Source of the DNA: Bacillota bacterium
GTDB lineage: Bacteria; Bacillota; Clostridia; Christensenellales; CAG-917
Length of the DNA stretch: 64,000 nt
NCBI GenBank assembly: GCA_023665365.1
Contig: JAMPEA010000001.1
Location: forward strand, 83,914 to 147,913
Direction: 5' to 3'
The notes below the pieces were generated by a model. It was given only the letters and a program-made list of their open reading frames with translations. It was not told where the DNA came from and ran no database searches. The translations under genes were made by a program, and so were the position numbers. This document shows positions 1-64,000 of this stretch, one piece after another (the first letter of the stretch is position 1; the number at the start of each line of letters is the position of its first letter).

Positions 1-421
1 AATTGAATAAGTCGCTTTCGATTTCGGGACCCTCGTCTACGCTGAACCCCATGCCGAGAAATATATCTATAAGCTCTCGCCTTATGAGAGTGAGCGGATG
101 AAGCGTGCCGAGTCGCTTTCCATAAGCTGGCAAAGTCACGTCGATTGCTTCCGCTTTGAGCTTTGCCTCTTCCTCCTGCTTTGCCAAAACAGCAGTTTTA
201 TCGTTGAGAAATCCCTCGACCGCCGAGCGAAGTTCGTTTACGAGTTTGCCCATAGCGGGTCTTTCCTCTTTTGGCACGTTTGCCATATCGCGCATGACAA
301 GGGAAATTTCCCCGTTTTTTCCGAGATACTTCACTCTGACGTCGTTAAGTTCCGAAGTTGTCGCAGCCTTATCGATCATGGCTATCGCGCTCAGTTTGAT
401 GCCGTCCAATTTTTCCTTCAT
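1..421 (-). CDS. pheS: Phenylalanine--tRNA ligase alpha subunit, N-terminal part (gene continues beyond the window edge)
   Basis: My own minus-strand translation from ATG 421..419 gives MKEKLDGIKLSAIAMIDKAATTSELNDVRVKYLGKNGEISLVMRDM...GTLHPLTLIRRELIDIFLGMGFSVDEGPEIESDLFN. The KYLGK, HPLT and GPEIE..D..N motifs are typical of PheS. GGAG lies 9 nt upstream. It is absent from the ORF track because the frame is open at the window edge. Confidence 0.85.
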   Translation of the reverse strand, partial: MKEKLDGIKLSAIAMIDKAATTSELNDVRVKYLGKNGEISLVMRDMANVPKEERPAMGKLVNELRSAVEGFLNDKTAVLAKQEEEAKLKAEAIDVTLPAYGKRLGTLHPLTLIRRELIDIFLGMGFSVDEGPEIESDLFN

Positions 422-434
422 TTTGTCTAACTCC

Positions 435-459
435 AAAACGCGCGCATATGCGTACGCGC
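435..459 (-). terminator. Possible intrinsic terminator after the 546..1931 gene
   Basis: Minus strand reads GCGCGTACGCATATGCGCGCG followed by TTTT. The GC-rich stem is about 7 bp and the U tract is short (4 nt). Confidence 0.35.
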
Positions 460-545
460 AAATATTAACTTAATTAAAATAACATTTATAAACGAATAAG
501 TCAATGAAAATACGCCGAGTATGTCGCCGTCGAATAAATATTTAA

Positions 546-1931
546 TCAGTCGTTCGGGATTTTAACGGTAATATCAAGCGGACTGTCTCCGAGTTTAATT
601 TGTTCCACTCCGCTAATCAAGGTGTTTCCGAGATACATTTGCTTTTCGTCGCCGCGCTCGATATGCAAGGTGTTTTTTACGCCGTTTACGTCGAAAATCA
701 CGTCGGCTTTATCTATCTGCTTTGGCAAAGCGGGCATTAAACGCAGTTTTCCTCCGACAGTAGATATGCCGAAATTTACAGTATGATACTTATATATTGG
801 CTCAAAAGTATTCTCAAATTCAAGCATTTTTGAAATACTTTTACCCAATTTTCGTTTTGATTTGATGTTTGGCGCAAAATATAAATCCATAAAGTGCTTT
901 GAGCCGAGCGCAGTTGCAAGCATAGTTATATCTCTTTTGTGATTGATAATGCAGACCATGCGCGAAAGTAAATTTGCTTTTTTGACGCGAATATGCCCTG
1001 CCGACGCGCTCTGCATATATTTTTCGAGTCTTACGGTATATAAAAACTCGTCGAGATTTTCCTTGTCGCTCGCCTCTTTAATGAGCGAAAGAAAATTGCT
1101 TTTGACTATCGGCGCGGCATTTGAAAACACCTCGAATCTATCGAGAATTTCAAGCGGAGTATAGTAACGCGAAAAATCGTATGCTTCCACTATCTTTATA
1201 GTCGCTACTATATTCTTTATCGCCTCGCATATTCTGTCGGTCACTTCGCCGTGAACGTTTGAAAAATATTCCATTTTATAGCCTGCGCACAGCGCGCATA
1301 TACTCAAAAACAGCTTCGATTTGGTTAATTTTTTATATTTTTCATCTAAAAGTATAGGATTATATACGTACTTTGCCGACAGTTTATAGATTTTTGCCAA
1401 CGTGTCGAGTTGCAGATATATATAGCACAGCTTTTCTATTAAAACGTAAATAAACGCCGATTTCATAACGACGATTTCCGAAAACGACAGAGTTTTACGC
1501 TTGTTATGCTCCTCTATTATGGTTTTTACCCTGCTTTCGTCAAACTCATATCCGGTGTGAGCAAGGCAAAATCTCGCTATCTTGACCGCTCGCGGCTCGC
1601 CGTTTATTGACGGCAATTCGTCAAGACAGGTTAAATCGGTTTTTAATAACGTCTTGATTTCCTCTTCGAGTTCGACAAATTTGTCAAAAAAGCCGCAATA
1701 TTTTTTCATCTTTATTTCAAACGCTATCAATTTGATTTTGCTCGCATACTTTTTGGCGTCGGTTTTTCCGCCCTCCTTTGGCAAAGGCAACGAATTTACA
1801 AACTCGGCGGATTTACTTTTGTATTCCTCATCGGTGTATTCGTCAAAATAAAGCGCCCTTATTTTAGGACGCGTAATGAGATATACGCATAAAAAAACTG
1901 CGACAACGGCTATGGATATTGCATATTCCAT
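546..1931 (-). CDS. Hypothetical membrane-anchored protein (one N-terminal TM helix, large soluble domain)
   Basis: 461 aa ORF with an N-terminal hydrophobic helix (ISIAVVAVFLCVYLI). The segment INGEPRAVKIARFCLAH...LSFSEIVVMKSAFIYVLIEKL resembles, from memory, the N-terminal region of cyclic beta-1,2-glucan synthase/GH94-type proteins. No catalytic motif was recognised. Confidence 0.5.
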   Translation of the reverse strand: MEYAISIAVVAVFLCVYLITRPKIRALYFDEYTDEEYKSKSAEFVNSLPLPKEGGKTDAKKYASKIKLIAFEIKMKKYCGFFDKFVELEEEIKTLLKTDLTCLDELPSINGEPRAVKIARFCLAHTGYEFDESRVKTIIEEHNKRKTLSFSEIVVMKSAFIYVLIEKLCYIYLQLDTLAKIYKLSAKYVYNPILLDEKYKKLTKSKLFLSICALCAGYKMEYFSNVHGEVTDRICEAIKNIVATIKIVEAYDFSRYYTPLEILDRFEVFSNAAPIVKSNFLSLIKEASDKENLDEFLYTVRLEKYMQSASAGHIRVKKANLLSRMVCIINHKRDITMLATALGSKHFMDLYFAPNIKSKRKLGKSISKMLEFENTFEPIYKYHTVNFGISTVGGKLRLMPALPKQIDKADVIFDVNGVKNTLHIERGDEKQMYLGNTLISGVEQIKLGDSPLDITVKIPND

Positions 1932-1987
1932 ACAGTTTTTATTGCCATAAACAATTAAATTTATATCAAAACGCCCCGATTGATTTC

Positions 1988-2019
1988 AAAAAGAAAAGAG
2001 GCGGCTCTTGCGCCGACCC
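1988..2019 (-). terminator. Intrinsic terminator downstream of rnpB
   Basis: Minus strand reads GGGUCGGC-GCAAGA-GCCGCCUC (imperfect stem) followed by UUUUCUUUUU. Confidence 0.5.
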
Positions 2020-2024
2020 TTTTC

Positions 2025-2348
2025 ATATGCGAGATTAGTCTGTAAGCCGAGTTCTGTCTTAGACGGTCATCTATCTAGATACCGCATCTCTGCGATATTC
2101 AAGCGATGTGCGGAGCGTGCGGGCAACACTTATGCTCCAATCTTGCATCGGGGTGGGGTTTACATCGCGCATTGTCGCCAAATTGCGGGTGAGCTTTTAC
2201 CTCGCCTTTCCATCCTTACCGCATACGCGGCGGTTTTTTTCTGTTGCACTGTCCTTAAAGTCGCCTTTACAGGGAGTTACCCTGCACCCTTGCCCTGTGA
2301 TGCTCGGACTTTCCTCGAATATTTCACGCGACCGTCCGGCTAACTCGC
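2025..2348 (-). ncRNA. rnpB: RNase P RNA, bacterial type A
   Basis: Minus strand contains GAGGAAAGUCCGAGC, CAGUGCAACAGAAA..ACCGCC, GGUAAGG..GAAAGG..GGUAAAAGC.CACC, GUAAACCCCACCC and ACAGAACUCGGCUUACAG in the order seen in E. coli M1 RNA. The P1 helix is GCGAGUUAG (2348..2340) paired with CUAAUCUCGC (2038..2029). Confidence 0.93.
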
Positions 2349-2354
2349 AAAATT

Positions 2355-2383
2355 GTTATAGCATATTTTTTATATGTATGCAA
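2355..2383 (-). promoter_or_regulatory. Sigma-A type promoter of rnpB (TTGCAT-17-TATAAC)
   Basis: -35 at 2383..2378 and -10 at 2360..2355. The predicted start is G2348, the first nucleotide of the P1 strand. Confidence 0.6.
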
Positions 2384-2423
2384 GCACATTGCTTGCAGAA
2401 TTTAGCTGCGGACAGTAATTAGA

Positions 2424-2457
2424 TAAAAAATACGAGTTAGTCCGTCCGGCTAACTCG
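2424..2457 (-). terminator. P1-like hairpin plus U tract at the repeat junction (copy 1)
   Basis: Minus strand reads CGAGUUAG-CCGGACGGA-CUAACUCG (perfect 8 bp stem) followed by UAUUUUUUAU. Confidence 0.55.
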
Positions 2458-2534
2458 CAAAATTGTTATATCATATTTTTTATATGTGTGCAAGCACATT
2501 GCTTGCAGATTTTTAACTGCGGATAGTAATTAGA

Positions 2535-2568
2535 TAAAAAATACGAGTTAGTCCGTCCGGCTAACTCG
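2535..2568 (-). terminator. P1-like hairpin plus U tract at the repeat junction (copy 2); first terminator met by recN transcription
   Basis: Same hairpin and U tract as at 2424..2457. It lies about 60 nt downstream of the recN stop. Confidence 0.55.
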
Positions 2569-2623
2569 CAAAATTGTTATATCATATTTTTTATATGTGT
2601 GCAAGCACATTGCTTGCAGATTT

Positions 2624-4315
2624 TTATTGCAAGCTATCCTTATATCTCTGCGCCCATGCTTTCATTTCTTCGGCGTGCGGTATGGCAAACCTACTGTAAT
2701 CGTTGCCGCCAATCAGACGCGCCACCTCGTCGGTATCGTCGTCGAGTAACGTCACGTGCGTAAGCGTCTTTCCGTTTTCGGTGGATTTACTTATCAAATA
2801 ATGGCTGTCCGCCATTGCCGCAAGGCTCGGCATATGCGTGACTGCGATGACTTGACGACCGCGGGATATATTGCAAAGTTTTTCAGATACCACAGCAGAG
2901 ATATTGCCCGAAATCCCCGTATCTATTTCGTCGAAAACCATAGTGCCGATGCCGTCAATACCCGCAACTATATTTTTGAGCGCAAGCATAAAACGCGACA
3001 TTTCACCGCCGGATATAATCTTTGCGAGCGGTTTAAGCGGCTCTCCGACGTTCGGCGAAATCAAAAATTCCACCGTATCCGCACCGTTTGAGGTTATATC
3101 GTCAATTTCTGTTGCGGTTTTAACGTCAACCTTAAAAGTCGAGCCGCCCATGCCGAGGTCTTTCAACTCTTTAATTATGGATTTCTCAAACTCGACTGCG
3201 ACCTTAATGCGCAAAGCGGTCAGTTTTTGCGCACATTCCAAAAGACGCTCGCCGCTCTTTTTGATTTCTCTTTCGAGTATTATAACGCGGTCGCCCGCAT
3301 TCGACAAAACGTCGGCTTCTTCCTTGGCTTTGACGTAAAAATTTTGCAAGGACTCGTAATTGCCGCCGTACTTTCTTAAAACTGCGCGGACTTCTTCAAG
3401 CCTGCTTTCGATTTTGTCTGCCGAGCGACTGTCGAAATCGAGCTTGTCAAGCATATCTGAAAGCGTTGCGCTGATATCCTCGATTTCGAGTTTTGCGCTG
3501 TCAAGCCTGTCGGTGAGCGCGGGAATATCCTCGTCGTACGACGCAATCGTATTGAGCACCGATGCCGCGCTTTTAAGCTCAGCGCCTACACCGCCATTAT
3601 CATAGCCGTCAAGCGCTGACTTTGCCGACTGCAATGCCGACAAAATCTTTTCCGTATTGCGTATACGTTTGCGTTGGGCAAGCAAAGTTTCCTCCTCGCC
3701 CTCTTCAACGTTTACGCGCTCGATTTCTTCGAGTTGATAATTCAGTATATCGAGCCGTCTTTCTCTCTCGGCGCTGTCGCCGTATCTCGATAGCTCGCGC
3801 TTGAAATCGCTATATATATTGTAGGCTTTTAGAGTATCTAATTGGGCGTTTTTGATTTTACTTTCGCCGATAGTGTCCAAAAGCGCGATGTGCGTAGAAC
3901 TTCTGAGCAATGATTGATGCTCGTGCTGTCCGTGTATATCGACAAGCAATTCCGTAAGCCCTTTGAGGATTGAAAGCGTCGTAACTCTGCCGTTTATTCT
4001 GCATTCGTTTTTGCCCTCGGCTGTCATCTTGCGGCGTAATATCAAAATATCTTCCGCTTCTATGCCGACGTCGTCGAGATAGGTTGAAATCTGCGGATTT
4101 AAATACTCCTCGAAAACAGCCTGCACAACCGCATAATCCGTTCCGTAGCGTATAAGAGTTTTGTCCGCCCTTTCGCCGAGAACGAAATTAAGCGAGTCTA
4201 TGATGATAGACTTGCCCGCGCCCGTTTCGCCGCTAAGAATATTCAGCCCGTTTTCAAGCGTAAGTTCAAGCTTGTCTATCAAAGCGACGTTTTCAATGCA
4301 CAACTGTCTCAGCAT
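2624..4315 (-). CDS. recN: DNA repair protein RecN
   Basis: 563 aa. N-terminus is MLRQLCIENVALIDKLELTLENGLNILSGETGAGKSIIIDSL (Walker A). It has an SMC-like coiled coil, a C-terminal GGEMSRFMLALK signature and a DEIDTG Walker B. Confidence 0.95.
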   Translation of the reverse strand: MLRQLCIENVALIDKLELTLENGLNILSGETGAGKSIIIDSLNFVLGERADKTLIRYGTDYAVVQAVFEEYLNPQISTYLDDVGIEAEDILILRRKMTAEGKNECRINGRVTTLSILKGLTELLVDIHGQHEHQSLLRSSTHIALLDTIGESKIKNAQLDTLKAYNIYSDFKRELSRYGDSAERERRLDILNYQLEEIERVNVEEGEEETLLAQRKRIRNTEKILSALQSAKSALDGYDNGGVGAELKSAASVLNTIASYDEDIPALTDRLDSAKLEIEDISATLSDMLDKLDFDSRSADKIESRLEEVRAVLRKYGGNYESLQNFYVKAKEEADVLSNAGDRVIILEREIKKSGERLLECAQKLTALRIKVAVEFEKSIIKELKDLGMGGSTFKVDVKTATEIDDITSNGADTVEFLISPNVGEPLKPLAKIISGGEMSRFMLALKNIVAGIDGIGTMVFDEIDTGISGNISAVVSEKLCNISRGRQVIAVTHMPSLAAMADSHYLISKSTENGKTLTHVTLLDDDTDEVARLIGGNDYSRFAIPHAEEMKAWAQRYKDSLQ

Positions 4316-4362
4316 AATTTCCTCTGTATCGAAACGAAAATAAAATAACCGTAAGACGACGG

Positions 4363-4821
4363 TTATTTATTGAGCAAAGTTTCAAGCCTTTCGCGCACGA
4401 TTTCTGTGTTGTCGAGGCTGTCGATAGCAACGAATATCGTATTGTCCCCTGCGATAACTCCAAGCACTTCCTCATAGCTCAGCTTATCGATAAATTCGGC
4501 GGCAGGACCTGCGCTTCCGACCTCGGTTTTGAGGACGACGAGATTTTGCGAACTGCGTATGGATATAACCGTATTTTTAAACATATTCAAAAATTTATCC
4601 GAAGCGTTCGTCTCTTTTGTGCGCTGAACGGCGTACTTATAATGACGACCGTCCGAAGAAAGAGTTTTGATTATGCCCATATCCTTAATATCGCGCGAGA
4701 TTGTAGCTTGCGTGATATTGAAGCCTTCGCATTTGAGTTTTTCGACAAGTTCTTCCTGAGTATCGATGTCGTACTTTGAAATAATTTCCAAAATTTTGAG
4801 TTGACGGTTTGCTCTTATCAT
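4363..4821 (-). CDS. argR: Arginine repressor ArgR/AhrC
   Basis: 152 aa with a winged-helix N-terminal domain (QEELVEKLKCEGFNITQATISRDIKDMG) and a C-terminal GVIAGDNTIFV motif. The argR-recN adjacency is conserved. Confidence 0.9.
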   Translation of the reverse strand: MIRANRQLKILEIISKYDIDTQEELVEKLKCEGFNITQATISRDIKDMGIIKTLSSDGRHYKYAVQRTKETNASDKFLNMFKNTVISIRSSQNLVVLKTEVGSAGPAAEFIDKLSYEEVLGVIAGDNTIFVAIDSLDNTEIVRERLETLLNK

Positions 4822-4880
4822 TTTATTCCCCTTGTTATATGTATTTTGAGAGGTCTAATCGCTTAAAATCAATCTGCCGA

Positions 4881-5684
4881 TTATTTAAACGTTGTGCCCC
4901 ATCTATTCATTTTAGTAAGCAGTTTCGAGTAAAAATTATCCTCTTTGCAGGATAAAAATGCAGCCTTTTTTTGCGAGCGCGACACGTTTACGACCCCGCC
5001 CTTTTTAAGCCCTCCGTTGTTTGCGCCGTCAATAGAAACTGTGGCGCAAAGCTCGCCTGATAACCTTACCTCTATCTCGGATTTCGAGCTTACGACAAGC
5101 GGACGCGAATGCAGCGAATGCGCGCATATCGGAATAATCAAGATAGCCTCCACGTTCGGAGCAAGCACGGGACCGCCCGCCGAAAGCGAGTATGCCGTTG
5201 ACCCCGTAGGAGACGCGACTATAAGCCCGTCGCTGTGGAACGTGTCGGCAAATTTTCCGTCCACGCTTACGTCAAGAGTTATCGGACGGTTGCCTGCGGT
5301 TTTGATGACCACTTCGTTTAACGCGTTAAATTGCGCCTCGCCGTTGATACCTACATCAAGCAGCATACGTGAAATCGGCTTACCTGCTTTTAAGCAATTC
5401 ACCACCTCGCCGCAATCGGCGTTCTGCTCATACTCTGTCAAAAAGCCCAAATTGCCGAGATTTACACCCAAAATAGGAATATTTTTTCCGTTCAAGGAGC
5501 GCACTGCGTCCAGCACCGTTCCGTCTCCGCCGAAAACCAGCACCCTGTCCGTATCCGAGGCAATTTCGCTTGAATTGGAATATTCACGCACAGTGCAATC
5601 GCTGTCGGCTCTCAACAAATCGAGCACTCCGACGCGCGTAAAATCTTCCGTCATATTGGGTTTTGTGATGACCGCTATATTCAT
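4881..5684 (-). CDS. nadK: NAD kinase
   Basis: 267 aa with GGDGT, NLGNLGFLTE and TGSTAYSLSAGGP motifs. Confidence 0.93.
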   Translation of the reverse strand: MNIAVITKPNMTEDFTRVGVLDLLRADSDCTVREYSNSSEIASDTDRVLVFGGDGTVLDAVRSLNGKNIPILGVNLGNLGFLTEYEQNADCGEVVNCLKAGKPISRMLLDVGINGEAQFNALNEVVIKTAGNRPITLDVSVDGKFADTFHSDGLIVASPTGSTAYSLSAGGPVLAPNVEAILIIPICAHSLHSRPLVVSSKSEIEVRLSGELCATVSIDGANNGGLKKGGVVNVSRSQKKAAFLSCKEDNFYSKLLTKMNRWGTTFK

Positions 5685-5809
5685 TTTAATACCTTTTGCG
5701 CTCCGTATTATACACTAATCGAAAATATAATTCAAGCTAAAATGCATAATTGGGCAAAAAATGTATAATTTTTATTCAAAACCAGATTATGCGAAAATCG
5801 TCCGAAAGG

Positions 5810-6523
5810 TTAAAGCGTTTTTTTAACGTACAAGAGATATTCGATATTTTTATTTTGATAGCGTATCGGCGACGTGGCTATACCTACGATTTGAAATCCG
5901 AGCGAGATTGCGCATGCCTTGATTCCGTCAAGCGCGCGGACGCGCAATTTTTCATTTGTGACAATCCCGCTTTTGCCGAGCGCGGATTTATCAAGTTCAA
6001 ACTGCGGTTTGACTAGTACGACCGCCTCGCCGCCACCGTTCAGTATGCGAAATATTTCCGGCAACACCAGCTTTAACGAGATAAAGCTAACGTCCGAACA
6101 TACGAAATCGACCTTGTGAAAATCGCTTAGAAGTTCCCTCGCGTTTGACCTTATAAATTTCACCTTGCCGCTTTCCAAAAGCGAAGGATTTAAAGCGCAC
6201 TCGGCTACGTCAACAGCGTATACGTATTTTGCGCCGCGCCTTAAAAGGCAATCTGTAAATCCGCCGTTAGAGCAACCGATATCGGCGCATACTTTGCCCG
6301 TCACGCTAAGCCCGAACTTCAAAAACGCCTCTTCGAGTTTATATGCCCCCTGCGAAGCGTATCCGTCGTCAAAAATTTCTACTACGTCGCCATCGTTTAC
6401 GCTATAAGAAGGTTTGACCACAACGTTGCCGTTGACAAAAACTCCGCCCGTTTTTATCAGGTTTTCTGCATAAGTGCGCGAACGCATATCATAGGTGATT
6501 TGTAAGTAACGGTCAAGTCGCAT
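5810..6523 (-). CDS. tlyA: TlyA-family rRNA 2'-O-methyltransferase (S4 domain plus FtsJ-like domain)
   Basis: 237 aa. MRLDRYL...N-terminal S4 domain and a DIGCSNGGFTD SAM-binding motif. Confidence 0.9.
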   Translation of the reverse strand: MRLDRYLQITYDMRSRTYAENLIKTGGVFVNGNVVVKPSYSVNDGDVVEIFDDGYASQGAYKLEEAFLKFGLSVTGKVCADIGCSNGGFTDCLLRRGAKYVYAVDVAECALNPSLLESGKVKFIRSNARELLSDFHKVDFVCSDVSFISLKLVLPEIFRILNGGGEAVVLVKPQFELDKSALGKSGIVTNEKLRVRALDGIKACAISLGFQIVGIATSPIRYQNKNIEYLLYVKKTL

Positions 6524-6603
6524 AAAAAATACTTTATTTCGATATTCTATTCATAAATTTTTGTATTTTGAAAGTAACACGCGATATTTGAGACAACAAA
6601 AAA

Positions 6604-7377
6604 TCAGTCGTTTTGTTCGTCGATATTCTTTTCGTCGGACGCGCGCTTCACTTCCTTATTGGATTTCTTTTGCAAACTATCCTTTTTGCGGATTTTGCGC
6701 TCGTCCCTATTGAATATCGACACTATGCGAGCTACGAACATAACGAAATCTTTGGAGTTGTTTATGGCGATATTTTTCATAAACGCCTTGCCGCCTATCG
6801 TGACTGCGGATACCACTGCCGAGATGATGATTGTAAGCCACCTTTGCCACTCATCGCCGAGCGAAATTGCGATTTTGACAACGACCGCGGCAGAGCACGC
6901 ACCCGATATGATGCCGAAAATATCGCCGATTACGTCGTTACAGATACTCGACACAGTGCCGCTGTTTCGCACAAGCCAAAGCGCGGTCTTTGCGCCGTGT
7001 ACCTTTCTCGACGCCATAGAAGCAATGGGCGCAATATCGCATGAAGTCACCGCCACGCCGATGGAGTCGAAAAGTATACTGGCGAGTATCAAAAACGCGA
7101 GCAGCAATATGATAATCACTATCTGCTCGGCAGAAGCCGTAAGCTCGCTTAAAAAACTGAAAAAGCCCGCCAATACGAACGAAATGACGGATGCTTTGAG
7201 CCACCAAATATTGCGTTTTTTCTTTACCTTTTTGCGCTTGCCGTCAGCCGACTCGGAAGTTTTGGCTATTTCCTTGTCAAGTGGTTGCGCAGACTGAGCC
7301 GACACGCGTTCCGGCACAGCGGGCGTGTTGTCTGAATCGTCTTGAACGCTTAAATCTTTATCGTTTAAAGTATCCAA
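6604..7377 (-). CDS. Four-TM membrane protein with basic N- and C-terminal tails; candidate OapA-like partner of the upstream large ncRNA
   Basis: 257 aa with a TTG start (AAGGAG 4 nt upstream). Four hydrophobic helices, a KRKKVKKKR patch before TM1, an NDVIGDIFG (DxxxD) motif in TM3 and a lysine/arginine-rich C-terminal tail. It lies directly upstream of tlyA-nadK-argR-recN. Confidence 0.6.
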   Translation of the reverse strand: MDTLNDKDLSVQDDSDNTPAVPERVSAQSAQPLDKEIAKTSESADGKRKKVKKKRNIWWLKASVISFVLAGFFSFLSELTASAEQIVIIILLLAFLILASILFDSIGVAVTSCDIAPIASMASRKVHGAKTALWLVRNSGTVSSICNDVIGDIFGIISGACSAAVVVKIAISLGDEWQRWLTIIISAVVSAVTIGGKAFMKNIAINNSKDFVMFVARIVSIFNRDERKIRKKDSLQKKSNKEVKRASDEKNIDEQND

Positions 7378-7442
7378 AATGCTCCTTGTAATCTATATTA
7401 TGTAGCCTAATGCTAACGTATGCTCCAATAAATATATCCGCC

Positions 7443-7787
7443 CAAGCAAAAGATTTTGCGAATGTTGCGGGAGTTGCTATGTCGGCAAAAGTGAACAGCA
7501 AAAATCTTTTGCGCAGTAGGACAAGGAAGCCTCACCCTACACTTGTTTTGATTTTCAAGCGCCGCAGGCGCGTCACCAAGCAAAAGATTTTGCGAACGCA
7601 GCGGGAGTTGCTACGTCAGTAAAAGTGAACAGCAAAAATCTTTTGCGCGGTAGGACAAGGAAGTCTCGCCCTACACTTGTTTTGATTTTCAAGCGCCGTA
7701 GGCGCGTCACCAAGCAAAAAATTTTGCGAACGTTGCGGGAGTTGCTATGTCAGCAAAAGTGAACAGCAAAAATCTTTTGCGCGGTAG
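7443..7787. repeat. Tandem 134 bp repeat, about 2.6 copies, rich in GCAAAA-N2/3-TTTTGC palindromes
   Basis: Units start at 7443, 7577 and 7711 (caagcaaaagattttgcgaa...). Copies differ at a few positions. No credible ORF is present. Confidence 0.95.
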
Positions 7788-7789
7788 AT

Positions 7790-8440
7790 GCAACAAAATC
7801 AAGTCACGGCTTTGGCAAAGCAAAATTTTTTTGCTTTGTCGTGCCGTTTACGCTGATTTTGTTGCGAGGTGGCAACAACTTGGGTAAACCTTGCGTCTTA
7901 GGTTCGGTAGGATTTCCCTGTGCGAAAACTTGCCGTCGCCGTGCAAGACGTTTCCGATTACTTCGCACATTCTTGCGAAAACCGAATCGCCACTTAGTAC
8001 ACACTATAATCCCCAAGTTGTTACGCGAACGAACAGTCTAGAAGATTTCCTTGGCAGATTCCCTCCGACCTTATCTTTTTTTGCAAAGCGGATTTCGATG
8101 AGCAATCGCCGATGCGTATTGGCCATACGGCAAGAGCGTGAATCTCAAATCCCTCCGCCTCACTCAAAGCAGGCTACACTGTACACAGCACGTAAGCACC
8201 GCATAAACAGGTTTCACCCCAGTCAGTAGAGGATTTGCGCCTCTACCGAGTTGGGTCTCCACGGCAGTTGGGTCGTGATTTGTATGCCATTACAAGTCGC
8301 CCAAAAACCTTAACTCCCAGCAACAGCCCCGATTTGGGCAAAAGAAGCCATCACCAGAAACTTCATCGATATGCCCTTCGACGATATTTTACCCCCGTCT
8401 CCGGCACGGCGGAATCTGACTAGAATACTGCGCCACCATT
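7790..8440 (-). ncRNA. Large (about 650 nt) structured non-coding RNA, OLE-like by size and gene context
   Basis: No long ORF in any frame. A consensus promoter sits just upstream. Long-range complementary segments: GGUGGC (8437..8432) with GCCACC (7873..7868), and an 11 bp pair at 8022..8012 with 7884..7874. Local hairpins include 8226..8246. A roughly 75 nt 3' rod spans 7790..7865 (12 bp outer stem plus 10 bp inner stem). The context (RNA, 4-TM protein, tlyA-nadK-argR-recN) matches what I recall for OLE RNA loci. Confidence 0.6.
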
Positions 8441-8446
8441 TATATT

Positions 8447-8474
8447 ATTATATCAATACTTTAAAATATGTCAA
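8447..8474 (-). promoter_or_regulatory. Consensus sigma-A promoter (TTGACA-16-TGaTATAAT) driving the large ncRNA
   Basis: -35 TTGACA at 8474..8469 and extended -10 TGATATAAT ending at 8447. It lies directly after the recG stop. The predicted start is near 8440. Confidence 0.7.
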
Positions 8475-8489
8475 CCGATAAGATTTTAA

Positions 8490-10520
8490 TCAACTGTTTA
8501 AAGTGACCTTTTTAAGCTCGCCTAAAAACGCATCCACGCGCGATTTTGAGCGTCGCGTCAATGCCGCAAGTTCTTCAAGAGTGAGATTTGAAAGCCTTTC
8601 GTCGGCATATTTTTTTGCGTCGGATAAAATTTCCGCCGACATTTTAAGCCCGAAAATCGGCGTAACGGAGCCGCCGCTTTGGCGCGTCCCCATAAAATCG
8701 CCCGCTCCTCGCATAGCAAAATCCGCCTCGGCAAGATACTGACCGTCGTTGTGCGCACAAAAGGTAGAAAGTCTGTCCTGCGCCTTATCGCTCGTCCCGT
8801 TTGAATGTACGTAGCAATGCGCCTCCGAGCCGTCCCTCCCTACGCGCCCGCGCAACTGATGCAGAGATGCCAACCCGAATCTGTCCGCTCCGAGTATAAA
8901 AATTTCGCTTGCAGAAGTATCTATGCCCACCTCTACGACCGTCGTTGCAACGAGCACTTGCGCTTTTCCGCTTGCAAACTCTCGCATAGCAAGCTCTTTT
9001 TCCGCATCGCTCATCTTTCCGTGCAGAATTCGTAAATCTAACCCATCGAATTTATTCTTATAATCTCGCATAAAGCTCTCAATGGACATTATGTCAAAAC
9101 CCTCTGCATCTACGATAGACGGACAAACTATAAAGGCTTGTTTGCCGCGTTTGCAAGCGGAGAGTATATGTTCTACGCCCTCGTCTATGCTATGCACTAT
9201 GCTTGTCTGCACGTTGGTCTTTGCATCCTCGCGCTTTTGTATGTATGAAATGCTTATGTCGTCGTAGAAAGTAAGCGCCATAGACCGAGGGATAGGCGTT
9301 GCGGTAAGCGAAAGCACGTCAACCGCGCCTTTACTTTCCAATAGACGACGTTCGTTCACTCCGAATTTATGCTGTTCATCGATGACGGCGAGCGAAAGAT
9401 TTTTGTAAGCCACGTCCTGCGAAATCAACGACTGCGTGCCGATTATACAGGATATTTTGCCCTCTTTGAGGTTTTGCAAAACGTCGCGGCGTTCGATTTC
9501 ACTGATAGACGAAGTAACCAATGCACAGTTTATGCCGAATTTATCCGCAATGCTCTTGAACTTTGAAAAGTGTTGCCTCGCAAGTATTTCCGTCGGCGCC
9601 ATAAGCGCGCACTGCTTTTTGCCAAGCGCGCTTGCAACCATAGCAAAGAAGGCAACCGCAGTCTTTCCGCTTCCGACGTCGCCGCTAACTATGCGCGACA
9701 TATAATTTTTTGAGCGCATATCGCTAAGGATTTCGTCAAATGCCTTAATTTGCGAGGGCGTAGGCACAAAATCAAGCGCATTTATAAACTCATCTATTCT
9801 AAAATTTGTCAAATTATATAATACTTTACGCGATTTTTCATCGGATTTACGAAGTTTTCGATACATTGAAAGCACGATAGCGAGGTCAAGCGACGCAAGC
9901 TCCGCCATAGCAAAAGACGCTTCATCTACACTTTTGGGATTATGTAAGCGCAAAAAGATATTCGTCATATCCTCGTTGACCGCCGCAAGTCTGCCCTCGT
10001 ATTTAGTCAACTTGATTTCATCAAGCGCATTCTGCATTATGTTTTTGAATGTGTTTTGCCCTATTATTCCCCTAAGCGGATAAACGGTATATATGTCTTT
10101 CAACTTTGAAATTTTGTTTAATCTTTCAAGTTGCGGGTTTACTACGTTAAACGCGCTGTCGTCTTTTGAAAGTCTGCCGAACAGTCTGTATTCGTCGCCG
10201 AGCTTAAACGTATCGTGAAGAAAAGGCATGTTATAAAACGTTGCCTTAAAATAAATGCGTTTATCCCCCGCAAGATTATCCGAAAAGCTCACGCTGAAAG
10301 AGCGTTTTCCTCTTGGCGACACGGCGGACACCTTTTGCACTTTGCCTTCAAACAGATTTAGCGTTCCGCGTTCGGCATCGATTACGCTTATCGGAGATTG
10401 CAAATCAATATATTTTGTCGGCAAAAAAGAAAAAAGCTCAAAAACCGATTTAATATCAAGTTCTTGCAACTTTTTTATTGTGGCATCGCCAACGCCTTTG
10501 ATTTGCGATAAAGTCAACAT
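8490..10520 (-). CDS. recG: ATP-dependent DNA helicase RecG
   Basis: 676 aa with GDVGSGKT, DEQHKFGV and QLRGRVGR motifs. Confidence 0.95.
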   Translation of the reverse strand: MLTLSQIKGVGDATIKKLQELDIKSVFELFSFLPTKYIDLQSPISVIDAERGTLNLFEGKVQKVSAVSPRGKRSFSVSFSDNLAGDKRIYFKATFYNMPFLHDTFKLGDEYRLFGRLSKDDSAFNVVNPQLERLNKISKLKDIYTVYPLRGIIGQNTFKNIMQNALDEIKLTKYEGRLAAVNEDMTNIFLRLHNPKSVDEASFAMAELASLDLAIVLSMYRKLRKSDEKSRKVLYNLTNFRIDEFINALDFVPTPSQIKAFDEILSDMRSKNYMSRIVSGDVGSGKTAVAFFAMVASALGKKQCALMAPTEILARQHFSKFKSIADKFGINCALVTSSISEIERRDVLQNLKEGKISCIIGTQSLISQDVAYKNLSLAVIDEQHKFGVNERRLLESKGAVDVLSLTATPIPRSMALTFYDDISISYIQKREDAKTNVQTSIVHSIDEGVEHILSACKRGKQAFIVCPSIVDAEGFDIMSIESFMRDYKNKFDGLDLRILHGKMSDAEKELAMREFASGKAQVLVATTVVEVGIDTSASEIFILGADRFGLASLHQLRGRVGRDGSEAHCYVHSNGTSDKAQDRLSTFCAHNDGQYLAEADFAMRGAGDFMGTRQSGGSVTPIFGLKMSAEILSDAKKYADERLSNLTLEELAALTRRSKSRVDAFLGELKKVTLNS

Positions 10521-10529
10521 ATCGGCAAT

Positions 10530-12188
10530 CTATTCGGCTGAAATAATATAGAAATAGTGCGGCTGACCGCCGAAGTAGCAAGCGACTTCTATGTCGGGAA
10601 GCTCGCTCGACACGCTTTGAACGAGCGCTTCGGCGTCCTCCTGCGACACGCCCTCACCATAGTATAGCGTGACCATATCCTTGTTTTGCGCAATCTTTTT
10701 GATAGTGCTGATTGCCGCCTGCGCAACCGATTGATTTTTTGCGACGATTTTTTTGTTGTTTATCCCTATTATGTCGCCCTCTTTCACGGAAAATCCGTTC
10801 ATTCGCGTATTGCGCACGGCATGAGTAATCTCTGCAACACACGTACTGCCGAGAGTCGCGCACATGTTGTCGTAGTTGGTTACACCGTCCGCTTCCAAAT
10901 CATATGCGAGCATTGCCGAAATTCCCTCGGGCATATTTGTCGTAGGTATTACGAATACGTTGGGCTTGGCAAGTTCCTTTGCCTGATTTGCGGCGAGAAT
11001 TATATTGCTATTGTTCGGCAGTATATACACGTTTTTCGCTTGCGCGTTAGTTATTGCGGTGAGAATTGCGTCCACGCTCGGATTCATAGTCTGCCCGCCC
11101 TCGACAACCACATCTACCATAAGGTCTTTGAAGATTGCCGCAAGTCCCTCGCCGCAGCACACTGATATAACTGCGTTTTCTTTGAGTTCCACCTCAGAAC
11201 CCGCCGCATCGCCCGCGTGGATTTTGCGATACTGTTCGAGCATATTTTCTATCTTTACGCCGTCGAGCTCGCCGAGATTGAGCGCCGATTTCAGCGCACG
11301 GTCGGGATTGTTGGTGTGTACGTGGGTTTTTACGAGGTCAGTATCCCCGATTACAAGAACGCAATCGCCGATTGTCATAAGATAGTTGCGGAATTTGTCA
11401 ATCGAAGCGTCGGTGACGTCGTTTTTCAAGTGAGTTATAAAAAATTCCGTACAATACTGGAAAGTGATATTTTCGTAGTCGTTTTCTAACGTATCGAATT
11501 CTTTATTAGATGACGTTTGCGCGTCGTCGAGTTTGTCGAATTTGACGCTCTCGCCGCTTATCAGCACCAAATCAAGCCCCGCAAGCGTGCGATACATGCC
11601 GTCGAACACGGTGAGTATTCCTCGTCCGCCGGCGTCTACCACACCCGCCTTTTTGAGTACGGGCAACATTTCGGGGGTTTTTTGGAGAATTTCCTCGCCT
11701 GCGTCGATGACTTTTTTCAGAAAGTCTACCATTTCGACTTTCTTTCCGCGCGACGCGGAAGCGGCGGTTTCTGCCATTTGGCGTATAACGGTGAGTATCG
11801 TGCCCTCTTTTGGTTTTGTGACTGCGCTATATGCAATCTCAGTGCCGCGCTTTAAGCACTCCGCAAAAGACTTGACGGTGATTTCCGTCTTTCCGTCGAG
11901 CGCGAGCGAAAAGCCCTTGAATATCTGCGACGTGATAACGCCGGAGTTTCCGCGAGCGCCTTTTAGCGCTCCGCGCGAAAAAGCGGTGGCGATTTCGCCT
12001 ACGTGAACGGAGTCGCAAGCGTTTGCTTCGCGCAAAGCCGACGCAACGGTGAGCGACATATTAGTGCCCGTATCTCCGTCCGGCACAGGAAATACGTTGA
12101 GCGCGTCAACCGTATCGCGGTTGAGTTCAAGCGCGCGAGCGCCTCCCGCCAACATTTCTTTGAATTTTGATCCGTCTATTTTTATCAT
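10530..12188 (-). CDS. yloV: DAK2 domain fusion protein YloV
   Basis: 552 aa with an N-terminal Dak2 motif (VFPVPDGDTGTNM). The conserved asp23-yloV-recG order is present. Confidence 0.9.
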   Translation of the reverse strand: MIKIDGSKFKEMLAGGARALELNRDTVDALNVFPVPDGDTGTNMSLTVASALREANACDSVHVGEIATAFSRGALKGARGNSGVITSQIFKGFSLALDGKTEITVKSFAECLKRGTEIAYSAVTKPKEGTILTVIRQMAETAASASRGKKVEMVDFLKKVIDAGEEILQKTPEMLPVLKKAGVVDAGGRGILTVFDGMYRTLAGLDLVLISGESVKFDKLDDAQTSSNKEFDTLENDYENITFQYCTEFFITHLKNDVTDASIDKFRNYLMTIGDCVLVIGDTDLVKTHVHTNNPDRALKSALNLGELDGVKIENMLEQYRKIHAGDAAGSEVELKENAVISVCCGEGLAAIFKDLMVDVVVEGGQTMNPSVDAILTAITNAQAKNVYILPNNSNIILAANQAKELAKPNVFVIPTTNMPEGISAMLAYDLEADGVTNYDNMCATLGSTCVAEITHAVRNTRMNGFSVKEGDIIGINNKKIVAKNQSVAQAAISTIKKIAQNKDMVTLYYGEGVSQEDAEALVQSVSSELPDIEVACYFGGQPHYFYIISAE

Positions 12189-12200
12189 ACGTTGTTCCTA

Positions 12201-12560
12201 TTAAATGCGGAGCCCTACGACGTTTACGTGGACGCGCTTGACGCACATACCCGTAAAAGTTTCAACAGAAAACTTCACTGCGTCGGATAACGATTTTTTC
12301 ACGGCTTCTTCGCTTTCGCTTACGCTGCGCTTCAACACCGCATAGACCTCTATATAGATATAGCTGTCAACCGTCTGAACTATGACTCCTTTTCCTTGCT
12401 GGGGATTTTTGCTGAATAGCTGTCCGAAATTATCGCTAAAACGGCGTGATACCAAATCAACCACGCCATAGCACTCCGAAGCGGCGTGCGAAGCTACCGC
12501 CTGCACCGCCTCATCGCTTATGGAAATCTTTCCGAACTTATTAGATGTTGTAAGCGACAT
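12201..12560 (-). CDS. Asp23/Gls24 family envelope stress protein (YloU-like)
   Basis: 119 aa (GKISISDEAVQAVASHAASECYGVVDL...). Located upstream of yloV as in Bacillus. Confidence 0.88.
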   Translation of the reverse strand: MSLTTSNKFGKISISDEAVQAVASHAASECYGVVDLVSRRFSDNFGQLFSKNPQQGKGVIVQTVDSYIYIEVYAVLKRSVSESEEAVKKSLSDAVKFSVETFTGMCVKRVHVNVVGLRI

Positions 12561-12634
12561 AATACACCTTGTTCAAAATTTTACTATATATTCATATTTT
12601 TTGCAACTAAATCACAAATTTTGCTCAAATTCAG

Positions 12635-12663
12635 TTGCAAAAGAAAGTTATATTTGTTATTAT
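12635..12663 (+). promoter_or_regulatory. Promoter of rpmB (TTGCAA-17-TATTAT, TG-extended)
   Basis: -35 at 12635..12640 and -10 at 12658..12663. Confidence 0.5.
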
Positions 12664-12691
12664 AACAACGTTCTATTTAGGAGGTGACATT

Positions 12692-12883
12692 ATGTCCAAA
12701 GTTTGCAGTGTATGCGGAAAAGGCAGGATGAGCGGAAACGCCGTCAGCCACAGTCATAGAAAAACAAGGCGCAGTTGGATTCCCAACGTGCAGAAAGTTA
12801 AAGTCAACACTCCCACGGGCGGCGTAAAAGAAGTGTACGTTTGCACGCGTTGCTTGCGCTCGGGCAAAGTAGACAGAGCCTAA
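12692..12883 (+). CDS. rpmB: 50S ribosomal protein L28
   Basis: MSKVCSVCGKGRMSGNAVSHSHRKTRRSWIPNVQKV... with AGGAGG 8 nt upstream of ATG 12692. The ORF-track start at 12635 is too early. Confidence 0.95.
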   Translation: MSKVCSVCGKGRMSGNAVSHSHRKTRRSWIPNVQKVKVNTPTGGVKEVYVCTRCLRSGKVDRA

Positions 12884-12906
12884 TCGGTCAAATTTGTTTT
12901 CAAACC

Positions 12907-12939
12907 AAAACCACCCCGTACTTTCTGCGAGGTGGTTTT
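12907..12939. terminator. Bidirectional terminator shared by rpmB (+) and the spoVM-like ORF (-)
   Basis: AAAACCACC-N15-GGTGGTTTT, with A/T runs on both sides. Confidence 0.55.
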
Positions 12940-12950
12940 ATGTATTATCT

Positions 12951-13037
12951 TTACTGCTCCTTAGCGCTTTTGCGAGTAAACAGTTTGAGTATTGCCTTCA
13001 CTATCCTTGGCGGATTGATACATATTATCTTGTTCAT
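12951..13037 (-). CDS. spoVM: SpoVM-like 28 aa sporulation micro-protein (not in the ORF track)
   Basis: My own translation gives MNKIICINPPRIVKAILKLFTRKSAKEQ, with GGAGGG 4 nt upstream. The pattern M-x4-I-x2-P-(K/R)-x4-IL-x2-F matches B. subtilis SpoVM (MKFYTIKLPKFLGGIVRAMLGSFRKD). The position between rpmB and rpe matches the B. subtilis locus. Confidence 0.6.
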   Translation of the reverse strand: MNKIICINPPRIVKAILKLFTRKSAKEQ

Positions 13038-13093
13038 GACGCCCTCCGTTTTTTATAGATTATGTTGCATAATCGCAAAGGGTGACACAAATT

Positions 13094-13738
13094 TTAAATC
13101 TGCATAGCCTCGATAGCTTTATGAGGGTCGCTCGCTTTAAACACCGCGCTTCCCGCCACGGCAATATCCGTTCCGACGCTTTTTACGAGCCTAATATTTT
13201 CGGGGCAGACTCCCCCGTCTATTTCTATCAAGAAATCCAGCCCGCGTTCTTTGCGGATTTCGTCGGCGCGGCGCGCCTTATCAAGGCAGTTTTCCTTGAA
13301 ACTCTGACCGCCGAAGCCCGCCTGCACCGTCATAATCACGAGCAAATCGATTTTATCGAGATACGGCACGGCAATATCGAGCGACTGATCGGCGTTGACT
13401 GCAACACCGCACTTTTTTCCGCACGACTTGATTGTTTCGAGCGCGCCGAGCACGTCGTCGGAAGCCTCGGGGTGAAAAGTCACAATATCCGCGCCCGCCT
13501 TGCAAAACTGCTCTACGTACTTCTCGGGTTTAGTTATCATAAGATGTGCGTCAAGCGGCAAATCCGTATACTTGCGAAGCGCGCTTATCATCGGCATGCC
13601 GAACGTGATATTAGGCACGTACACGCCGTCCATCACGTCGCAATGCACAAGGTCGGCGTGCCACTTTTTCAGATTGTCCATTGCCTCTGCCATTTTGCAA
13701 AAATCAGCCGAAAGTATAGACGGCGCTACTTTTATCAT
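13094..13738 (-). CDS. rpe: Ribulose-phosphate 3-epimerase
   Basis: MIKVAPSILSADF..., HCDVMDG, DGG. The start is moved to ATG 13738, which has AAGGAG upstream. The longer track ORF overlaps rsgA. Confidence 0.93.
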   Translation of the reverse strand: MIKVAPSILSADFCKMAEAMDNLKKWHADLVHCDVMDGVYVPNITFGMPMISALRKYTDLPLDAHLMITKPEKYVEQFCKAGADIVTFHPEASDDVLGALETIKSCGKKCGVAVNADQSLDIAVPYLDKIDLLVIMTVQAGFGGQSFKENCLDKARRADEIRKERGLDFLIEIDGGVCPENIRLVKSVGTDIAVAGSAVFKASDPHKAIEAMQI

Positions 13739-13799
13739 TTCGTACTCCTTTAATAGGCGCGATATGGTTATCGCGTTATTTAGTATAAAAATTACGTTA

Positions 13800-14654
13800 T
13801 TATTGATACCTGTTTTCTCTGCGCTGTTTAAGCTCGTTGAAGATGGCTTTGTATCTTTCATATCTGCCCTCGCCTATCTCGTATCCCACGTGCGCTTTGA
13901 CGGCGCAGTCGGGCTCGTCGATATGCGTACAGGTATTAAACCTGCATTGCGGGCGAAACTCCTCCAAATCGTCGAAGTAAATTCTGAGATTTTCAGGCTC
14001 CATATCCACCGCTTCGAGCATTGAAAATCCGCAGGTATCGACCAAATACGTGCCGTCGGCAAGAGGCAAAATTTCCGTGCGGCGAGTGGTATTTTTTCCG
14101 CGTTTAATCTTCTTTGCGAGTTCGCCTACTTCGAGCAAATCGCTTCCGAGGATTGCGTTGATTATCGAACTCTTGCCAACTGCGGACTGCCCCGCAAAGC
14201 AGACGGTTTTGCCGAGCGAGGCGTATACGATTTTATCTATGCCAAGCCCGCTTTGCGCACTGCATTCGATTATATCCAAAACGCTTTCGTACTCGCGCGT
14301 ATCTACGGGCGATATATCGCATTTATTGACGATAAGTATCGGGCGAATACCCTCGCTGTGGCAGTTTACGATTATCTTGTCTGCAAGCAGAAAATCCGAT
14401 TGCGGCTCGCAAGCGACGACGATAAAACATACGTCGATATTGCTTACGTAGGGGCGTATCAACGAGTTCTTTCGCGGCTTGACCTCCTCAATGACAAAGC
14501 TGTCGCGCTCGCGGGCAATGGACACGCAGTCGCCGACGAATATATTTCCGTCCTGTTTCAGCTTTTTACGAGCAAAGCAAACCTTTACGCCGTCCGCCGT
14601 ATCGACGAAAAACTTTGACGCAACCGCTTTTACGACCCTGCCGTCAGTTTTCAT
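13800..14654 (-). CDS. rsgA: Ribosome small-subunit-dependent GTPase A
   Basis: 284 aa with NKCD, GQSAVGKSS and a C-terminal zinc motif CRFNTCTHIDEPDCAV. Confidence 0.93.
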   Translation of the reverse strand: MKTDGRVVKAVASKFFVDTADGVKVCFARKKLKQDGNIFVGDCVSIARERDSFVIEEVKPRKNSLIRPYVSNIDVCFIVVACEPQSDFLLADKIIVNCHSEGIRPILIVNKCDISPVDTREYESVLDIIECSAQSGLGIDKIVYASLGKTVCFAGQSAVGKSSIINAILGSDLLEVGELAKKIKRGKNTTRRTEILPLADGTYLVDTCGFSMLEAVDMEPENLRIYFDDLEEFRPQCRFNTCTHIDEPDCAVKAHVGYEIGEGRYERYKAIFNELKQRRENRYQ

Positions 14655-15723
14655 CTGCCGTTTCCTCCAAATAGCGTCTGCGCAGTTGTCCGCAAGCGCC
14701 CTCTATATCGCCGCCCAAATTTCTGCGTATAGTCGCCGATACTCCGAGTTTTTCGAGCTTATGCAAAAACTCGGTTGCGGCATCGGCAGACGGCGCGCGA
14801 TAGTCGTTTTCTTTGACCTCGTTAAGCCTTATCAAATTGACGTGCGCGGGAAATCCCGCCGTAATTTTCGCAAGCTGTTTTGCGCAAGCATCCGAGTCGT
14901 TTTTGCCGCGTATGAGCGTATATTCGAATATCACGCGTCTGCCCGTCTTTTGAAAATAGTATTTTGCCGCGCGGACGATTTCGTCGATGCCATATGCCTT
15001 ATTTACGGGCATAAGCGCGCTTCGCATATCGTCGAACGGCGCGTGTAAGCTGATTGAAAGCGTGACCTTGTGTCCGCTGTCGGCAAATTTCATTATCTTG
15101 TCGCAAAGTCCGGACGTCGACAGAGAGATATTGCGCTCGCCTATGTTTAATCCGTTTTCATCGCCGACCGCCGTAAGAAACGCGAGCACGTTCTCGTAGT
15201 TGTCAAACGGTTCGCCGCTACCCATAAGCACGAGCTTTGCGACGGCGCGGTTTTTCGCGCTTCCGCCGTTATTGCGATTGACCGCTATCACTTGCCCGAG
15301 CATTTCGGCAACGGTCAGATTGCGAACGAGTCCGTCAAGTCCGCTCGCGCAGAAAGTACAGCCCATTCTGCACCCTATTTGTGTAGATAGACAAAGCGTA
15401 TTGCCGTAGTCGTGCGGCATATAAACGCCCTCGATGAGATTGCCGTCTTGCAGTTTGAAAAGATATTTTTTCGTACCGCCCTTGCCCTCATACACGCGCA
15501 AAATCTTGACTGGGTTCGCAATGAAATTTTCGGCGAGATAGGCGCGCAATTCCTTTTTTAAGGAAGTCATCTCGTCAAAGTCCTTGCCGTCCGCAAGAAA
15601 TCCGAAAATCTGCGTTCCGCAAAAAGATGGATAATTCGGAAGCAAATCCGCTATCTCTATTTTTTGCAGTCCGAGCAAGGTCGGTTTAATTTCGTTGCGT
15701 TTTTCGGTCATTTTATTTCTCAC
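14644..15723 (-). CDS. rlmN: 23S rRNA/tRNA (adenine-C2)-methyltransferase RlmN (radical SAM)
   Basis: 359 aa with CRMGCTFCASG, MGSGEP and a C-terminal GACGQL. Confidence 0.93.
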   Translation of the reverse strand: MRNKMTEKRNEIKPTLLGLQKIEIADLLPNYPSFCGTQIFGFLADGKDFDEMTSLKKELRAYLAENFIANPVKILRVYEGKGGTKKYLFKLQDGNLIEGVYMPHDYGNTLCLSTQIGCRMGCTFCASGLDGLVRNLTVAEMLGQVIAVNRNNGGSAKNRAVAKLVLMGSGEPFDNYENVLAFLTAVGDENGLNIGERNISLSTSGLCDKIMKFADSGHKVTLSISLHAPFDDMRSALMPVNKAYGIDEIVRAAKYYFQKTGRRVIFEYTLIRGKNDSDACAKQLAKITAGFPAHVNLIRLNEVKENDYRAPSADAATEFLHKLEKLGVSATIRRNLGGDIEGACGQLRRRYLEETADEN

Positions 15724-16994
15724 AGTTTACGCAGTTTAGCGATATAAAATCCATCATATTCGCCGTGCGGCAATATCTGCGCGCTTCCGCCGTTATCTAT
15801 ATATATTCCGCCCTCCAAGCCGTCCAAAGCGGAAATATGTACAGGCTCGAATTTGCCGCTTTTGAGCAAATCCGATACGACCGCGTCGTTTTCCTCCTCA
15901 AACAAGGTGCAAGTGGAATATATCAAAATCCCGCCCTTTTTGACGTATTCGCCCGCGTTTTTAAGTATGAGTTTTTGCGTCGCCGCAAGCGTTTCAATCT
16001 CCTTTTCTCCGCGCGACAGAAATACGTCGGGATGCTTTAAAAACGTGCCGAAGCAGGAACACGGAACGTCGGCAAGCACGCGGTCGAAGTTCTCTTTCCA
16101 TTCGGGCTTGTACACGGTCGCGTCGCATTGCACGGGCGTTACGTTATCGGCGCGCATGCGCTTTTTATATTTTTCTATAAGGTTAATTCTGTGCGGGTGG
16201 AGCTCGCAAGCGACTATCTCGCCATCCCTGCAAATTTCGCTTGCGTACACGGCTTTTCCGCCGGGTGCGGAGCATATATCGAGGATTCTGCCGCCGCTTT
16301 GAGGAGCGAGCGCCTGCACCGCAAGCATACTCGACGGCGATTGATACGTCACAAGTCCTTTGTCAAATAACCGTTTTATGATAGGCGTGCCGCGGGCAAT
16401 TATCCCTCCAACCTCGCTCAGCTTGCACTTTTCGCCCTTTGCGTTCAGTTCGTCTAAAATGCTTTGCGCGGTCGTCAATCGCAAATTGGGTCGAATATGT
16501 TCAAGATGCTCGGACTTAGCCGTTATTATTTCAAGCGTCTTTTCATAGCCGTACTGATTTTTCAGCTTATCGATAAACCACTGCGGCTTCGAGTAGGTCA
16601 CGGATAAATAATTGTCGTCATCTTTGCTCGGCAACGTATAATCGCCGTTTGCGACTTTTTTCAAAACGGCGTTGACAAAGCCGCTTGCTCCGCCCTTTCC
16701 GATTGCCTTTGCGCTTTCGACGCACTCGCTTACGATGGCAAACTTCGGCACGTCCGTCAAGTTTTCGAGCGCATATACGCCTATTTTTAAAAGCACGTTT
16801 ATGGCGCGTTGAGGTCTTTTATCCACCAGCTCGGATAGGATATAGTCTATGCGCAAAGCGTTTTCGAGCACTCCGTACACAAGCAGGGTCGCCATATCGC
16901 TAACGTCCTCGCTATAAAAAGCCATATTGCTGTAAGCGTTTTCGCCCTCGATACGCGTCAAAATGCGGTGCGCCTGCAAAATATGCCTTTTCAT
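15720..16994 (-). CDS. rsmB: 16S rRNA (cytosine967-C5)-methyltransferase
   Basis: 424 aa with a NusB-like N-terminal domain, DICSAPGGK, DVPCS and a YSTCT motif. Confidence 0.9.
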   Translation of the reverse strand: MKRHILQAHRILTRIEGENAYSNMAFYSEDVSDMATLLVYGVLENALRIDYILSELVDKRPQRAINVLLKIGVYALENLTDVPKFAIVSECVESAKAIGKGGASGFVNAVLKKVANGDYTLPSKDDDNYLSVTYSKPQWFIDKLKNQYGYEKTLEIITAKSEHLEHIRPNLRLTTAQSILDELNAKGEKCKLSEVGGIIARGTPIIKRLFDKGLVTYQSPSSMLAVQALAPQSGGRILDICSAPGGKAVYASEICRDGEIVACELHPHRINLIEKYKKRMRADNVTPVQCDATVYKPEWKENFDRVLADVPCSCFGTFLKHPDVFLSRGEKEIETLAATQKLILKNAGEYVKKGGILIYSTCTLFEEENDAVVSDLLKSGKFEPVHISALDGLEGGIYIDNGGSAQILPHGEYDGFYIAKLRKL

Positions 16995-17932
16995 CAGCCG
17001 AGCACCGTCCCTACTTCGATTTTTCTGCCACGCAGAAAATCCACGTCCGACATACGGCTTGCCCCTTCGAGTTGAATACTTTTCAACCTTATAAGCGCGC
17101 TATCTTTAACGGCTACGACGAGCCCGTTTTTTGCGTCCGCCGCTACTACAATTCCGCATTTTTGCGCGGTTTTTTCAGCGTTGTCTCCTATCGCTTCGAT
17201 TTCAAAAATTTTGAGTGTTTTTCCGTTCAACTTCGTATACGCCGACGGCCACGGCGACATTCCTCTGACAAAGCAATCGAGTTCTTTTGCGGTGCGGTTG
17301 AAATCTATCTTTCCGTCCGCCTTTGAAATCATACTGCAATGCGTAGCCGAATTTTCGTCCTGTTTGACAAATACGGCTTTCCCGCTTTCGAGGAGCTTCA
17401 CCGCCTCTATGATTGCCTCGCCGCCGAGTATCGCAAGCCTGTCGAATAGCTCTCCCGCGGTTTCCTTATCGCCTATCGAAGTGCGCGTTTGAAGCAGTAT
17501 ATCGCCCGCGTCTACGGCTTTGACGGTGCGCATAATGGTAATTCCCGTCTCGCTGTCGCCGTTTAGTATCGCGTGCTGTATCGGCGACGAGCCTCTGTAT
17601 TTTGGGAGCAACGACGCGTGTACGTTGAGCACTCCGTATTTGGGAATACTCAAAAACTCCTCGCTAAGTATCTGCCCGAACGCCGCAGTCACGATGAGGT
17701 CGGGCATAAGTTTTTTTATATCTTCAATGCCCTCTTTCGACACTTTTTCGTACTGCAAAACGGGGATATTAAGTTCCTCCGCCTTGACTTTCAGCGCGGA
17801 GGGTTTTAAAGCGTATCCCCTGCCTGTGGGCTTATCGGGCGCGGTGACGACCGCGCTCACGGGATATACGCTATTCAGCTTTTCAAGCACAACAGCCGAA
17901 AAATCGGGAGTGCCCATAAAAATTATTTTCAT
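16994..17932 (-). CDS. fmt: Methionyl-tRNA formyltransferase
   Basis: 312 aa. MKIIFMGTPDFS, NVHASLLPKYRG. Confidence 0.95.
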   Translation of the reverse strand: MKIIFMGTPDFSAVVLEKLNSVYPVSAVVTAPDKPTGRGYALKPSALKVKAEELNIPVLQYEKVSKEGIEDIKKLMPDLIVTAAFGQILSEEFLSIPKYGVLNVHASLLPKYRGSSPIQHAILNGDSETGITIMRTVKAVDAGDILLQTRTSIGDKETAGELFDRLAILGGEAIIEAVKLLESGKAVFVKQDENSATHCSMISKADGKIDFNRTAKELDCFVRGMSPWPSAYTKLNGKTLKIFEIEAIGDNAEKTAQKCGIVVAADAKNGLVVAVKDSALIRLKSIQLEGASRMSDVDFLRGRKIEVGTVLG

Positions 17933-17941
17933 CTGCTCTCC

Positions 17942-18397
17942 TCAGTCGCCGTCAACTATCTCGGTCGCTTTCGACGTGTAAACTATGCCGTCCAAGTGGT
18001 CGATTTCGTGCATAAACGCGCGCGCTGTAAATCCGCTTACCTTATACTTTACGTCAACGCCGTTGCGGTCCTTGGCGATGACGGTGATTTTCATAGGGCG
18101 AGTCACCTTTCCGTATTTTTTAGGCACGGACAAACACCCCTCCAAACCCGTTTGCAAACCGCTTTTGAATTTTACAATCGGGTTTATCAACTCAAAATAG
18201 CCGTCCTCAGTATCGACTACGCACACGCGCTTTAACACCGCTACTTGCGGAGCGGCAAGTCCCGCGCCGTTGGCGCTCTTAACGGTGTCTTTCAAGTCGT
18301 CGAGGAGCATCCAAAGCCTTTCGTCGAAGGTATCCACTTCTCTGCATTTTTTAGTGAGTATCGGGTCGGGTACTTTAACAATGATACGTTTTGCCAT
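17942..18397 (-). CDS. def: Peptide deformylase
   Basis: 151 aa with GAGLAAPQ, EGCLSVP and HEIDHL motifs. Confidence 0.95.
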   Translation of the reverse strand: MAKRIIVKVPDPILTKKCREVDTFDERLWMLLDDLKDTVKSANGAGLAAPQVAVLKRVCVVDTEDGYFELINPIVKFKSGLQTGLEGCLSVPKKYGKVTRPMKITVIAKDRNGVDVKYKVSGFTARAFMHEIDHLDGIVYTSKATEIVDGD

Positions 18398-18417
18398 AGT
18401 TCACCTGTCGTTTGATT

Positions 18418-20592
18418 TTATATGAGACTTTGCGGATTTATTTCCACAAAAATATTGCCTTTTTTAGGACGGTTTCCGTCCGCGAGCGCGTAGATTTTAG
18501 GAATGACTTCGCCGAATATATCCGGCTCTATGCGCATAAGCACTTGATAGCGGTTTAGCCCGTTCATGCGCGTGACCGGCGACTTCGCCGCGCCGAGATA
18601 TACGAACTTGCCGCACTCGCGTTCGATTTCGCGTATGCTCTTATAGACGTTTCGCGTAGAGTCCACAACGTCCTGCTCGTCGAGCGAGGTAAGCAATACG
18701 CGCACTATTTTGGTGTAAGGAGGAAATTTTGTGACGAGCCTCGTATTGATTTCCTTTTTCCAAAATCCAACGTAGTCGTAAGTTTTGCCGAACTGAAATA
18801 CGTAGTGCCGCGGCGCGTAGGTTTGTAGTATTACGCGCCCCTGCTTTTCGGCTCTGCCCGCTCTGCCCGCAACCTGTGTGATTAGCTGGAACGTGCGCTC
18901 AGACGAGCGATAATCGCTGAAATACAGCGCGGCGTCCGCTTCGAGTATTCCTACAAGCGTCACGTTTGAAAAATCGTGACCTTTTGCTATCATTTGCGTG
19001 CCAACGAGCACGTCCGCCTCGTGCGCTCCGAACGCCGAGAGTATTTTAAAATAGCTGTCTCTGCGCGTAGTGGTGTCGTTATCCATGCGCAGAGTGCGCA
19101 CGTTCGGGAAAAACTCTTTAAGCTCCTCAACGACCTTTTCAGTGCCGATGCGCCCCTGCTTTATCTCGTGACTTCCGCAATTTGGACATTTGGTAAGCGC
19201 GTGATAGCGCCGTCCGCAGTAGTGGCATTTCAGCTCGTTATCTTGCTTGTGATAAGTAAGCGACACGTCGCAATCCTCGCATTTTGCGATATATCCGCAC
19301 TCCTTGCACCTTATAAACGACGCAAAACCTCTGCGGTTTAAAAACAGCATAGCCTGCTCGCCGCGTTTCAAAGTTTCGCCTATCGCGTCGATAAGCGTCT
19401 TTGAAAAAATCGAGCGGTTTCCGCTTCTGAACTCCTGCGTCATATCCACGATTTCCATCTCCGGGAGTTTGTGCTTCGATATGCGCTCGGGCAAGGAAAT
19501 AAGGGTATATTCGCCGCGATTGGCTTCCATATACGTTTCCATATCGGGGGTCGCCGAGCCGAGCACGAGCGTCGCACCCGCAAGATGCGCTCTGAATTTT
19601 GCAACGCTTTTTGTGTCGTATCGCGGATTGGATTCGCTTTGATAGCTCGTATCGTGCTCCTCGTCGATGATAATCGTGCCGAGGTTTTCAAGCGGCGCGA
19701 ATATCGCCGAGCGCGCTCCGATTGCAATTTTTGCTTCGCCGTCTTTAAGGCGTTTCCACTCGTCGTATCTCTCACTTGCGTTCAGCCCGCTATGAAGTAT
19801 TGCAACTCCGTCGCCGAACCTTGCTCTAAAAAGCCCGAGCATCTGTGGAGTAAGCGAAATCTCCGGCACGAGCATTATAGCGGTCTTTCCCTCTGCGAGC
19901 ATATTTTCTATGACGCGCTCGTAGATTTCCGTCTTGCCCGACCCTGTGACTCCGTGGAGCAAAAATACGCCTTTGCCGTTCGTTATTTTATCGACGGCGT
20001 TCGCCTGCGCGGGCGTAAGCGTTATATCTTTATCCTTTTTGTCGAGCGTGCTCATAGGCGTACTGCGCTCGTGCACCGCGCTCATAACGACTACGTTTTT
20101 ATCGCGCAGACCGTTCACCGCCGACACGCCGAATTTTGCGGTCATAACGCTCAAAAACTGTCCGCCGTTCGCCGCGAGATATTTCAACGCTTCAAGCTGT
20201 TTCTTAGCGGCTTTTCCGACTGCTTCGCAAAGTTCGTCGAGATTTCGTTCGTCGTCTATGCGCATGTATGCGCGCGTAAACTCGGGGTCGCGCTCCTCGC
20301 GTAGCTTTGACGGCACAAACAGCCTTAGCGCGTCTATGTATCTAAGATGATACGCCTCTCGCATAAAGTATAAAAGTTCCAACTGCTCGGAACTTATGGG
20401 CGTATCGAGATATTTTGCTCTTTTGAGATTGGGAAAATCCGATTTCTCCTTTTTGCCGATTACAAATCCGATGAGTCGCTTACTGCCGAACTCCACCGCC
20501 ACGCGGCTGCCCAACGGCATATCGTCGCCCTCGTAGTCGAAAGTGCGGTCAACGTCGCTTGTGGATATATCGACAATCACCTGCAAAATCAT
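18418..20592 (-). CDS. priA: Primosomal protein N' (replication restart helicase PriA)
   Basis: 724 aa with GVTGSGKTE, DEEHD and a CxxC zinc-binding region (CKECGYIAKCEDCD...CHYCG...CPNCGS). Confidence 0.95.
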   Translation of the reverse strand: MILQVIVDISTSDVDRTFDYEGDDMPLGSRVAVEFGSKRLIGFVIGKKEKSDFPNLKRAKYLDTPISSEQLELLYFMREAYHLRYIDALRLFVPSKLREERDPEFTRAYMRIDDERNLDELCEAVGKAAKKQLEALKYLAANGGQFLSVMTAKFGVSAVNGLRDKNVVVMSAVHERSTPMSTLDKKDKDITLTPAQANAVDKITNGKGVFLLHGVTGSGKTEIYERVIENMLAEGKTAIMLVPEISLTPQMLGLFRARFGDGVAILHSGLNASERYDEWKRLKDGEAKIAIGARSAIFAPLENLGTIIIDEEHDTSYQSESNPRYDTKSVAKFRAHLAGATLVLGSATPDMETYMEANRGEYTLISLPERISKHKLPEMEIVDMTQEFRSGNRSIFSKTLIDAIGETLKRGEQAMLFLNRRGFASFIRCKECGYIAKCEDCDVSLTYHKQDNELKCHYCGRRYHALTKCPNCGSHEIKQGRIGTEKVVEELKEFFPNVRTLRMDNDTTTRRDSYFKILSAFGAHEADVLVGTQMIAKGHDFSNVTLVGILEADAALYFSDYRSSERTFQLITQVAGRAGRAEKQGRVILQTYAPRHYVFQFGKTYDYVGFWKKEINTRLVTKFPPYTKIVRVLLTSLDEQDVVDSTRNVYKSIREIERECGKFVYLGAAKSPVTRMNGLNRYQVLMRIEPDIFGEVIPKIYALADGNRPKKGNIFVEINPQSLI

Positions 20593-21770
20593 AGCGCAAG
20601 CACCTTATCGAGTATAATATCGGCAAGTTCGCGCTTGCTCACCTTACCGCTATCGGTACGGTTGCCCAAGTTGTCTATTATCGTAGCGATATTGGTATCC
20701 GTGTCAAAGCCCGCGTCCTTAGCCGTAACGTCGTTTGCGACGACCAAATCTGCGTGCTTTTTTGCAAGTTTATTCTTGGCATTTTCTATGATATTTTCCG
20801 TTTCCGCCGCAAAAATTACGAGTTTTTTACAACCCTTTTTCTCGCTCAAACTCCTTGCAATATCGGGATTTTTTACAAATTCGATAGTTAAATTTTCGCT
20901 TTTAATCTTATTTTCAGCAACGGATTTAGGACGATAATCGGCGGGAGCGCCTGCGAGTATCGCAATATCGCAACTCTCAAACACGCGATTGCAAGCCTCG
21001 TACATTTCCTCAGCAGTGCGCACCTTTATTGCCTCAACGCCCCTTGGAACGTCAACCGACACGTTGCCGTGCACGAATATTACTTTCGCGCCCCTGTCCA
21101 TAGCCGCCGTTGCGATTGCCGCGCCCATTTTTCCCGAGGAGCGATTTGTGATAAAACGCACCGCGTCGATATTCTCCTCAGTGCCGCCCGCCGTGACAAG
21201 CACCGTCTTTGCGTCTAAATCCTGCGACGGAGTAAGCATATTAGTGATAGCGTCAACAATATCGACAGGCTCCGCCAATCTGCCCTTGCCCACGTCGCCG
21301 CAGGCAAGCAAGCCGACGCTGGGCTCGCAGAACGCAACGCCGCGCTCCTTTAAAATCGCAATATTTTTCTTAGTCGCCGCGTCCTCGTACATATTTACGT
21401 TCATAGCGGGACAGATAAGTTTTTTTGCATTGCAAGCAAGATAGGTCGTTGACAGCATATCGTCCGCAATACCGCCCGCGAACTTTGCTATCACGTTTGC
21501 CGTTGCCGGCGCGACTACGAAAATATCCGCTTTCTTCGCAAGAGAAATATGCTTAACGTCATACTCTTTAACGGGAGCGAATTCGTCTGAAATCACAGTC
21601 GATTTCGCAAGTGTTTGAAACGTCAACGGCGTGACGAATTCGCGGGCGTGTTCCGTCATAATCACGTCCACGTCCGCTCCCGCCTTTTTTAGGCGCGAGA
21701 CGATTTCGCACGCTTTATAGCACGCAATCCCTCCGCTCACGCCGAGCACGACGTTCTTTCCGCAAAGCAT
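20589..21770 (-). CDS. coaBC: Bifunctional phosphopantothenoylcysteine decarboxylase / phosphopantothenate--cysteine ligase
   Basis: 393 aa with an N-terminal flavoprotein domain (VSGGIACYK) and a C-terminal DFP domain (ITNRSSGKMG). Confidence 0.93.
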   Translation of the reverse strand: MLCGKNVVLGVSGGIACYKACEIVSRLKKAGADVDVIMTEHAREFVTPLTFQTLAKSTVISDEFAPVKEYDVKHISLAKKADIFVVAPATANVIAKFAGGIADDMLSTTYLACNAKKLICPAMNVNMYEDAATKKNIAILKERGVAFCEPSVGLLACGDVGKGRLAEPVDIVDAITNMLTPSQDLDAKTVLVTAGGTEENIDAVRFITNRSSGKMGAAIATAAMDRGAKVIFVHGNVSVDVPRGVEAIKVRTAEEMYEACNRVFESCDIAILAGAPADYRPKSVAENKIKSENLTIEFVKNPDIARSLSEKKGCKKLVIFAAETENIIENAKNKLAKKHADLVVANDVTAKDAGFDTDTNIATIIDNLGNRTDSGKVSKRELADIILDKVLAL

Positions 21771-21772
21771 AC

Positions 21773-21985
21773 TTAACCGTGTATAATTTTGATTTTGCCC
21801 TCGTAAATCTCCTTGCAGGCAAGAGATATGGGCTTTTCACCGCTTTCTTCGAGATAAGAGCTTTCGCTTGTAACAAGCTCCCTCGTGCGCTTTGCGACCG
21901 CGCAGGTAAGCGCGTATCTGCATTCCGCTCTTTTGATAAGTTTGTCAATGGGTGGGTCAATCATCATAATCGTTACCTCATTCAT
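21773..21985 (-). CDS. rpoZ: DNA-directed RNA polymerase subunit omega
   Basis: 70 aa (IDKLIKRAECRYALTCAVAKRTRELV). The gmk-rpoZ pair is conserved. Confidence 0.88.
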   Translation of the reverse strand: MNEVTIMMIDPPIDKLIKRAECRYALTCAVAKRTRELVTSESSYLEESGEKPISLACKEIYEGKIKIIHG

Positions 21986-22583
21986 TAAAAAGATTTTTTA
22001 CGTTTTGACGGGACACTTTTAAGTGCTCGCTTCTTATAATATTCACAATCTCGTCCGCGCAGGTGCGAGCGATGTTGTTTGTGACGCAGTAGTCGTATTT
22101 TTCTATATCTTTACTCTCTGTCTCTATCTCTTTAAGACGGCGCTCTAAGCTGTCGGCAGTCTCCGACCCGCGCCCTATCAGTCTTGCCTTTAACGCGGCG
22201 ATGGACGGAGGCGTGATAAACACCGTAACGCTGTCGGGATACATTTCCTTTATGCGTCGCGCGCCCACGACGTTTAGTTCGAGCAAAACGTCCACGCCCT
22301 GCTTCAAGGGCTTGTCGATTTCGCTTTTGAGCGTCCCGTAGTAGTTTGTAAACGTCCTCGTATACTCCACAAACTCATCGTTTTTGATTTTTTCTTCGAA
22401 CTCCTCCTCGCTCAAAAAGAAGTAGTTTACGCCGTTTTCCTCGCCGTTTCGCGGCTTGCGCGTCGTGCACGAAATGGAAAATTGAAGATTAGGCAAACTC
22501 TCGAAAACGAGTTGCATAACCGTCCCTTTGCCGACGCCGCTAAACCCCGACACCACGATGAGCATACCTTGATTTTCTTCCAT
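21978..22583 (-). CDS. gmk: Guanylate kinase
   Basis: 201 aa. VVSGFSGVGKGT, TTRKPRNGEENGVNYFF. Confidence 0.95.
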   Translation of the reverse strand: MEENQGMLIVVSGFSGVGKGTVMQLVFESLPNLQFSISCTTRKPRNGEENGVNYFFLSEEEFEEKIKNDEFVEYTRTFTNYYGTLKSEIDKPLKQGVDVLLELNVVGARRIKEMYPDSVTVFITPPSIAALKARLIGRGSETADSLERRLKEIETESKDIEKYDYCVTNNIARTCADEIVNIIRSEHLKVSRQNVKNLFNE

Positions 22584-22598
22584 AGTACCTCGCTTCGG

Positions 22599-23474
22599 CT
22601 ATTCGATATTTGCCGCCTGTTCTCTGATTTTTTCGATTTCGTTTTTGATTTTGAGCACTTCGGAGGTTATCGCAAGGTCGTTCGCCTTAGAGCCTATCGT
22701 ATTCGTCTCGCGGTTGAACTCCTGCACAAGGAACTCCGTCTTTCTGCCGACGGGTTCGTCCGCCAAAAGCAATGCGCGAGCGTGTGCGATATGCGCGCCA
22801 AGCCTCGTAATCTCCTCGTCGATAGCGCAGTGGTCGGCATATAGCGCGACCTCGGTCGCAAGACGTTGCATATCGATTTTGTTTGCATCTACCACTTCGG
22901 CTATGCGAGCTTGAAGCCCCGCCCTGTAATTTTCAACGACTTTCGGAGCGTTCTGTTTGATTATCGCCAAAGATTTTTCAATGCAATCGAGTTTGCTCGA
23001 TATATCCGCCATAAGCGACGCGCCCTCGCGTTTGCGCATAACTTTCAAATTTTCAAGCGCGATGCTCAGCGCTTCCTCGGTCAGCTTTTTAAGCAGCTCC
23101 TCGTCCTCTGTCGGTTGCTCGCGCTTTATGACGTCTGCGACCTTCACGAGCGACGAAAGCGTAATATCGTTTTTTATGCCCGTTTGTTTTGCAAGGTCTT
23201 TTGCGACGGCGAGATAATTTTTTGCAAGTTCGACGTCGGCGGTATAAGCTCCGTCGGCGGACGTACTCTGTTCGTAGGTCAAAAACAAATCGACGTGTCC
23301 GCGGGAAATCGCCCCCGACACAGCCTTTTTTATAGCGTCCTCCAAAAATAGAAAGCTACGCGGAATTTTTATCCCGAAGTCGAGGTATCTATGGTTCACC
23401 GTCTTGATTTCTACGGTGATCGTCTTTCCGTCTGCCTTGGCAACGCCCTTGCCATAGCCGGTCATACTGTACAT
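22599..23474 (-). CDS. yicC: YicC family protein (stress-induced, endoribonuclease family)
   Basis: 291 aa. MYSMTGYG..., NHRYLD, C-terminal REQAANIE. Confidence 0.9.
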   Translation of the reverse strand: MYSMTGYGKGVAKADGKTITVEIKTVNHRYLDFGIKIPRSFLFLEDAIKKAVSGAISRGHVDLFLTYEQSTSADGAYTADVELAKNYLAVAKDLAKQTGIKNDITLSSLVKVADVIKREQPTEDEELLKKLTEEALSIALENLKVMRKREGASLMADISSKLDCIEKSLAIIKQNAPKVVENYRAGLQARIAEVVDANKIDMQRLATEVALYADHCAIDEEITRLGAHIAHARALLLADEPVGRKTEFLVQEFNRETNTIGSKANDLAITSEVLKIKNEIEKIREQAANIE

Positions 23475-23502
23475 ACGCGCACCCGCCTGATAAATTTTAG
23501 AT

Positions 23503-23531
23503 ATTATAACATTTTTTATTTATAATGACAA
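23503..23531 (-). promoter_or_regulatory. Promoter of the yicC-gmk-rpoZ-coaBC-priA... operon (TTGTCA-17-TATAAT, TG-extended)
   Basis: -35 at 23531..23526 and -10 at 23508..23503. Confidence 0.55.
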
Positions 23532-23566
23532 CCGTTTGGACTATATTTTATGCCGATAGTCGGTTA

Positions 23567-23605
23567 CAAAAAAATATATCCCGCAAAACGTCGGCGTTTT
23601 GTGGG
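23567..23605 (-). terminator. Intrinsic terminator after ligA
   Basis: Minus strand reads CCCACAAAACG-CCGA-CGUUUUGCGGG followed by AUAUAUUUUUUU. Confidence 0.75.
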
Positions 23606-23695
23606 ATTATGACGAGCAAAAATCAATTTTTACAATAATGTTTTATTTAGCGATAATTTATTTTATGCGGTTAGATTATCGAAAACAGCAGCATT

Positions 23696-27879
<4,184 letters not shown>

Positions 27880-28069
27880 ATTGCTACGATTATATCACAC
27901 GTTCGGAGGTTTTTCAATTTTTTTAATTAGCATATGGAAAAAATATCCATAAAAAAATACGCTTTCTCTGTTGATTTATGTCTTTTAATATGCTAAAATA
28001 TATCATATAATTGCAAATTATGCTCTAAGATGGCATATAATATAGCTTGTAATACTCTCGGAGGTGCCA

Positions 28070-29152
28070 ATGGACGACGAATATATCTTTTATGAGGAAG
28101 AGGAGGAAGACTACGTTATATACGACAGCGAGGTCCTCGACGACGACGATAACGCCCCCGTTGCCACCCTTGTACATCAGGGTGGAAGTTCCACTAACAG
28201 ACGTAAGACGTCCACATTGATTGAAGAACCAAAAAAGACTCCCGCATATTATAATAATGCGGACTACTCCTCGTACACTCCCCCTGCGTATGCTCCGCAG
28301 GAACCGTCGCCCAAAAAGACAACGACAAAGACGACTGCCGCGCAACCCTCAAAAACAACCGCGCCGAAGTCCGCTCCGTCAAAGACGACTGCCGCGACCG
28401 CGCCGAAAGCTCCCGTTGGCAGACCTCCGAAGGCTACGGCAACTGCTTCTACTGCGACTGCGACAAGCGCAACTAAGTCCACTGCCACTACTGCGAGAAC
28501 GACGACTGCGAGGTCAACTGCCACTACTGCGAGAGCTACCGCAACGAAACCCACGACAGCTACGACGACAAGGACGACTGCAAGGGTCGCTCCATCTGCC
28601 GTCGCTACGCCCGAAAAGAAACCCGTCGGCAGACCTCCTAAGGCTGTCGAACCTGTAAAAGCAACTGCAACAAAGGCTACGCCGGCTAAACCTGCGACAA
28701 CCGCAAAACCTGCCGTTACGCCCAAGGCGACCTCAACCGCGAAGTCCGCTCCTGTCAAAGCTACTGCCGCAAAACCCGTCGCACCCGTAAAGACAGCGAC
28801 TAAGCCTACGCCGACAAAAGCGGCTCCCGACGCTGTGGAAAAGAAGCCCGTCGGCAGACCGCCAAAGGCTGTCGAACCCGTAAAGGCGACCGCGCCTAAG
28901 GCAACTGCGACAAAACCCGCAACTGCCCCGAAAGCTACCGCGACAAAGACAGCGCCGAAAGCAACAGCTGCGAAATCAGCACCTGCTAAACCCGCAGCGA
29001 CAGCTAAAACCGCTCCTGCGGCAAAAGCCCCTGTCGCTAAGACGACGGCAAATACAGCCGCGACTCCTGCCGCAAAGAAACTCCCCGTCGCCGCCGCGAA
29101 ACTGCCTAAAAATCAACAAGCCTCCCCAAAGGCTCAACTGAAAAAGAAATAA
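28070..29152 (+). CDS. Low-complexity Ala/Thr/Lys/Pro-rich protein with an acidic N-terminus and three PVGRPPK AT-hook-like motifs (histone H1-like)
   Basis: GGAGG lies 5 nt upstream of ATG 28070. N-terminus is MDDEYIFYEEEEEDYVIYDSEVLDDDD. PVGRPPK is encoded at 28412, 28622 and 28847, and the last two lie in a 225 nt internal repeat. The rest is A/T/K/P repeats ending in KKK. Confidence 0.7.
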   Translation: MDDEYIFYEEEEEDYVIYDSEVLDDDDNAPVATLVHQGGSSTNRRKTSTLIEEPKKTPAYYNNADYSSYTPPAYAPQEPSPKKTTTKTTAAQPSKTTAPKSAPSKTTAATAPKAPVGRPPKATATASTATATSATKSTATTARTTTARSTATTARATATKPTTATTTRTTARVAPSAVATPEKKPVGRPPKAVEPVKATATKATPAKPATTAKPAVTPKATSTAKSAPVKATAAKPVAPVKTATKPTPTKAAPDAVEKKPVGRPPKAVEPVKATAPKATATKPATAPKATATKTAPKATAAKSAPAKPAATAKTAPAAKAPVAKTTANTAATPAAKKLPVAAAKLPKNQQASPKAQLKKK

Positions 29153-29217
29153 CTTAAACTAAGGTCATAATAGCAGAGTAATCTGCGGAAAATAAATTAT
29201 AATTTGGAGATGATGAT

Positions 29218-29763
29218 ATGGCAAAAGAGAAAACTCCCGTCAAAGCAACCCCCGCACCCAAAGCGACTGCTAAGCCCGCACCCGCGCCCAAAGCGGCTGC
29301 CGCTAAGCCCGCTCCCGCTCCTGCACCCGCATCGGCAGAAACCGTTATCGTTGAAGGCACGCCGGGCGTACCTCACGGCAAGTTTGTAATCAAGCGCACA
29401 GACAATGCAAACTTCGTTTTCAGACTCTTCGCCGCAAACAAGAAGGTTCTCGCCGTCACTGCCGGTTTCTATGCGAGCCTGTCTGCTTGCAAGAGCGGTA
29501 TCCAAAGCGTAATCAATAACGCCGCAAGCGCTCCTATCGAGGACCAGACGCTCAAAAACGTCAAAGAGCAGAAATGCCCGAAGTGGGTCATCTACACCGA
29601 TAAGAGCGGCGATTCGCGTCTCAGACTCATTGCTTCAAACGGCAATATGGTAGCCATTTCCAACGACGGTTACAAGTCCAAGGACGCCGCAAAGAAAGGC
29701 ATCGACGCTATCGCACGTGCCGCGCAAGGCGCTGACATCGTAAGAAACGACGACCTTTGGTAA
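29218..29763 (+). CDS. Tandem DUF1508 (YegP-like) domain protein with an AKP-rich N-terminal tail
   Basis: 181 aa. Two YegP-like modules (FVFRLFAANKKVLAVTAGFYASLSACKSGIQSV and RLRLIASNGNMVAISNDGYKSKDAAKKGIDAI) are preceded by KATPAPKATAKPAPAPKAAAAKPAPAPAPA. Confidence 0.75.
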   Translation: MAKEKTPVKATPAPKATAKPAPAPKAAAAKPAPAPAPASAETVIVEGTPGVPHGKFVIKRTDNANFVFRLFAANKKVLAVTAGFYASLSACKSGIQSVINNAASAPIEDQTLKNVKEQKCPKWVIYTDKSGDSRLRLIASNGNMVAISNDGYKSKDAAKKGIDAIARAAQGADIVRNDDLW

Positions 29764-29784
29764 TTGATTATCCATAGACAACTT

Positions 29785-29813
29785 AAAAGAGCGGTTGTCA
29801 GCCGCTCTTTTTT
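29785..29813. terminator. Bidirectional terminator between the DUF1508 gene (+) and the amidase gene (-)
   Basis: AAAAGAGCGG-TTGTCA-GCCGCTCTTTTTT. Confidence 0.75.
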
Positions 29814-29825
29814 AGGTTGTATCTT

Positions 29826-30884
29826 TTAGGACCTACCACCGCCTATCGGAGTTATCCTCGCCCAAGTAAGCGGGCCTACTATGCCGTCGGCGACGAGTCC
29901 GTTATCCTGCTGGAACTGCCTTACGGCGTTTGCCGTGCCCGACCCGAAAATTCCGTCTACGCTCCCAGCGTTATATAACTTTGAAAGCAGCTTTTGCTGT
30001 AAATAGCGCACGTATACTCCCCTACTGCCTTGCCTCAATATCGGCAAAGTCGCGTCCTGCATCAAAAGCGTGCGCCAAGTGTTTCTTCCTACTATTCCGT
30101 CCGTAACGAGTCCGTTATCTCTTTGAAACTGAACGACAGCCGTTTGCGTCCCCGACCCGAACTGCCCGTCCACGCTCAGCGCATTTCCGTACAAATTTAA
30201 GTAACATTGCAAAAATTTTACTCCGTTCCCCGTATTGCCGCGCCGCAGAGTGGGCATTTCGGCATAATCCACGTCCGGTTCGTAGTTGACGTCGAGATTA
30301 TTGCAAACGCCTATGCACCCGCCATTGCCGCAGTTGCGTTGAAAGTCTGGGTCAATCATGAGTTTGGCTTCGGTGAGGTTTGTCATAAAGCCGCATTCGC
30401 ATATTACAGCGGGACAGTTGACCGAGCGCAACATTCCTATTTCCGTCAAAGTCCCCACGCCGAGGTTATTCGTATCGAGTTCTTCCGTCAATCCTTCCGA
30501 GACGTCGAAAGCAAGCAGTCTGCTTGAATTTGCAAATCTGTTTTCCCTCGAATAGTAAACTCTGTGTCCGTTTGCGGACGAAAACTGCGACGAGTTTGCC
30601 GCCGCATTATAAGCATAGGTTACGACGAGCGTAAGCCCCTGTCTGTTTACTCGCGTGACGCGTTGACTGATGGACGTATCGGTAAATTCGGGTTTTACGT
30701 CGTACACGTTAAAGCCGCTTCGCAAGCAGGCTATCAAAAAATAATATTTTGCGGGTCTGTTGAATTCGTTCTCGTAAAAACTTCTGTTGAGATAAGGCAT
30801 CACGGGTGTACGTTTGCCCGCGGTCGGCGGATTTATGCCGTGTTCGTCGTTTCCGCCTATGTAAAAAGATTGTGGATTTGCCAT
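29826..30884 (-). CDS. Amidase_3-like N-acetylmuramoyl-L-alanine amidase with two C-terminal PG_binding_1 repeats and no signal peptide
   Basis: ECGFMTN motif and two LRxG..G..V..LQ..L...DG.FG..T..AV..FQ..NGL..DGIVG..TW repeats. I prefer the start at ATG 30884 (GGAGGGG 5 nt upstream) over the track GTG at 30890. Confidence 0.75.
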   Translation of the reverse strand: MANPQSFYIGGNDEHGINPPTAGKRTPVMPYLNRSFYENEFNRPAKYYFLIACLRSGFNVYDVKPEFTDTSISQRVTRVNRQGLTLVVTYAYNAAANSSQFSSANGHRVYYSRENRFANSSRLLAFDVSEGLTEELDTNNLGVGTLTEIGMLRSVNCPAVICECGFMTNLTEAKLMIDPDFQRNCGNGGCIGVCNNLDVNYEPDVDYAEMPTLRRGNTGNGVKFLQCYLNLYGNALSVDGQFGSGTQTAVVQFQRDNGLVTDGIVGRNTWRTLLMQDATLPILRQGSRGVYVRYLQQKLLSKLYNAGSVDGIFGSGTANAVRQFQQDNGLVADGIVGPLTWARITPIGGGRS

Positions 30885-30889
30885 CTGCA

Positions 30890-30924
30890 CCCCTCCGATT
30901 TTTTTACATTATATTTCGGAGGGG
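30890..30924 (-). promoter_or_regulatory. Hairpin that sequesters the amidase Shine-Dalgarno sequence
   Basis: Minus strand reads CCCCUCCGA-(17 nt A/U loop)-UCGGAGGGG, a perfect 9 bp stem. The 3' arm is the SD of the amidase gene. Confidence 0.55.
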
Positions 30925-30945
30925 CGAGATAGGTGATTTCAAAAC

Positions 30946-32814
30946 TTACTTGGACTTCCTTTGAATATACTCTTCCGTGATTTGCTCCGCCCTTTCGAGA
31001 GTGGGTCCCATTCCCTCTGAAAGCAGAGCGGCATTAAACTCGACCTCGTCGTACTTATCGCCGAGCGCGTCCTTTGCCAGGTCGTGCAGACTAAGCATAT
31101 AGTATGCGCCGTAGCCATAAGACACGTACACGGCGGGCATCTCCATAAGCGCTTCAATAAGGTGTTGCGCGCGATCCAATTCAATCCCGAAAACGGTGCT
31201 CAGCTCCTGCGCGGTAGCTCCGTTGTAGTTTATCTCTATGTCGTAAAGTATCGGCGAAATATATCCAGCAACCGTGTCGTAATAGAGATAATCGCAATAG
31301 AGCGAAAGCGCGTCGTTTTCGCAGGTTTCCGATATGATATTCAAAATTTTAAGTTGCGTGTACACTGCCCAGCCCTCTACGAACGCGCTGACCGTGTTAA
31401 GCCCCGTAAGCAGACTCACGCCCTGCTCCTTTGCGTTGACCGAAGCGTACAGATGCCCCGGATAGCCCTCGTGCGCGATAGTCGGAAGCAACGGGTCGCT
31501 CGGCGAGTTTTCTATATAATACGGATTGAGCGTTATATGCTCGGTCGAACCGACCTCGTCAAGCGGCGAGCGCAAGTAGTAGGCAAGCGTCATCGACCTT
31601 TTTGCAACCGTGTCGTCCATATATTTAAAGTCAATAGCGGGCTCGTGTTTTAACTCGGGCACTATATCTTTCGCCGCGCCCTTGACATAGGTCAATATAT
31701 CTTCGGGGTCGGTCAAGTCGAGGATTTGTTTTTCGCCGTTGACGTAAGCGTAAAAATCTTCGTACAACTGCGGATTGGTATCCTTGACCGCTTCCACTTG
31801 TTCGATTATAGCGTTGGCGTGACCTGCGTACTCGTTGTTGAATACTGCAAGTCTTTGAAACACCTCGTCCATATCGACGTTTTTAAGTCCCGTCTTATTT
31901 TCAAAGCTCCACTTATAGTAGGCGGCTCCCGCATTTCCGAACGCGCCGAGATAGCTTTTGTTGATAGTCGTCTCTGCGCCCTTGTAGTTTTCCAAGCCCA
32001 AGCTAAGCTCCTCTACGCCTTTCATAAAATTGTATTTCAGCGCGCTGTTAAACTGTTGCTTATAGCTGGCTTTTTGCTCGTTATTCAAAAATTCCGCCGC
32101 ATCTATCTTATTATCTATAAAACCGTAGAGATAGTAGTCGTCGCCCTGCTCCAAAATCTCGTCCAAATAATCCTGCATTTCGACGATTGTATAGTCGTAA
32201 AGCGGATTGCCTTCATATGCGCGGTCTCTTGCAAAGTCGAGATAGCTTTTAAACGCGTCGTCCGTCGATTGCACGATTGAAAGAAGATTGTCAATATCTG
32301 CGGTATTTCTAAACGCATAGTTTTCAACCGCACTCGTAAAATCCGCCACGTATCCGCCCTGCGAGCTGATATAGTCTCCGCCAATCAGCGAAAATTTCGA
32401 CGAGTAATAATTGCCGTAATAACTCAAATACGTGTCGATGGTGTGCCTAAGCGTATAGTAAGTGGCAATATCCTGCCCTTTCAATTTATCCAGCTTAATT
32501 CTACCGAGCTGGAAGTCGAAATAATTGAACAGAGAGTAAAGCTCTTCACAGTCTTCATCGGATACGGGGCTATACGAGTACCAAGTAGCCACGTTGTACT
32601 GCTCGTATCCGTAGGAGTTTTTGGGGTCAACCGAAAATACGTTCCAAGTATAAGCGTCGTTACCGAGCATCAAGTACGCCATTTGGTCGGCGAGCGTATT
32701 TAACTGCTTTGAAAACGCCTTATCGAAATTGCAAGCGGAAAGCCCGAAAGTTGCGCAAACCGCTATCATAATCACTGCTACAACGCAAACGAGTCGCTTC
32801 GAGTATCTTTTCAC
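30946..32814 (-). CDS. DUF885 family lipoprotein
   Basis: 622 aa with a signal peptide and lipobox (FGLSAC) and the HEGYPGHLY motif typical of DUF885. Confidence 0.8.
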   Translation of the reverse strand: MKRYSKRLVCVVAVIMIAVCATFGLSACNFDKAFSKQLNTLADQMAYLMLGNDAYTWNVFSVDPKNSYGYEQYNVATWYSYSPVSDEDCEELYSLFNYFDFQLGRIKLDKLKGQDIATYYTLRHTIDTYLSYYGNYYSSKFSLIGGDYISSQGGYVADFTSAVENYAFRNTADIDNLLSIVQSTDDAFKSYLDFARDRAYEGNPLYDYTIVEMQDYLDEILEQGDDYYLYGFIDNKIDAAEFLNNEQKASYKQQFNSALKYNFMKGVEELSLGLENYKGAETTINKSYLGAFGNAGAAYYKWSFENKTGLKNVDMDEVFQRLAVFNNEYAGHANAIIEQVEAVKDTNPQLYEDFYAYVNGEKQILDLTDPEDILTYVKGAAKDIVPELKHEPAIDFKYMDDTVAKRSMTLAYYLRSPLDEVGSTEHITLNPYYIENSPSDPLLPTIAHEGYPGHLYASVNAKEQGVSLLTGLNTVSAFVEGWAVYTQLKILNIISETCENDALSLYCDYLYYDTVAGYISPILYDIEINYNGATAQELSTVFGIELDRAQHLIEALMEMPAVYVSYGYGAYYMLSLHDLAKDALGDKYDEVEFNAALLSEGMGPTLERAEQITEEYIQRKSK

Positions 32815-33632
32815 GATAATCCTCCGTCTGTTTGAATATTTTTATCCTTATTAAAAATTTTGATTTCGTTAAGCTCGGCTATTCGAGCAGTAAACGACAC
32901 TTTGTCGCGGCGCTTCAAGTTTTCCGTAAAGCGCGAAGTGATAAGCGCGTAAATGCAATATATAGGCACTATGCCCAAATTTGTTTCGAGAAGAGAATTT
33001 ACGACAAGCGTAGACAGCTTCTGCCATACGTCGAACTCCGCAGAACGTATGCCGCCGATAAGCAGACTCGCCTCCCAACCGAGCTGAACGCTTACGCCTA
33101 TCAACAGCATCCAAAGCAGAGGGAAACGCTTTGATTTATCTTTTTGGAACAGATTGTAAATTATCGCGGCAAAATATCCGATTACAAGTATCAGCGCCAT
33201 CACCCAGTGATAAGACCCTGTGGTGCGTTGTATCTTTATCGGTTGAAGCCCCGTTGCGGCGTTTGCAAGCATGGGTGCGACAAACCACCATACGAGTATG
33301 AAAAACGTCCAAGTGAACTTGTGCTCGTCGCGGGAAATCCAAAGCCATATCCAAACGAAGTTGGTTATGCCATAGCTCATCGACATCCAAAACAGCACGC
33401 CCGCCATATCTCCGCCCTCAATCGAGCGCGTATGAAGTGCCGCGTGGAATATCCCGAAGTCTACGATGAAATACAGTATTCCGCCGAACAAGCCGAATAT
33501 TGCGGTCATATACTTGCGCTTGATTATCAAGAGCGCCATAAGCGCGACAAGAAATATCGAGTCGAGATAAATGTACAGCGGATTGAAAACTCGTTGCGCG
33601 ACTATTTCCGCGCTAATCAGATTCGTAAACAT
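32811..33632 (-). CDS. Multi-pass integral membrane protein of unknown function, translationally coupled to the DUF885 gene
   Basis: 273 aa with about 7-8 hydrophobic helices. The stop overlaps the DUF885 start by 4 nt. No family was recognised. Confidence 0.6.
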   Translation of the reverse strand: MFTNLISAEIVAQRVFNPLYIYLDSIFLVALMALLIIKRKYMTAIFGLFGGILYFIVDFGIFHAALHTRSIEGGDMAGVLFWMSMSYGITNFVWIWLWISRDEHKFTWTFFILVWWFVAPMLANAATGLQPIKIQRTTGSYHWVMALILVIGYFAAIIYNLFQKDKSKRFPLLWMLLIGVSVQLGWEASLLIGGIRSAEFDVWQKLSTLVVNSLLETNLGIVPIYCIYALITSRFTENLKRRDKVSFTARIAELNEIKIFNKDKNIQTDGGLS

Positions 33633-33638
33633 ATGTAT

Positions 33639-33667
33639 ATTATATCACGCGCCTAATTCGATGGCAA
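33639..33667 (-). promoter_or_regulatory. Promoter TTGCCA-17-TGaTATAAT placed 6 nt from the ATG (leaderless transcript predicted)
   Basis: -35 at 33667..33662, -10 at 33644..33639, ATG at 33632. There is no SD in the 6 nt gap. Confidence 0.55.
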
Positions 33668-33681
33668 GATTTAAAGGTATT

Positions 33682-34230
33682 TCAAATGGATTTTTGCTTT
33701 GCAATTTGCGTGTATTTCTTCACAAAATCGCCTTTTGCCTCTGTGTATGCGTCGCGGTTGCGCTCGTACTCCTTTGCAAGTTTCAACTTCAACTTCTCGT
33801 ATTCGCGCGCCGCGTCGGGATGAGCGTTTAGAAAATCTTTGAAATACACCTCGTCCGCGTCGCCGCTAAGTCTGAGATGCAAATGGAACACCCTTTCTGC
33901 AAAGCCCGCCGAGGTATAGCCCTTGTTAAGCGAAATCCGCCCGTTCGTCGTCGCCATAACGATATATCCCGCATTTTCAAGGATATTTGCCACACTGCTT
34001 AATTCCTCAACCGAATTAAACTCAATCAAAATGTCGATTATAGGCTTTGCCATTATGTCTTTGACGGCAGTACTGCCAACATGATGACATACGCAATCAA
34101 ACGGCAATATGTTTTTTAATAAAGCCGCTTCATCGGCATACCAATCCGCCCAACACGATTTATGTTCGCTAAGCGAAATCGGAAACAAATCCCAAAGTTC
34201 TTGAAGGGTCATCTCAGAAAGCGGTTTCAT
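33682..34230 (-). CDS. GrpB family (UPF0157, nucleotidyltransferase-fold) protein
   Basis: 182 aa. HVGSTAVKDIMAKPIIDILIE, HLHL, C-terminal Y..LK..LA. Confidence 0.8.
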   Translation of the reverse strand: MKPLSEMTLQELWDLFPISLSEHKSCWADWYADEAALLKNILPFDCVCHHVGSTAVKDIMAKPIIDILIEFNSVEELSSVANILENAGYIVMATTNGRISLNKGYTSAGFAERVFHLHLRLSGDADEVYFKDFLNAHPDAAREYEKLKLKLAKEYERNRDAYTEAKGDFVKKYTQIAKQKSI

Positions 34231-34239
34231 TTTTGAGTT

Positions 34240-34674
34240 TCACCTCGCATTTTTATAGCTTATCAAAATGTGATTGACCGCAAACAAAACAGAAAACACA
34301 ATCAGCGGAATATTTGCAAGCGCTATGCCGCTAAACAAAAATACACACGACGGCAATATTGACAGCGATAAGGCTTTAAATTTGCCGTTTTTATTCCAAC
34401 AAACAATCCAAATTATTATATACGCAAGACACAACCCGCCGTTGACGGACAGATACGCTATAAGCGCGTGGTCAAACCAAAAATCAAAGAAGGTGTACGG
34501 GATATTGAATATCATAAAAACAAAACAGCCGTATCTGCCGATTTGCTCCATTATGACAACCGCCCTATTGCCGAAAGCCTCGGTCTCATCGTCTTTATGC
34601 TTTATGGCGTAAACGATATTGGGTATCATAATAATCGCCATAATCGCAAGCCCGTAATAGTTAAACCAACTCAT
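34240..34674 (-). CDS. Small four-TM membrane protein, unknown function
   Basis: 144 aa, hydrophobic throughout. No family was recognised. Confidence 0.5.
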   Translation of the reverse strand: MSWFNYYGLAIMAIIMIPNIVYAIKHKDDETEAFGNRAVVIMEQIGRYGCFVFMIFNIPYTFFDFWFDHALIAYLSVNGGLCLAYIIIWIVCWNKNGKFKALSLSILPSCVFLFSGIALANIPLIVFSVLFAVNHILISYKNAR

Positions 34675-34675
34675 A

Positions 34676-34987
34676 TCAACGTCTCTTTTTAGGCAAAGGC
34701 GTAACGCTTTCTAAAATTTTCAAAACTTTTTCGGTCAGCTCTGCGTTTTCTATATCCAAAACGTAATGCTCTTTTGAGCCGTCGTAAGGAATTCCGCACT
34801 CAGCGTCCCTCATCAACTCGGACAGTTCTGCGAGCTTCTTAACGTATACAGTGTTGTCGCAAACGAGCAATACGGGTTTATCGTTAAGGTAAACCATATA
34901 TTCTCCGAACATTTTCTTATAGCGCACCGCAAAATCGCCGTGTATTTGCTCGCATACGAATTCAATGTAATCCACGCTTGTTGCCAT
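34676..34987 (-). CDS. TfoX N-terminal domain protein
   Basis: MATSVDYIEFVCEQIHGDFAVRYKKMFGEYMVYLNDKPVLLVCDNTVYVKK matches the TfoX_N pattern. The start is set to ATG 34987 because of the promoter geometry. The 152 aa track ORF overlaps the upstream gene. Confidence 0.7.
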   Translation of the reverse strand: MATSVDYIEFVCEQIHGDFAVRYKKMFGEYMVYLNDKPVLLVCDNTVYVKKLAELSELMRDAECGIPYDGSKEHYVLDIENAELTEKVLKILESVTPLPKKRR

Positions 34988-34993
34988 GTCCAT

Positions 34994-35022
34994 ATTGTAG
35001 CACGCAATAGATACTTTTTCAA
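34994..35022 (-). promoter_or_regulatory. Promoter TTGAAA-17-TGcTACAAT, 6 nt from ATG 34987 (leaderless transcript predicted)
   Basis: -35 at 35022..35017 and -10 at 34999..34994. Confidence 0.5.
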
Positions 35023-35105
35023 CAATTATCTTACTATAAAAACAATCCTGCATATTTGAGGAATTGCTTCGCGCGAAAGAAATTGGTAACCTGCAACAGA
35101 TATTT

Positions 35106-35654
35106 TCATTGCATTTTAGGAATATCCGCTTCAACGTTCTTTTTATTTTTGTTTTTAAAAGGGACGTAAAAGTATAAAAGATACAATGTTAAAAGCAAAA
35201 ACAAGATACCCAACAAAGAAGCGAAAACTATTCCAAACGCCAATGCGTCCCACGCTTTTACGTCTTTGCCATAACTTACCGCCCAACATACGCCTTTTCC
35301 GCGATATACGTTTCCTTTGTAAATTTCCACCTTTTCGCCAATACGCTGTTTGTCTTTTTCATACTGCTCGTAGTTCTTCAATGAGCCTCGCGCACAATCG
35401 CATTCATAAACGATTCCGTTTTCGTCAACGTAACGACACATTATTGAATAGTTGCTTTTTCTATACGTATGCAAATAAGTAATTTCCGCCTCGACGATAA
35501 TCCCATTGTCGACGGCTTCTTGAATTTTCAAATTTTCGGCATAAGCGTTAAATGAAATTGCCGTACCTATTATAAATACCGCACTAACAACTGTTAATAT
35601 TATAATCGCTTTTATGCCGAGAGGAGAAACTTTTTTGTTTGCCGAGTTTTTCAT
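35106..35654 (-). CDS. Membrane protein with N- and C-terminal TM helices flanking a beta-rich domain (DUF3592-like)
   Basis: 182 aa with topology TM, about 100 aa domain, TM. The pattern GIIVEAEITY...Y..M.RYVDENGIVYE resembles DUF3592. This is a weak call. Confidence 0.45.
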   Translation of the reverse strand: MKNSANKKVSPLGIKAIIILTVVSAVFIIGTAISFNAYAENLKIQEAVDNGIIVEAEITYLHTYRKSNYSIMCRYVDENGIVYECDCARGSLKNYEQYEKDKQRIGEKVEIYKGNVYRGKGVCWAVSYGKDVKAWDALAFGIVFASLLGILFLLLTLYLLYFYVPFKNKNKKNVEADIPKMQ

Positions 35655-35660
35655 AGCATC

Positions 35661-35689
35661 ATTATATCAAAGACCGAAAGAGTATTCAA
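35661..35689 (-). promoter_or_regulatory. Promoter TTGAAT-17-TGaTATAAT, 6 nt from ATG 35654 (leaderless transcript predicted)
   Basis: -35 at 35689..35684 and -10 at 35666..35661. No SD is present. Confidence 0.55.
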
Positions 35690-35858
35690 CCATATAGCTC
35701 GTCAAAAAATAAATAGACGTTATAGCGAGTGCTTGATTTTACGAACGCACGGCATAGCCGTGACAAGGCAGTAAGTCTGACTTGTAATATATACCACTAA
35801 ACAGAGGCTTTTTTGGCGAAGAAGTAGTAACCTAAAACGAATAATAAAAAACAGATTT

Positions 35859-36227
35859 TTATAAATTTGACAATTCATTATTAAAGCCTTGAAACCGCAA
35901 AAGAATATTATGCAGTTCGGCTATTTTGTTTTTTAAAAAGTTCATATTATTTTTATGCTTTACAATATCGTTTTTCTTAAAAAAATGATGGGCTAAATAA
36001 TTACGTTTGTCCAAAATGTATTCTAATTCTTCAATATCTTGCTTATCAAATAAATTTGTTCGTTCAGCATATCCTTTAATTTGTCCCATTGTCATAGATT
36101 GCATATCTTCAAAAAGATTATCAGCATTTGTATTTTGTGCTCTACATACTATTAGGGCTAAATTCCATTCTATGTATTGAGCATTTTCCAATATTTCGCC
36201 TACCAAATTATAAATTGTGTTAATCAT
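35859..36227 (-). CDS. Small all-helical HEPN-like protein (Rx4H motif RNYLAHHFF), HepT/DUF86-like
   Basis: 122 aa from ATG 36227 (AAGGCGG 8 nt upstream). The motif is LEYILDKRNYLAHHFF. The gene is AT-rich and lies 13 nt downstream of the 2-TM gene. Confidence 0.5.
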   Translation of the reverse strand: MINTIYNLVGEILENAQYIEWNLALIVCRAQNTNADNLFEDMQSMTMGQIKGYAERTNLFDKQDIEELEYILDKRNYLAHHFFKKNDIVKHKNNMNFLKNKIAELHNILLRFQGFNNELSNL

Positions 36228-36240
36228 TATAAATACCGCC

Positions 36241-36717
36241 TTAATGTAAAATTTTATTTCCAACACGCAATGTATAATTATTAAGCGTTAACGTACCTAC
36301 TTTCAAATTAACTCTTTCACCATTCAAATCGCATTCTAATGGGCGAGCACCAAAGAAAGAGCCTGTATGCTTATCAACTACCGCATCATCAAGCAACAAA
36401 TATGCACAACTCCACCCCAAATAAACACTGATTTCGTGCCCTTGATATGAATATGAATGGAACTTTACTCCGACAAGGGAACACAGCCAAAACACTATAC
36501 AAAAAATATCCCAAGTACCGAACAAATATAGAGGCACGATATACTTATCTTTTGTATAATACCCATATTCTTCTAAATATTCATAATATATGACTTCTTT
36601 ATCATTTATTGCAAGACTAACAAGAATTATAGTTATTATTGCAGAAATTAGGAACAACACGTTCCATACTATTTTAACAGTATTTTTCCTTTTTTGAAAG
36701 CGTTCTTTTTCCGACAT
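36241..36717 (-). CDS. Two-TM membrane protein with a roughly 70 aa C-terminal soluble domain, unknown family
   Basis: 158 aa from ATG 36717 (GAGGTG 8 nt upstream). TM helices are IVWNVLFLISAIITIILVSLAI and LYLFGTWDIFCIVFWLCSLVGV. The gene is AT-rich. Confidence 0.55.
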   Translation of the reverse strand: MSEKERFQKRKNTVKIVWNVLFLISAIITIILVSLAINDKEVIYYEYLEEYGYYTKDKYIVPLYLFGTWDIFCIVFWLCSLVGVKFHSYSYQGHEISVYLGWSCAYLLLDDAVVDKHTGSFFGARPLECDLNGERVNLKVGTLTLNNYTLRVGNKILH

Positions 36718-36744
36718 AACTAAGCACCTCACATATGTATAGTA

Positions 36745-36777
36745 ATATAAAAAGCGTGTTCCACTGAGAAACACGCT
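36745..36777 (-). terminator. Intrinsic terminator inside the 5' leader of the 2-TM/HEPN cassette
   Basis: Minus strand reads AGCGUGUU-UCUCAGUGG-AACACGCU followed by UUUUUAUAUU. It ends about 20 nt before the SD of the 2-TM gene. Confidence 0.6.
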
Positions 36778-36798
36778 GAAAAACGCACCTCTCAATGT

Positions 36799-36884
36799 TG
36801 CGACACATTTCCCAATTTTAAGGCGAGAGTGTACATTTTTACCTATAACACTCCTTAAAACTGGGGATATTCAAATGTGTCGCA
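36799..36884 (-). promoter_or_regulatory. Long imperfect hairpin of about 86 nt in the leader (candidate cis-regulatory or small RNA)
   Basis: A 12 bp perfect outer stem (tgcgacacattt / aaatgtgtcgca) is followed by cccaattttaagg / ccttaaaactgggg and agtgt / acact inner pairings. A possible promoter TTGTCA-17-TTTAAT lies about 25-50 nt upstream on the minus strand. Confidence 0.5.
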
Positions 36885-36939
36885 TATTTACTATGCCACA
36901 AAACTCAATTAAAATCAATCAATTTGATAGTGACAAATG

Positions 36940-36971
36940 AAAAAATAAAAAGCCACTATTTAGTGGCTTTT
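36940..36971 (-). terminator. Intrinsic terminator of tRNA-Ser
   Basis: Minus strand reads AAAAGCCACUAAAUAGUGGCUUUU followed by UAUUUUUU. It lies 6 nt after the tRNA CCA end. Confidence 0.75.
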
Positions 36972-36977
36972 ACATGA

Positions 36978-37070
36978 TGGCGGAGAAGAAGAGATTCGAA
37001 CTCTTGAACCGCTTGTGACGGTTACGCGATTTCCAGTCGCGCGCCCTCGACCAAACTAGGCGACTTCTCC
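36978..37070 (-). tRNA. tRNA-Ser (anticodon GGA), class II with a long variable arm and encoded CCA
   Basis: Minus strand reads GGAGAAG-TC-GCC-TAGTTTGGTCGA-GGGC-G-CGCGA-CTGGAAA-TCGCG-TAACCGTCACAAGCGGTTC-AAGAG-TTCGAAT-CTCTT-CTTCTCC-G-CCA, which folds as a cloverleaf. Confidence 0.93.
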
Positions 37071-37200
37071 AAAAGATTTGTGGAGAAGGCGTCCAAAGGT
37101 TTCACGACTTCTCCAAAGATTTATTGGGAAGTCGTCCAAACGTCCAGCGACTTCTCCAAAGATTTGTGGGAAGTCGTCCAAAGGTCTTCACGACTTCTCC
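37061..37200. repeat. Tandem 43/44 bp repeat (3 units plus the tRNA 5' end); each unit starts with the first 10 nt of tRNA-Ser
   Basis: cgacttctcc recurs at 37061 (the tRNA itself), 37105, 37148 and 37191. The spacers are about 85-90% identical. Confidence 0.95.
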
Positions 37201-37385
37201 AAAGATTGTTTAAAAAAAATGGGTTGCAGTTGAAGGAAGAATGGACAACAAAACCATTTCCCTCAACTGTACATCATTTTGAGGATTTGAACCCTCTATA
37301 ACCCAACGAAAAGATTATATCTTAACGGCGGCGTTTTGACAAGTAATTACGACGATTATTTTGTCGAATTTTGTAAAATTTCGTA

Positions 37386-39026
37386 TTACTCGCTACGCTT
37401 CAAACTTCTGAAAGTATAACCCTCTTTCTGTCCTATGCGGATTTGCAAATTGAGTTGGTCGATAAACTCCTTATTAGACGAAGTTTTGACAATCATATTG
37501 ATGAGGTTTTCGGTAGCTTCGGCGTTGTCGGTGTTTGAAAGCATCTTTCTTATGCCCCAAGCCGCTTCGAGTTCGCTTGACGTAAGCAGGAGTTCCTCCT
37601 TGCGCGTACTGCTCTTTGCGAGGTCGATTGCAGGGAAGATGCGCTTTTCGGACAGTTTTCTATCAAGGTGGATTTCCATATTGCCTGTGCCCTTGAACTC
37701 CTCGAAGATAACGTCGTCCATACGACTGCCCGTCTCTACGAGCGCGGTTGCGATGATGGTAAGCGACCCGCCCTTATAATTTTTTTCGGGATTGGCTTCG
37801 AGATTTCGCGCCGAACCGAAGAAGCGCTTTGGGCTGTGGAGCGCGCCGGGGTCTATACCGCCCGACAGCGTTCTGCCAGTCGGCGGAATGGTGAGGTTGT
37901 ACGCGCGCGCGAGCCTTGTAAGACTGTCGAGCAAGATAACTACGTCCTTGCCGTTTTCCACAAGCCGCTTTGACCTTTCAAGCAACATTTCCGCGGTTTT
38001 GGTGTGGTGCTCGGGAAGCTCGTCGAAAGTGGAATATACCACCTCGCCTTTTATCGAGCGTTGCATATCCGTGACTTCTTCCGGACGCTCGTCGATGAGC
38101 AAAACTTTGAGCACAACGTCGGGATAGTTTTTTGAAATCGAGCCCGCAATCATTTTGAGGAGCGTAGTTTTACCTGCTTTTGGCGGAGACACTATTATAG
38201 CGCGCTGACCTTTGCCGACGGGAGATACGAGGTCGATACAGCGCATCGCGTACTCGCGCGGTTGATTGGATACTTCGAGGCGCAAGCGCGTTTGCGGATA
38301 CACGGGGGTTAGCGTATCGAAATTAGGACGGGCTTTGGCGTTTTCGACGGTATCGCCGTTTACGGAAATCACGTCGTAAAGCGGCGCAGGTTTGTTTTCG
38401 TCCTGACCTTTTCTGCAAAGCGCGACAACGTAGTCCCCCCTGCGCAAGCCGAACTGCCTTATCTTTGAGGAGCTGACGTATGCGTCGAGCTCGCAACACT
38501 CCCCGCTTTTGACTCTCAAAAAGCCGTAGTTATCGGGGTTGATTTCAAGATAGCCCTCGCGCGTAAACTCTCTGTCCTCTCTGAAAGCCGAGGTCGAACC
38601 GAACTCGTTGAGGTCCTGCACCTCGTCGGTGATGACGGATTTAAACTCAAAGTTGAAATCCGTCCTTTGGCGGGTATCTCTGCGCTCTCTGACGTTGCCG
38701 TCGTAAGGCTTGCGGACATAGGGCTTGCGCGGAGCGCTCGGGTCGAAGCTCGGCTTATACTCCTGCTTCTTTTCGGCGACATTGCCCGTCTTAGGCTCGA
38801 CATTTTTAGGCTCGCTATTTGAGCTGTCAGCACCCGTAAATTTTTTCGGACGTCCGACGCGCGGCGGGGTCGGCGGAGCCATCAGTCCGTTGGAAATTTT
38901 ATAAATCAAATCCATAAGTTCCGCCTTATTCAGCTTAGTAGGCGCAGACACTCCCACCTCTTTCGCAATGTGACGAACGTCGAAAATGCTCATTCTGTCA
39001 AGTTCTTGTTTTGTGTATTTATGCAT
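37386..39026 (-). CDS. rho: Transcription termination factor Rho with a roughly 115 aa N-terminal insertion domain
   Basis: 546 aa. [15 protein letters not shown] (Walker A), [25 protein letters not shown]. Confidence 0.95.
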
Positions 39027-39147
39027 AAAAGTCTCCTTTATATTTGATAGATTTAGTTAGCAAGTGTTTTTGAAAGTGCCTAAACGGCGAATTGCGGTAA
39101 TTTTCCCGCTTGCCCGAAACCGAGCAAACGGGTTTTAAAAAGTGAAA

Positions 39148-39801
39148 TTATTTATTGAGTTTTTCAAGGACGAGGACTTTTGTTTCCTCTCCGTCGAAAT
39201 CCGTCCTGTCGAACTCAACGGTTGCGCCGTCAGCGTATACGATATTTTCGTCATCGAACAGATTTAAAAACTCGCTCACCTTGTCAACGTCGAAATCGCA
39301 GTCCTTGGTTTTGTAGTGCATAGGGATAACGATGTCAGGCATGATGCGATCGACGTACTCCTTTGCCTGTTCTGCATCAATCGTATAGTTTCCGCCGACG
39401 GGTATCATAAGCACGTTGACAGGCATAAGCGTCTCCACCAAGAATGCATTGCACTCCTCGCCTATATCGCCTAAGTGGCATAGATCTACGCCGTCCATGC
39501 GATAGGTAAAGACAATATTGTCGCCGCGAAGCGCTCCCTTTTTATCGTCGTGAAAGGTGTGCCCTCCGAGTATATGCACGCCGCCTATTTCATATGCGCC
39601 CGCGCGGTTGAGCACCGTAGGATGCCCCAGCACGTTTTCGACATTATTGTGATCCGCGTGCGAATGACTTACGGTCACAATGTCGGCTTCGACCGTCGGC
39701 ATATCGTAACCTACGTTTGAGTGATAAGGGTCAGTCACAACAGTCGTACCTGTGCTTTCTTCAAGTTTGAACGATGAGTGGCCAAGCCAAGTGAGTTTCA
39801 C
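39148..39801 (-). CDS. MBL-fold metallo-hydrolase (UPF0173 family)
   Basis: 217 aa. MKLTWLGHSSFKLE, VSHSHADH. Confidence 0.85.
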   Translation of the reverse strand: MKLTWLGHSSFKLEESTGTTVVTDPYHSNVGYDMPTVEADIVTVSHSHADHNNVENVLGHPTVLNRAGAYEIGGVHILGGHTFHDDKKGALRGDNIVFTYRMDGVDLCHLGDIGEECNAFLVETLMPVNVLMIPVGGNYTIDAEQAKEYVDRIMPDIVIPMHYKTKDCDFDVDKVSEFLNLFDDENIVYADGATVEFDRTDFDGEETKVLVLEKLNK

Positions 39802-39825
39802 TGTAATCCTCCTTATTATCGCAAA

Positions 39826-40974
39826 TTATTTATTGAAATTAGCGACCAATTCTCTTATCTTCTGCGACGGGTCGAGCAGATTTGACACTGTCTCGTTGAA
39901 GTTTGCCGCCGCTATAATATAAGCGATATATTTTGATATGTCCGCCTCTACGAACCAGGGGCACTTACTGAGCTCGGGGATACGGTACGCGAGATTTGTT
40001 GACAGCACCGCGTCGAAAATCCCCTCCTCGTACGCCTTATTGAACTTGTCCACGCCCTCGGTGAACAGCGAGAACGTCGCCGCAAGGAATACGCGCTGAG
40101 CGCCCTTTTCCTTGATTTCCTTTGCGAGCTTCAAAATCGAATCTCCCGTGGCAATCATATCGTCGGCGACGAAAACGTCCATCCCGAGTACGGAACTTCC
40201 GATATACTCGTGCGCGACTATCGGATTTCTGCCGTTTACTATCGTGGAGTAATCGCGGCGCTTGTAGAACATTCCGAGGTCAAGCCCGAGCACGGAGGCG
40301 TAGAACACGTTTCTCGTCATTGCGCCCTCGTCGGGAGAGATGACCATCAAGTTGTTTTTGTCGAGTTTTATGTTCGGGAATTTTTTGACAAGCGATTTGA
40401 GTATCTGATAGTGCGCGAAGTAGTTGTCAAATCCCATACGCGGCACGGCGTTTTGCACTCTGGGGTCGTGCGCGTCGAAAGTGATAATGTCGCTTACGCC
40501 CATCATTTCGAGCTCTTGCAGCATCATGGCGCAATCGAGGGACTCTCTTGCGTTTCTGCGATGCTGACGACCGCCGTAAAGCATAGGCATTATGACTGTC
40601 ATACGCGCGGCTTTGCCCGTACAAGCGCAAATAAGACGCTTTAAGTTGGCAAAATGCTCGTCGGGAGTAAGCGGCACTTCTATGCCCATCATAGTGTATT
40701 TAACGCCGTGATTGGCGGGGTCGCAGATGAAATACAAGTCCTTTCCGCGAACTGTCTCGTATATCAAGCCCTTTGCGTCGCCGTTTGTAAAGCGGGGACA
40801 GTCCGACTTGATGATAAACGTATCCTTTTGAAGTTTTTTGCCCAGATGCGATTCGCTGAAAAGTTTTATGAGGCGATTGTCTATAAGTGTTGCGAGTTCC
40901 TCAGCGCCCGGCGTGGCGATAAGTGCGATAGGAGCGCTTGGTGTCTCTCCAAAAACAGAAAAATCCGGTGTCAT
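39826..40974 (-). CDS. prs: Ribose-phosphate pyrophosphokinase family protein (long form)
   Basis: 382 aa. The motifs DAHDPRVQN, VSPDEGA and VADDMIATGDSI (PRPP-binding loop) are present. Confidence 0.75.
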   Translation of the reverse strand: MTPDFSVFGETPSAPIALIATPGAEELATLIDNRLIKLFSESHLGKKLQKDTFIIKSDCPRFTNGDAKGLIYETVRGKDLYFICDPANHGVKYTMMGIEVPLTPDEHFANLKRLICACTGKAARMTVIMPMLYGGRQHRRNARESLDCAMMLQELEMMGVSDIITFDAHDPRVQNAVPRMGFDNYFAHYQILKSLVKKFPNIKLDKNNLMVISPDEGAMTRNVFYASVLGLDLGMFYKRRDYSTIVNGRNPIVAHEYIGSSVLGMDVFVADDMIATGDSILKLAKEIKEKGAQRVFLAATFSLFTEGVDKFNKAYEEGIFDAVLSTNLAYRIPELSKCPWFVEADISKYIAYIIAAANFNETVSNLLDPSQKIRELVANFNK

Positions 40975-41068
40975 TGGTTTCCTCCGAAAGTATGTATTGA
41001 GTATATCAAATAAACCAAATTAAAGCAATCATATTTTGCACGTTTGCGACGATTTTATATTATTAGAC

Positions 41069-42223
41069 TTAAAATTCCATTATTCGCACGAGTATGCTAT
41101 TCATCACAGCCATGCCCGCGCGGGTGAGCGAGGTATATCCATCGCGCGTAATAAAGTAGCCTTTGAGCTCGTCGGGAATTCTGCCGTCGAGATACGAGCT
41201 TTCCACCCCTCGCACGGTACGCAGACCGAGCATTATGCGCTCGTTGAAAACGTCCTTTTCGCTCAGCACGTTCATTTCGGCGCGAGGAATACCCATAAAA
41301 GCGCCCGCGCAGTTTATGCCCGCGATATAGGCGTTTATGTCCTTTGGATGCGCAAAGCGGATATGCGCGTTAAGCGGCTTTTGACCGTCGGAAGTCTTTA
41401 TATACGAGTGCGCTCCCGCTCCGAAACCGAGATACTCCTCGCCCGACCAATATCCGAAGTTATGCAAACTTTCTCTGCCCTCTCTTGCGAAGTTGGACAC
41501 CTCGTATTTGTCAAGCCCCGATGAGGAAAGCGCGCTTTCGACGATTTCGAGCATATCGGCGACCTCGTCGTCGCTCGGCAGAAGCACTCTGCCCTCGTCA
41601 ACTCTCTCGGCGAGCGGCGTGCCCTTTTCGAGGGTGAGCGCGTAGACGGACATATGCCGTACAAGCGGAGCGAGCGTAAGCGCCTCGTCTTTGACAATCT
41701 CCTCCGTATCGTAAGGCAAGCCGACTATAATATCGCAGGACACGTTGTCGAAATATTCGTTTGCGAGCTTGATTTTTTCAATCGCTTGCGCGCTGTCGTG
41801 CAAGCGTCCGACGGATTTCAAATTTCTGTCGTTGAGGCTTTGTACGCCTATACTTATGCGGTTAATCCCGACTTCTCTGTAAGCCGCGAGTTTGTCGGCG
41901 TCTATGCTTTCGGGATTGCACTCAATCGTAAACTCGCGCACGGTTGACAAATCGAAACTCTCGTCAAGCGCGCGACGGATACTTGCAATTCGCTTCGCGT
42001 CGAGCATACTCGGCGTGCCACCGCCTATATAGACCGTATCTATTTTCGCCTTGGAGTACGCCTCGCCTGCAAAGCGTATCTCACGGTTGAGAGCGGCGAG
42101 ATAGCTGAAAACAGTCCCCTCGTCCGCGCCCGCTAAGGAGTTGAAGTCGCAATATCGACACTTTGATTTGCAAAACGGAAGATGAATATATATCTGCATA
42201 GCCCTATTTTCTAATACGCGCAA
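41069..42223 (-). CDS. hemW: Radical SAM heme chaperone HemW (coproporphyrinogen III oxidase-like)
   Basis: 384 aa with IYIHLPFCKSKCRYCDF. The lepA-hemW adjacency is conserved. Confidence 0.9.
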   Translation of the reverse strand: MRVLENRAMQIYIHLPFCKSKCRYCDFNSLAGADEGTVFSYLAALNREIRFAGEAYSKAKIDTVYIGGGTPSMLDAKRIASIRRALDESFDLSTVREFTIECNPESIDADKLAAYREVGINRISIGVQSLNDRNLKSVGRLHDSAQAIEKIKLANEYFDNVSCDIIVGLPYDTEEIVKDEALTLAPLVRHMSVYALTLEKGTPLAERVDEGRVLLPSDDEVADMLEIVESALSSSGLDKYEVSNFAREGRESLHNFGYWSGEEYLGFGAGAHSYIKTSDGQKPLNAHIRFAHPKDINAYIAGINCAGAFMGIPRAEMNVLSEKDVFNERIMLGLRTVRGVESSYLDGRIPDELKGYFITRDGYTSLTRAGMAVMNSILVRIMEF

Positions 42224-42240
42224 AATTCGCCGATACAGCG

Positions 42241-44037
42241 TCAGTTGTCTATTTTAAGTATAGATATAAACGCCTCGCTCGGCACCTCGACCGAGCCGAC
42301 CTTGCGCATACGTTTTTTGCCCTCTTTTTGTTTTTCGAGGAGTTTTTTCTTTCTCGTAATATCGCCGCCGTAGCACTTTGCAAGCACGTCTTTTCTCATA
42401 GCCTTGACGGTCTCGCGCGCTATGATTTTGCCGCCGACTGTCGCCTGAATGGGAATTTCAAACAGTTGACGAGGGATAACGTCTTTGAGCTTTTCCGCGA
42501 TGCCGCGCCCGCGCGAATAGGCGTTATCTCTGTGCACAATTATCGAAAGCGCGTCGCAAACGTCGCCGTTTATCATCATATCGAGGCGCACGAGGTCGCT
42601 TTTGTCGTAGCCGTCGGGTTCGTAATCGAGCGACGCGTACCCTCGCGTGCGCGATTTGAGGCTGTCGAAAAAGTCGTACACTATCTCGTTGAGGGGCATT
42701 CTGTATATAAGTTGTACGCGCGTGGGGTCGATATAGGACATATCCACGAAAATCCCGCGCTTGCCCTGGCAAAGTTCCATAATCGCGCCGACGTATTCGG
42801 GCGGCGTAAACAGCTTTGCCGCGACCATAGGTTCTTCGATATAGTCGATTTCAGAGGTGTTGGGCAAAGCGGTCGGATTTGCGATAACCAGTTTTTCGCC
42901 GTTTGTCTTATAGACGTTGTACGACACGCTCGGAGCGGTCGTAATGAGGTCGAGGTCAAATTCTCTTTCAAGCCTTTCCTCTATAATTTCCATATGCAGA
43001 AGTCCGAGAAATCCGCAACGGAAGCCGAAGCCGAGCGCACTCGACACCTCGGGCTCGAAGCTGAGCGACGCGTCGTTGAGTTGCAATTTTAAAAGCGCTT
43101 CCTTTAAATCGTCGTATCTTGCGCCGTCGGCGGGAAATACGCCTGTAAATACCATCGACGTAGCCTTTTTATAACCGGGGAGCGGCTCTGCCGCGGGATT
43201 GTCCGCATTTGTTATAGTATCGCCTACTGCGGTGTCGCTCACGTTTTTGATACTGCCGGCGATATATCCGACTTCGCCCGCGCTCAAACCCGCGCAAGCT
43301 ATCATATGCGGCGAAAAGTACCCGACTTCGACCACTTCAAACACCTTGCCCGAGGACATCATCTTGATTTTGTCCCCCTCTTTGACCTTGCCGTCCACGA
43401 TGCGCACCATCGAAATCGCGCCGCGATAGTTGTCGTAAAAGCTGTCGAATATGAGCGCTTTAAGCGGAGCGTCGTCATCGCCCGACGGAGGCGGCAATTT
43501 GTCGATAATCTGACCTATGAGGTCGTCTACGCCTAAGCCGACCTTTGCCGATACAAGAGGGCAACCGTCGGTATCGAGACCTATAATATCCTCTATTTCG
43601 AGCTTTACGTTGTCAACGTCGGCGGAGGGCAAATCTATCTTGTTTATGACAGGCAAGATTTCAAGGTTGTTTTCAAGCGCGAGATATACGTTTGAAAGCG
43701 TTTGCGCCTCTACACCCTGCGACGCGTCTACGACGAGTAGCGCTCCCTCGCACGCGGCGAGCGAACGCGATACTTCGTAGGTGAAGTCCACGTGCCCCGG
43801 CGTATCTATGAGGTTGAGGACGTACTCCTCGTCATTGTGCTTATAATAGAGTCTGCAAGTTTGAAGTTTGATTGTGATGCCGCGCTCGCGCTCGATGTCC
43901 ATATTATCGAGCAACTGGTTTTCCATTTCGCGCTCGCTGACAGTGCCCGTCTTTTCGATCAGTCTGTCGGCAAGCGTACTCTTGCCGTGGTCGATATGGG
44001 CTATTATAGAAAAATTTCTGATATGTTTTTTGTCCAA
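42241..44037 (-). CDS. lepA: Translation elongation factor 4 (LepA)
   Basis: 598 aa. [34 protein letters not shown]-terminal LepA domain. Confidence 0.96.
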
Positions 44038-44173
44038 AAGGCACCTCTTTATAAAAGGTCACGGATAAATTTCCGCGCGAATATAATTGATTAGTTAAAA
44101 AAACTATTGACTTTATTATAATGTAAGAATAAAATTTTATCAACAGAATGAAATAAATTATGGGGGTAAAGTT

Positions 44174-44959
44174 ATGAATTTTCAATGGCTTTTCGACAGA
44201 CCTATATCCCACCGCGGTTTGCACGACGCCGAGTATCCCGAAAACAGCCTGCCCGCGTTTGCAAAGGCGGTTGAACACGGTTTTAATATCGAAATCGACG
44301 TGCATCTCACAAAGGATAAGCATCTTGTCATCTTTCACGACACAAATCTGAAACGCGTATGCGGAGTAAAAAAGGCGTTGAAGAAATGCACTCTCGCGGA
44401 GCTTAAAACGTATAGGCTTTGCGGCACGGAATACACTATTCCGACCTTGGAGGAGTTTTTGCAACTCGTAGACGGAAAAGTCGGCATACTGTGCGAAATC
44501 AAAGGCGTAAATCCCTGTGACCACTCGATTGTGAAAGCCACTATCAAGGCGCTCGAAAATTACAAAGGCAATATTGCCCTGCAATCTTTCAACTTCGGCG
44601 CAGTCAAGTATGCTCGCAAACATTGCGACCTTCCTGTCGGAGGTTTGTACACTTGGTGCTCGCCGAGTACGAAAAATCCGAGATGGTGCCTGTCGGCTTG
44701 GATGGGCAAACTTTGGCTCGTGCGTTCGACAAAGGCGCAATTCATCTCCTACGACGTTCGCGCTTGCGCTTCCAACCTCTCTGAAAACAAGTGGTTGAAA
44801 AAATGGTCGAAAAAGCTCCCCGTCATAAATTGGACGGTTGACACAAAAGAACGCGTTGCGGACGCTCAAAAGTATGCCAACAACATGATTTTCGAGTATC
44901 TCGATCCCGCTTACGTCGAGGAGTGCGTCGGGACTTTCAGACCGCTCGACGTTGAATAA
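44174..44959 (+). CDS. Glycerophosphodiester phosphodiesterase family protein
   Basis: 261 aa. HRGLHD..ENSLPAF, IEIDVHLTKDKHLVIFHD. Confidence 0.8.
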   Translation: MNFQWLFDRPISHRGLHDAEYPENSLPAFAKAVEHGFNIEIDVHLTKDKHLVIFHDTNLKRVCGVKKALKKCTLAELKTYRLCGTEYTIPTLEEFLQLVDGKVGILCEIKGVNPCDHSIVKATIKALENYKGNIALQSFNFGAVKYARKHCDLPVGGLYTWCSPSTKNPRWCLSAWMGKLWLVRSTKAQFISYDVRACASNLSENKWLKKWSKKLPVINWTVDTKERVADAQKYANNMIFEYLDPAYVEECVGTFRPLDVE

Positions 44960-45014
44960 CGAATAAGTTGAATAAAATTATTTAGATTATTTATACATAT
45001 ATATAATTCTAATA

Positions 45015-45039
45015 TAAAAGCGCGCCATCGGCGCGCTTT
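45015..45039. terminator. Bidirectional terminator (GDPD gene on +, large membrane protein gene on -)
   Basis: AAAAGCGCGCC-ATC-GGCGCGCTTTT. Confidence 0.75.
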
Positions 45040-45085
45040 TATATTAGGAGACACTTCAAAATGAAATAGTAAATGTTTTTGTCAG

Positions 45086-47272
45086 TTAGTCGTTTGAGGC
45101 GACCTTTTTGGATTTCAGCTTTGCAAGGAGCGATTTTACGCTCTTTTTGACTGTGGCGACAAACGGCTCGTTCATAGCCCTGATGTCTACGATTTTCGAG
45201 TTGTTTGTAATCGAATACGTCACGTACACGTAGTAGCCGGTAAGCAAAACGGTAAATACGCAGAACGTGATATAGAACGCGTTCGTAGTCTCGTAGTTGA
45301 GCACCGCAGTAGTCGAAGCCCCCGGAATGAGATTGCTTTGGCTGAGCAACTGCGCTATATCGAGGAAGCCGAGCGCGGAGTATCCGCCGATGATGCCGTA
45401 CATTCTTCTGTCGCCGCTTATCATCGTGTAGATTATCGCAAACGCGAGCGAGAGGAAGAGATAGGTATAATCCACTTTGAGCGTAAACACCGCGATGACC
45501 GCAAGCGCAAACGATGCGAGCAAAATCAACTCCTGCTTATTGCGGTTTTTGAAATACAGCGAGATGACGTACGCTTCGAGCACAAGCAAGAATATGAGAT
45601 TGAGTATATTCACGCCCACCTGCGCTATTGCCTTGCCGTTCATAGCGACCATGCCGTAGAGGTTGAACGCATTCTTGACGAAGTAGGTCGTCTTTGTAAT
45701 TTGATTGACAATCGTCTTGAAGTTGTAAAACGCGTCCCCCGCCGCGATTTGGTGAATGCCGACCGGCAAAGTCAAAAGATACGCGAGCACAAACGAACCT
45801 ACAAGCCCAAATACAATCATCGCCCTGTTTGCCGTGAATTTGCGAATATCGCCGTTGTCCTTGATATATCTGTACACAAAGTACGCGACAACGATAGGCG
45901 CAAGCGCAAGCGCTCTGACGTCGAGCACGCTCGCAAGCGTCATCAAAAGATAGGTCGGCAGATACTTCTTTTCGACCATAAGAATTATCGCGGCAAGCAA
46001 CAGCGCAACGAGCAAAGCGTCAAACGTGCCGTTAATTCCGCTCATCGTAAACACGAACGGGAGCGCCGCATACAGCGCGGCATAGACAGTCGAAAGTTTA
46101 TTTCCCACGTACTTCCTGCCGTAGAAATATATCATCAGCACGACCGCCATATCCGCGAGCACGTTGATAAATCTGATGAGTATCGACATCGAGTTGACGT
46201 CGAGATTTGCGCCCATCGCGCCCAATATCGTAAGGATATATAGACTGCCCGCCGACATCGTAGACGCGCCGAGACTCGATTGCGCGGTATAGTTTTCAAA
46301 GAAGCCCATAACCCCGTGCGAGCCGAGCCATTTAGAAGCGGTGACGATATTTGCCATATCGCCGCCCATTCCGAACGTGGTAAGCAACAGTATAAGTCTG
46401 ATAAGGAACGCGCCTATCGCAAGCGCCGCGGCTATCAACAAGCAATTTTGATACCACTTTTTAGCGGAAACAATCTGTCTCTTCGGCGAGACGTAGGTAT
46501 CGGCTACGCAACCGAAATCCGCAAAAGCGTCGCGTCTTGCGTAAATGCGTCTGACGATGACGTAAACTGCGATTATAATAGCGACGGTGGCAAGCGTGAG
46601 CAGCACCACAAAGCAGATGCCGCTTACCGTCGAAGTCGAAACGACCGTCCTTGCCTTGCGGAAGTCGTATACTTTCTTGCCGTCGGGAATAGAACTCTTT
46701 TCTACCCTCGTGACGGATACGTTGTCAAATCTCGCCGTGCCCGAGCAACCCTCTTCCTCAGTGCCGAGGCAAAGCGCGACGGTAAGGTAGTCCGTATTTT
46801 TCGGACGCACGTAGAACGTGTAGGTTTGAAAGCCGTCCGTCTTTTCGGTTTGATACTGGAATTTATTTTCGGTATTCTCCAAAAACGAAATGTACGCGCC
46901 GTAGTTGCTTCCGCTCAAACTGTCGTTCAAGCGCAAGTCGAAGCTGACCTTGTAGTAGCAGTTTCTGTCAACGGCTATCGTCTGTTTGAGGTAGGAATAC
47001 GTCCTCGACGAGTTTACTATATACATATAGAAGTCTTCGTTCTCGCCCGTATCGCTCCTCGTGCCCTTATAATAGGTGACGGAACTTGAAGACAGCGACC
47101 AATCGTCAAAATGGATTTTGTTGTCGGAAAGTTCCGTATATTGGGAAAAATCGCCGTTTTTAATAAGTTCCTCGCCGATTTCGGTTGACGCATTGTTGCA
47201 CGCAGTGAATGCGAAAAGTGCCAGCACGAGAGCCAGCACCAACGCACTTATCAAAATGAGTCTTTTTTTCAT
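45086..47272 (-). CDS. Lipoprotein-signal protein with an N-terminal CBM-like jelly-roll domain fused to a multi-pass (about 12+ TM) domain; possible GT-C-type glycosyltransferase
   Basis: 728 aa with a lipobox FAFTAC. ELIKNGDFS...ARFDNVSV resembles CBM4/9-type modules. About 500 aa of TM helices follow. The family assignment is tentative. Confidence 0.55.
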   Translation of the reverse strand: MKKRLILISALVLALVLALFAFTACNNASTEIGEELIKNGDFSQYTELSDNKIHFDDWSLSSSSVTYYKGTRSDTGENEDFYMYIVNSSRTYSYLKQTIAVDRNCYYKVSFDLRLNDSLSGSNYGAYISFLENTENKFQYQTEKTDGFQTYTFYVRPKNTDYLTVALCLGTEEEGCSGTARFDNVSVTRVEKSSIPDGKKVYDFRKARTVVSTSTVSGICFVVLLTLATVAIIIAVYVIVRRIYARRDAFADFGCVADTYVSPKRQIVSAKKWYQNCLLIAAALAIGAFLIRLILLLTTFGMGGDMANIVTASKWLGSHGVMGFFENYTAQSSLGASTMSAGSLYILTILGAMGANLDVNSMSILIRFINVLADMAVVLMIYFYGRKYVGNKLSTVYAALYAALPFVFTMSGINGTFDALLVALLLAAIILMVEKKYLPTYLLMTLASVLDVRALALAPIVVAYFVYRYIKDNGDIRKFTANRAMIVFGLVGSFVLAYLLTLPVGIHQIAAGDAFYNFKTIVNQITKTTYFVKNAFNLYGMVAMNGKAIAQVGVNILNLIFLLVLEAYVISLYFKNRNKQELILLASFALAVIAVFTLKVDYTYLFLSLAFAIIYTMISGDRRMYGIIGGYSALGFLDIAQLLSQSNLIPGASTTAVLNYETTNAFYITFCVFTVLLTGYYVYVTYSITNNSKIVDIRAMNEPFVATVKKSVKSLLAKLKSKKVASND

Positions 47273-47297
47273 CTGACAGTCCTTTGAAAACCCAAAC

Positions 47298-47639
47298 TCA
47301 GTTGGTTTCTTTGAGCTTTGCCGCCTTGCCCGTTCTGCTTCTCAAATAATAGAGTTTGGAGCGACGCACTTTGCCATGACGGACGACTTGAATACTATCT
47401 ATTTTCGGCGAATGAAGCGGGAACGTTCTCTCAACGCCTACGCCGAACGTGACGCGGCGCACGACGATTGTTTCGCGGATACCGCCGTTCTTCCTTGCGA
47501 TGACGATGCCCTCGTAGGTTTGAATACGTTCTTTTTCGCCTTCTTTGACTTTTACGTTGACCTTAACTTGGTCGCCGATAGCGATTTGGGGCAAATCCTT
47601 TTTCATACCCTCTTGTTCGATTTGGTCGATAATGTTCAT
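47298..47639 (-). CDS. rplS: 50S ribosomal protein L19
   Basis: [34 protein letters not shown]..., with AGGAGG upstream of ATG 47639. The track start at 47666 is too early. Confidence 0.95.
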
Positions 47640-47743
47640 TTGACTACCTCCTGATTTACGCAACATTCTTACACAAGTATCTCTTGCCAGCGGAATATCC
47701 GAGTCATGCGTGTTATATTACCACAAATTATCGCGCAAGACAA
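47640..47743 (-). promoter_or_regulatory. rplS promoter (TTGTCT-17-TGgTAATAT) and a roughly 65 nt structured leader (possible L19 autoregulatory leader)
   Basis: -35 at 47743..47738 and -10 at 47720..47715. The leader has ACGCA...UGCGU and CAAG-AGAUA-CUUG pairings just before the SD. Confidence 0.35.
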
Positions 47744-47827
47744 CTAAATATTGCCTATTTTATAAGAAATATCTTTATTTTAATATAAAAATATACAAAA
47801 TTTTAAAAATCAATGGTCATTTACAAT

Positions 47828-48214
47828 TCAAAATCTCTTTCGCGGATACTTGGCGTCGCCCTCGTCAAACGCGTTTTCTATGTGATTTATCCCGCTTTCG
47901 CCGACCTCGATAACGTCGAAGCGCAGGTTTTTATTGACATTTGCAAGCCGCGCAAGATACGCCTTTGCCGCCCTCACGTAGCGCCCGATTTTATAAGGAG
48001 TGACCGCCTCCGCCGCGCTTCCGTAAGCGCTGTCGTAGCGCGTCTTGACTTCGCAAAAAACAATTGTGCGGCATTTGTCCTTGGCTTCGCAAATTATATC
48101 GATTTCCGTGCCGCAAATCTTGACATTGCGCTCCAAAATGCGGTAGCCTTTCTTCTTTAATAAATTCACCGCAATATCTTCGCCTATGTTTCCTACAAAA
48201 GTCGTGTTTTTCAT
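47828..48214 (-). CDS. yraN: YraN family endonuclease (UPF0102)
   Basis: 128 aa. GEDIAVNLLKKKGYRILERN...EIDIIC...VFCEVKTR. Confidence 0.88.
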   Translation of the reverse strand: MKNTTFVGNIGEDIAVNLLKKKGYRILERNVKICGTEIDIICEAKDKCRTIVFCEVKTRYDSAYGSAAEAVTPYKIGRYVRAAKAYLARLANVNKNLRFDVIEVGESGINHIENAFDEGDAKYPRKRF

Positions 48215-48240
48215 AATTTCGGTTATCTAATCGACTAAAT

Positions 48241-48855
48241 TTATTTTTTGCCGAGTATTCCGCCTATAAAACTGTCGCGGTGTATGGGACATTTTCCTAT
48301 TTCTTTAAGCGCCGCGATATGCTTTGCCGTGCCGTAGCCCATATTGTGCTCGAAGTCGTACTGCGGATATTCGATTGCCATTTCGGTCATATATCTGTCG
48401 CGCGTTACTTTTGCCACTATTGATGCGCTCGCTATCGAATAAGAAAGCGCGTCGCCGTGTATAATGCCGACCGTCTCGTAAGGTATATCGAGTTTCAGTG
48501 CGTCCACCAAAACGACGTCGGGCTTCACGTCAAGCGACAGAATTGCCTCCGTCATACACGCCTTGGTCGCGCAAAGTATGTTCATCTCGTCTATTTTTCT
48601 ATGGTCGTATGAAACGGTAGATACCGCAATAGCCTTTTTTAAAATCTCGCCGCAGAGCTTTTCACGCTTGCCTTTGCTCACTTTTTTGCTGTCGTTGACG
48701 CCTTGAATGAGGTCGTCAAGCGGCATTATGATTGCCGTGCAGGTCACGGGACCCGCAAGCGGACCGCGTCCCACTTCGTCTACTCCGCAGATATATTTAT
48801 AGCCTTTTTCAAGCAGTTGATTTTCATAAGCCATTAACTCCTCTGCGCGCACCAT
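48241..48855 (-). CDS. rnhB: Ribonuclease HII
   Basis: 204 aa. GVDEVGRGPLAGPV, DSKK. Confidence 0.93.
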   Translation of the reverse strand: MVRAEELMAYENQLLEKGYKYICGVDEVGRGPLAGPVTCTAIIMPLDDLIQGVNDSKKVSKGKREKLCGEILKKAIAVSTVSYDHRKIDEMNILCATKACMTEAILSLDVKPDVVLVDALKLDIPYETVGIIHGDALSYSIASASIVAKVTRDRYMTEMAIEYPQYDFEHNMGYGTAKHIAALKEIGKCPIHRDSFIGGILGKK

Positions 48856-48889
48856 ATTATCTTTCGTCCTCTATTTATTTCTAAAATTT

Positions 48890-49723
48890 TCAACGGCGTT
48901 CGAGCATAATTTTGCCGAGTCTGCCCTTTCTGAAATCGTCGATGACCGTTTTGCTTGCCCTATCTACGTCGAGATTGTCTGCGCGGAGTTTAAATCCTCT
49001 GCGAGCGGCAATCTCCTCGATGATTTCATACGCCGAGCCGTCCACGCCTTTAAGCCCGTATCGCGCGGTCAAACCCTCGGGTGCGATTGTCTTTATCTCG
49101 TCTACGAAGTCGCAAGCGAGTTCAAGCGAATCTAAAATATCATCCTTAATAGACCCGATATATGCAAGGTGGTGAGCAACCTTTTGGTCCTCGAATTTTC
49201 CCCACAGCGTGCCAGGTGTATCCAAAAAGTCAACGCCGTCGATTGACAGCCACTGCTTGCCCCTCGTCACTCCGGGACGGTCGCCCGTCACCGCTTTTGC
49301 GCGTTTAATCATAGAGTTTATGATTGTGGATTTTCCGCTGTTTGGAACCCCCACAACCATGGCGCGCACGCTTATATTCGCGCCCTTTTTAGCGTACTTG
49401 TCGAGCTTTTCGGACATTACGGCTTTTAGCCCTGCGACAATCTGTGAGCAGTCCCCGCTTGTTCCAACGGCTTTAACGAAATTTTTACCCTGCCGTTTGA
49501 ACTCGTCACACCACTCGGACAAATCGCGAGGCTCTACGAGGTCGCATTTGTTAAATACGTAAAGCACCTTTTTTCCGTTTAGAAGCCTTGTAAACAGCGG
49601 ATTTATGCAAGAGGACACCGCGCGCGCGTCGATAACGTATATGAGCGCGTCAACAAGACGGAGGTTGTCCTCCATCATGCGGATTGCCTTAGTCATATGT
49701 CCGGGGAACCACTGTATATTCAC
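48890..49723 (-). CDS. rbgA: Ribosome biogenesis GTPase A (YlqF/RbgA)
   Basis: 277 aa. MNIQWFPGHMTKA, circularly permuted GTPase (NKCDL ... GVPNSGKST). Confidence 0.93.
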   Translation of the reverse strand: MNIQWFPGHMTKAIRMMEDNLRLVDALIYVIDARAVSSCINPLFTRLLNGKKVLYVFNKCDLVEPRDLSEWCDEFKRQGKNFVKAVGTSGDCSQIVAGLKAVMSEKLDKYAKKGANISVRAMVVGVPNSGKSTIINSMIKRAKAVTGDRPGVTRGKQWLSIDGVDFLDTPGTLWGKFEDQKVAHHLAYIGSIKDDILDSLELACDFVDEIKTIAPEGLTARYGLKGVDGSAYEIIEEIAARRGFKLRADNLDVDRASKTVIDDFRKGRLGKIMLERR

Positions 49724-49734
49724 AAAAACCTCAT

Positions 49735-50454
49735 TTACTTGCGGCGCTTTTTCGGCTTCTTTGGCATGAGCGGCGAAATATCGACGTTTGCCATAAGGTC
49801 GGGACGGCGACGCATCGTTATCTCAACGGATTTTTCCTTTCTCCAACGCTCTATGTCGTTATGATTGCCGCCGAGCAAAACGTCGGGGACTTTTAACCCC
49901 CTGTACTCTTCCGGTCGGGTGTACTGCGGATATTCGAGCAAGCCGTCCGAAAAGCTCTCGCTTGACGTAGATTCGCTGCTGCCGAGCACTCCGTCGATAT
50001 AACGCGCCACGCTGTTGATAAGCACAAGCGACGGCAGTTCTCCGCCCGTAAGCACGTAATCGCCGATTGAAACTTCTTCGTCAATGCACAGGTCGATTAC
50101 TCTTTCGTCGATACCCTCGTAATCGCCGCAAAGCAAAAGTATTCTGTCCTTTTTTGCAAGGCTTTCGACTTTACTTTGATTTAGAGTCTTTCCTCTCGGC
50201 GACATATAAATTCTATGCGCTTCGTGATTTGGGTCGACGGACTCTATCGCTCGCACAATCGGGTCGGGAGTCATCACCATTCCCGCGCCGCCTCCGTATG
50301 GAGTATCGTCCGTCTTTTTATGCTTATCCAAGGAGTAGTCTCTGATATTTACGACGTTAGCGGAAAATTTGCCCTCGCCGATAGCCTTGCCAAGCAAGCT
50401 GTATTTGAGGACGTCGAAATATTCCGTGAAAATCGTTAGTATGTCGAATTGCAT
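49735..50454 (-). CDS. trmD: tRNA (guanine37-N1)-methyltransferase
   Basis: MQFDILTIFTEYF..., PYGGGAGMVM, GDYVLTGGELP. I prefer the start at ATG 50454. Confidence 0.93.
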   Translation of the reverse strand: MQFDILTIFTEYFDVLKYSLLGKAIGEGKFSANVVNIRDYSLDKHKKTDDTPYGGGAGMVMTPDPIVRAIESVDPNHEAHRIYMSPRGKTLNQSKVESLAKKDRILLLCGDYEGIDERVIDLCIDEEVSIGDYVLTGGELPSLVLINSVARYIDGVLGSSESTSSESFSDGLLEYPQYTRPEEYRGLKVPDVLLGGNHNDIERWRKEKSVEITMRRRPDLMANVDISPLMPKKPKKRRK

Positions 50455-50503
50455 AAATACCCCGATAGATAGCCGAAAACGGCACAATTGTTTGATATAA
50501 ACG

Positions 50504-51007
50504 TCAGTTGTAGACGACTACTCTCGCAAACGTAACCTCGTCGAGAATGATTTTGCCGCCCTCTAAGTCTACCTCTTTGATAAGCTGTTTAAGCGCGGGG
50601 AAACTGAGCGAGCCGTCCGCGCTTTTGACAACGTAAACGTCGGCAGAACCGTATTGCAAAACGTCGGTGAGTTTGCCTATATAGTCGCCGCCAGCGTAAA
50701 CCGCAAGCCCAATCATATCCGCTATATAGTGCTTATCGTCGCCGAGTTTCGGGAGATCCTCGCGCAACGCGCAGATCATCTTTCCTCTCATCGCTTCCGC
50801 CTGTTCTACGGAATTTACGTCGTCAAGAGTGACGTAGCCGTACTCGCCATCGGCGACGATTTTCACCGCCTCATGCTTGACGCCCGATACGTACACCTCT
50901 TTCAGATGAGAAAACCGTGCGACGTCGGAGGAATAAAACTGCACTTTCATTTCTCCTTTCAGTCCGCGCGGTTTGATAATCTTTGCGATTTCAAATTCAG
51001 ATTTCAT
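50504..51007 (-). CDS. rimM: 16S rRNA processing protein RimM
   Basis: 167 aa (IAKIIKPRGLKGEMKV). Conserved rpsP-KH-rimM-trmD-rplS order. Confidence 0.9.
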   Translation of the reverse strand: MKSEFEIAKIIKPRGLKGEMKVQFYSSDVARFSHLKEVYVSGVKHEAVKIVADGEYGYVTLDDVNSVEQAEAMRGKMICALREDLPKLGDDKHYIADMIGLAVYAGGDYIGKLTDVLQYGSADVYVVKSADGSLSFPALKQLIKEVDLEGGKIILDEVTFARVVVYN

Positions 51008-51245
51008 TCTTCTCTTCGATTACGACGTTGTACTTGACGGCATTTTTTCCGTTAGCAGATTTTACAAGCGTGCGAATTGCCTTTGCAATCCTGCCCTGCT
51101 TGCCGATAATCTTGCCAATGTCGTTTTTGGATATTGTGACTACGATGTCGGTTGCTCCGTTGCCGTCTCTTTGCTCGACGGTATAGTCGCCGTCCGGCAC
51201 GAGCGCGGATACAAGATATTCCACAAGTTCAATCATTGCCGTCAC
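50997..51245 (-). CDS. KH domain RNA-binding protein (YlqC-like)
   Basis: 82 aa. KIIGKQGRIAKAIRTLV. Confidence 0.88.
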   Translation of the reverse strand: MTAMIELVEYLVSALVPDGDYTVEQRDGNGATDIVVTISKNDIGKIIGKQGRIAKAIRTLVKSANGKNAVKYNVVIEEKNEI

Positions 51246-51248
51246 CGA

Positions 51249-51500
51249 TTATTTCGTCTTTTCGACAATGCCTTGACTGATGAGCAAGCCCAAAACCGTC
51301 TCGGTAGGTTGCGCGCCCTTAGCAAGCCAATCTTTTGCCTTGTCGGCGTCGATGACTATCTGCTTGGGATTGCTGACGGGATTATAGTAGCCGAGTTGGT
51401 CGATATACTTGCCGTCTCTTGCTTTGCGCGAATCCATTGCGACGATGCGGTAGAAAGGAGCTTTCTTTGCGCCCATTCTTGTGAGTCTGAGTTTAACCAT
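51249..51500 (-). CDS. rpsP: 30S ribosomal protein S16
   Basis: [41 protein letters not shown]. Confidence 0.96.
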
Positions 51501-51569
51501 TGTTCTTATCCTCCGATGTGATAAATTGTTTTTTTATTTTGTGCGGTTATCCGCAATTTGACTATTTAC

Positions 51570-52904
51570 TTAAAACGGCAAGCCTTTAAAGCCTTTCAGC
51601 CCGCGCATTCCGCCTTTTTGCATCCTTGTCATCATATCTTTCGTAAGCTCGAACTGCTTCAAAAGCGCGTTGACTTCCTGTATAGTAGTTCCGCTTCCGT
51701 TCGCTATGCGCTTACGCCTCGACGCCTTTATAATGTCGGGATTTCTGCGCTCCTTTGGAGTCATCGACTGGATTATGGCTTTATTTTTATAAATCTGCTT
51801 TTCGTCAATCTGCGCGCCCGACTTCATCTTGCCCGAAAGCCCCGGGATCATGGACACCATATCGCTTAGGCTTCCCATCTTCTTGACGCTTTCGATTTGA
51901 GCAAGGTAATCTTCGAGAGTTAAGGAATTTTCCTTCAACTTCCTTTGCAAGTTCAGCGCCTCTTCCTGCGAGATAGCGTCCTGCGCTTTCTCTATAAGCG
52001 TAAGCACGTCGCCCATTCCGAGTATGCGAGACGCCATGCGCTCGGGGTGGAAAGGCTCCAAGTCATCCATCTTTTCGCCCGTGCCGCTGAACTTAATCGG
52101 CTTGCCCGTGACCGCGCGGATTGAAAGCGCCGCGCCGCCCCTCGTATCGCCGTCGAGCTTAGTCATTATCACGCCCGTTATATCGAGCGTCTTGTTAAAC
52201 GTATCGGCGACAGTCACCGCGTCTTGCCCCGTCATACTGTCAACTACGAGCAAAATTTCCGTCGGCGCAACCGTCTTTTTGACGCGCACAAGCTCATCCA
52301 TAAGCGTCTCGTCGATATGCAAACGCCCGGCAGTATCCACTATCATAGTGTCGTATCCGTTTTTAAGCGCGTACTCGATGCCTGCTTTTGCGATTTTCGC
52401 AGGGTCGATTTGACCCATAGAAAAACATTCCGTCCCCGCCTTTTTCGCAACTATCTTCAACTGGTCGATTGCGGCGGGTCTGTATATATCGCCTGCGACA
52501 AGCAACACCTTTTTATTCTGCTTTTTCAGATACGTCGCAAGTTTTCCGCACATAGTAGTCTTGCCCGCGCCCTGCAAGCCGCACATCATATATATAGTGG
52601 GCTGTCTGTCGGAGACGGCAAGTTTTTGATGAGTCGAACCCATCAACGAAACGAGTTCGTCATTTACGATTTTGACAATCTGTTGCGCGGGAGTGAGCGA
52701 CTTCAAAATCTCCTCGCCGAGCGCTTTTTCGCTGACTTTGGATACGAAATCCTTCACGACGGCATAGTTGACGTCGGCTTCCAAAAGAGCTACGCGGATT
52801 TCACGCATAGCTTGCTTGATTTCAAGCTCCGTCAACCTGCCTTTGTTGCGCAGCTTTGAAAATATATGGTTCATTCTGTCGGACAAATTTTCAAACAGAG
52901 CCAT
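51570..52904 (-). CDS. ffh: Signal recognition particle protein Ffh
   Basis: 444 aa. GLQGAGKTT, DTAGRL, methionine-rich C-terminal M domain. Confidence 0.96.
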   Translation of the reverse strand: MALFENLSDRMNHIFSKLRNKGRLTELEIKQAMREIRVALLEADVNYAVVKDFVSKVSEKALGEEILKSLTPAQQIVKIVNDELVSLMGSTHQKLAVSDRQPTIYMMCGLQGAGKTTMCGKLATYLKKQNKKVLLVAGDIYRPAAIDQLKIVAKKAGTECFSMGQIDPAKIAKAGIEYALKNGYDTMIVDTAGRLHIDETLMDELVRVKKTVAPTEILLVVDSMTGQDAVTVADTFNKTLDITGVIMTKLDGDTRGGAALSIRAVTGKPIKFSGTGEKMDDLEPFHPERMASRILGMGDVLTLIEKAQDAISQEEALNLQRKLKENSLTLEDYLAQIESVKKMGSLSDMVSMIPGLSGKMKSGAQIDEKQIYKNKAIIQSMTPKERRNPDIIKASRRKRIANGSGTTIQEVNALLKQFELTKDMMTRMQKGGMRGLKGFKGLPF

Positions 52905-53255
52905 CTATTCCTCCAAAATACTTTTGATTTCGGCGACCTTTTCGCGCACCGAAACTGCGTTTGTATCGTCTTTTTCCATCTCGTCGAGCACAGCGAGGAT
53001 GCGCCTTTGTCTGTCCAAACATTTGAGCTTTTCCTCATACTCGACAAGGTGCTTTTCGCCTTTGTTGAGGCTGTCCAAAACCGCTTGCCTGCTTACGCCC
53101 AAAATCTCGGCAATCTCCCCGAACGACAAATCGTCGTCATAGCGCAACCTAAGCATCTCGTCCTGCTTTTCAGTCAAAAGCGAGCCGTAAAAATCGCGCA
53201 ATATGGAAATTTCAAACCTATCTGCTATCACTTTTATTTCAATCCCGCAAAGCAT
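52905..53255 (-). CDS. ylxM: YlxM (UPF0122) putative helix-turn-helix protein
   Basis: 116 aa (LRDFYGSLLTEKQDEMLRLRYDDDLSFGEIAEILGVSRQAV). The exact start is uncertain because there is no clear SD at ATG 53255. Confidence 0.85.
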   Translation of the reverse strand: MLCGIEIKVIADRFEISILRDFYGSLLTEKQDEMLRLRYDDDLSFGEIAEILGVSRQAVLDSLNKGEKHLVEYEEKLKCLDRQRRILAVLDEMEKDDTNAVSVREKVAEIKSILEE

Positions 53256-53289
53256 GTCAAGCTAATTTGCTATACACCACTATACAACT

Positions 53290-53326
53290 AAAAAATACGG
53301 GTGTCAAGCATTTTTGCTCGACACCC
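53290..53326 (-). terminator. Intrinsic terminator after ftsY
   Basis: Minus strand reads GGGUGUCGAGCA-AAAA-UGCUUGACACCC followed by GUAUUUUUU. Confidence 0.75.
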
Positions 53327-53369
53327 TAAAATTATTTACTTATACTCTATATCCTTTCTAATATCCGTT

Positions 53370-54263
53370 TTACAGCAACGCGTTTATAAAATCGGTTGCG
53401 TCAAACGGAATGAGGTCGTCAATCTTTTCGCCAACGCCGACGTAGACGACGGGCAAGCCTATCTCGTCGGAGATTGCAAGCACCACGCCGCCCTTGGCAG
53501 TTCCGTCGAGCTTGTTTAAGATTATTCCGTCGGTATCTATATCCTCGCCGAATATCTTTGCTTGCGCGACCGCGTTTTGCCCCGTCGTAGCATCGAGCAC
53601 GAGATACTTTCTGAAATCCGCATTAGGCAGTTCCCTATCGACTACGCGGCATATCTTTTGCAGTTCCGCCATAAGGTTTTTCTTATTATGCAAGCGTCCT
53701 GCTGTATCTACGAGTATCACGTCGTTTCCCTTAGCCTTTGCCGACGCGATAGCGTCGTACACGACCGCCGCGGGGTCTGCGCCCTCGTTATGACGGATAA
53801 CTCGCACGCCCGCACGCTGTCCCCAAACTTCGAGTTGCTCGCTTGCGGCGGCGCGGAAAGTGTCCGCCGCGGCGACGACGACGCTCTTGCCCTGTTCCTT
53901 AAACTGATGCGCGAGCTTGCCTATCGCCGTGGTTTTGCCCACTCCGTTTACGCCCGACAGCAGAATGACAAGCGGATATTCGTATGCGGGAATATCGTAA
54001 TCGATATCATCTATCATGATACTTCTCAGCAGATTTTTCGCGTCCTCGGGCTTTTTTATTTTTTCTTCGAAAATCCTGTCTTTCAGCTCGTCGATGAGGT
54101 TTTCTGTGGCGGTTATGCCGACGTCCGCGGTGAGGAGCGCTTCTTCCAAATTCTCGTAAAATTCATCGTCGAACTCCCTTGCGGAAAACGCAAAGTACAG
54201 CTTTTTTGAAAAAGCGTCTTTCGTCTTTTTTATGCCTTCGGCTATTTTCTGAAAAAATCCCAC
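53370..54263 (-). CDS. ftsY: Signal recognition particle receptor FtsY
   Basis: 297 aa. GVNGVGKTT, DTAGRLHNK, NKLDGTAKGG. Confidence 0.95.
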   Translation of the reverse strand: MGFFQKIAEGIKKTKDAFSKKLYFAFSAREFDDEFYENLEEALLTADVGITATENLIDELKDRIFEEKIKKPEDAKNLLRSIMIDDIDYDIPAYEYPLVILLSGVNGVGKTTAIGKLAHQFKEQGKSVVVAAADTFRAAASEQLEVWGQRAGVRVIRHNEGADPAAVVYDAIASAKAKGNDVILVDTAGRLHNKKNLMAELQKICRVVDRELPNADFRKYLVLDATTGQNAVAQAKIFGEDIDTDGIILNKLDGTAKGGVVLAISDEIGLPVVYVGVGEKIDDLIPFDATDFINALL

Positions 54264-54280
54264 CGTATCACCTCGATATA

Positions 54281-57200
54281 TCAGTTTGTGGTCGCGTGCT
54301 TGACAGCCTCTTCAAACTCGATTGAAACAATCTTCGTAACGCCCTTTTCCTCCATCGTAACGCCGAAAATCGTATCCGCGTGGCGCATGGTAGGCTTTCT
54401 GTGCGTGATGACGATAAACTGTGTGAAGTCCGAAAACTTTTTGAGAAACTCGGCAAACAGGTTTACGTTTGCGTCGTCGAGCGCCGCTTCGATTTCGTCG
54501 AGCACGCAGAAAGGCATAGGCTTCAAGCGAAGTATCGCAAACAAAATCGCAATAGCGGTCAAGGCGCGCTCGCCGCCGCTTAGCAATCCGATATTTTGCA
54601 GTTTCTTTCCGGGAGGTTGCGCAAATATCTCGATGCCCGCTTCGAGTACGTCGTCGGTCTCCTTGGTGTCGAGACGAAGCTCGCCCTTGCCTCCGCCGAA
54701 CAACTGCGAGAACACTCCCTTAAAGTTTTCGCTTATCTTTTCAAACGCCTCCATAAACTGGTCGCGCATACGCTCGGTGAGCGAAGCGATAATAGTCTTG
54801 ACGTCCTCGCATGCCTTTTCTATGTCGTCGCGCTGTTTAATCTGTTCGGAAAGTCTTTCCTCTGTTTCTCCGAGCGTCTTTTCGGCAAGCGAGTTGATGT
54901 CGCCGAGTCTCTGCATAGCCTTTTTCAAATCGGATATGACCGTAAGCGCTCCGTAGGACTTGAACTCGGGGTCTTTGAACTCCACCGCGCCTGCGTACGT
55001 GAGGTTGTACTCTTCGAGGATATGCGTTTGTTGCGCGTTCATCTCGATGTCAACGTTTTCCATCATGCCCTCGTCGCGGGTTTTCTTTTCGATAAGCTCG
55101 TTGCGCTGATTGAATATCTCAGTTTTTTGCGCGTCGAGCGCGGTGATTTCGTCAGTAATGCTGTGTTTGCGCTTAGAAAGCTCGCTTATCTCGTTTTCGA
55201 GGGCTTTTATGCGTTCCTCGTCCTCTCTCGACACAGAGGCGCGTTCGGGCGCGCTCATAATGCTTTCGAGCTTGGTCTGCTCGATTTTAAGTTGAGCTAT
55301 CGCGTCGAGCTTTTCCTCTTCGAGTGATTCTTTTTCGCGCGTTATGCGGAATAAGTCGCTGTCATATCCTGCGAGCGTATTCTGTTGATTTGCCTTTTGG
55401 ATATTCATCTCCATAAGACGGCGCGAAACCTCTTGGCTTTCGTCCTTGCTCTTTGTGCTCTCCGTTTTGGAGCTTGCGAGCAGTTCGGTATATTCCGCCT
55501 TTTTCTCGGACGTAAGTTTTTCGAGCTCGTCGATGGAGTCGAGCTTATTTTCTATATCGCCGATTGCGATTTTGACAATTTCATACTCGTGCGCGCCCTC
55601 GCTGATTTCCGTCTGCAAATTTTCGGCAATCTTAGCGGATTGCGAGGCTTTTTCCTCGTTGACGCTTATCTCAATGCTGACGGCTGAGATTTCGGAGTTG
55701 AGTTCTTCGAGTCTGCTCTCTGCGTCGCGCACTTCCTGTTCGCACTCGTTTTTGCGATTGACAAGCGCGGACAGTCCCTTCTTTGCTCTTTCGAGATTGG
55801 CGCGAGTTTCCTCGATTTTCTTCTCCTGCGAAAGCAGACCTTGCGTCTGATTTCTGCGCGAGCCGCCTGTGATTTCGCCTCCTCGTGAGAAAATTTCGCC
55901 GTCCAGAGTTACGATTTTAAACGCTTGGTTGTATTTCTTATAAATTCTGATTGCGTTGCCGATATTGTTGACGACGACGGTCGTCCCAAGCAGAGTTTTG
56001 ACAAGTCCGTCGTATTTATAATCGTATTTTAGCAGTTCGCTTGCAAGTCCGTAGCAGCCGGGTTCTCTAAGCGCGTCGAGGCTCGACCCCGTAAGCGTGT
56101 GCGGACGGCATGACGAAAGCGGTCTAAACGTAACGCGACCGTAGTTCTTTTGTTTAAGATAGGTGATGAGGTCGCTTGCGTCCTGCTCGTTTTCCACGAG
56201 TACGTTTTGCATAGCTCCGCCGAGCGCGTATTCGATTGCGGTTTCGTACTCCGCGGGGACGCTGACGACTTCTGCCAGCACGCCGAGTATCTTATGCGCA
56301 ATCTCGGGATTTTCCTTTGCGTCGCGCATGAGGTTTCCAACGGCGTTTTGATAGGACGAATATTTTTCCTTTTCGTCGATTGCAATCCTCAGTCTTTCCT
56401 CCGAGGCGGAAATCTTTTTGTTTTCGAGCGCGATTTCTTCAAGCAACGAATTTGCGCCCTCTTGCGACTCCATTTTTGCGGAAACGCATTCGTTGTATTC
56501 GTTGATGAGCTCGCGCTTATGCTCTTTGCCGTTTTTAACCTTGGCGTCGAATATGGCGAGATTGGTAAGTTCCTCGTCGAGCGTGGCTTTTTTCTGGGAC
56601 AACAGTTCGTTTATGGTACGCGCTCTCTCTTGGTGAATAGCCTTTTCCGCCTGCAAGCTCGACATATTGGATTTCAATGCGCCAAGCTCCTCGATAGCGC
56701 GCACGTAAGCGTCGTTGCTGTCGGCGAGCGCGGTCTCCCTGCCTTGCAAGGTTGCGCGGAGTTTAGAGGATTTCGCGCTTAGCTCGTCAACCTCCTTGCA
56801 TGTCTGCATATACTGGGAAAGCGTTTCGGATTTTTTCGTATTCAAATCCTCAATCATCTTTTCGGATACGATGAGTTGATTGTCAACCGAATTTATGTCG
56901 TCGTTTAGGCGCGCGATTTGCGACTGAATATCCTCGATGCGTCCCTTCAAAGCGGCTGCCGCGCCCTCGGACTTAGCCATGCCGACCTTTAAAACCATAA
57001 GTTCGGCGTTGCGCTCGTCGTATTTGCGGTCTATCCCGCTCGATTCGCGTATGCAATCGTCGTATCTGAGCACGCACTCGTTGTATTCTATATCCTTTTC
57101 TTTCAAGGCGTTGACGCTTGCGTCGATGCGCGTCTTAATTCTGTCCTTTATGGCTTGGTTGTTTTCGTAGTTGTAGATATAAAGATTGATTTCGTTATGC

Positions 57201-57877
57201 TTCAACTGCTCGCGTAGTTCGGCGTACTTTCTTGCCGTCTCCGCCTGTCTGCGCAGAGGACCTATCTGCTTTTCGATTTCGGCAATGACCTCGTTCGTAG
57301 TCTGCAAGTTGAGCGCCGTCTGTTCAAGACGTTTTTCCGCTTTGACGCGCTCGGCGCGGAATTTGGAAATTCCCGCAGCTTCTTCGAAAATTCTGCGGCG
57401 CTCGTCGGGCTTTGCGGACATAATCTCGTCAACTCTGCCCTGTCCGATAATCGAGTAGCCCTCTTTGCCTATGCCGGTATCGCGGAACAGGTCGATTATA
57501 TCGCTCAAAAGCGTGCGGCTGTTGTTGATATAATATTCGCTGTCGCCGCTTCTGTCGAGTTTTCTCGTCACGACAACCTTGTCGAAAGGCAGGTTTGAAA
57601 AGATATGTTGGTTCTCGTTATTAAACGTCAACGAAACTTCGCAATAGGATAAACTCTTGCGCTTCTCTGTGCCCGCAAAAATTACGTCCTGCATGCTCTT
57701 GCCGCGCAGTTGTTTGGCGCTTCTTTCGCCAAGCGTCCAACGTATTGCGTCCGACACGTTCGACTTTCCGCAACCGTTCGGTCCGATAATGGCGGTGACG
57801 CCTTCTTTGAAAGGAATTTCAACCTTATCGGCAAACGACTTGAAGCCTCTCAATTCGATTTTCTCTAAGTTTAACAA
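54281..57877 (-). CDS. smc: Chromosome partition protein Smc
   Basis: 1198 aa with a TTG start and GGAAGG upstream. GPNGCGKSN, long coiled coils, a hinge, LSGGERALTAIAILFA and DEIEAALD. Confidence 0.96.
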   Translation of the reverse strand: MLNLEKIELRGFKSFADKVEIPFKEGVTAIIGPNGCGKSNVSDAIRWTLGERSAKQLRGKSMQDVIFAGTEKRKSLSYCEVSLTFNNENQHIFSNLPFDKVVVTRKLDRSGDSEYYINNSRTLLSDIIDLFRDTGIGKEGYSIIGQGRVDEIMSAKPDERRRIFEEAAGISKFRAERVKAEKRLEQTALNLQTTNEVIAEIEKQIGPLRRQAETARKYAELREQLKHNEINLYIYNYENNQAIKDRIKTRIDASVNALKEKDIEYNECVLRYDDCIRESSGIDRKYDERNAELMVLKVGMAKSEGAAAALKGRIEDIQSQIARLNDDINSVDNQLIVSEKMIEDLNTKKSETLSQYMQTCKEVDELSAKSSKLRATLQGRETALADSNDAYVRAIEELGALKSNMSSLQAEKAIHQERARTINELLSQKKATLDEELTNLAIFDAKVKNGKEHKRELINEYNECVSAKMESQEGANSLLEEIALENKKISASEERLRIAIDEKEKYSSYQNAVGNLMRDAKENPEIAHKILGVLAEVVSVPAEYETAIEYALGGAMQNVLVENEQDASDLITYLKQKNYGRVTFRPLSSCRPHTLTGSSLDALREPGCYGLASELLKYDYKYDGLVKTLLGTTVVVNNIGNAIRIYKKYNQAFKIVTLDGEIFSRGGEITGGSRRNQTQGLLSQEKKIEETRANLERAKKGLSALVNRKNECEQEVRDAESRLEELNSEISAVSIEISVNEEKASQSAKIAENLQTEISEGAHEYEIVKIAIGDIENKLDSIDELEKLTSEKKAEYTELLASSKTESTKSKDESQEVSRRLMEMNIQKANQQNTLAGYDSDLFRITREKESLEEEKLDAIAQLKIEQTKLESIMSAPERASVSREDEERIKALENEISELSKRKHSITDEITALDAQKTEIFNQRNELIEKKTRDEGMMENVDIEMNAQQTHILEEYNLTYAGAVEFKDPEFKSYGALTVISDLKKAMQRLGDINSLAEKTLGETEERLSEQIKQRDDIEKACEDVKTIIASLTERMRDQFMEAFEKISENFKGVFSQLFGGGKGELRLDTKETDDVLEAGIEIFAQPPGKKLQNIGLLSGGERALTAIAILFAILRLKPMPFCVLDEIEAALDDANVNLFAEFLKKFSDFTQFIVITHRKPTMRHADTIFGVTMEEKGVTKIVSIEFEEAVKHATTN

Positions 57878-58042
57878 AATTTTACCTTCCGTGCTTTTAT
57901 TTCGAGGTCCCCGCCGATGTTCCTATAACGTCCTATCAAGGGAGAGATATAGGCTTATTTGCAGGGTGACATATTAGTATTTATAGTAGCATAAAAACAA
58001 ATTATAATCAAGGATTGGCGTGCAAAAGTTTTAAGATAAAAT

Positions 58043-58067
58043 CAAAAAAGCGCGTCGAACGCGCGAC
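58043..58067 (-). terminator. Intrinsic terminator after rnc
   Basis: Minus strand reads GCGCG-UUCGA-CGCGC followed by UUUUUUGAUUUU. Confidence 0.55.
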
Positions 58068-58167
58068 GGCTTCGATTGTCAAACTTTCCGCCAAACAGTG
58101 AGATTTTAAACGTAAAGTTTTACAAATTATCGGCTATTTTAGAATACTTATATGCAATTTTGAGCTT

Positions 58168-58854
58168 TTATTTGCCGCCGATATGCTTTAAAGCGATTTG
58201 CGCCGCGCTTTGCTCGGCGATTTTTTTGCTCTTTCCCTTTCCTCTTCCCGCGCCGATGCCGTCTATAAACACGTCCACTACAAATGTAGGTTCGTGCGGA
58301 GCGCCGCTTTTATCCACAACGCTGTATTTCACTTCGAGCTTGTTGCGGGTTGCAAATTCGTTTAGTTCGCTCTTATAATCGTGCTCGTCGGAGTGTTTCG
58401 CGCTTCCGTCGAAATGCGATTTGAGCGCCTTCAAGATAAATCTTTCCGCGCAATCTATGTTGCCCGAATCGAGATATATCGCCCCTACTATCGCTTCGAG
58501 CAAATTGGATTTAACCTTTGTATGATTTATTATATTCGCAACTTTTTCGCCCTTGCCTACAACCATATATTTTGCAATATCCAATTTTTCAATCGCCTTT
58601 TCAAGCGGCTCTTGCGATACTATTTCCGAGCGGCGTTGAGTAAGCGCGCCCTCGTGCGCATTCGGGTTTTCAGTCATAAGACGTTTTGCAACGATGAAAT
58701 CCAAAATACTGTCGCCCAAAAATTCGAGCGATTCATAGTTCTGCGTCGCAATCTTGCTTGCCGAACTATGGGTAAACGCCCTCTTTAAAAGCGATTTATC
58801 TTTAAAAGTGTAATCTATTTTACTTTCGATAGCCTGTATATCATCGTTGTTCAT
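58168..58854 (-). CDS. rnc: Ribonuclease III
   Basis: 228 aa with the signature ESLEFLGDSILD and a C-terminal dsRBD. Confidence 0.95.
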   Translation of the reverse strand: MNNDDIQAIESKIDYTFKDKSLLKRAFTHSSASKIATQNYESLEFLGDSILDFIVAKRLMTENPNAHEGALTQRRSEIVSQEPLEKAIEKLDIAKYMVVGKGEKVANIINHTKVKSNLLEAIVGAIYLDSGNIDCAERFILKALKSHFDGSAKHSDEHDYKSELNEFATRNKLEVKYSVVDKSGAPHEPTFVVDVFIDGIGAGRGKGKSKKIAEQSAAQIALKHIGGK

Positions 58855-58881
58855 AGCCGTATTATGCGCAATATATCCCGT

Positions 58882-59904
58882 TTATTGCTCCGATGCAATG
58901 ACGGACGCGTCTATGCCCGCCTTGATTTTTTCGCAGATATTCTTTTCGGCAAGACCTTTCGCTTGCAGAATACTTGCGCCGATTGCTCCCCTCTCGGAAG
59001 CTCCGTGCGCCTTGACGACAACCTTGTTTACTCCAAGGAAGCATGCGCCTCCCCTCGCGTTGAAGTCGAGCGTGGCTTTGACCTCTTTAAACACGGGTTT
59101 GAGCATAGCTCCGCCGAGTTTGGATTTGAGTCCGCCGTCGTATACGCCTTTCTTTATTAGTTTAAGCAAAAGATTTGCCGTGCCCTCGGCGGTTTTAAGC
59201 GCGATATTTCCATCGAAGCCGTCGGCAACCACTACGTCGAAATTTCCGCTAAGCATATCGCGCGCTTCACAGTTGCCTGCAAAATTTATATCCTTGTTTT
59301 CGCTAAGCAATTCGTAAGCCTGCTTTGTGAGCTCATTGCCCTTATGCGCCTCTACTCCGTTATTGAGAAGCCCAACTCGCGGATTTTCCACCCCGAGCAT
59401 AGCTTGCGCATAGGACGACGCCATGATTGCAAAATGCAGTAAGTTGAGCGGCTTAGAATCCACGTTAGCGCCGCAATCGCAAAGCACCATGCCCTTTCCG
59501 TCAAGCGTCGGAAGTACGGGTGCAAGCGCGGGACGGGATACCCCCTTAATTCTTCCGACTTTCATAAATGCGCCGACAAGCACCGCGCCCGTTGACCCTG
59601 CCGACACAAACGCTTTACAATTTTCGTCGGACATAAGCCTCTCATATGCCACTACGAGCGAGCTGTCTTTTTTGAGTTTGATTGCCATCGTCGGGCTTTC
59701 GTCGTTTGAAATCACGTCGCTTGCGTCAACGATTTCTATACGGGACTTATCGTACTTACATTCGGCAAGCGTAGCGTTGATTTCGTCCTTTTTGCCTACG
59801 AGTACGACTTCCACGTTCTTATCCTTATTTATTGCGTCAATCGCGCCGAGCACGCACGCTTGGGGCGCATAGTCGCCGCCCATAGCGTCTAAAATGATTT
59901 TCAT
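58882..59904 (-). CDS. plsX: Phosphate acyltransferase PlsX
   Basis: MKIILDAMGGDYAP.... I prefer ATG 59904 over the track start at 59922. Confidence 0.93.
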   Translation of the reverse strand: MKIILDAMGGDYAPQACVLGAIDAINKDKNVEVVLVGKKDEINATLAECKYDKSRIEIVDASDVISNDESPTMAIKLKKDSSLVVAYERLMSDENCKAFVSAGSTGAVLVGAFMKVGRIKGVSRPALAPVLPTLDGKGMVLCDCGANVDSKPLNLLHFAIMASSYAQAMLGVENPRVGLLNNGVEAHKGNELTKQAYELLSENKDINFAGNCEARDMLSGNFDVVVADGFDGNIALKTAEGTANLLLKLIKKGVYDGGLKSKLGGAMLKPVFKEVKATLDFNARGGACFLGVNKVVVKAHGASERGAIGASILQAKGLAEKNICEKIKAGIDASVIASEQ

Positions 59905-59971
59905 ACACACTCCTTGACCCATAAAGTTTTGGGAAACCTCGATTTTATTACGAGTCTGCTATCGCGTTATA

Positions 59972-59999
59972 TAAAAAAAGAGTGTCAAAAACACTCTTT
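59972..59999 (-). terminator. Intrinsic terminator after rpmF
   Basis: Minus strand reads AAGAGUGU-UUUUG-ACACUCUU followed by UUUUUUAUAU. Confidence 0.7.
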
Positions 60000-60009
60000 T
60001 TATTTGCTT

Positions 60010-60195
60010 TTAGTTTTCAGACTTTTTGCTGATAACTTGCTCGCCCTTGTAGTATCCGCACTTGGGGCAAGCCTGATGGCTTTTTTTAAGCTCGTGGCAC
60101 TGAGGACATTCCACAAGTCCGGGTGTAGTGAGCTTCCAGTTTGCGTAACGGGAATTTGTTTTTGATTTGGAAATTTTATTTTTCGGTACTGCCAT
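60010..60195 (-). CDS. rpmF: 50S ribosomal protein L32
   Basis: MAVPKNKISKSKTNSRYANWKL...CPQCHELKKSHQACPKCGYY. Confidence 0.95.
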   Translation of the reverse strand: MAVPKNKISKSKTNSRYANWKLTTPGLVECPQCHELKKSHQACPKCGYYKGEQVISKKSEN

Positions 60196-60247
60196 TTATC
60201 TTTCCTCCGAACATATGACTTACTTTGCGCTTTCAAACAGCCTATTT

Positions 60248-60276
60248 AGTATATAAAATAAACGTGGCATTGTCAA
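60248..60276 (-). promoter_or_regulatory. Promoter of rpmF-plsX (TTGACA-17-TATACT)
   Basis: -35 at 60276..60271 and -10 at 60253..60248. Confidence 0.55.
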
Positions 60277-60348
60277 ACGCTTTTTTAAAGTTGCGGATTT
60301 TTGCCGAATATTTTAGCTATTTCCGCCTCTATTTGATTTGAAACCCGC

Positions 60349-61545
60349 TTAGGATAGTGCGATTGCCTTGGTTTCGCGGGCAATCGACAGCTCCTCATTG
60401 GTGGGCAACACGAGCACCTTGACCTTGCTTGCGGGCTTGGACAGCTCCTGCACGCCGTCGCCGAGCTTGCTCTCGTTCTTCTCGAAGTCGAAATCGACGC
60501 CGAGATATTCCATATCGCTCATGACGAGCTTGCGCATATATCCGCTATGCTCGCCGATTCCGCCCGTAAAGACGATTGCATCCACGCCGTTGAGCACCGC
60601 CGCGTACGAACCGATGTACTTCTTTATGCGATAAGCCGCCACGTCAACCGCGAGCTTTGCCTTTTCGTCGCCGTCCTTGATTGCGGCTTCGAGGTAGCGC
60701 ATATCCGAATCGTATTCGCTTACGCCTTTCATGCCGCACTTTTTGTTGAGGTAATCCACCATTTCTTCCGAGCTGAGCCCGAGCTTCTTTCTCATAAACT
60801 CGACTGCGGCAGGGTCTATATCGCCGCTGCGCGTGCCCATGACAAGCCCTTCAAGAGGCGTAAAGCCCATGGACGTATCCATACATTTGCCGTCCTTGAC
60901 CGCCGAAATCGACGAGCCGTTTCCGAGATGGCAAACAATTATGCGGCTATGCTCCTTGCCGAGCAATTTGACCGTCTCCTCGCTTACGAACTTATGCGAA
61001 GTGCCGTGGAAGCCGTACTTCCTCACCTTATGCTCGCTATAAACGGAGTACGGAATTCCGTACAAATACGCCTTTGCGGGCATCGTGCTATGGAACGTAG
61101 TATCGAACACCGCCACCATAGGGACGTTAGGCATAACCTGCGCACAGCTCTTTATGCACGCGATATTGCCGGGCATATGCAGAGGCCCAAGTTCCACGTT
61201 CTTTTCGCATATGCGGACGACCTCGTCGTCGATGAGCACCGACGAGTGGAAATCCTCCGCGCTATGAAGCACGCGATGACCTACGGCGGAAATTTCGGAA
61301 ATCGAGGAGATTGCGCCGTACTCCTTGTCAACCATAGCTTTTAAAACGAGCTCGATTGCCTCGGTGTGGTTTTTCATATTCTGCTCGATTTTAAGCTCTT
61401 TCTTTTGGGCGTTCTTTTGAGTGAGCGTGCCGCCGTCGAGACCGATACGCTCGCAAACGCCCTTCAAAAGCGCCTCCTCAGTCTGCATATCTATAAGCTG
61501 ATATTTGAGTGATGAACTGCCTGCATTGATTACGAGTATTTTCAT
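60349..61545 (-). CDS. ackA: Acetate kinase
   Basis: 398 aa. MKILVINAGSSSLKYQL, HRVLH, FHGTSH, FTGGIGE. Confidence 0.96.
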   Translation of the reverse strand: MKILVINAGSSSLKYQLIDMQTEEALLKGVCERIGLDGGTLTQKNAQKKELKIEQNMKNHTEAIELVLKAMVDKEYGAISSISEISAVGHRVLHSAEDFHSSVLIDDEVVRICEKNVELGPLHMPGNIACIKSCAQVMPNVPMVAVFDTTFHSTMPAKAYLYGIPYSVYSEHKVRKYGFHGTSHKFVSEETVKLLGKEHSRIIVCHLGNGSSISAVKDGKCMDTSMGFTPLEGLVMGTRSGDIDPAAVEFMRKKLGLSSEEMVDYLNKKCGMKGVSEYDSDMRYLEAAIKDGDEKAKLAVDVAAYRIKKYIGSYAAVLNGVDAIVFTGGIGEHSGYMRKLVMSDMEYLGVDFDFEKNESKLGDGVQELSKPASKVKVLVLPTNEELSIARETKAIALS

Positions 61546-61562
61546 AAATTCACCTATTTAGA

Positions 61563-62564
61563 TTACTCCTTAACGGATTGTAGTGCCGTGATAGCCGCAA
61601 CCGCCGCGATGTCCTCTGCGACGCAACCGCGGCTGAGGTCGTTGACGGGAAGCGCCAAGCCTTGCATAATAGGACCTATCGCCATACAGTTGCCGAACCT
61701 CTGCGCGAGTTTGTAACCGATATTGCCCGCATCAAGGTTGGGGAAAACGAGCACGTTTGCCTGACCTGCGACAGGACTGTCCCCCGCCTTTTGCTTTGCG
61801 ACGCTATCGACAATCGACGCGTCGAGTTGGAGCTCGCCGTCTACGAGCATATCGGGATACTCCGCCTTGACCATATTATACGCGGACTGGACTTTGTCGA
61901 TAGACTCGTGCTTCGCACTGCCTTTCGTGGAGAAAGAAAGCATTGCGACCTTCGGCTCTACGTGGCAGATTTTCTTTGCGCTGTCCGCCGCCGCGACGAC
62001 TATATCCTTTAACTGCGCGTCCGTCGGATAAGGGATAACCGCGCAATCGGAGAATATGTACGCGGGATACTTTTTATACTTGAAGTCCTCGGGAGGAACC
62101 ATGACGAAACAGCTTGAAACCGAGCTTATGCCGGGCGCCGCCTTGATAACTTGAAACGCCGCGCGGGATACGTCCGCCGAGCTGAACACCGCGCCTCCGA
62201 CTACGCCGTCCACGTCGCCGCGCTTTAACGCCACGCACGCGAAGAACATATTGTTATTCGTGACGATGCTAAGCGCTTGCTCGCGCGTCATTCCCTTAGC
62301 CTTGCGAAGCTCGTAAAGAGTGTCGGCGTATTCCTCCAAATGCTTTGAAGTCTTTGGGTCGTCGAATTTCACGCCGTCGAGATTCACGTCGGGAAATTGC
62401 TTTTTAATCTCCTGCTCGTTTCCGATAAGCACGACCTTACAAACGCCGTTTTGGGTCAGTATCTCAGCCGCCTTTGCGGCGCGCACGTCAAATCCCTCGG
62501 CAAGGGCGATGGTTTTATCGAGTTTTTTGGCTCGTTCCATCAGTTCTTCAACAAATTGTACCAT
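61563..62564 (-). CDS. pta: Phosphate acetyltransferase
   Basis: MVQFVEELMERAKKLDKTIALAEG..., GGAVFSSADV, GPIMQGL. ATG 62564 has GGGAG 6 nt upstream. Confidence 0.93.
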   Translation of the reverse strand: MVQFVEELMERAKKLDKTIALAEGFDVRAAKAAEILTQNGVCKVVLIGNEQEIKKQFPDVNLDGVKFDDPKTSKHLEEYADTLYELRKAKGMTREQALSIVTNNNMFFACVALKRGDVDGVVGGAVFSSADVSRAAFQVIKAAPGISSVSSCFVMVPPEDFKYKKYPAYIFSDCAVIPYPTDAQLKDIVVAAADSAKKICHVEPKVAMLSFSTKGSAKHESIDKVQSAYNMVKAEYPDMLVDGELQLDASIVDSVAKQKAGDSPVAGQANVLVFPNLDAGNIGYKLAQRFGNCMAIGPIMQGLALPVNDLSRGCVAEDIAAVAAITALQSVKE

Positions 62565-62672
62565 ATTCATCTCCCATATTGAGCAAGCGCGTGAAAGCGA
62601 TTGCATTTTATTTAAAAATATATATAATTATAATTAACTTAATAATAAAAATCAACAAAATGAGGACGTATT

Positions 62673-63767
62673 TTGAAAATTACGGCAGTTATAGCTGAAT
62701 ACAATCCCTTTCACAACGGGCATCTGAAACAGTTGCGCCTCGCAAAGCGCGAGACGGAAGCGGATATTTTGGTCGTGCTTATGAGCGGCTCGTTCACTCA
62801 ACGCGGCGACCTGTGCGTCGCCGACCGCTTTACCCGCGCGAACTGGGCGATACAGGCGGGCGCGGACGCCGTTTTGGAACTGCCCGCCGTTTACACGCTA
62901 TCCCCCGCGCAAGGCTTTGCCGAGGGCGCGCTTAAAACGCTTAGTATGCTCGGCGAATACACCCTGTCGTTCGGCACTGAAAGCGACGAGCTTCAAAGCC
63001 TCGCTATGGCGGCTGAGTTTATGAGGAGCGAGACAAACGATATGTCGGGACTTTTAAAAGGCTATCTCGGACAGGGATATTCCGTTGCCAAATCGCGCAC
63101 GCTCGCGCTGAACGGCATACGCCCCGACATTGCGAATATGCTCGAATCCCCAAACAATATTCTTGCCGTCGAATATATCAAAGCCTCAAAGTTATATGGC
63201 GACCGCGTAAAGCTACACTCGGTTGAAAGAAAGCCCGACGACGGCAAAAAGTATCTTTCGTCCACAAAAATACGCGAGCTTTTAAAATCTGGTTCGGACA
63301 TTGCGCCTTTCGTACCGCAGTTCGTAAAAATAGAAAATTGCGCTTCCGTTGAAAAATACGGCACGATTTCCACGTATGCAATGAAAGCGATGACCGCAAA
63401 ACAGCTCAGCACGATTTACAACGTCGGCGAAGGGCTTGAAAACCGCATAACTCAGGCGGATTTCAACGATATGCGCGGGTTTTTGGAGCTTACGAGCAAA
63501 AGATATACGCGCTCCACAATCAAACGTATAGCCGCTTGCGCCACCCTCGGTCTCGACAAAAGTCTCGCCGCACTCGCAAAAGCGTCGAAGCCCTATTGCA
63601 CTCTGCTTGCAATCAAGCCGTCCAAAAAGAAAATACTGCTTCCTCTGCTCGCAGATAGCGGCGGATATTTCTTCTTTAAACACTCCGACTGCGAAAAGGA
63701 CAATCCTGTCCGCCCTCTTATCGACCTCGACGAAAAGGCAAGCCGAATTCAAAAAATCTGTTTGTAA
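62673..63767 (+). CDS. tmcAL: tRNA(Met) cytidine acetate ligase TmcAL (YlbM/UPF0348 nucleotidyltransferase)
   Basis: 364 aa with a TTG start. AVIAEYNPFHNGHLKQL, SGSFTQRGD. Confidence 0.88.
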   Translation: MKITAVIAEYNPFHNGHLKQLRLAKRETEADILVVLMSGSFTQRGDLCVADRFTRANWAIQAGADAVLELPAVYTLSPAQGFAEGALKTLSMLGEYTLSFGTESDELQSLAMAAEFMRSETNDMSGLLKGYLGQGYSVAKSRTLALNGIRPDIANMLESPNNILAVEYIKASKLYGDRVKLHSVERKPDDGKKYLSSTKIRELLKSGSDIAPFVPQFVKIENCASVEKYGTISTYAMKAMTAKQLSTIYNVGEGLENRITQADFNDMRGFLELTSKRYTRSTIKRIAACATLGLDKSLAALAKASKPYCTLLAIKPSKKKILLPLLADSGGYFFFKHSDCEKDNPVRPLIDLDEKASRIQKICL

Positions 63768-63869
63768 ATACTCGCTTTAAGCAGATTTTGATTTTTATTA
63801 CACCGCTGAAATACAGGCTATCGCGCCCTCTTTTCTCATAATATCAAAACGACAGACATATTTTCTATT

Positions 63870-64000
63870 ATGGAAGTCGTCACAAGCGCGCATACGAATA
63901 AGGCGGATGAACGCAGGTCTTTACCCTTCGGCAAAATCATCGCTTGCGTAGCGATAATTGCGTTTATGGTGATGATGCTCGTAAAGCCCGACTACTATCT
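63870..64000 (+). CDS. 5' part of a membrane protein gene (possibly YlbJ-like), truncated by the window edge
   Basis: My own translation gives MEVVTSAHTNKADERRSLPFGKIIACVAIIAFMVMMLVKPDYY.... No clear SD is present. The call rests only on the open frame, the hydrophobic helix and the ylbM neighbourhood. Confidence 0.3.
   Translation, partial: MEVVTSAHTNKADERRSLPFGKIIACVAIIAFMVMMLVKPDYY

Follow-up and report, generated by a model that had tools for sequence, protein, structure and literature searches.

In the window, that is, the whole 64,000-nt stretch of DNA that was analysed, recN closes a long operon on the minus strand and is followed by rnpB, and the space between the two genes is occupied by a 111-bp unit present 2.7 times (Tandem Repeats Finder: 96% matches, score 548; Table 1). 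The initial annotation had reported a 110/111-bp unit in about 2.7 copies, which this result reproduces. The stop codon of recN (TAA, 2626-2624) forms the distal edge of the array, and at the other edge the array runs into rnpB and includes its nucleotides 1-17. The RNaseP_bact_a model was matched over its full length (model positions 1-367) from 2347 to 2026, with 237.4 bits against a gathering score of 100.

Unit alignment resolved the array into two alternating segments. Segment X (73 nt) contains a palindrome, a promoter, and rnpB nt 1-17; segment J (38 nt) contains the complement of P1, a T tract, and a spacer. The upstream units A (distal) and B (middle) differ from each other at 2 positions, and the proximal unit C lacks 1 nt and shows 4 differences over 73 positions. 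The stretch GCGAGTTAGCCGGACGG was found in three exact copies (2332-2348, 2442-2458, and 2553-2569), whereas the chance expectation is 0.25 even when 3 mismatches are allowed.

Table 1. Features of the recN-rnpB region and of the separate tRNA-Ser array, with their positions in the window and the evidence for each.
Feature	Position	Strand	Evidence
recN, final gene of the upstream operon	2624..4315	-	ORF 4315->2624; Pfam SMC_N/AAA_23 on identical product
Whole array, X-J-X-J-X	2332..2626	-	Tandem Repeats Finder, 111 x 2.7; unit alignment
Distal promoter copy, TTGCAC-17-(TGa)TATAAC, predicted +1 G2569	2576..2604	-	Sequence; conserved layout
P1-copy hairpin and U tract, unit A; first terminator-like structure after recN	2534..2569	-	Exact copies; fold
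Middle promoter copy, TTGCAC-17-(TGa)TATAAC, predicted +1 G2458	2465..2493	-	Sequence; conserved layout
P1-copy hairpin and U tract, unit B: GCGAGUUAGCCGGACGG, then ACUAACUCG, then UAUUUUUUAU	2423..2458	-	Exact copies; fold
Palindrome TGCAAGCA-3-TGCTTGCA over the proximal -35	2379..2397	.	Exact-copy search; identical copies at 2489-2507 and 2600-2618
Proximal promoter, TTGCAT-17-(TGc)TATAAC, then AATTTT, G(+1) at 2348; predicted to make RNase P RNA	2355..2383	-	Sequence; conserved layout
rnpB, class A RNase P RNA	2026..2348	-	Rfam RF00010; predicted start G2348; Rfam model starts at C2347
Terminator of rnpB, AAAAGGGUCGGCGCAAGAGCCGCCUCUUUUCUUUUU	1988..2024	-	Fold, -17.5 kcal/mol
43-nt unit x 3.4 running into the 5' end of tRNA-Ser(GGA); separate from the rnpB array	37061..37207	-	Tandem Repeats Finder; ARAGORN

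The promoter hexamers lie where they had been placed previously (Table 1), and the -35 of the distal copy lies 21 nt past the recN stop codon. The initial annotation had called these good promoters. The hexamers themselves are imperfect: TTGCAC and TTGCAT match TTGACA at 3 of 6 positions, TATAAC lacks the final T, and a simple sigma-70 consensus scan called no promoter in the array. For these reasons it is the TGn of the extended -10, together with comparative evidence, that carries the description. When 16 rnpB-type modules from 13 loci across relatives were compared, every module showed the layout -35 / 16-17 nt / TGn / -10 / 5-6 nt / G(A) before rnpB or the P1 copy. TTG at the -35 position and the TG of the extended -10 were present in all of them, the -10 read TAnAAn in nearly all, its final base being T, C, A, or G across relatives, and the distance from the -10 to the G or A opening P1 or its copy was always 5-6 nt. 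This common layout is in line with the earlier prediction that transcription starts at the G that opens P1. At one locus (L082) a promoter of the upstream type is the sole promoter before the essential gene, which argues that such promoters must be active.

In both upstream units the predicted start opens GCGAGUUAGCCGGACGG, which is identical to rnpB nt 1-17 and thus corresponds to P1 plus part of the 5' strand of P2. The upstream copies fold as UGCGAGUUAGCC-GGAC-GG-A-CUAACUCGUA, then UUUUUUAU, with free energies of -14.9 to -15.8 kcal/mol (z = -4.8 to -5.7), and none of 200 shuffles was as stable. Of the 8 nt after the hairpin, 7 are U in the window, both units carrying UAUUUUUUAU. The structure therefore has the stable G+C stem-loop and the directly adjoining U tract of an intrinsic terminator, and the earlier description of the upstream copies as ending in a hairpin and U tract holds by fold and by sequence. 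A simple terminator scan missed these hairpins owing to its bulge and loop definition. On the minus strand, no other hairpin with a U run was found between 2626 and 2570, from recN to the first hairpin, and the view that this hairpin is the first terminator for recN is reasonable. In common with intrinsic (Rho-independent) terminators, the stem-loop is stable (about -15 kcal/mol), leads into UAUUUUUU, and stands after the last gene of an operon; unlike in ordinary ones, its 5' arm and loop exactly reproduce nt 1-17 of the gene that follows, and it begins at +1/+2 of a promoter.

The palindrome TGCAAGCA-NNN-TGCTTGCA, described earlier as an 8-bp hairpin with a 3-nt loop over the -35, occurs in exactly three copies (chance expectation 0), folds with -10.4 kcal/mol (z = -2.9), and has a terminator-like score on the plus strand. 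The palindrome thus stands as described within the window; however, it is absent from the relatives' modules and is specific to the window's species. Units A and B contain a 20-codon ORF running from an ATG in the palindrome loop to a TAA inside the hairpin, for which a coding role was dropped because it lacks a ribosome-binding site and relatives have not preserved it. A remnant of an integrase attachment site was also rejected, the repeats being copies of the 5' end in a short tandem register with no element between them. A permissive Rfam search of the array returned only sub-threshold noise, with RsaOG as the top match (26 bits against a gathering score of 50).

Two sources for segment J were considered, and alignment supported neither. 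Derivation of its tail from the 3' flank of rnpB, which would make the units internally deleted rnpB genes, was matched or exceeded in score by 1493 of 2000 shuffles, and no significant similarity to the relatives' recN terminators was detected, only the low-complexity TATTTTTTA being matched at L086. The base opposite C10 is A in the window and in L097, like in the real 3' strand of P1, and the fully complementary G in L092 and L082; this A is the one remaining sign that may hint at a mini-gene origin of the upstream units.

The combination of promoter and P1-copy hairpin was found in three further species-level lineages of the same uncultured Christensenellales-like group. The rnpB array is a real feature, common to related gut Clostridia, with varying copy number. 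L092, whose RecN is 85% identical, has two diverged modules that also show a 111-nt period; conservation is confined to the promoter elements (-35, TG, and -10) and to the 17-nt copy with its complement, and the spacers match at 7 of 17 positions. In L082 the hairpin forms a 34-nt read-through leader behind the sole promoter and has no U tract. The sequence after the hairpin is a weak tail, AUAUUGUU, in L092, AACCAAU in L082, and AA in L097, so that the hairpin, shared by all four lineages, is the conserved part and the U tract is not. In all four the copy ends at nt 17, beside a CC/GG mini-stem, and the 5' arm is identical to P1, with no joint drift with its partner. Third codon positions of recN are 43-54% identical between these species; neutral sequence is therefore saturated, and the hairpin nevertheless persists. 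The initial annotation had also stated that the upstream promoters yield only an RNA of about 33 nt and then stop. The U tract in the window agrees with this, but the weak tail in L092, the absence of a U tract in L082, and the AA in L097 do not, and a terminated 33-nt product may be limited to the window's species.

Close relatives have one ordinary promoter, which gives a range of copy numbers from 1 to 3. The arrangement in the window is indeed unusual, as proposed before, since most relatives have a single promoter and an ordinary recN terminator where the hairpin would be. L103 has a single copy, no hairpin, and no obvious recN terminator; its recN is 92.5% identical to that of the hairpin-bearing L097, and the two share their upstream flank. 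The single promoter of L091 consists of the -35 flank of the L082 distal module and an TAACCAAT remnant of the L082 proximal module. The comparison of rnpB upstream regions that had been proposed earlier shows that the hairpin recurs in other lineages and that the copy number varies among related species; free variation in repeat number had been named beforehand as pointing to a slippage product. In two other relatives, L093 (124 bp x 2.4) and L099, it is the 3' end of rnpB that is tandemly repeated. The gene is inverted in L001 and L093. Some relatives' contigs were considered to end at a repeat, which was rejected because these ends fall inside conserved rnpB. A scan of JGI metagenomes for GTTAGCCGGACGGNCTAAC gave 3 matches, all by chance, in unrelated GC-rich DNA with no rnpB nearby.

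The window contains a second array of related design. The gene for tRNA-Ser(GGA) (37070->36978, ARAGORN) is preceded by units in each of which tRNA nt 1-10 are repeated and paired with a complement (-14.5 to -15.1 kcal/mol), and this complement reaches bases that are unpaired in the real tRNA. These units lie in the leader and have neither a promoter nor a U tract, suggesting a cause more general than promoter or terminator function. The window has four tandem arrays in its 64 kb: two extend over the 5' end of a stable-RNA gene, and another is separated from OLE by no more than about 70 nt. The 134-bp array beside OLE was considered as a partial copy of OLE and rejected. A scan of the loci for other tRNAs with upstream copies of their 5' ends covered 4 tRNAs only and had no power.

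A literature search for repeats or partial duplications upstream of rnpB found no relevant report. The structure had been treated as unique, which does not stand: a clear precedent exists in E. coli, where rnpB and tyrTV have repeats of part of the gene at their 3' ends. Tandem repeats of 113 bp at the 3' end of E. coli rnpB were reportedly described by Reed and Altman in 1983, and a check of the MG1655 sequence located a 113 bp x 3.5 array over this end. Like the array in the window, it has a unit of about 110 bp in about three copies with 96% unit identity, overlaps one end of rnpB, and combines in each unit a partial copy of a terminal-helix strand with a terminator hairpin. In contrast, the window array is placed at the 5' end with a full promoter in its units, and its copied strand, the 5' strand of P1, is paired with an added complement; each unit thus forms a self-contained promoter-hairpin-terminator cassette. 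In E. coli tyrTV, an array of 178 bp x 3.1 (95% identity) overlaps the 3' end of tyrV. As in the window, the array in this tyrT/tyrV region (rttR/tpr) begins within the gene of a stable RNA, whose terminal segment (here 19 nt) it repeats, and part of the array is annotated as the small RNA RttR, which indicates that such repeats can yield RNA products. It differs in its location on the 3' side, in units without a promoter, and, in the part examined, in having no closure by a complement. The window array thus starts in a gene and repeats its terminal segment as the E. coli arrays do, but those are located 3' and transcribed by read-through only, whereas this one is located 5' with a promoter in each unit. 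Because of its location and its own promoters it is a variant rather than a member of the E. coli rnpB/tyrT type, and by analogy it is the 5'-side counterpart of these 3'-end repeats.

Tandem promoters reading into stable-RNA genes are classical (rrn P1/P2), and E. coli rnpB itself is said to have tandem promoters (reported by Motamedi, Lee, and Schmidt in 1984, a paper cited in PMC11251521). The window resembles the rrn P1/P2 type in having several promoters of the same sense with a G start, spaced by about 100-120 bp ahead of a stable-RNA gene. In the classical case, however, the upstream promoter reads through to the gene and neither promoter is a copy of the other, whereas in the window the upstream promoters are exact repeats, each immediately followed by a terminator-like hairpin. 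Their transcripts are predicted to stop at the hairpin and U tract in the window and to continue in L082.

We consider that the locus is best explained by recombination-driven tandem amplification of an rnpB promoter/terminator module, to which we give a rough probability of 0.55. This reading starts from the array anatomy, the conserved promoter layout and hairpin, the variation in copy number, and the E. coli parallel; the activity of the promoters, the termination, and the insulating and sequestering roles are predicted from sequence. All three promoters would be of the sigma-A type with an extended -10, each starting at a G. The proximal one would produce RNase P RNA, the mature 5' end being the transcription start, and the two upstream promoters would lead straight into a 10-11-bp hairpin and UAUUUUUU, with most transcripts ending at about 33-36 nt. 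Both upstream hairpins would be the only terminators keeping the long recN operon from reading into rnpB. The local complement would pair the orphan 5' strand of P1, and a read-through transcript would then offer no second strand to the real 3' strand of P1. Finally, the array would grow and shrink by unequal recombination between repeated promoter segments, which would explain why related species carry 1, 2, or 3 copies and, in one instance, a deletion derivative. Such dynamics are suggested by the pair L103/L097, by the mosaic of L091 and L082, and by the near-identity of units A and B compared with the diverged unit C.

Some observations narrow what the module can be for. Since conservation of the U tract does not extend to L092, L082, and L097, termination may be recent and species-specific and not the reason for the element. 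Since L103 has neither hairpin nor obvious recN terminator, insulation from recN is not indispensable. Judging from the sequences compared, the lasting identity of the 5' arm to P1 is not explained by supposing that any terminator hairpin would do.

A different possibility, which we regard as unlikely but the foremost of the alternatives, is that the upstream promoters feed RNase P RNA, that termination is partial, and that the conserved feature is the 5'-terminal hairpin of a longer precursor. Such a hairpin would shield the 5' end, for instance against a 5'-to-3' exonuclease, or guide folding and processing, and the U tract in the window's species would merely tune the amount of read-through. 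The L082 leader, the weak tail of L092, the tRNA-Ser units without promoter or U tract, the sharing by four lineages of the hairpin and not of the U tract, and the classical nature of tandem promoters before stable-RNA genes are all in line with this. In the window, however, the hairpin and UAUUUUUU resemble a strong terminator, twice in series; a leader of 111-222 nt would require a processing step; and the predicted start of single-copy relatives coincides with the mature 5' end.

It is distinctly less probable that each upstream module encodes an RNA acting in trans, a triphosphorylated hairpin of about 33 nt with the sequence of the outer part of P1. Such an RNA might, for example, titrate a factor that recognises RNase P RNA by its paired ends, or it might modulate the assembly or turnover of RNase P. 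In each of the four lineages a complete promoter directly precedes the hairpin, whose 5' arm has not departed from P1, the distal module of L092 has kept its promoter elements and not its spacer, and two identical copies in the window strain would raise the dosage. The contacts of the RNase P protein are with P2-P4, with J18/2, and with the leader of the substrate; to our knowledge, neither this protein nor any other factor is known to bind P1, which counts against such a role. Furthermore, several close relatives have lost the module and show no visible compensation, a free hairpin could be released from the L082 and tRNA-Ser versions only by processing, and no Rfam family was matched.

A mutational by-product, to which we assign a slightly lower likelihood again, would imply that in this lineage fold-back (inverted) copying and slippage readily occur at the ends of stable-RNA genes, that the hairpins are the footprints left by this process, and that the arrays are neutral and transient. 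The same tandem design of 5'-end copy and complement at tRNA-Ser, with a complement extending to bases unpaired in the tRNA, is what such a process would leave, as are the clustering of the window's arrays at or near stable-RNA genes, the single copy end-point at nt 17 beside the CC/GG mini-stem, and the rearrangements of rnpB in relatives (3'-end arrays in L093 and L099, inversions in L001 and L093). Against this, a neutral 10-nt complement should not outlast the saturation seen at synonymous sites, and the promoter elements are intact in the diverged distal module of L092. A mutational origin is, moreover, compatible with present use and overlaps with the tandem amplification that we prefer.

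A collapsed or expanded repeat in a metagenome-assembled genome is extremely improbable: units A and B share about 102 identical nt that short-read graphs cannot count reliably, and the sole other assembly with a three-unit array is from the same strain, but copy-specific substitutions fix the order of the units unambiguously, the diverged copies of the two-module L092 version can be neither collapsed nor invented, and hairpin modules occur in independent samples (SRR21474242 and SRR21474238, SRR23219239 and SRR23219686). The other assembly, GCA_023666605.1 (locus L081), has an identical array and is 100% identical to the window over 5.9 kb, and therefore represents the same strain. Because of the exact stretch shared by A and B, which a short-read assembly could undercount, three copies are to be read as a minimum.

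A speculative extension, which we hold to be doubtful, would unite the rnpB modules and the tRNA-Ser acceptor-stem copies in an undescribed class of selected "terminal-helix mimics" controlling the maturation, folding, or stability of the adjacent RNA. Such a mimic would be a short hairpin that copies the 5' strand of an end-pairing helix (P1 or the tRNA acceptor stem) in several Christensenellales-like species. It would act in cis as a three-strand switch between mimic, anti-strand, and real 5' strand, or in trans through decoy RNAs from promoters of the rnpB type.

If the upstream modules of the amplified array are active, these species provide a natural series of one, two, and three copies and a leader-only derivative at rnpB, which would allow the effects of promoter multiplicity, of termination close to the promoter, and of an additional helix strand on the synthesis and folding of an essential ribozyme to be compared. 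The rnpB and tRNA-Ser arrays of the window, the 3' repeats of its relatives, and the E. coli rnpB and tyrTV arrays suggest that end-repeats at stable-RNA genes are recurrent across phyla. They may arise from mutational bias at highly transcribed structured genes or from selection, for terminators or strand sequestration. Even if neutral, such arrays call for caution in annotation and metagenome assembly, as contigs may break at these sites; in one of the three further hairpin-bearing lineages, the contig breaks at the hairpin.

The recN-rnpB gap holds a single tandem array, for which Tandem Repeats Finder (TRF) reported a period of 111, 2.7 copies, 96% matches, and a score of 548. On the minus strand, the order is X-J-X-J-X, where X is a promoter segment ending with rnpB nucleotides 1-17, and J contains the complement of the P1 strand (P1 being the end-pairing helix of RNase P RNA), a T tract, and a spacer. 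Segment X (73 nt) has its first base at the recN stop codon and includes a palindrome (TGCAAGCA-AUG-UGCUUGCA), a promoter (TTGCAC, a 17-nt spacer with TGa at its end, TATAAC, and AATTTT), and terminal GCGAGTTAGCCGGACGG, which corresponds in the Rfam alignment to the P1 5' strand and part of P2. Segment J (38 nt) consists of ACTAACTCG, TATTTTTT, and ATCTAATTACTATCCGCAGT, in that order. Units A (distal, nearest recN) and B (middle) differ at 2 positions; proximal unit C, which runs into the true rnpB, differs at 4 of 73, is 1 nt shorter, and has TTGCAT for TTGCAC and TGc for TGa in its promoter. The rnpB 17-mer occurs exactly three times, far above chance, and so does the palindrome. The upstream copies fold as a 10-11-bp hairpin (-15.8 kcal/mol, z = -5.7) with UAUUUUUUAU directly after it. 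The TRF array, the three 17-mers and palindromes, and the hairpin with UAUUUUUUAU confirm the coordinates and description of the initial annotation. The only other assembly with this array (GCA_023666605.1) is 100% identical to the window over 5.9 kb and therefore represents the same strain; identical A/B-type units are possibly undercounted in assembly. A 20-codon ORF can also be read in units A and B, from an ATG in the palindrome loop to a TAA inside the 3' arm of the hairpin, but it is probably meaningless: a ribosome-binding site is lacking, and relatives do not preserve it.

Positions of features in the window
Feature	Position	Strand	Evidence or description
rnpB, class A RNase P RNA, full length	2347->2026	minus	Rfam, 237 bits
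Tandem array, recN-rnpB gap	2332-2626	read on minus	TRF
20-codon ORF, unit B	2433-2495	minus	
20-codon ORF, unit A	2544-2606	minus	
recN ORF, 563 aa, upstream of rnpB	4315->2624	minus	SMC_N/AAA_23 domains
Downstream ORF of the operon	6604-7377		
Array, 134-bp unit x 2.6	7442-7787	minus	92% identity; between OLE RNA and downstream ORF
OLE RNA, full length	7853-8452	minus	422 bits; in recN operon
tRNA-Ser(GGA)	37070->36978	minus	
tRNA-Ser array, 43 nt x 3.4	37061-37207	minus	TRF; runs into tRNA-Ser(GGA) 5' end
Predicted structured RNA, ~100 nt	37205-37342	minus	-32.7 kcal/mol, z = -3.8; after the promoter below, just upstream of the tRNA-Ser array
Near-consensus promoter, TTGTCA-17-TATAAT	37342-37314	minus	precedes the structured RNA above

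RecN grouped the window organism with uncultured Christensenellales-like Clostridia (best GTDB representatives 63-72% identical), a placement that the OLE (ornate large extremophilic) RNA in the recN operon fits; OLE RNA is also present at related Christensenellales-like loci. Closer relatives (RecN 80-87% identical) were chosen from metagenome proteins, and their loci were compared. Their recN DNA is 72-79% identical to that of the window, with only 43-54% identity at third codon positions, so neutral sites are saturated. When 16 modules from 13 loci were anchored at the first base of P1, the layout TTGxxx / 16-17 nt / TG / TAnAAn / 5-6 nt / G or A appeared in all 16. A consensus promoter scan over the array gave no match; the predicted promoter, with its start at the mature 5' end, rests on conservation and not on hexamer quality. 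The comparison thus supports the proposal that transcription would begin at the G opening P1. One promoter only is present in L084, L091, L085, L086, L103, L099, L003, L004, and L005, usually with an ordinary recN terminator upstream of it. Just upstream of this single promoter, L003 has a 34 bp x 2.5 tandem repeat (5858-5940) and L099 one of 43 bp x 1.9 (4389-4470), neither containing any part of rnpB.

The P1-copy hairpin, in which rnpB nucleotides 1-17 are closed by their complement, was found in three lineages besides that of the window. In L092 (RecN 85%), the recN stop is directly followed by TTGCAA-17-(TGt)CAAAAT-AAAAT-GCGAGTTAGCCGGACGG-GCTAACTC-ATATTGTT, and a second promoter with the true rnpB follows at a distance of exactly 111 nt; the two promoters have the consensus elements alone in common (spacers match at 7/17), and TRF detected no repeat in this locus. 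L097/L098 (RecN 81%) have the promoter and then GCGAGTTAGCCGGACGGACTAACTCGAA, after which the contigs of both samples stop, as a repeat would be expected to cause. In L082/L083 (RecN 86%, two samples), a single promoter precedes ACGAGTTAGCCGGACGGGCTAACCCGT-AACCAAT and the true rnpB, so the hairpin forms a 34-nt leader without a U tract. Just before rnpB in L082, TAACCAAT matches the -10 and discriminator of the relative L091 (TATAACCAATAT), so L082 resembles an array of two modules from which the U tract, the spacer, and most of the proximal promoter have been lost. In L091, the only promoter has the -35 flank of the distal L082 module (AGTATyCGCTTGC) joined to the proximal -10 remnant of L082, the composite expected if two X copies had crossed over. 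L097 has a sister, L103 (recN 92.5% identical), with which it shares the upstream flank; L103 has one promoter and lacks the hairpin. In a RecN neighbour-joining tree, the hairpin lineages (P0001, P0004, P0006, and P0012) are interleaved with hairpin-free ones, which fits an old architecture that easily collapses to one copy. The feature is real, and versions of it are conserved across no fewer than four lineages at species level. Many metagenome contigs in the group end inside rnpB, 100-165 nt into the gene (L082-L087, L092, L100, L101, and L103), and those of L097 and L098 break off precisely where the P1-copy hairpin lies. Assembly in this group fails at RNA-gene segments that are conserved and repeated, and arrays of this kind should therefore be under-represented in MAGs.

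The four aligned hairpins keep the 17-nt copy with a single change (G to A at position 1 in L082) as well as the complement nCTAAC(T/C)C(G/A), and all fold well (-13.5 to -15.9 kcal/mol). Opposite C10, the window and L097 have A, like the real P1 3' strand; L092 and L082 have G, which gives full complementarity. The tails after the hairpin differ: UAUUUUUU in the window, AUAUUGUU in L092, AA and then the contig end in L097, and AACCAAU followed by rnpB in L082. What stays constant is therefore the arrangement in which an rnpB-type promoter fires into a hairpin of the P1 5' strand and its complement, and not "a terminator". Of the dead-end hairpin proposed initially, the comparison of rnpB upstream regions across relatives retained the promoter firing into the hairpin but not the U tract; the relatives show the predicted hairpin, not termination, as the constant. 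The palindrome over the -35 is present in the window's species alone.

The simplest interpretation is of a promoter/terminator array that unequal recombination has created and changed in length. In the window's species, both upstream hairpins, each with a strong U tract, would stop the recN-operon transcript and also those of the two upstream promoter copies, yielding RNAs of ~33-36 nt, while the proximal promoter would make the RNase P RNA. The local complement would occupy the orphan P1 strand, leaving the real P1 3' strand free of competition from read-through RNA. The functional picture first annotated, with three promoters in use, two short dead-end transcripts, and a recN terminator, is plausible for this species. 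A purely terminator rationale is opposed by the non-conserved U tract, by the L082 leader form, and by L103, which manages without the hairpin and without an evident recN terminator. A read-through precursor stabilised or guided by its own 5' hairpin fits the L082 leader and sits less easily with the terminator-like hairpins of the window; we consider it unlikely.

Whole-window TRF (score >= 80) found four arrays, two of which overlap the 5' end of an Rfam-detected stable-RNA gene and a third of which lies within ~70 nt of OLE. Each unit of the tRNA-Ser array has a ~11-nt leader, a copy of tRNA nucleotides 1-10 (GGAGAAGUCG), a loop, and a complement; the copy (GGAGAAGTCG) and complement fold at -14.5 to -15.1 kcal/mol in each unit. 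Promoter and U tract are both missing from these units, and the complement extends over bases that in the real tRNA do not pair with its 3' end. Since a tandem upstream "5'-end copy plus complement" occurs at tRNA-Ser too, the design is not specific to rnpB. The parallel points to a general cause, whether a mutational mechanism or a broader requirement that orphan 5' strands be sequestered, and lessens the case for explanations tied to binding of the RNase P protein. A P1-mimic small RNA acting in trans, for which the predicted mini-transcripts would be candidates, is a doubtful alternative. A neutral origin, with the hairpins left as traces of fold-back copying and slippage, could account for both arrays, and is slightly less probable again; the promoter elements and the hairpin are kept where neutral sites are saturated. 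An assembly artefact is very improbable, given the copy-specific substitutions in the units and the hairpin modules of other lineages.

The predicted RNA between the near-consensus promoter and the tRNA-Ser array is closed by the helix UGGGUU/AACCCA and contains a T-arm-like GAGGGUUCAAAUCCUC together with a long hairpin and a U8 run; it matched no Rfam family. The array next to OLE contains several small hairpins (GCAAAAGATTTTTGC and similar), and comparison showed it to be a partial copy of neither OLE nor the downstream ORF.

The window array is a 5'-side variant of already known stable-RNA gene-end repeats. In E. coli K-12, a 113-bp unit x 3.5 (96% identity) follows rnpB, starts inside its 3' end, and carries a terminator in every unit; reportedly, this is the repeat of Reed and Altman (1983). 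A 178-bp unit x 3.1 at tyrT/tyrV overlaps the last 19 nt of tyrV and is annotated rttR/tpr. Tandem promoters upstream of E. coli rnpB are said to have been described by Motamedi et al. in 1984, a paper cited in PMC11251521. Within the clade, L093 (GCA_910578325.1, CAJTQT010000002.1; 4304-4595) has a 124 bp x 2.4 repeat (96%) at an inverted rnpB, its unit being the last ~50 nt of rnpB, P1 3' strand included, plus a terminator; in every extra copy, the truncated edge is likewise closed by an inverted repeat (CATCTATCT...AGATAGATG). L099 carries one or more additional copies of the rnpB 3' end (~4930-4968). The window array resembles these repeats in period, copy number, gene-end overlap, and a predicted terminator per unit, but differs in lying on the 5' side, in the full predicted promoter in each unit, and in the added complement that closes the copied strand. 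No Rfam family matched it, and no description of such a 5' array was found in the literature searched. The E. coli precedent removes much of the surprise. What it leaves is a concrete, testable question, namely what makes repeats of this type build up at stable-RNA gene ends, resting on the conserved promoter-driven P1 copy, the natural series of one, two, and three copies with the leader-only form, and the tRNA-Ser parallel. Related species differ in which way rnpB faces relative to recN: the gene is inverted in L001 (5874-6194) and L093 (4543-4863), and L095 may be a third case, with a minus-strand match to rnpB positions 257-314 where its contig ends (5392-5448). In L004 and L095, recN is followed by additional inserted ORFs.

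Follow-up and report, generated by a model that had tools for sequence, protein, structure and literature searches.

Tandem repeats which copy the end of a stable-RNA gene have been described in Escherichia coli K-12 as tRNA-linked repeats, or TLRs (Egan and Landy 1978; Rudd 1999; Stenum et al. 2021, PMC8144298). TLRs reside directly downstream of tRNA genes, and in E. coli also of 5S rRNA, in the same orientation as the gene. They come in one to five tandem copies of about 150-180 bp, and each unit closes with the same 18-21 nt as the upstream gene, a stretch which starts in the T-loop and stops at CCA. As checked in MG1655, the tyrT repeat is 178 bp x 3.1, with six copies of the 19-nt end, and an earlier antisense copy forms a closing helix in the tyrT unit. 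TLRs have been known since 1978 without an accepted origin or function, and the term is scarcely used in the literature searched. Related signatures are known from other systems. Integrative elements leave direct repeats of tRNA and tmRNA 3' ends, according to the passage of PMC9897764 which cites Reiter 1989 and Williams 2002, and Dehalococcoides ssrA islands provide an example of tandem accretion at the tmRNA site (PMC3146451). In turn, template switching creates and maintains RNA hairpins (PMC8794818).

The window analysed in this work is a stretch of 64,000 nt (assembly GCA_023665365.1, contig JAMPEA010000001.1, positions 83,914-147,913, forward strand) from a genome, coded G000, available as a bin of 58 contigs, 99.5% complete. 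The host belongs to an uncultured gut genus of Clostridia. A first-pass annotation had noticed three tandem arrays beside stable-RNA genes, and TRF, together with Rfam and ARAGORN, places them beside rnpB, OLE RNA and tRNA-Ser(gga) (Table 1). The remaining TRF match in the window is a single weak one (30 bp x 2.2 at 29251-29318). The genome-wide count that the annotation called for was carried out on crude gene calls: six of the ten large non-coding arrays of G000 reside in spacers adjacent to stable-RNA genes, whose share of all spacer bases is 7.2% (P about 2e-5), and seven out of ten do so if the same arrays are counted by hand. Once the window is excluded the figure is four out of seven (P about 1e-3). 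Arrays were found also at the SRP RNA, tRNA-Lys(ctt), tRNA-Ser(cga) and tRNA-Asn genes of G000, where they contain the 3' end of the respective RNA. The presence of arrays at stable-RNA genes is a real theme, far wider than the window, and recurs across the genus; cross-species counts given below are to be read as counts of relatives, which are not independent.

Table 1. Features of the three array loci in the window (predicted promoters and folds included)
Feature	Position	Strand	Evidence
rnpB, RNase P RNA class A	2026-2347	-	Rfam RF00010, 237.4 bits, full length
rnpB upstream array	2332-2626	-	TRF 111 bp x 2.7, 96% matches
Mini-transcript 1, P1-like hairpin GCGAGUUAG...CUAACUCG, then UAUUUUUU	2421-2459	-	Fold -15.8 kcal/mol, z -4.6
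Mini-transcript 2, identical to mini-transcript 1	2532-2570	-	Fold
OLE-side array of Family B	7442-7787	-	TRF 134 bp x 2.6, 92%
Family B copies in OLE array	about 7442-7522, 7568-7656, 7702-7800	-	Between OLE and ORF 6604-7377
OLE RNA	7853-8452	-	Rfam RF01071, 421.9 bits
OLE consensus promoter	8474-8447	-	12/12 with TG
tRNA-Ser(gga)	36978-37070	-	ARAGORN and Rfam
tRNA-Ser array	37061-37207	-	TRF 43 bp x 3.4, 85% matches
Three mini-tRNA leader units	37071-37118, 37119-37162, 37163-37205	-	Folds -14.5 to -15.3 kcal/mol
Promoter TTGTCA-17-TATAAT and structured leader before array	37216-37342	-	Promoter at 37342-37314, scan 11/12

The rnpB array consists of two mini-genes and a proximal promoter unit. 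In each unit, a hairpin, TGCAAGCAATGTGCTTGCA, is accompanied by a putative promoter, TTGCAC-17-TGaTATAAC, and by nt 1-17 of rnpB; these are followed by the complement CTAACTCG, and then by UAUUUUUU. The proposal that the unit is the 5' start of the RNA, closed into a hairpin resembling the terminal helix, proved correct both here (17 nt) and at tRNA-Ser (10 nt). The end of the mini-gene, a hairpin of -15.8 kcal/mol followed by the U tract UAUUUUUU, has the features of an intrinsic terminator, and was missed by the consensus terminator scan because the loop is 9 nt long. A strict sigma-70 scan of the 1950-2700 interval found no promoter, since the -10 hexamer TATAAC ends in C, and the invariant T at -7 is absent; the geometry TTGCAC-17-TGaTATAAC-6-G would fit an extended -10 promoter. 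In the unit, rnpB nt 1-17 and an 8-nt inverted copy precede the 3' half of the ancestral recN terminator, after which comes the promoter. The junction CGTATTTTTTA..CTAATT corresponds to the recN terminator tail of G023, a sister species with one promoter and without the array at rnpB. No further copy of the unit occurs elsewhere in the G000 genome. A related strain, X3, about 97% identical, carries one unit fewer, with a clean junction, and in G022 it is the 3' end of rnpB that is arrayed (124 bp x 2.4).

Units upstream of tRNA-Ser(gga) start with GGAGAAGTCG, corresponding to nt 1-10 of the tRNA, and continue with a loop, an acceptor-3'-like closing strand, CGACTTCCC or CGCCTTCTCC, and an A-rich spacer. 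Among 29 species of the genus, 21 carry one to five homologous mini-tRNA units ahead of the gene, and eight carry none. Units of the same array are 97-99% identical in the genus species; genus-wide, the 5' GGAGAAGTCG is invariant and all units share one derived 3' strand, CGACTTCCCACAA. The retention of units sharing this strand in 21/29 species suggests that selection has kept them. Because the promoter and the structured leader precede it, the array lies inside the predicted primary transcript. The leader, of about 95 nt, is conserved, has a consensus fold with nine compensated pairs in 11 species, and found no match in Rfam. A 5'-side array is present at tRNA-Pro as well.

Copies of the opposite end lie after tRNA and tmRNA genes, which in 33 of 36 species are followed by an element of 160-200 nt ending with an exact 21-nt copy of the T-loop-to-CCA end of that very gene. 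In G000, the last 20 nt of 14 tRNA/tmRNA genes recur downstream of the gene; end copies 20-21 nt long (0-2 mismatches) turned up for 14 genes in G000, and relatives had them for at least 12 tRNA species. All but one of the 13 strong matches to the element in G000 are directly after a tRNA or tmRNA gene, the remaining one being about 1.4 kb downstream. Arrays measure 174 x 3.1, 179 x 1.8 and 178 x 2.3 in G000, and periods vary from 158 to 200 in relatives. Units found after tRNA, tmRNA, SRP RNA and, in one relative, RNase P RNA span 124-300 nt and include a sense copy of the 3' end, most of them featuring an antisense copy in addition. Every tRNA 3' element is predicted to fold into a closed multi-hairpin structure, in which the antisense copy pairs with the sense 3' end to form the closing helix; some antisense copies, such as that of L042, pair through CCA, and there is no tRNA-like tail. 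Elements at 13 or more genes have in common a core, CTGACGC and GCTATTACG, plus two hairpins. Hairpins hp2 and hp3 covary strongly (paired cells 90.7% vs 69.7% in shuffles; cells changed on both sides, 118 vs 34), and the single-stranded motifs show no variation among 52 distinct copies. Empty and filled tRNA-Lys(ctt) sites differ exactly by a terminator, the element and 21 nt, and the Lys(ctt) and tmRNA elements of G000 are similar in the way of paralogues. At the Ala(ggc) and Lys(ttt) loci the sequence past the distal copy repeats the sequence past the gene. Three elements lie in tandem in G051, a single-contig genome. Many related elements are located at contig ends. SRP arrays occur in G000, G023 and G024, and extra partial copies in G041 and G049. 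In the SRP unit, the sequence at the junction, ahead of the 74 duplicated nt, departs from that of the gene, and yields a palindrome, caaagtttgcctatg plus ccatagggaaacttt, which is near-perfect (one mismatch).

The 3' elements resemble TLRs in position, orientation, copy number, origin of the unit end and closing helix formed by an earlier antisense copy. They reside however in another phylum, and exhibit no sequence or covariance-model similarity to TLRs: the Rfam model RtT (RF00391), which matched the E. coli control, had no match in G000 at E <= 1, and none in 14 loci scanned at E <= 0.1. Moreover, in the studied genus the pattern extends to tmRNA, SRP RNA and RNase P RNA, and includes 5'-side versions, as the leader or promoter arrays of tRNA-Ser, tRNA-Pro and rnpB. 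We know of no E. coli counterpart of 5'-side end-copy arrays. Both the rnpB and the tRNA-Ser array of the window are of this upstream type, unlike the downstream TLRs.

How did the arrays come about? We consider it an even bet that the three arrays are the local outcome of a lineage-wide copying of stable-RNA gene ends into tandem units, their immediate origins being different. The most likely origin, which the junctions support, is template switching where gene ends are rich in hairpins, and subsequent unequal recombination. During replication of hairpin-rich, heavily transcribed genes, the nascent strand would switch template at a hairpin, copy a few bases backwards, and re-prime upstream, leaving a single duplicated gene end joined through a palindrome. 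Subsequently, unequal recombination or slippage would change the copy number and homogenise the units, which may explain why units are nearly identical within arrays, diverge between species, and differ by one between strains. The tRNA 3' element family may additionally have spread, or undergone conversion, between loci. Units would be co-transcribed, either in the leader or through read-through, and a dedicated function would not be required. Template switching is supported by the short inverted copy in the rnpB unit, by the SRP junction turned into a near-perfect palindrome, and by the finding of arrays at either end of rnpB in different species; flux is indicated by the variation from 0 to 5 tRNA-Ser units between species, and by the unit fewer in X3. 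The exact difference between empty and filled tRNA-Lys(ctt) sites, the SRP arrays of several species and the enrichment beside stable-RNA genes count in favor of this account too. A mechanism shared by all arrays had been envisaged in the first-pass annotation: the rnpB and SRP junctions back template switching, but a single origin for the three arrays does not hold, as OLE differs. The hairpin nuclease SbcC/SbcD was not found above cut-off in the 99.5%-complete genome, which lends weak support to the process. E. coli has tRNA-linked repeats in spite of its SbcCD, and this counts against the argument. Quasipalindrome mutations caused by template switching similarly leave short inverted copies by existing hairpins, as seen in rnpB, SRP and tRNA-Ser units, and convert junctions towards perfect palindromes; PMC8794818, however, reports minor substitutions or insertions inside RNA genes, whereas the arrays studied here repeat gene ends in tandem. 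Local template switching alone does not account for the conserved core and covarying hairpins common to the 3' elements of at least 13 genes. The retention in 21/29 species of tRNA-Ser units with one derived 3' strand also weighs against this account.

That the arrays are artefacts of a short-read metagenome bin is extremely improbable. The 58 contigs of the bin, the many related elements found at contig ends, and a check resting on Logan contigs and not on raw reads would speak for it. Yet contigs from two samples with the same strain are identical and agree with the window at the arrays, a unitig common to two rnpB units has a word depth of 2x, and units differ at fixed positions (85-96% identity), unlike products of collapse or expansion. 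The different copy number of strain X3, with its clean junction, the tandem elements of G051, and the same pattern in the finished E. coli K-12 genome point in the same direction: the arrays of the window are not assembly artefacts. An unlikely alternative for the 3' units is that they are miniature non-autonomous elements, inserted by a tyrosine integrase at T-loop-to-CCA sites, and that arrays are tandem accretions, as genomic islands at ssrA and tRNA genes. The identity block begins in the T-loop and stops exactly at CCA, as is reported for P4-type integrases (Williams 2002). G000 hosts in tRNA-Glu(ctc) a 2.7-kb island, bounded by a 22-nt T-loop-to-CCA repeat, which encodes a tyrosine integrase and a rolling-circle Rep, and C-terminal integrase remnants lie beside arrays in G009 and G064; the discrete insert distinguishing filled from empty tRNA-Lys(ctt) sites, the core common to several loci and the paralogue-like Lys(ctt) and tmRNA elements are in line with insertion as well. 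According to this view, though, each of at least 13 targets needs a pre-adapted element carrying sense and antisense copies of the target, and no T-stem-like dyad is found beside the sense copy. At several loci post-gene sequence is repeated past the distal copy, which indicates duplication in tandem and not an insert with chromosomal flank at its border. Arrays on the 5' side, and those at SRP, rnpB and E. coli 5S rRNA, are left unexplained; to our knowledge, SRP, rnpB and 5S rRNA genes are not integrase targets. No recombinase gene was found in or beside end-copy units, which are non-coding, apart from the remnants near the arrays of the two relatives. Repeats left by integrative elements are likewise partial T-loop-to-CCA copies located downstream, several in a row, but the units studied here are 160-200 nt long and non-coding, have an extra antisense copy of the target, and share one core among at least 13 targets.

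A somewhat better, still low, probability goes to the hypothesis that units are functional co-transcribed mimics of the terminal helix, freed by RNase P on the 5' side and by 3' trimming to CCA, and acting as small RNAs, decoys or buffers for processing or binding factors. The E. coli RNAs rrA, rrB and rrF undergo transcription and processing, and in vitro they bind Hfq and CsrA; a decoy- or buffer-like role has been proposed for some of the repeats which do so; in the same account, E. coli repeats have no assigned function after 45 years (PMC8144298). In the genus, the closing of all tRNA 3' elements by the antisense-sense helix, as in the tyrT unit, the covariation of hp2 and hp3, the motifs invariant in 52 copies, and the tRNA-Ser units, placed behind one strong predicted promoter and retained in 21/29 species with an invariant GGAGAAGTCG, favor a function. 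Against it, the number of copies varies between 0 and 5, and close relatives lack entire arrays (rnpB in G023, tRNA-Ser in eight species, OLE in 28/30), and some antisense copies, as in L042, pair through CCA and leave no tRNA-like tail. Furthermore, the matched end is always that of the neighbouring gene, though a generic acceptor-like helix would suit processing equally, and this indicates an origin at the DNA level. Given the retention of tRNA-Ser units and the covariation in the tRNA 3' element, a function still deserves consideration. It is doubtful that end-copy units form a purposeful class of RNAs, buffering or regulating the maturation, stability or protein partners of tRNA, tmRNA, SRP and RNase P RNA; if they did, E. 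coli tRNA-linked repeats and Clostridia elements would be convergent answers to the same need.

The genus provides an independent, unrelated TLR-like case with far greater comparative power, offering empty and filled sites in dozens of species, 0-5 copies, 13 or more tRNA targets besides tmRNA, SRP RNA and RNase P RNA, and mirror-image 5' versions. Whether units are by-products, mobile elements or functional RNAs is therefore directly testable. In practical terms, the units cause short-read assemblies to break at tRNA genes, can be mistaken for tRNA fragments or attachment sites, and surround essential RNA genes with additional hairpins, terminators and, possibly, promoters.

The OLE-side array is, judging from its composition, a tandem of a mobile-looking dispersed repeat, with an origin apart from that of the rnpB and tRNA-Ser arrays. 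The notion that all three arrays are locus-specific thus applies to rnpB and tRNA-Ser, not to OLE. The unit was also said to reuse a motif of the OLE RNA 3' end, a view that was not confirmed: no clear copy of OLE sequence was found inside it. An array is present at the OLE locus only in G000 and G022 among 30 species. The repeat, Family B, is about 80-110 nt long, has a palindromic GCAAAA-N2-3-TTTTGC hairpin at both ends, and accounts for about 45 nhmmer matches genome-wide, after protein and tRNA genes, the copies sitting just past terminator T-tails. MITE-, REP- or BIME-type repeats similarly occur as many dispersed copies with palindromic ends; differently from these, the arrayed Family B unit can take in part of the terminal hairpin of the upstream gene, as found in the C44 array and in the OLE array of G022.

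Exactly three stable-RNA genes, each on the minus strand, were identified in the window by Rfam and ARAGORN, and each is adjoined by one of the tandem arrays that the first-pass annotation had reported beside rnpB, a large ncRNA (the OLE RNA) and tRNA-Ser. Both upstream arrays, those of rnpB and tRNA-Ser, overlap the first bases of the gene, and the OLE array lies between OLE and the next ORF (6604-7377). The idea of a theme shared by the three arrays is supported, and the observation behind it had been understated; the arrays are, however, heterogeneous. Those at rnpB and tRNA-Ser are 5' mini-gene arrays derived from the gene, the one at OLE consists of tandem copies of a dispersed repeat.

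Tandem arrays (TRF) and stable-RNA genes of the window, with further arrays of the same genome (positions carrying a contig label refer to the bin)
Feature	Position	Strand	Period x copies	Remarks
Array upstream of rnpB	2332-2626		111 bp x 2.7	96% matches
Array downstream of OLE RNA	7442-7787		134 bp x 2.6	92% matches
Array upstream of tRNA-Ser(gga)	37061-37207		43 bp x 3.4	85% matches
Weak array	29251-29318		30 bp x 2.2	
RNase P RNA class A (rnpB)	2026-2347	minus		Rfam, 237 bits
OLE RNA	7853-8452	minus		Rfam, 422 bits
tRNA-Ser(gga)	36978-37070	minus		Rfam and ARAGORN
tRNA-Lys(ctt) array			174 x 3.1	gene part: 3' end
tRNA-Ser(cga) array			179 x 1.8	gene part: 3' end
tRNA-Asn array			178 x 2.3	gene part: 3' end
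Large SRP RNA array			188 x 2.5	gene part: last 74 nt
Non-coding array	G000:C34:4439-4733		140 bp x 2.1	
Non-coding array	G000:C21:6846-7079		91 bp x 2.5	

The window (G000:C11:83914-147913) belongs to a 1.59-Mb bin of 58 contigs, 99.5% complete. Its RecN has relatives labelled, for instance, "uncultured Clostridiales UMGS1042" and "Christensenella sp. UBA7588", which identifies the source as a Christensenellales-like, uncultured bacterium of the gut. The arrays were checked on Logan contigs, from three runs of one study, containing the stretch 1800-8700. Two samples host the same strain as the window, with unitigs interrupted within the arrays, as expected; the unitig common to the two distal rnpB units has a word depth of 24 vs 12 in its neighbours, a twofold value. 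The strain of the third sample is ~97% identical, and its contig links 2481 to 2630 via 25 other letters, leaving one rnpB unit fewer. Fixed differences between units, copy-number polymorphism with a clean junction, and the occurrence of like arrays both in finished E. coli K-12 and in a relative assembled as one contig make an assembly artefact very improbable.

A TRF scan of the whole bin, crossed with ARAGORN and Rfam on selected loci, revealed four more large arrays at stable-RNA genes beyond the three of the window. Moreover, for 14 tRNA or tmRNA genes the final 20 nt recur downstream as additional sense copies. Among non-coding arrays with a period of at least 40 and a score of at least 200, 6 of 10 reside in spacers bordering stable-RNA genes, vs 7.2% of spacer bases (binomial P ~2e-5, with crude ORF-based gene calls), and the enrichment anticipated from the window is thus found genome-wide. 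The automated calls had taken the tRNA-Lys(ctt) array for coding; counted by hand, the figure is 7 of 10. Without the three window arrays, from which the hypothesis arose, it is 4 of 7 (P ~1e-3). The exceptions are one array of Family B, the dispersed double-hairpin repeat discussed below, and two unexplained arrays in contigs C34 and C21, with no detected stable-RNA gene adjoining and no Rfam match. The Family B array follows a protein gene. No array unit matches an Rfam family, and the bin contains no rRNA operon. SRP RNA arrays including the 3' end also occur in the congeneric species G023 (183 x 2.7) and G024 (296 x 2.6), and partial extra copies in two others (G041, G049). In 88 kb of SRP-centred loci, 6 of 8 TRF arrays fall within ~120 nt of the SRP gene.

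The rnpB unit consists of the hairpin TGCAAGCAATGTGCTTGCA, TTGCAC-17-TGaTATAAC, six bases and GCGAGTTAGCCGGACGG, which corresponds to rnpB nt 1-17. A strict sigma-70 scan rejected the promoter because of a -10 hexamer ending in C, and a promoter in the unit is therefore only putative. In the two distal units nt 1-17 are followed by ACTAACTCG and TATTTTTT, and fold into a P1-like hairpin (-15.8 kcal/mol) with a U tract, which in the predicted structure looks like an intrinsic terminator. That the unit copies the 5' start of the RNA and closes it into a hairpin, as proposed from the sequence, is borne out. The post-hairpin stretch CGTATTTTTTA..CTAATT matches the recN terminator tail of the sister species G023, in which the recN-rnpB gap measures ~90 nt and carries a single promoter. 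The simplest history would be that a segment starting with the recN terminator's 3' half and ending at rnpB nt 17 was duplicated in tandem, the junction gaining a templated insert of 8 nt in inverted orientation. No further copy of the unit occurs elsewhere in the genome. Among the 12 rnpB loci fetched across the genus, arrays are found only here, on the 5' side, and in G022, where the array (124 bp x 2.4) includes the last ~60 nt of rnpB, the terminator and a hairpin-closing inverted piece.

The tRNA-Ser(gga) locus comprises one strong predicted promoter (TTGTCA-17-TATAAT, 37342-37314), a leader of ~95 nt, three units and the tRNA. Each unit opens with GGAGAAGTCG, identical to tRNA nt 1-10; a loop leads on to CGACTTCCC or CGCCTTCTCC, after which comes an A-rich spacer. 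Here too the unit begins with the first nucleotides of the RNA and closes them into a hairpin, as had been noticed. Given this composition and the predicted folds of ~-15 kcal/mol, the units would be acceptor-stem mimics within the predicted primary transcript. Similar leader units (1-5 copies, period 43-73 bp) reside in 21 of the 29 assessable species, which are related and thus not independent. GGAGAAGTCG opens every unit across the genus, and most units carry a D-arm-like hairpin and the common derived 3' strand CGACTTCCCACAA. Identity reaches 97-99% inside arrays, and units differ from one species to another. Common features, within-array identity and varying counts point to one old origin, followed by concerted evolution and copy-number flux. 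In the genome of the window, a similar 5' mini-unit also resides in the leader of tRNA-Pro(cgg). The tRNA-Ser leader itself (37216-37313, minus strand) is structured and kept across the genus; three helices feature nine compensated pairs in 11 species, and no Rfam match was found. It is a candidate unclassified RNA, plausibly co-transcribed with the tRNA.

The OLE array is not locus-specific. The first-pass annotation took it as locus-specific and as reusing the hairpin motif of the OLE 3' end; derivation from OLE was rejected, matches being of only 8-12 nt, and the unit belongs to Family B, which counts ~45 nhmmer matches in the genome. Family B elements have the ends CTACCGCGCAAAA-N-ATTTTTGCT and CGCAAAA-N-TCTTTTGCTTGGTG, exist in a short and a long form, and usually reside just past the T-rich tail of terminators, after protein and tRNA genes alike. 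Among 30 species an array downstream of OLE was found only in this genome and in G022, where the unit begins within the OLE 3' terminal hairpin and also holds a Family B copy. ORF 6604-7377 (minus strand) presumably encodes the four-TM protein expected downstream of OLE, in an oapA-like position. As no terminator is predicted between OLE, its array and this ORF, the array is probably transcribed together with its neighbours. A REP-like repeat of 39-43 nt (GGGGTCCCC...CCCC/GGGG) forms short tandem arrays, detected by TRF, at more than 10 loci of the genome (contigs C1, C3, C11, C14, C17, C25, C44, C55 and C57), and one copy sits inside a Family B element (C57:3281-3424).

The units located on the 3' side of tRNA genes share a common core, and have been called Family A. 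A covariance model built from eight copies identified 13 strong copies in the genome. Twelve, all in the sense orientation, come right after a tRNA or tmRNA gene (Lys ctt, three; Ser cga and Asn, two each; tmRNA, Ala ggc, Lys ttt, Pro cgg and Arg acg), and the thirteenth lies ~1.4 kb downstream of tRNA-Ser(cga). Within the genus, 33 of 36 genomes carry Family A, and the model detected none in 24 other genera of the order. Elements are often in tandem (period 158-200 bp); the single-contig genome G051 has three consecutive ones. The elements of relatives lie 73-100 nt past the gene, and end with an exact 21-nt T-loop-to-CCA copy of their own gene, at no fewer than 12 tRNA species and tmRNA. The order of the parts is constant: terminator, antisense acceptor-3'/T-stem-3' strand, two 6-bp hairpins of locus-dependent sequence (the second loop often TAT), antisense T-loop and T-stem-5', CTGACGC, hp2, GCTATTACG, hp3, TAC and the sense 21 nt. 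In minimum-energy folds the helix formed by antisense and sense copies closes the whole element. Covariation of hp2 and hp3, measured on 52 distinct copies, is strong: 90.7% of the cells are paired, vs 69.7% in shuffles and 32-50% when slid, and 118 cells are changed on both sides, vs 34 in the control. Derivation of the core from antisense tRNA or SRP RNA was rejected, local alignments being no better than shuffles. Only a short motif, GTAAACTC(G), links Families A and B with the SRP unit (z ~4).

Sites with and without the element can be compared at tRNA-Lys(ctt). In some species CCA is followed by the ancestral terminator; in others the latter is displaced by a new terminator, the element and the 21 nt; in further species the interior differs, or mini-units of 65 nt are present. 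Within this genome, the Lys(ctt) core resembles the tmRNA element in its 5' half more than it does the Lys(ctt) elements from other species, which suggests exchange between loci.

Family A has the same architecture as the tRNA-linked repeats of E. coli. In K-12, 22 units reside at ten loci, 1-5 per locus, after a tRNA or rRNA gene, and their last 18-19 nt are identical to the gene's own 3' terminus (PMC8144298, which cites Egan and Landy 1978 and Rudd 1999). No function is established. In vitro, Hfq and CsrA bind to three of the units, those located behind 5S rRNA (PMC8144298). In MG1655 TRF reported an array of 178 bp x 3.1 downstream of tyrV. Six copies of the 19-nt end AATCC...CCA, beginning inside the T-loop, are present, and the antisense copy GCGGGGAAGGAT, also part of the unit, closes a multi-hairpin fold. 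The Rfam model of these RNAs (RtT, RF00391) has no match in our genome while matching the E. coli control, and Family A is thus an analogue, not a family member. The phenomenon belongs with the old, unexplained E. coli repeats, and extends them by a new sequence family, by new RNA targets and by a version on the 5' side. We know of no described counterpart of the 5'-side arrays, or of the SRP and RNase P cases, and literature searches retrieved none.

How the units arose may be judged from some general features. Units copy a gene end, and the junction carries a short inverted copy or is turned into a palindrome; copy number varies among strains and species, and units are homogenised within arrays. 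As the most likely origin, held with about even confidence, we favour template switching as replication passes gene ends that form hairpins and are heavily transcribed. This would have produced the first duplicated end, subsequently amplified and trimmed by unequal recombination or slippage. Template switching can generate RNA hairpins (PMC8794818). The proposed origin accounts neither for Family A's conserved, covarying core nor for the long retention of tRNA-Ser units, and two other hypotheses stay alive for this reason. The units may be functional co-transcribed RNAs mimicking gene ends, a tentative reading that both observations would suit.

The same observations would suit miniature integrative elements, a hypothesis we hold to be unlikely, slightly more so than the former. 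Differences at tRNA sites are discrete and insert-like, and Family A shares its T-loop-to-CCA block with a genuine integrase island. The latter is a 2.7-kb integrative element at tRNA-Glu(ctc) (G000:C24:1501-4202; ~500-3200 of fetched locus L077) with genes for a tyrosine integrase, an HTH protein and a rolling-circle Rep (PF23343); a 22-nt T-loop-to-CCA direct repeat borders it. Beside Family A elements a full-length parent with integrase was not found, only two gene remnants. A CTX-phage-like folded single-strand attachment site, with the closing helix mimicking the target duplex, was also considered for Family A. As for template switching, no SbcC/SbcD hairpin nuclease scored above family cut-offs in the 99.5%-complete genome; since E. 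coli has both SbcCD and tRNA-linked repeats, the absence is of little weight.

Two minor observations concern other loci. Inverted pairs of Gut-1 RNA motifs (RF01706) lie downstream of tRNA-Leu genes, taa in contig C16 (L025, 519-703) and gag in contig C15 (L026, 111-268). In the single contig of G051 (C1; loci L120 and L163) tRNA-Ser(gga) and OLE each occur twice, 1,604,858 nt apart, probably reflecting the terminal overlap of a circular assembly, not a true duplication.

Follow-up and report, generated by a model that had tools for sequence, protein, structure and literature searches.

The closest known kind of element to the repeats described here is the REPIN/BIME cluster. Like REPINs and REP-BIMEs (Bertels and Rainey 2011, PMC3116915), the core unit of our repeat, which we refer to as module A, is made of inverted arms that form a hairpin of ~60-110 nt with frequent compensatory changes. 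The GTAG tag of REPINs has a counterpart on one arm of module A only, where GCGCGG-TAG is nearly invariant; the other end reads CCAAGC (GCTTGG-TG on the opposite strand). Module A also shares with these elements an extragenic position that is mostly downstream of genes, copy numbers in the tens, lineage-specific sequence types and vertical persistence (PMC3116915; PMC3733652). With REP-BIMEs it further shares ordered clusters, in which near-identical doublets recur in tandem along with the DNA that flanks them, as is described for REP clusters (Di Nocera et al. 2013, PMC3733652). In contrast to the REPINs and REP-BIMEs of Proteobacteria, no cognate RAYT/Y1 transposase was found for module A. 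Its arms are A/T-rich, as opposed to the GC-rich palindromes of REPs, and its ends are consistently unequal (CCAAGC versus GCGCGG-TAG). It also differs from REPINs in being fused, in a fixed sense orientation, to a long hairpin (the rod) that sits on gene 3' ends, and in its host, which is a genus of Clostridia. The text of the 2013 REP survey makes no mention of Firmicutes or Clostridia (PMC3733652).

The BOX and SPRITE repeats of Streptococcus pneumoniae (Croucher et al. 2011, PMC3049150) are similar to the repeats described here in having a Firmicute host, in being mosaics of hairpin modules and in occurring in one species group. They were judged to be parasitic and to be likely to influence co-transcribed genes via secondary structure, and SPRITE elements are terminator-like structures at gene ends (PMC3049150). 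There is no sequence relation between BOX or SPRITE and our repeats. The module set here consists of the rod, module A, a GC-rich mini-hairpin (Z) and a GGGGTCCCC hairpin; the far arm of the rod mirrors the host flank, and the rod at the locus analyzed below, behind the gene for OLE RNA, is without a U-tract.

At the 3' end of Escherichia coli rnpB, structured units of ~100 bp lie in tandem directly downstream and repeat the end of the RNA gene itself. The array described here resembles this arrangement in being a tandem array behind a stable-RNA gene, but its units are unrelated to OLE and come from a dispersed family. We consider it highly probable that the 134-bp array between OLE and oapA arose when one copy of a genus-wide, scattered, non-coding and hairpin-forming mosaic repeat was amplified locally in tandem. 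The repeat family is an uncatalogued REPIN-like mosaic.

Organization of the OLE-oapA locus

The window, by which we mean the whole 64-kb stretch of DNA that was analyzed, corresponds to C11:83914-147913 of a 1.59-Mb Christensenellales genome (58 contigs, 99.5% complete). It contains an RNA gene on the minus strand at 7853-8452 that matches the full length of the OLE family (Rfam RF01071, 421.9 bits, model positions 1-616). A prior description of this DNA, made from the letters alone (the sequence-only reading), had left it conditional whether the RNA is OLE, and the full-length match answers this in the affirmative. In a search of the window with Rfam 15, only OLE, RNase P and one tRNA reached the gathering score. 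The adjacent 257-aa open reading frame (6604-7377) matches CNNM/DUF21, and OapA relatives that are 60-83% identical to it adjoin OLE in other genomes. This membrane protein gene is the OapA homologue. The features of the locus are listed in the order of transcription of OLE; the scores of module A were obtained with R1, a covariance model of this module.

8447-8474, minus strand: predicted OLE promoter, sigma-70 type (TTGACA, 16-nt spacer, TG-TATAAT; 12/12 consensus matches)
7853-8452, minus strand: OLE RNA gene (Rfam RF01071), whose conserved 3' end ...GTTGCCACC stops at 7868
7790-7865, minus strand: rod hairpin, first module of the insertion, with outer arms at 7854-7865 and 7790-7801
7710-7787, minus strand: module A copy 3, part of the partial third unit and first in the sense of OLE (R1, 74.3 bits)
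7654-7709, minus strand: inter-A segment of unit 2, with a GTAGG..CCTAC hairpin (7650-7674), a CTTG-TTTTGATTTT-CAAG remnant and mini-hairpin Z (7693-7705)
7576-7653, minus strand: module A copy 2 (R1, 77.6 bits)
7520-7575, minus strand: inter-A segment of unit 1, with a GTAGG..CCTAC hairpin (7516-7540) and mini-hairpin Z (7559-7571)
7442-7519, minus strand: module A copy 1, the closest to oapA (R1, 69.9 bits)
7378-7441, minus strand: non-repeated leader with the oapA ribosome binding site AAGGAG (7382-7387 on the plus strand)
6604-7377, minus strand: oapA, 257 aa, TTG start, intact frame

The Rfam match to OLE covers none of the array and just 13 nt of the rod. Because the rod lies almost entirely beyond this match and is missing at 24 other OLE loci, we assign it to the insertion and not to OLE. 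Both rod and array belong to the insertion and lie outside conserved OLE. The sequence-only reading had taken the rod at 7790-7865 for the 3' rod of the RNA, and had counted the seventh palindrome, which is in the rod, as part of it; neither assignment stands. For OLE biology this removes a false lead: the rod and array are no extension of OLE, whose conserved 3' end is GCCACC.

Tandem Repeats Finder reported a single array at 7442-7787 with a period of 134, 92% matches and a score of 615. It counted 2.6 copies, a number that depends on a metagenome assembly of short reads with breaks in the array. Contigs from two public DNA runs, which also break inside the array, reproduce its sequence exactly, so its placement is sound. 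The pattern GCAAAA-N2/3-TTTTGC has seven matches in the window, every one of them at 7446-7834, compared with a chance expectation of 0.07 per window, and none of 100 shuffles reached seven. Both the ~2.6 units of 134 bp between the RNA and the membrane protein gene and the seven palindromes in ~400 bp had been described from the sequence and are confirmed, with the correction that the copy at 7714 is GCAAAAAATTTTGC, not GCAAAAGATTTTGC (one base had been misread). The GCGCC-GYA-GGCGC and GTAGG..CCTAC hairpins of that description are present as well, the former (mini-hairpin Z) as GCGCC-GTA-GGCGC at 7693-7705 in unit 2 and as GCGCC-GCA-GGCGC at 7559-7571 in unit 1. The CTTG-TTTTGATTTT-CAAG remnant in the inter-A segment of unit 2 resembles a rod arm.

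A comparison of units 1 and 2 shows 10 differences over 134 positions, with no change in the long inverted arms. Module A accounts for six of them and the GTAG tail for one; the loop of the spacer hairpin has two and that of the mini-hairpin one. The earlier remark that differences lie largely in loops is thus roughly right. The array units are 93% identical to one another and at most 82% identical to any copy elsewhere in the genome. As the units are closer to each other than to outside copies, the array expanded by duplication in place, as opposed to the arrival of further copies from elsewhere.

Pairing between the arms of module A

The two "palindromes" in each unit together form a single long inverted repeat, module A, and each of them is one of its arms. 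On the plus strand of the window it reads CACCAAGCAAAAGATTTT(T)GC ... GCAAAAAT[C/G]TTTTGCGCGGTAG; copy 3, for example, is an inverted-arm element of the form CCAAGCAAAA..TTTTGC ... GCAAAAATCTTTTGCGCGG-TAG. In the sense of the upstream gene, the order is CTACCGC-arm ... arm-TTGGTG, with the two inverted arms placed around a conserved core. The module occurs in a 62-nt short form (~26 copies) and an 81-nt long form (~10 loci), and the copies of the OLE array are of the long form.

We aligned 13 long-form copies from this genome and a sister species (alignment A1), and RNAalifold independently predicted a long-range helix that joins the 5' "palindrome" to the 3' one. In A1, 95.1% of the cells of this helix are paired, with compensatory changes at 8 of 16 pairs. 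The helix has a covariation score of 0.322, versus 0.115 in shuffled alignments, and none of 500 shuffles reached this value. When the 3' partner was slid by 1-3 columns, just 36-46% of cells could pair. A model with two local palindromes paired 83% of the cells with 1 compensatory pair, and its first helix was only 77% paired. A second alignment (A2) comprised 31 distinct copies from ~25 species. Here the long-range helix has 94.9% of cells paired, 10 of 16 pairs compensatory (71 cells) and a score of 0.397 versus 0.140 shuffled; A2 was fitted to the model and thus favors the structure, but the controls remain well separated even so. In A2, the four motifs CCAAGCA, GCGAAAY, TGATAGC and TGCGCGG-TAG do not vary between species.

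The arms of module A in sister species, for example ACAAATCATTGCGC / GCGCATAATGGTTTGT, are not palindromic on their own. Given that these arms lack any palindromy of their own, the GCAAAA..TTTTGC appearance is a species-specific by-product of arms that contain A/T runs, and the conserved feature of module A is the pairing, or mirror symmetry, between the arms. This bears on the suggestion that the palindromes are operators for a dimeric DNA-binding regulator of oapA or OLE. In its favor, seven near-identical palindromes of 14-15 bp lie inside 400 bp, and binding sites for a dimeric protein had been proposed from the sequence. However, palindromy is not conserved, covariation joins the arms to each other and not the halves of a palindrome, and the local-helix model is without covariation. 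The motif also occurs at 33 loci in the genome, mostly behind genes and not in promoters. We find the operator reading scarcely credible, and prefer to view the palindromes as the arms of a single dispersed element.

Covariation of the arms is by itself no proof of RNA structure. One would expect it just as much in mobile elements, between their terminal inverted repeats, or in DNA quasi-palindromes that undergo template-switch "correction". A hammerhead-like reading of the core (GAAA ... CUGAUAG) was rejected, as the core departs from a hammerhead (it has G8/A9 swapped, and reads UUGAUAG in this genome) and there is no Rfam match. More generally, loci with typical long-form module A had no Rfam 15 match at E <= 0.1.

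Dispersal in the genome and across the genus

Across the genome, GCAAAA-N2/3-TTTTGC has 51 matches at 33 loci, versus 3 matches for a reversed-pattern control. Using nhmmer and the covariance model, we identified ~37 copies of module A, and all of the copies are in gaps between long open reading frames. The sequence-only reading had advised a genome search for the palindrome and had named a REP/MITE-like element as one possibility. The many unrelated loci recovered mean that the array is not locus-specific, and a dispersed element of this type is supported by the occurrence of the palindrome-pair module at ~35 unrelated loci and in 43 of 52 species of the genus. The sequence-only reading had named occurrence at many unrelated loci as what would refute an element particular to this locus, and by this standard the OLE-specific reading is refuted; module A is most likely no dedicated part of the OLE system.

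The modules that flank module A are the GC mini-hairpin Z, the GGGGTCCCC hairpin and the long rod hairpin. Outside the array, Z is of the GCGCAC-GAAG-GTGCGC type, as compared with GCGCC-GYA-GGCGC inside it. The GGGGTCCCC hairpin motif has ~100 occurrences in the genome. A second array, with a period of 174, lies at C44:112325-112584. Overall, the genome is unusually rich in repeats: those present in at least three copies form 285 regions and occupy ~75 kb, or 4.7% of the genome. Repeats of other types are inserted into module A at C57:3296-3412.

In the genus, R1 detected 1-43 copies per species in 43 of 52 species, for a total of ~760 model matches. Copy number varies from 0 to 43 between species, with 9 of 51 lacking the module entirely. 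R1 matched none of 120 genomes sampled from elsewhere in the order (85 other genera, with three from the same family), and the module is in this sampling restricted to the genus. The exact arm pattern of the species analyzed here was found in none of the other 51 species of the genus. By these searches, the module A family is genus-wide and its sequence types are species-specific. Tandem clusters occur in other genomes as well: G064 has three copies at C1:345837-346225, and G065, G066 and G068 have clusters of two to five copies with periods of roughly 135-300. A blastn search for phages or plasmids that carry the element gave no match.

Could module A be a functional structured noncoding RNA, or a protein-binding motif in single-stranded DNA or RNA, that acts at gene 3' ends and is present in many copies because many transcripts need its function? 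If so, it would not be selfish DNA. Consistent with a function are the invariant junction motifs (GCGAAAY, TGATAGC, CCAAGCA and GCGCGG-TAG) and covarying stem across ~25 species, the fixed orientation with respect to the upstream gene, and the presence of some G-U pairs on the CCAA..GTAG strand. However, the strand with the G-U pairs is antisense to the upstream gene and would not be the transcribed one, and the covariation of the arms is equally expected from palindrome correction at the DNA level or from a shared enzyme that binds the ends. The number of copies ranges by species from 0 to 43, with none in 9 of 51, orthologous sites are empty in sister species, other repeats insert into the module (C57:3296-3412), and no Rfam family matches it at E <= 0.1. 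We therefore regard a cellular function of this kind as very improbable, and retain a dispersed, selfish-type repeat as the preferred explanation for module A.

Rods and placement behind gene ends

The neighbors of module A copies were assigned by longest-ORF tiling and ARAGORN, with some false small open reading frames remaining inside repeats. At 14 loci, module A lies in sense orientation 56-110 nt behind the stop codon of a protein-coding gene, and at 5 loci it lies in sense orientation 76-84 nt behind the 3' end of a tRNA. A sixth tRNA-linked copy is 241 nt behind tRNA-Pro, and one more copy is behind the tmRNA region. A handful of placements are unclear or opposite. Overall, at least 21 loci have module A in sense at a distance of 56-110 nt from the end of the upstream CDS, tRNA or OLE gene, and in every case the space between is taken up by a rod.

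The near arm of the rod starts at the stop codon or CCA end itself or right next to it (for example, GAA-TAA-AATCGGC...). Rods that start at a stop codon or an RNA 3' end, in sense, occur on contigs C1, C5, C16, C22, C28, C44 and C58 and at the tRNA loci. The far arm ends with CTTGATTTT and a further 4-6 bases, which are specific to the locus and mirror the near arm; CTACCGC, with which module A starts, follows after 2-5 nt. The OLE locus conforms to this layout, with OLE as the upstream gene: GCCACC-TC-[GCAACAAAATCAGCG ... CTTGATTTTGTTGC]-AT-CTACCGCGC.... Its rod starts 2 nt past GCCACC and has outer arms that are complementary at 12/12 positions (GCAACAAAATCA / TGATTTTGTTGC), and the hairpin at its tip (7820-7834) is the seventh GCAAAA..TTTTGC motif. 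In its build and in the CTTGATTTT-N-CTACCGC junction, the OLE rod is the same as the rods at the 3' ends of protein-coding and tRNA genes. Rods behind tRNA genes enclose a classical terminator, whereas the tip of the OLE rod is A/T-rich and without a U-tract.

At one orthologous site, this genome has a rod, module A and two GGGGTCCCC hairpins where G064 and G066 have a simple terminator. At the filled site, the rod has a far arm that mirrors the native ...GAATAA stop region. For one pair of filled and empty sites, no direct target-site duplication is visible; instead, the flank is mirrored in inverted form. The mirrored host flank in the far arm of the rod suggests copying by a foldback or template-switch process.

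The OLE-oapA gap in related genomes

OLE was found in 17 of 18 sampled genomes of the same genus and in 7 of 12 from the same order. At the loci read among these 24 relatives, the ribosome binding site and oapA follow ~10-30 nt after the conserved GCCACC. In the literature, ole is immediately adjacent to oapA (PMC11332333), and this fits the short gaps seen in relatives. That an insertion between OLE and oapA is unusual had been surmised from the sequence, correctly, given the loci read among these 24 relatives. An enlarged gap (142-631 nt) was found only in this genome and, among its closest relatives retrieved through OapA, in L045, L048 and L050. In these three the gaps are as follows.

L045: 142 nt, with a rod-like hairpin only
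L050: 631 nt, with rods and an A-like module that faces the other way
L048: 602 nt, with an array of its own (period 188, 2.3 copies, 91% matches) in rod-A-Z order and with its own arm sequence

In a tree of OLE sequences, this genome forms a clade with L045, L048 and L050 (100/98 support), and L046, the sister of this four-species clade, has a gap of 26 nt. The simplest reading of this pattern is a single insertion in the ancestor of the four species, followed by turnover; repeated, independent insertion at the OLE-oapA gap would be a less simple alternative. The clade amounts to a natural experiment, in which ole and oapA of four related species are split by 140-630 nt of strongly folded RNA, and it provides a test of how far the two need to be coupled.

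Transcription across the insertion

A simple scan of the OLE strand over 7250-8600 identified no promoter-like site beyond the OLE promoter, and no promoter for oapA was identified inside the insert or the leader. A scan of both strands over 7380-7870 identified no terminator-like site, and the OLE rod does not have the GC-rich hairpin with U-tract that is typical of SPRITE elements and intrinsic terminators. As the only promoter-like site on that strand between 7250 and 8600, the OLE promoter is likely the driver of oapA too. Given the absence of promoter-like and terminator-like sites between the OLE end and oapA in these scans, oapA is probably read through from the OLE promoter. The OLE-oapA segment of 476 nt is predicted to form the rod, three A hairpins and some small ones, with a folding energy of -156.8 kcal/mol (z = -5.1). 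Transcription of the array is probably passive, with the insert as a strongly folded spacer of 475 nt in an OLE-oapA read-through transcript. Hairpins that lengthen the ncRNA when transcription reads through, a further role proposed from the sequence, would at most be a passive by-product of this.

The array was not found in public RNA runs. A contig from a mouse metatranscriptome, derived from a relative that is ~95% identical, joins OLE, a 133-nt spacer and oapA. This contig is compatible with co-transcription and is no proof of it, as it may derive from DNA.

The insert could have been co-opted at the OLE locus to provide RNase processing sites, to stabilize the 3' end of OLE or the 5' end of oapA mRNA, or to act as a partial terminator that sets the OLE:OapA ratio. 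All four species of the clade have kept the gap filled, and arrays of independent shape stand at the same position in two of them. In addition, no promoter-like site precedes oapA, so that transcription has to cross the array to reach it, the fold is of high stability (z = -5.1), the RNA-library contig of the near relative joins the two genes across its spacer, and Croucher et al. have argued for an effect of repeats of this kind on the genes co-transcribed with them (PMC3049150). Set against this, the spacers of the four species are wholly unlike one another (a rod only, a 134-bp array, a 188-bp array and an inverted module A), and 24 other OLE loci work without an insert. The same modules occur behind at least 30 unrelated genes and tRNAs, the public RNA runs are without the array, and the relative's contig may be of DNA origin. 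On balance, co-option appears unlikely to us. A dispersed repeat that is passively transcribed, and that would have no OLE-specific role, accounts better for the locus.

Possible means of spread

Potential mobilizers were sought among known enzyme families. No match to Y1 transposases (RAYT/IS200, PF01797) was found in this 99.5%-complete genome, and no TnpB was found in it. Y1 genes occur in 12 of 51 genomes of the genus; these are IS200-like and have CCACCAGCT..AGCTGGTGG end hairpins that are unrelated to module A. We rejected a RAYT/IS200 Y1 as the mobilizer, because it is absent here, the Y1 genes of relatives have no module A nearby, and Y1 presence does not track that of module A. The sole reverse transcriptase (on C38) is next to a bAvd-like gene and is thus attributed to a diversity-generating retroelement. 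Tyrosine recombinases gave five matches, none beside a repeat that we examined. Among the long repeats that were examined, a non-exhaustive set, none was an insertion sequence with module A-like ends. The terminal inverted repeats that characterize MITEs are present, in the form of imperfect arms of ~18 bp.

Several other candidates proved to be something else. C50 and C47, which are flanked by module A and could have been insertion sequences or composite elements, carry ordinary genes (EF-P, RNase Y and a surface protein). Repeats of at least 1 kb that are present in 12 copies are a paralogous protein family, and a 3.2-kb repeat without open reading frames on C55 is a CRISPR array.

The repeat is a composite of a rod, which sits on a gene 3' end, module A and the GC-rich mini-hairpin Z. 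One such composite would have landed directly behind GCCACC, the last conserved bases of OLE, most likely once and in the ancestor of the four-species clade. The insert would later have been remodeled, and in the genome analyzed here the part comprising A, Z and the rod remnant would have been duplicated to 2.6 units. The element would behave like selfish DNA of the REPIN/BIME type: it appears to prefer the 3' flanks of genes and of stable-RNA genes, to persist vertically in the genus and to form tandem clusters that include flanks. The far arm of the rod, which mirrors host sequence including native stop codons, may have been made by template-switch or foldback DNA copying.

A more far-reaching version of this proposal is that rod-A-Z is a transposase-less, self-copying palindromic element of an undescribed kind that homes to the 3' ends of genes and stable RNAs. 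Its outer stem would be a mirror of the host flank, created as an inverted target duplication via foldback or template switching, and its A core (GCGAAAY ... TGATAGC, closed by the covarying 16-bp helix) would be recognized by a factor of the host or of the element. The element would have been kept between OLE and oapA for shaping the transcript. We offer this version as speculative and rather doubtful.

As a genus-restricted, REPIN-like repeat without a RAYT in gut Clostridia with genomes of 1.2-1.9 Mb, the family provides a tractable case for studying spread without a dedicated transposase. The repeats also matter for annotation. In the genome analyzed here, almost every contig end falls in a repeat of at least three copies, and the repeats explain the assembly breaks at nearly all contig ends of these metagenome assemblies.

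Composite repeats at stable-RNA genes and in tandem

Stable-RNA 3' ends look over-represented among the targets of the composite repeat (a long 3' hairpin, the rod, followed by the inverted-arm module A) in the genome under study (G000): they account for 7-8 of ~33 loci, against 47 tRNA/tmRNA genes. The sites are as follows.

C3:6200, C11:154823, C15:292, C24:9506, C24:10267 and C44:25928, rod + module A, 3' of tRNA genes in sense orientation
C54:82171, one more rod + module A, 3' of a tmRNA region

At five of the tRNA sites (Leu, Gly, Leu, Gln, Pro) the composite lies 76-84 nt 3' of the gene; at the sixth, a further tRNA-Pro, the distance is 241 nt. At the tRNA genes, the rod encloses the tRNA's own terminator.

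The genome also has a second tandem array of the composite, immediately 3' of a 1508-aa ORF's stop codon.

C44:112325-112584 (locus L042:827-1081), two copies of period 174, each consisting of the GC-rich mini-hairpin Z, long-form module A and a rod

Other repeats and transposase genes

Module A itself can be interrupted.

C57:3296-3412, long-form module A with a 35-nt hairpin element, GGGGTCCCC, nested inside and interrupting it

The 102 occurrences of the GGGGTCCCC/GGGGACCCC motif across the genome make this element a second mini-repeat that spreads independently. Repeat content can also differ at a single position. The closest relative, G065, carries other units at the site orthologous to the intergenic position C1:27.8 kb of G000; thus, the same gap holds different repeat modules in different species.

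G065 C1:153373-153781 (L139), three tandem units of ~85 nt each, built on a GCACGCGAAGCGTGC mini-hairpin

IS200-like Y1 transposase genes (~155-170 aa), with CCACCAGCT..AGCTGGTGG hairpins on their flanks, were identified in 12 of the 51 genus genomes. Examples are L165, L166 and L167, from G059, G046 and G054; the G046 copy contains an in-frame TGA.

OLE locus

The OLE promoter (window 8447-8474, minus strand) matches the TTGACA-16-TGnTATAAT consensus perfectly. In a mouse metatranscriptome library (public run X17), a 1747-nt contig derived from a ~95%-identical relative aligns at window 7355-7386 and 7868-8427. It joins OLE, a 133-nt spacer and oapA, and the spacer matches the type seen in the related locus L045.

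Other features of the genome

C55:1328-4542 (locus L126:397-3535), CRISPR array, repeat unit GTTTTCATTCCTTATTAAACTACATTGCTCTCAAAC (36 nt), ~47 copies, period 66
C38:1757-2851 (locus L138:720-2367), 364-aa reverse transcriptase (RVT_1), then a bAvd-like protein
C3:10078-12525, C45:3942-5105 and C47:4188-5234, paralogous large proteins, ~10-12 partial copies in the genome

The C38 gene pair is probably a diversity-generating retroelement. The C-terminal 70 aa of the large paralogues match Pfam Ribosomal_L27A (E ~1e-9), an odd domain for such proteins.

Follow-up and report, generated by a model that had tools for sequence, protein, structure and literature searches.

The stretch of DNA analyzed here, 64,000 nt in length and referred to throughout as “the window”, encodes on its minus strand a full-length OLE (ornate, large, extremophilic) RNA of ~570 nt, an assignment that we hold with ~96% probability. 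OLE proper, i.e., the sequence from the 5´ strand to the 3´ strand of the closing helix P1, occupies positions 8437..7868 (570 nt). The OLE family has been known since 2006, reportedly through the work of Puerta-Fernandez et al. in that year. The locus described here is an ordinary new family member in a known type of context; a 2024 survey counted >2,800 OLE representatives (Fernando and Breaker, PMC11332333).

Studies of Halalkalibacterium halodurans, together with cryo-EM work, have shown that OLE RNA dimerizes and is membrane-associated via OapA, a CNNM-like protein that is a suspected divalent metal ion transporter (PMC12265935, PMC12286853, PMC11332333). Cells need the OLE ribonucleoprotein to withstand short-chain alcohols, cold, excess Mg2+, and poor carbon sources. 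In current models, part of the RNA spans the bilayer (PMC12265935, PMC12286853). By extension from these published systems, the RNA encoded in the window would fold and dimerize, OapA would recruit it to the cell membrane, and the resulting ribonucleoprotein would help the cell to cope with the same conditions.

A clean annotation of this locus is useful, since deposited records of metagenome-assembled genomes (MAGs) call the partner protein merely a “CNNM domain-containing protein”. The annotation also records an arrangement specific to the clade, in which ole has its own promoter after recG, the OapB site is shortened, and oapA is not followed by a dxs-sized gene. For specialists, the point to look at is the ole-oapA junction, where a covarying hairpin is found in a few relatives and a structured unit has been duplicated in this genome.

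Identity and structure of the RNA

The entire window was scanned against all 4227 Rfam families. Three matches reached the gathering score, one of which is the interval under study: RF01071 (OLE) matches positions 8452..7853 of the minus strand with 421.9 bits, eight times the gathering score of 50, and an E-value of 1.6e-120, which excludes a chance match. The alignment is untruncated, covering positions 1–616 of the 616-position model. Where the model consensus is strongly conserved (upper-case positions), the window sequence is identical at 224 of 249 positions (90%); in the family at large, ~25% of OLE positions are >97% conserved (PMC12265935). The initial annotation had described the interval as normal in G+C content, and the values agree, with 48.8% in the RNA as compared to 47.8% in the window.

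The initial annotation had taken the RNA to be either an OLE representative or another large ornate RNA in the same position. The covariance model bears out the first option, and the second falls away. In favor of the second option, an undescribed large structured RNA filling the usual OLE position, there was only the shared gene context before the model was applied; in addition, the score of 422 bits is lower than the 505–558 bits of classical OLEs from Bacilli and thermophiles. It is rejected as scarcely credible, because the OLE match is full-length, the conserved positions are largely retained, every model helix is present, and no other Rfam family, including other large ornate RNAs, exceeds its threshold in the interval. 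The lower bit score, together with a truncated P13 hairpin (see below), instead places the RNA at the divergent end of the full-length OLE type. No result speaks against its assignment to OLE.

The elements listed in the initial annotation are all present, at its coordinates or a few bases away. Two long-range pairings that had been picked out from the sequence by eye are real features of the family. In the closing helix, P1, GGUGGC (8437..8432) pairs with GCCACC (7873..7868), 564 nt away, as compared to the initial estimate of ~565 nt. This helix is unannotated by Rfam; across 24 OLE sequences, 98.6% of its cells are paired and four of the six pairs covary. The second pairing, an 11-bp helix formed by AACAACUUGGG (8022..8012) and CCCAAGUUGUU (7884..7874), is among the long-range helices that the Rfam OLE model contains. 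In the same 24 sequences, 98.1% of its cells are paired, and covariation is seen for 10 of the 11 pairs.

The alignment used for these counts was made with MAFFT, blind to structure, and comprises the window sequence and 23 others: 14 from the same clade, three obtained from close relatives through contig look-ups, and six from distant hosts, among them Salimicrobium halophilum and Thermoclostridium caenicola. Covariation at homologous loci, which had been proposed as a check on the initial reading, is extensive. With pairs taken from the Rfam-derived structure of the window sequence plus the closing helix, a choice that somewhat favors that structure, 87% of cells are paired across the 22 helices, versus 41–45% when partners are slid by one to three columns; both-side changes occur at 104 of the 159 pairs, and none of 500 shuffles reaches any of the observed measures.

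No credible ORF had been recognized in the interval, and closer scrutiny does not alter this. Mechanical ORFs are present, the longest being 112 aa on the plus strand. None of six ORFs searched against Pfam reaches the gathering score of a family; with the limit relaxed to E ≤ 1, one ORF has a single sub-threshold match of 9.7 bits and the other five have none. The RNA model accounts for the whole OLE interval. Protein coding was also considered for the tandem array that follows the RNA (see below); for the OLE interval and the array together, it is rejected in view of the lack of Pfam matches, the 134-nt period of the array, and the compensatory substitutions in helices.

The Rfam alignment deletes 11 model positions at P13, which is truncated to a hairpin of the form UUC-GCAA-GAA (7970..7979, minus strand). 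The GNRA loop is kept, but the stem has just 3 bp and no single-nucleotide bulge. In the 24-sequence alignment, the same truncation is found across the recG-OLE clade (defined below) with the exception of one member, L008, which retains a long P13 stem, as do six distant OLEs. Binding of OapB requires the P13 GNRA loop plus a single-nucleotide bulge in the stem (PMC7936274), and some gut clades are without OapB and OapC and have lost the P13 end (Fernando and Breaker, PMC11332333). Since this feature of P13 is known to be dispensable in some clades, its loss does not exclude membership of the OLE family. With P13 reduced to a 3-bp stem that has no bulge, an OapB-free particle is probable in this lineage, i.e., the OLE complex of the clade probably works without OapB. 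No KOW/SBB or L7Ae matches, as would be expected for oapB or oapC, were found among nine small ORFs within the window; these genes are normally unlinked to ole, so the result is uninformative for the genome as a whole. The joining sequences around P5 that are able to form the OapC k-turn (AUCGAUGAAGUU and GUUAAGG) are intact, and the GCGA loop of P14.1 is conserved.

Taken with a 490-nt insertion between OLE and oapA that is unlike anything in its relatives, the truncation of P13 might suggest a decaying, non-functional OLE relic. However, the truncation is common to nearly the whole clade and is not a private lesion. A consensus promoter is intact and conserved, nine-tenths of the invariant positions are retained, compensatory change maintains the helices within the clade, and oapA is intact, with a highly conserved core. 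A relic is very improbable on this evidence.

Promoter, gene neighborhood, and OapA

The initial annotation had noted a near-perfect promoter right after the recG stop codon. The match to the sigma-70-type consensus is complete (12 of 12 positions; 8447..8474, minus strand): TTGACA (8474..8469) and TATAAT (8452..8447) flank a 16-nt spacer ending in TGa, an extended −10 element, and the −35 box is positioned 16 nt past the recG stop at 8490. All nine of the clade loci compared have TTGACA-N17-TATAAT-like boxes just after recG. Judging from the position of these boxes, transcription of ole would start at ~8441..8439.

The neighboring genes are all on the minus strand. Upstream of ole is recG (8490..10520), which is syntenic in 16 related loci, preceded by fakA (12188..10530) and an Asp23-family gene (12560..12201). 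Downstream of oapA is a cluster spanning 2624..6523, with tlyA (6523..5810), nadK (5684..4881), argR (4821..4363), and recN (4315..2624). The initial annotation had listed a gene for a protein with four transmembrane segments followed by tlyA-nadK-argR-recN, and had likened this to the neighborhood of OLE and OapA. Both the gene order and the likeness hold: the tlyA-nadK-argR-recN order follows oapA in most of 80 related loci, and the neighborhood recurs at OLE loci of other genomes. The full order fakA-recG-OLE-oapA-tlyA-nadK-argR-recN is common to a clade of MAGs from uncultured gut Clostridia, the recG-OLE clade, whose members are loci L001–L010 and, from contig look-ups, L081–L087, L094, and L096. 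Most other hosts have an extra gene of ~1.9 kb between oapA and tlyA, and the window has none. This gene is presumably dxs, going by the Bacillus cluster ispA-(ole-oapA)-dxs-tlyA. Hosts of OLE are typically anaerobic or extremophilic Bacillota. The nearest loci are from uncultured Clostridia or Christensenella-labelled gut MAGs, and the gene content of the window (yloU-fakA-recG and tlyA-nadK-argR-recN clusters) fits Bacillota.

The gene directly downstream in the OLE context, oapA (6604..7377, minus strand), encodes 257 aa and has a TTG start and an AAGGAG ribosome-binding site; the start region TTG GAT ACT TTA AAC is conserved in a relative (L001). Hydropathy analysis gives four hydrophobic segments, consistent with the transmembrane count of the initial annotation. 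A CNNM/DUF21-like core at residues 92–223 matches at 30.2 bits against a cutoff of 28.4, a marginal score that covers the membrane core only, and there are no CBS or CorC domains. The N-terminal extension of ~55 aa is poorly conserved and ends in a Lys-rich patch. Among 1258 homologues, the core is highly conserved.

The identity of the protein as OapA follows from what lies upstream of its homologues, the operational definition of oapA being a gene that follows OLE. Eighty genomic loci with OapA homologues were fetched; for the 15 scanned loci that hold enough upstream DNA, full-length OLE is directly upstream in every case, with scores of 397–558 bits. These 15 include the cultured S. halophilum and T. 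caenicola. Eight further close relatives also carry a full-length OLE directly upstream of oapA. The window protein is 35–43% identical (E ~1e-34) to OLE-adjacent orthologues from Salimicrobium, Fictibacillus, and Metabacillus. The 257-aa protein is thus the OapA orthologue.

The identical sequence is known only from three NCBI protein records, as “CNNM domain-containing protein”, labelled “Bacillota bacterium” and “MAG: Bacteroides sp.”. A search of the contig index for the exact sequence (the TTG-start translation and P0001) gave no match, nor did a sequence search of the PDB. NCBIfam has no OapA model, and the lone sub-threshold match found there, to a T6SS family, is noise.

A consensus scan predicted no terminator-like site on the minus strand from 7853 to 7378, i.e., between OLE and oapA; the scan recognizes loops of 3–8 nt only. 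Likewise, no acceptable sigma-70 match was found after the array, either by consensus scan or by eye, that could serve as a promoter for oapA itself. With no predicted terminator between the genes and a strong promoter upstream of ole, ole and oapA are most likely transcribed together from the ole promoter.

The junction between ole and oapA

The initial annotation had the RNA ending in a rod of ~75 nt. A stable rod does exist, as a 76-nt hairpin directly 3´ of OLE (7865..7790, minus strand) with a predicted folding energy of −35.6 kcal/mol (z = −6.0); none of 200 shuffles folds as well. However, the rod lies outside the OLE family consensus, and the Rfam match goes no further than the closing helix. 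The placement of the 3´ boundary of the RNA at 7790 is therefore an assumption. Neither the restriction of the rod to a sub-lineage nor the array that follows it had been visible to the initial annotation.

Homologous rods were found only in four close relatives (L081, L083, L084, and L096). All of the rods have arms of the form AAAAUC...GACUUGAUUUU, and their outer and inner stems are divergent in sequence yet complementary. Four rods can be aligned, with 95% of cells paired, versus 28–42% in slid controls, and with both-side changes at 17 of 30 pairs. In this small sample of four sequences, the potential to form the predicted hairpin is clearly maintained. The rod is present in only four to five genomes, and its palindromic symmetry could be kept at the DNA level.

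The usual distance between OLE and oapA, from ~60 loci, is 15–45 nt. In six of eleven close relatives, the start codon of oapA is only 24–60 nt away from the closing helix, and two of these six rodless, short-spacer relatives have a small terminator-like hairpin at the junction. The spacing of 490 nt in the window is the longest seen, because a structured unit is tandemly repeated after the rod. The array consists of 2.6 copies of a 134-nt unit (7442..7787, minus strand), with 92% matches at period 134, a length not divisible by three. The predicted fold of a single unit has one hairpin of ~80 nt (ACCGCGCAAAAGAUUUUUGC.../...GCAAAAUYUUUUGCUUGGU) and two short hairpins, and the array region folds more stably than shuffles (z = −4.8). 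The unit is single-copy after the rod in L081 and L083, where it begins CUACCGCGCAAAAG; its long stem has one compensatory change between the window and these two relatives.

Several searches were made for relatives of these elements. By blastn, the rod and array have no further copies among the 80 OLE loci or elsewhere in the window, and there are no Pfam matches for array ORFs. Between 7350 and 7900, a search of Rfam at E ≤ 10 gave only sub-threshold matches to microRNA precursors and SAM/SAH families, typical of any long hairpin. One scan of metagenomes for the unit-stem pattern GCGCAAAAGNTTTTN{40,65}TTTTGCTTGG returned six loci, which have no further similarity and are attributed to chance. 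The OLE literature that was searched has no description of a rod-plus-array extension. The array seems to have arisen recently, by tandem duplication of a structured spacer unit, and may be neutral.

What the rod might do is a separate question. Our tentative reading, for which the odds are somewhat short of even, is that it defines or shields the OLE 3´ end while letting some transcription continue into oapA. Three things prompt this reading: (i) the arms of the rod are A-rich and U-rich; (ii) simpler hairpins are found at the same junction elsewhere; and (iii) the RNA is needed in large excess over the membrane protein. One way would be leaky termination, with pairing between the A-rich and U-rich flanks of the rod; another would be that the rod blocks processing or exonucleases. 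In both cases, OLE could accumulate well above the oapA message. With no recognizable promoter for oapA alone, termination at the rod cannot be efficient. Two points weigh against a role in termination: the stem is not followed by an unbroken run of U residues, and the rod was not called by the consensus scan, although the scan, given its limit on loop size, could not have called it. If the rod does set the OLE 3´ end or tune read-through, it bears on how a very abundant RNA and a membrane protein that share one promoter are kept in balance.

The patchy presence of the rod among close relatives, and the lack of a match to any Rfam family, would also fit a different origin: the rod and the 134-nt units could be remnants of palindromic mobile or repeat (MITE-like) elements that inserted between ole and oapA, with no RNA-level role, and with DNA-level processes keeping the arms complementary. 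Indeed, the rod is a near-perfect palindrome that matches its own reverse complement, and the adjacent unit has been tandemly amplified in this genome only. Against this, neither the 64-kb window nor the 80 related loci have a second copy, and the metagenome pattern scan gave no real match. Target-site duplication is not evident, and in five genomes the rod has the same location, immediately after P1. Furthermore, the arm sequences differ between genomes yet are complementary, which fits vertical descent under selection for pairing. We regard a MITE-like origin as unlikely.

The elements also sit in what would be the 5´ UTR of oapA, such that the rod and repeated units might form a cis-regulatory leader, for example, a platform for a protein or for OLE itself. 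The compensatory change in the unit stem and the stability of the array fold are compatible with this. However, only three independent sequences carry the unit, and its copy number varies; in addition, no such leader is required, because most relatives have just 24–60 nt from OLE to the start codon. A regulatory leader is accordingly rather improbable.

A more far-reaching possibility may be considered. In this sub-lineage of gut Clostridia, OLE may have gained a structured 3´ domain, either as part of the mature RNA or as an element controlling the OLE:OapA ratio. The proposed domain would comprise the covarying 76-nt rod plus one or more hairpin modules of ~130 nt, 2.6 copies in this genome. 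We offer this as speculation that is doubtful as it stands; if true, the OLE particle would have acquired its 3´ domain as a natural and evolvable addition, and the domain would not be junk spacer.

Comparison with known systems

Intrinsic terminators and attenuators offer the closest parallel to the rod. Like them, the rod is a stable hairpin right after an RNA; its 5´ flank is A-rich and its 3´ flank is U-rich (CUUGAUUUUGUUG), and simpler terminator-like hairpins are located at the same junction in four other OLE loci (L025, L049, L086, and L095). The rod differs in that its U tract is interrupted, its stem is much longer, and it has internal loops.

The OapA of the window clade resembles H. 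halodurans OapA (BH2780 / WP_010898928.1) and the MpfA/CNNM family. It likewise has four hydrophobic segments and no CBS or CorC domains, its weak CNNM/DUF21 match is limited to the transmembrane core, and its gene is directly after ole. In published work, the transmembrane region of OapA resembles the CNNM domain of MpfA, with the CBS and CorC domains absent (PMC12265935). The proteins of the window clade differ in having a poorly conserved, acidic or polar N-terminal extension of 50–90 aa with a Lys-rich patch at its end; this extension is absent from orthologues in Bacillaceae and Oscillospiraceae.

The RNA itself is most like the full-length OLE type (PMC11332333). It has the same length of ~570–600 nt and all of the model helices, including P1 and the 11-bp helix; oapA is immediately downstream, in a tlyA-nadK-argR-recN neighborhood, and the host is probably from an anaerobic Bacillota lineage. 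In H. halodurans, ole lies inside the ispA...dxs polycistron, whereas ole in the window has its own consensus promoter directly after recG. Further differences from the best-studied OLE are the presence of recG upstream, the absence of a dxs-sized gene after oapA, the truncated and bulgeless P13, and the N-terminal extension of OapA. These features, together with the separate promoter, are clade-level variations of kinds already noted in the 2024 survey. Beyond them, the RNA in the window differs from the full-length type in being followed by the lineage-specific 76-nt hairpin and the array of 2.6 134-nt units.

OLE variant 1 (TANB77-type, PMC11332333) also comes from uncultured gut Clostridia, and also lacks the P13-end nucleotides of the OapB site. 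The window OLE scores above the 390-bit boundary used in that study, although a different covariance model was employed there and the numbers are not strictly comparable. In contrast to variant 1, the window OLE keeps the three large central hairpin domains (model positions ~197–385) essentially at full length, and is therefore closer to the full-length type.

Structured elements between ole and oapA

The interval between the 3′ rod of OLE and oapA is occupied by a tandem array of a 134-nt unit (7442..7787, minus strand), present in 2.6 copies with 92% identity. For each unit, the predicted fold comprises a long A/U-rich stem and two short G+C-rich hairpins. The same unit is found as one copy each in L081 and L083, the loci of the two closest relatives, and is absent elsewhere. 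Two relatives that lack the rod, L086 (~2460..2500) and L095 (~330..370), have a small hairpin of a different kind in the gap that separates OLE from oapA, with arms AAUAAUAUCCGA-loop-UCGGAUAUUAUUUG, and terminator-like hairpins are located at the same junction in two further loci, L025 and L049. Structured elements at the ole-oapA junction therefore seem to have had several separate origins.

The N-terminal extension of OapA

Residues 1–55 of OapA (6604..7377, minus strand) form an N-terminal extension that is acidic or polar and poorly conserved. Across the clade, i.e., uncultured gut Clostridia MAGs sharing the gene order fakA-recG-OLE-oapA-tlyA-nadK-argR-recN, the extension is 50–90 aa long, whereas OapA orthologues of Bacillaceae and Oscillospiraceae lack it. 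The extension is closed by a conserved Lys-rich patch, KRKKVKKKRN, just ahead of the first membrane segment. In L010 (3768..4090), from the complete-chromosome MAG CP091723.1, the oapA frame is apparently broken where the Lys-rich region is encoded, close to a run of A residues (gacaaaaaaaaaagcctg). A homopolymer error of long-read sequencing is the probable cause, and not decay to a pseudogene.

Taxonomic labels of OLE-oapA records

The NCBI records of this OapA (MCM1305769.1, MCM1394404.1, and MCM1455669.1), identical in sequence, are attributed variously to “Bacillota bacterium” and to “MAG: Bacteroides sp.”, and further OLE-oapA loci (L003, L040, and L066) come from MAGs that carry a Bacteroides or Muribaculaceae label. 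These labels look like binning or labelling errors, in agreement with a published comment on non-Bacillota OLE, according to which the few OLE matches beyond Bacillota are probably artefacts (PMC11332333).

Other RNAs and the flanking genes

Directly 3′ of recN is a full-length class A bacterial RNase P RNA (2026..2347, minus strand; 237.4 bits). Two mechanically called plus-strand ORFs, 2008..2343 and 2108..2422, overlap this RNA and should not be annotated as genes. Downstream of the RNase P RNA is a 461-aa ORF (546..1931, minus strand) with zero matches in Pfam and NCBIfam. The sole tRNA of the 64-kb window is a tRNA-Ser with anticodon GGA and a long variable arm (36978..37070, minus strand).

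On the other side of ole, an Asp23-family gene and fakA, which encodes DAK2/FakA domains (together 10530..12560, minus strand), run on into recG. Together, these three genes make up the conserved Firmicutes yloU-yloV-recG arrangement (Bacillus subtilis names). In the clade, the ole-oapA cassette is attached to this Asp23-fakA-recG group instead of to the nusB...ispA cluster.
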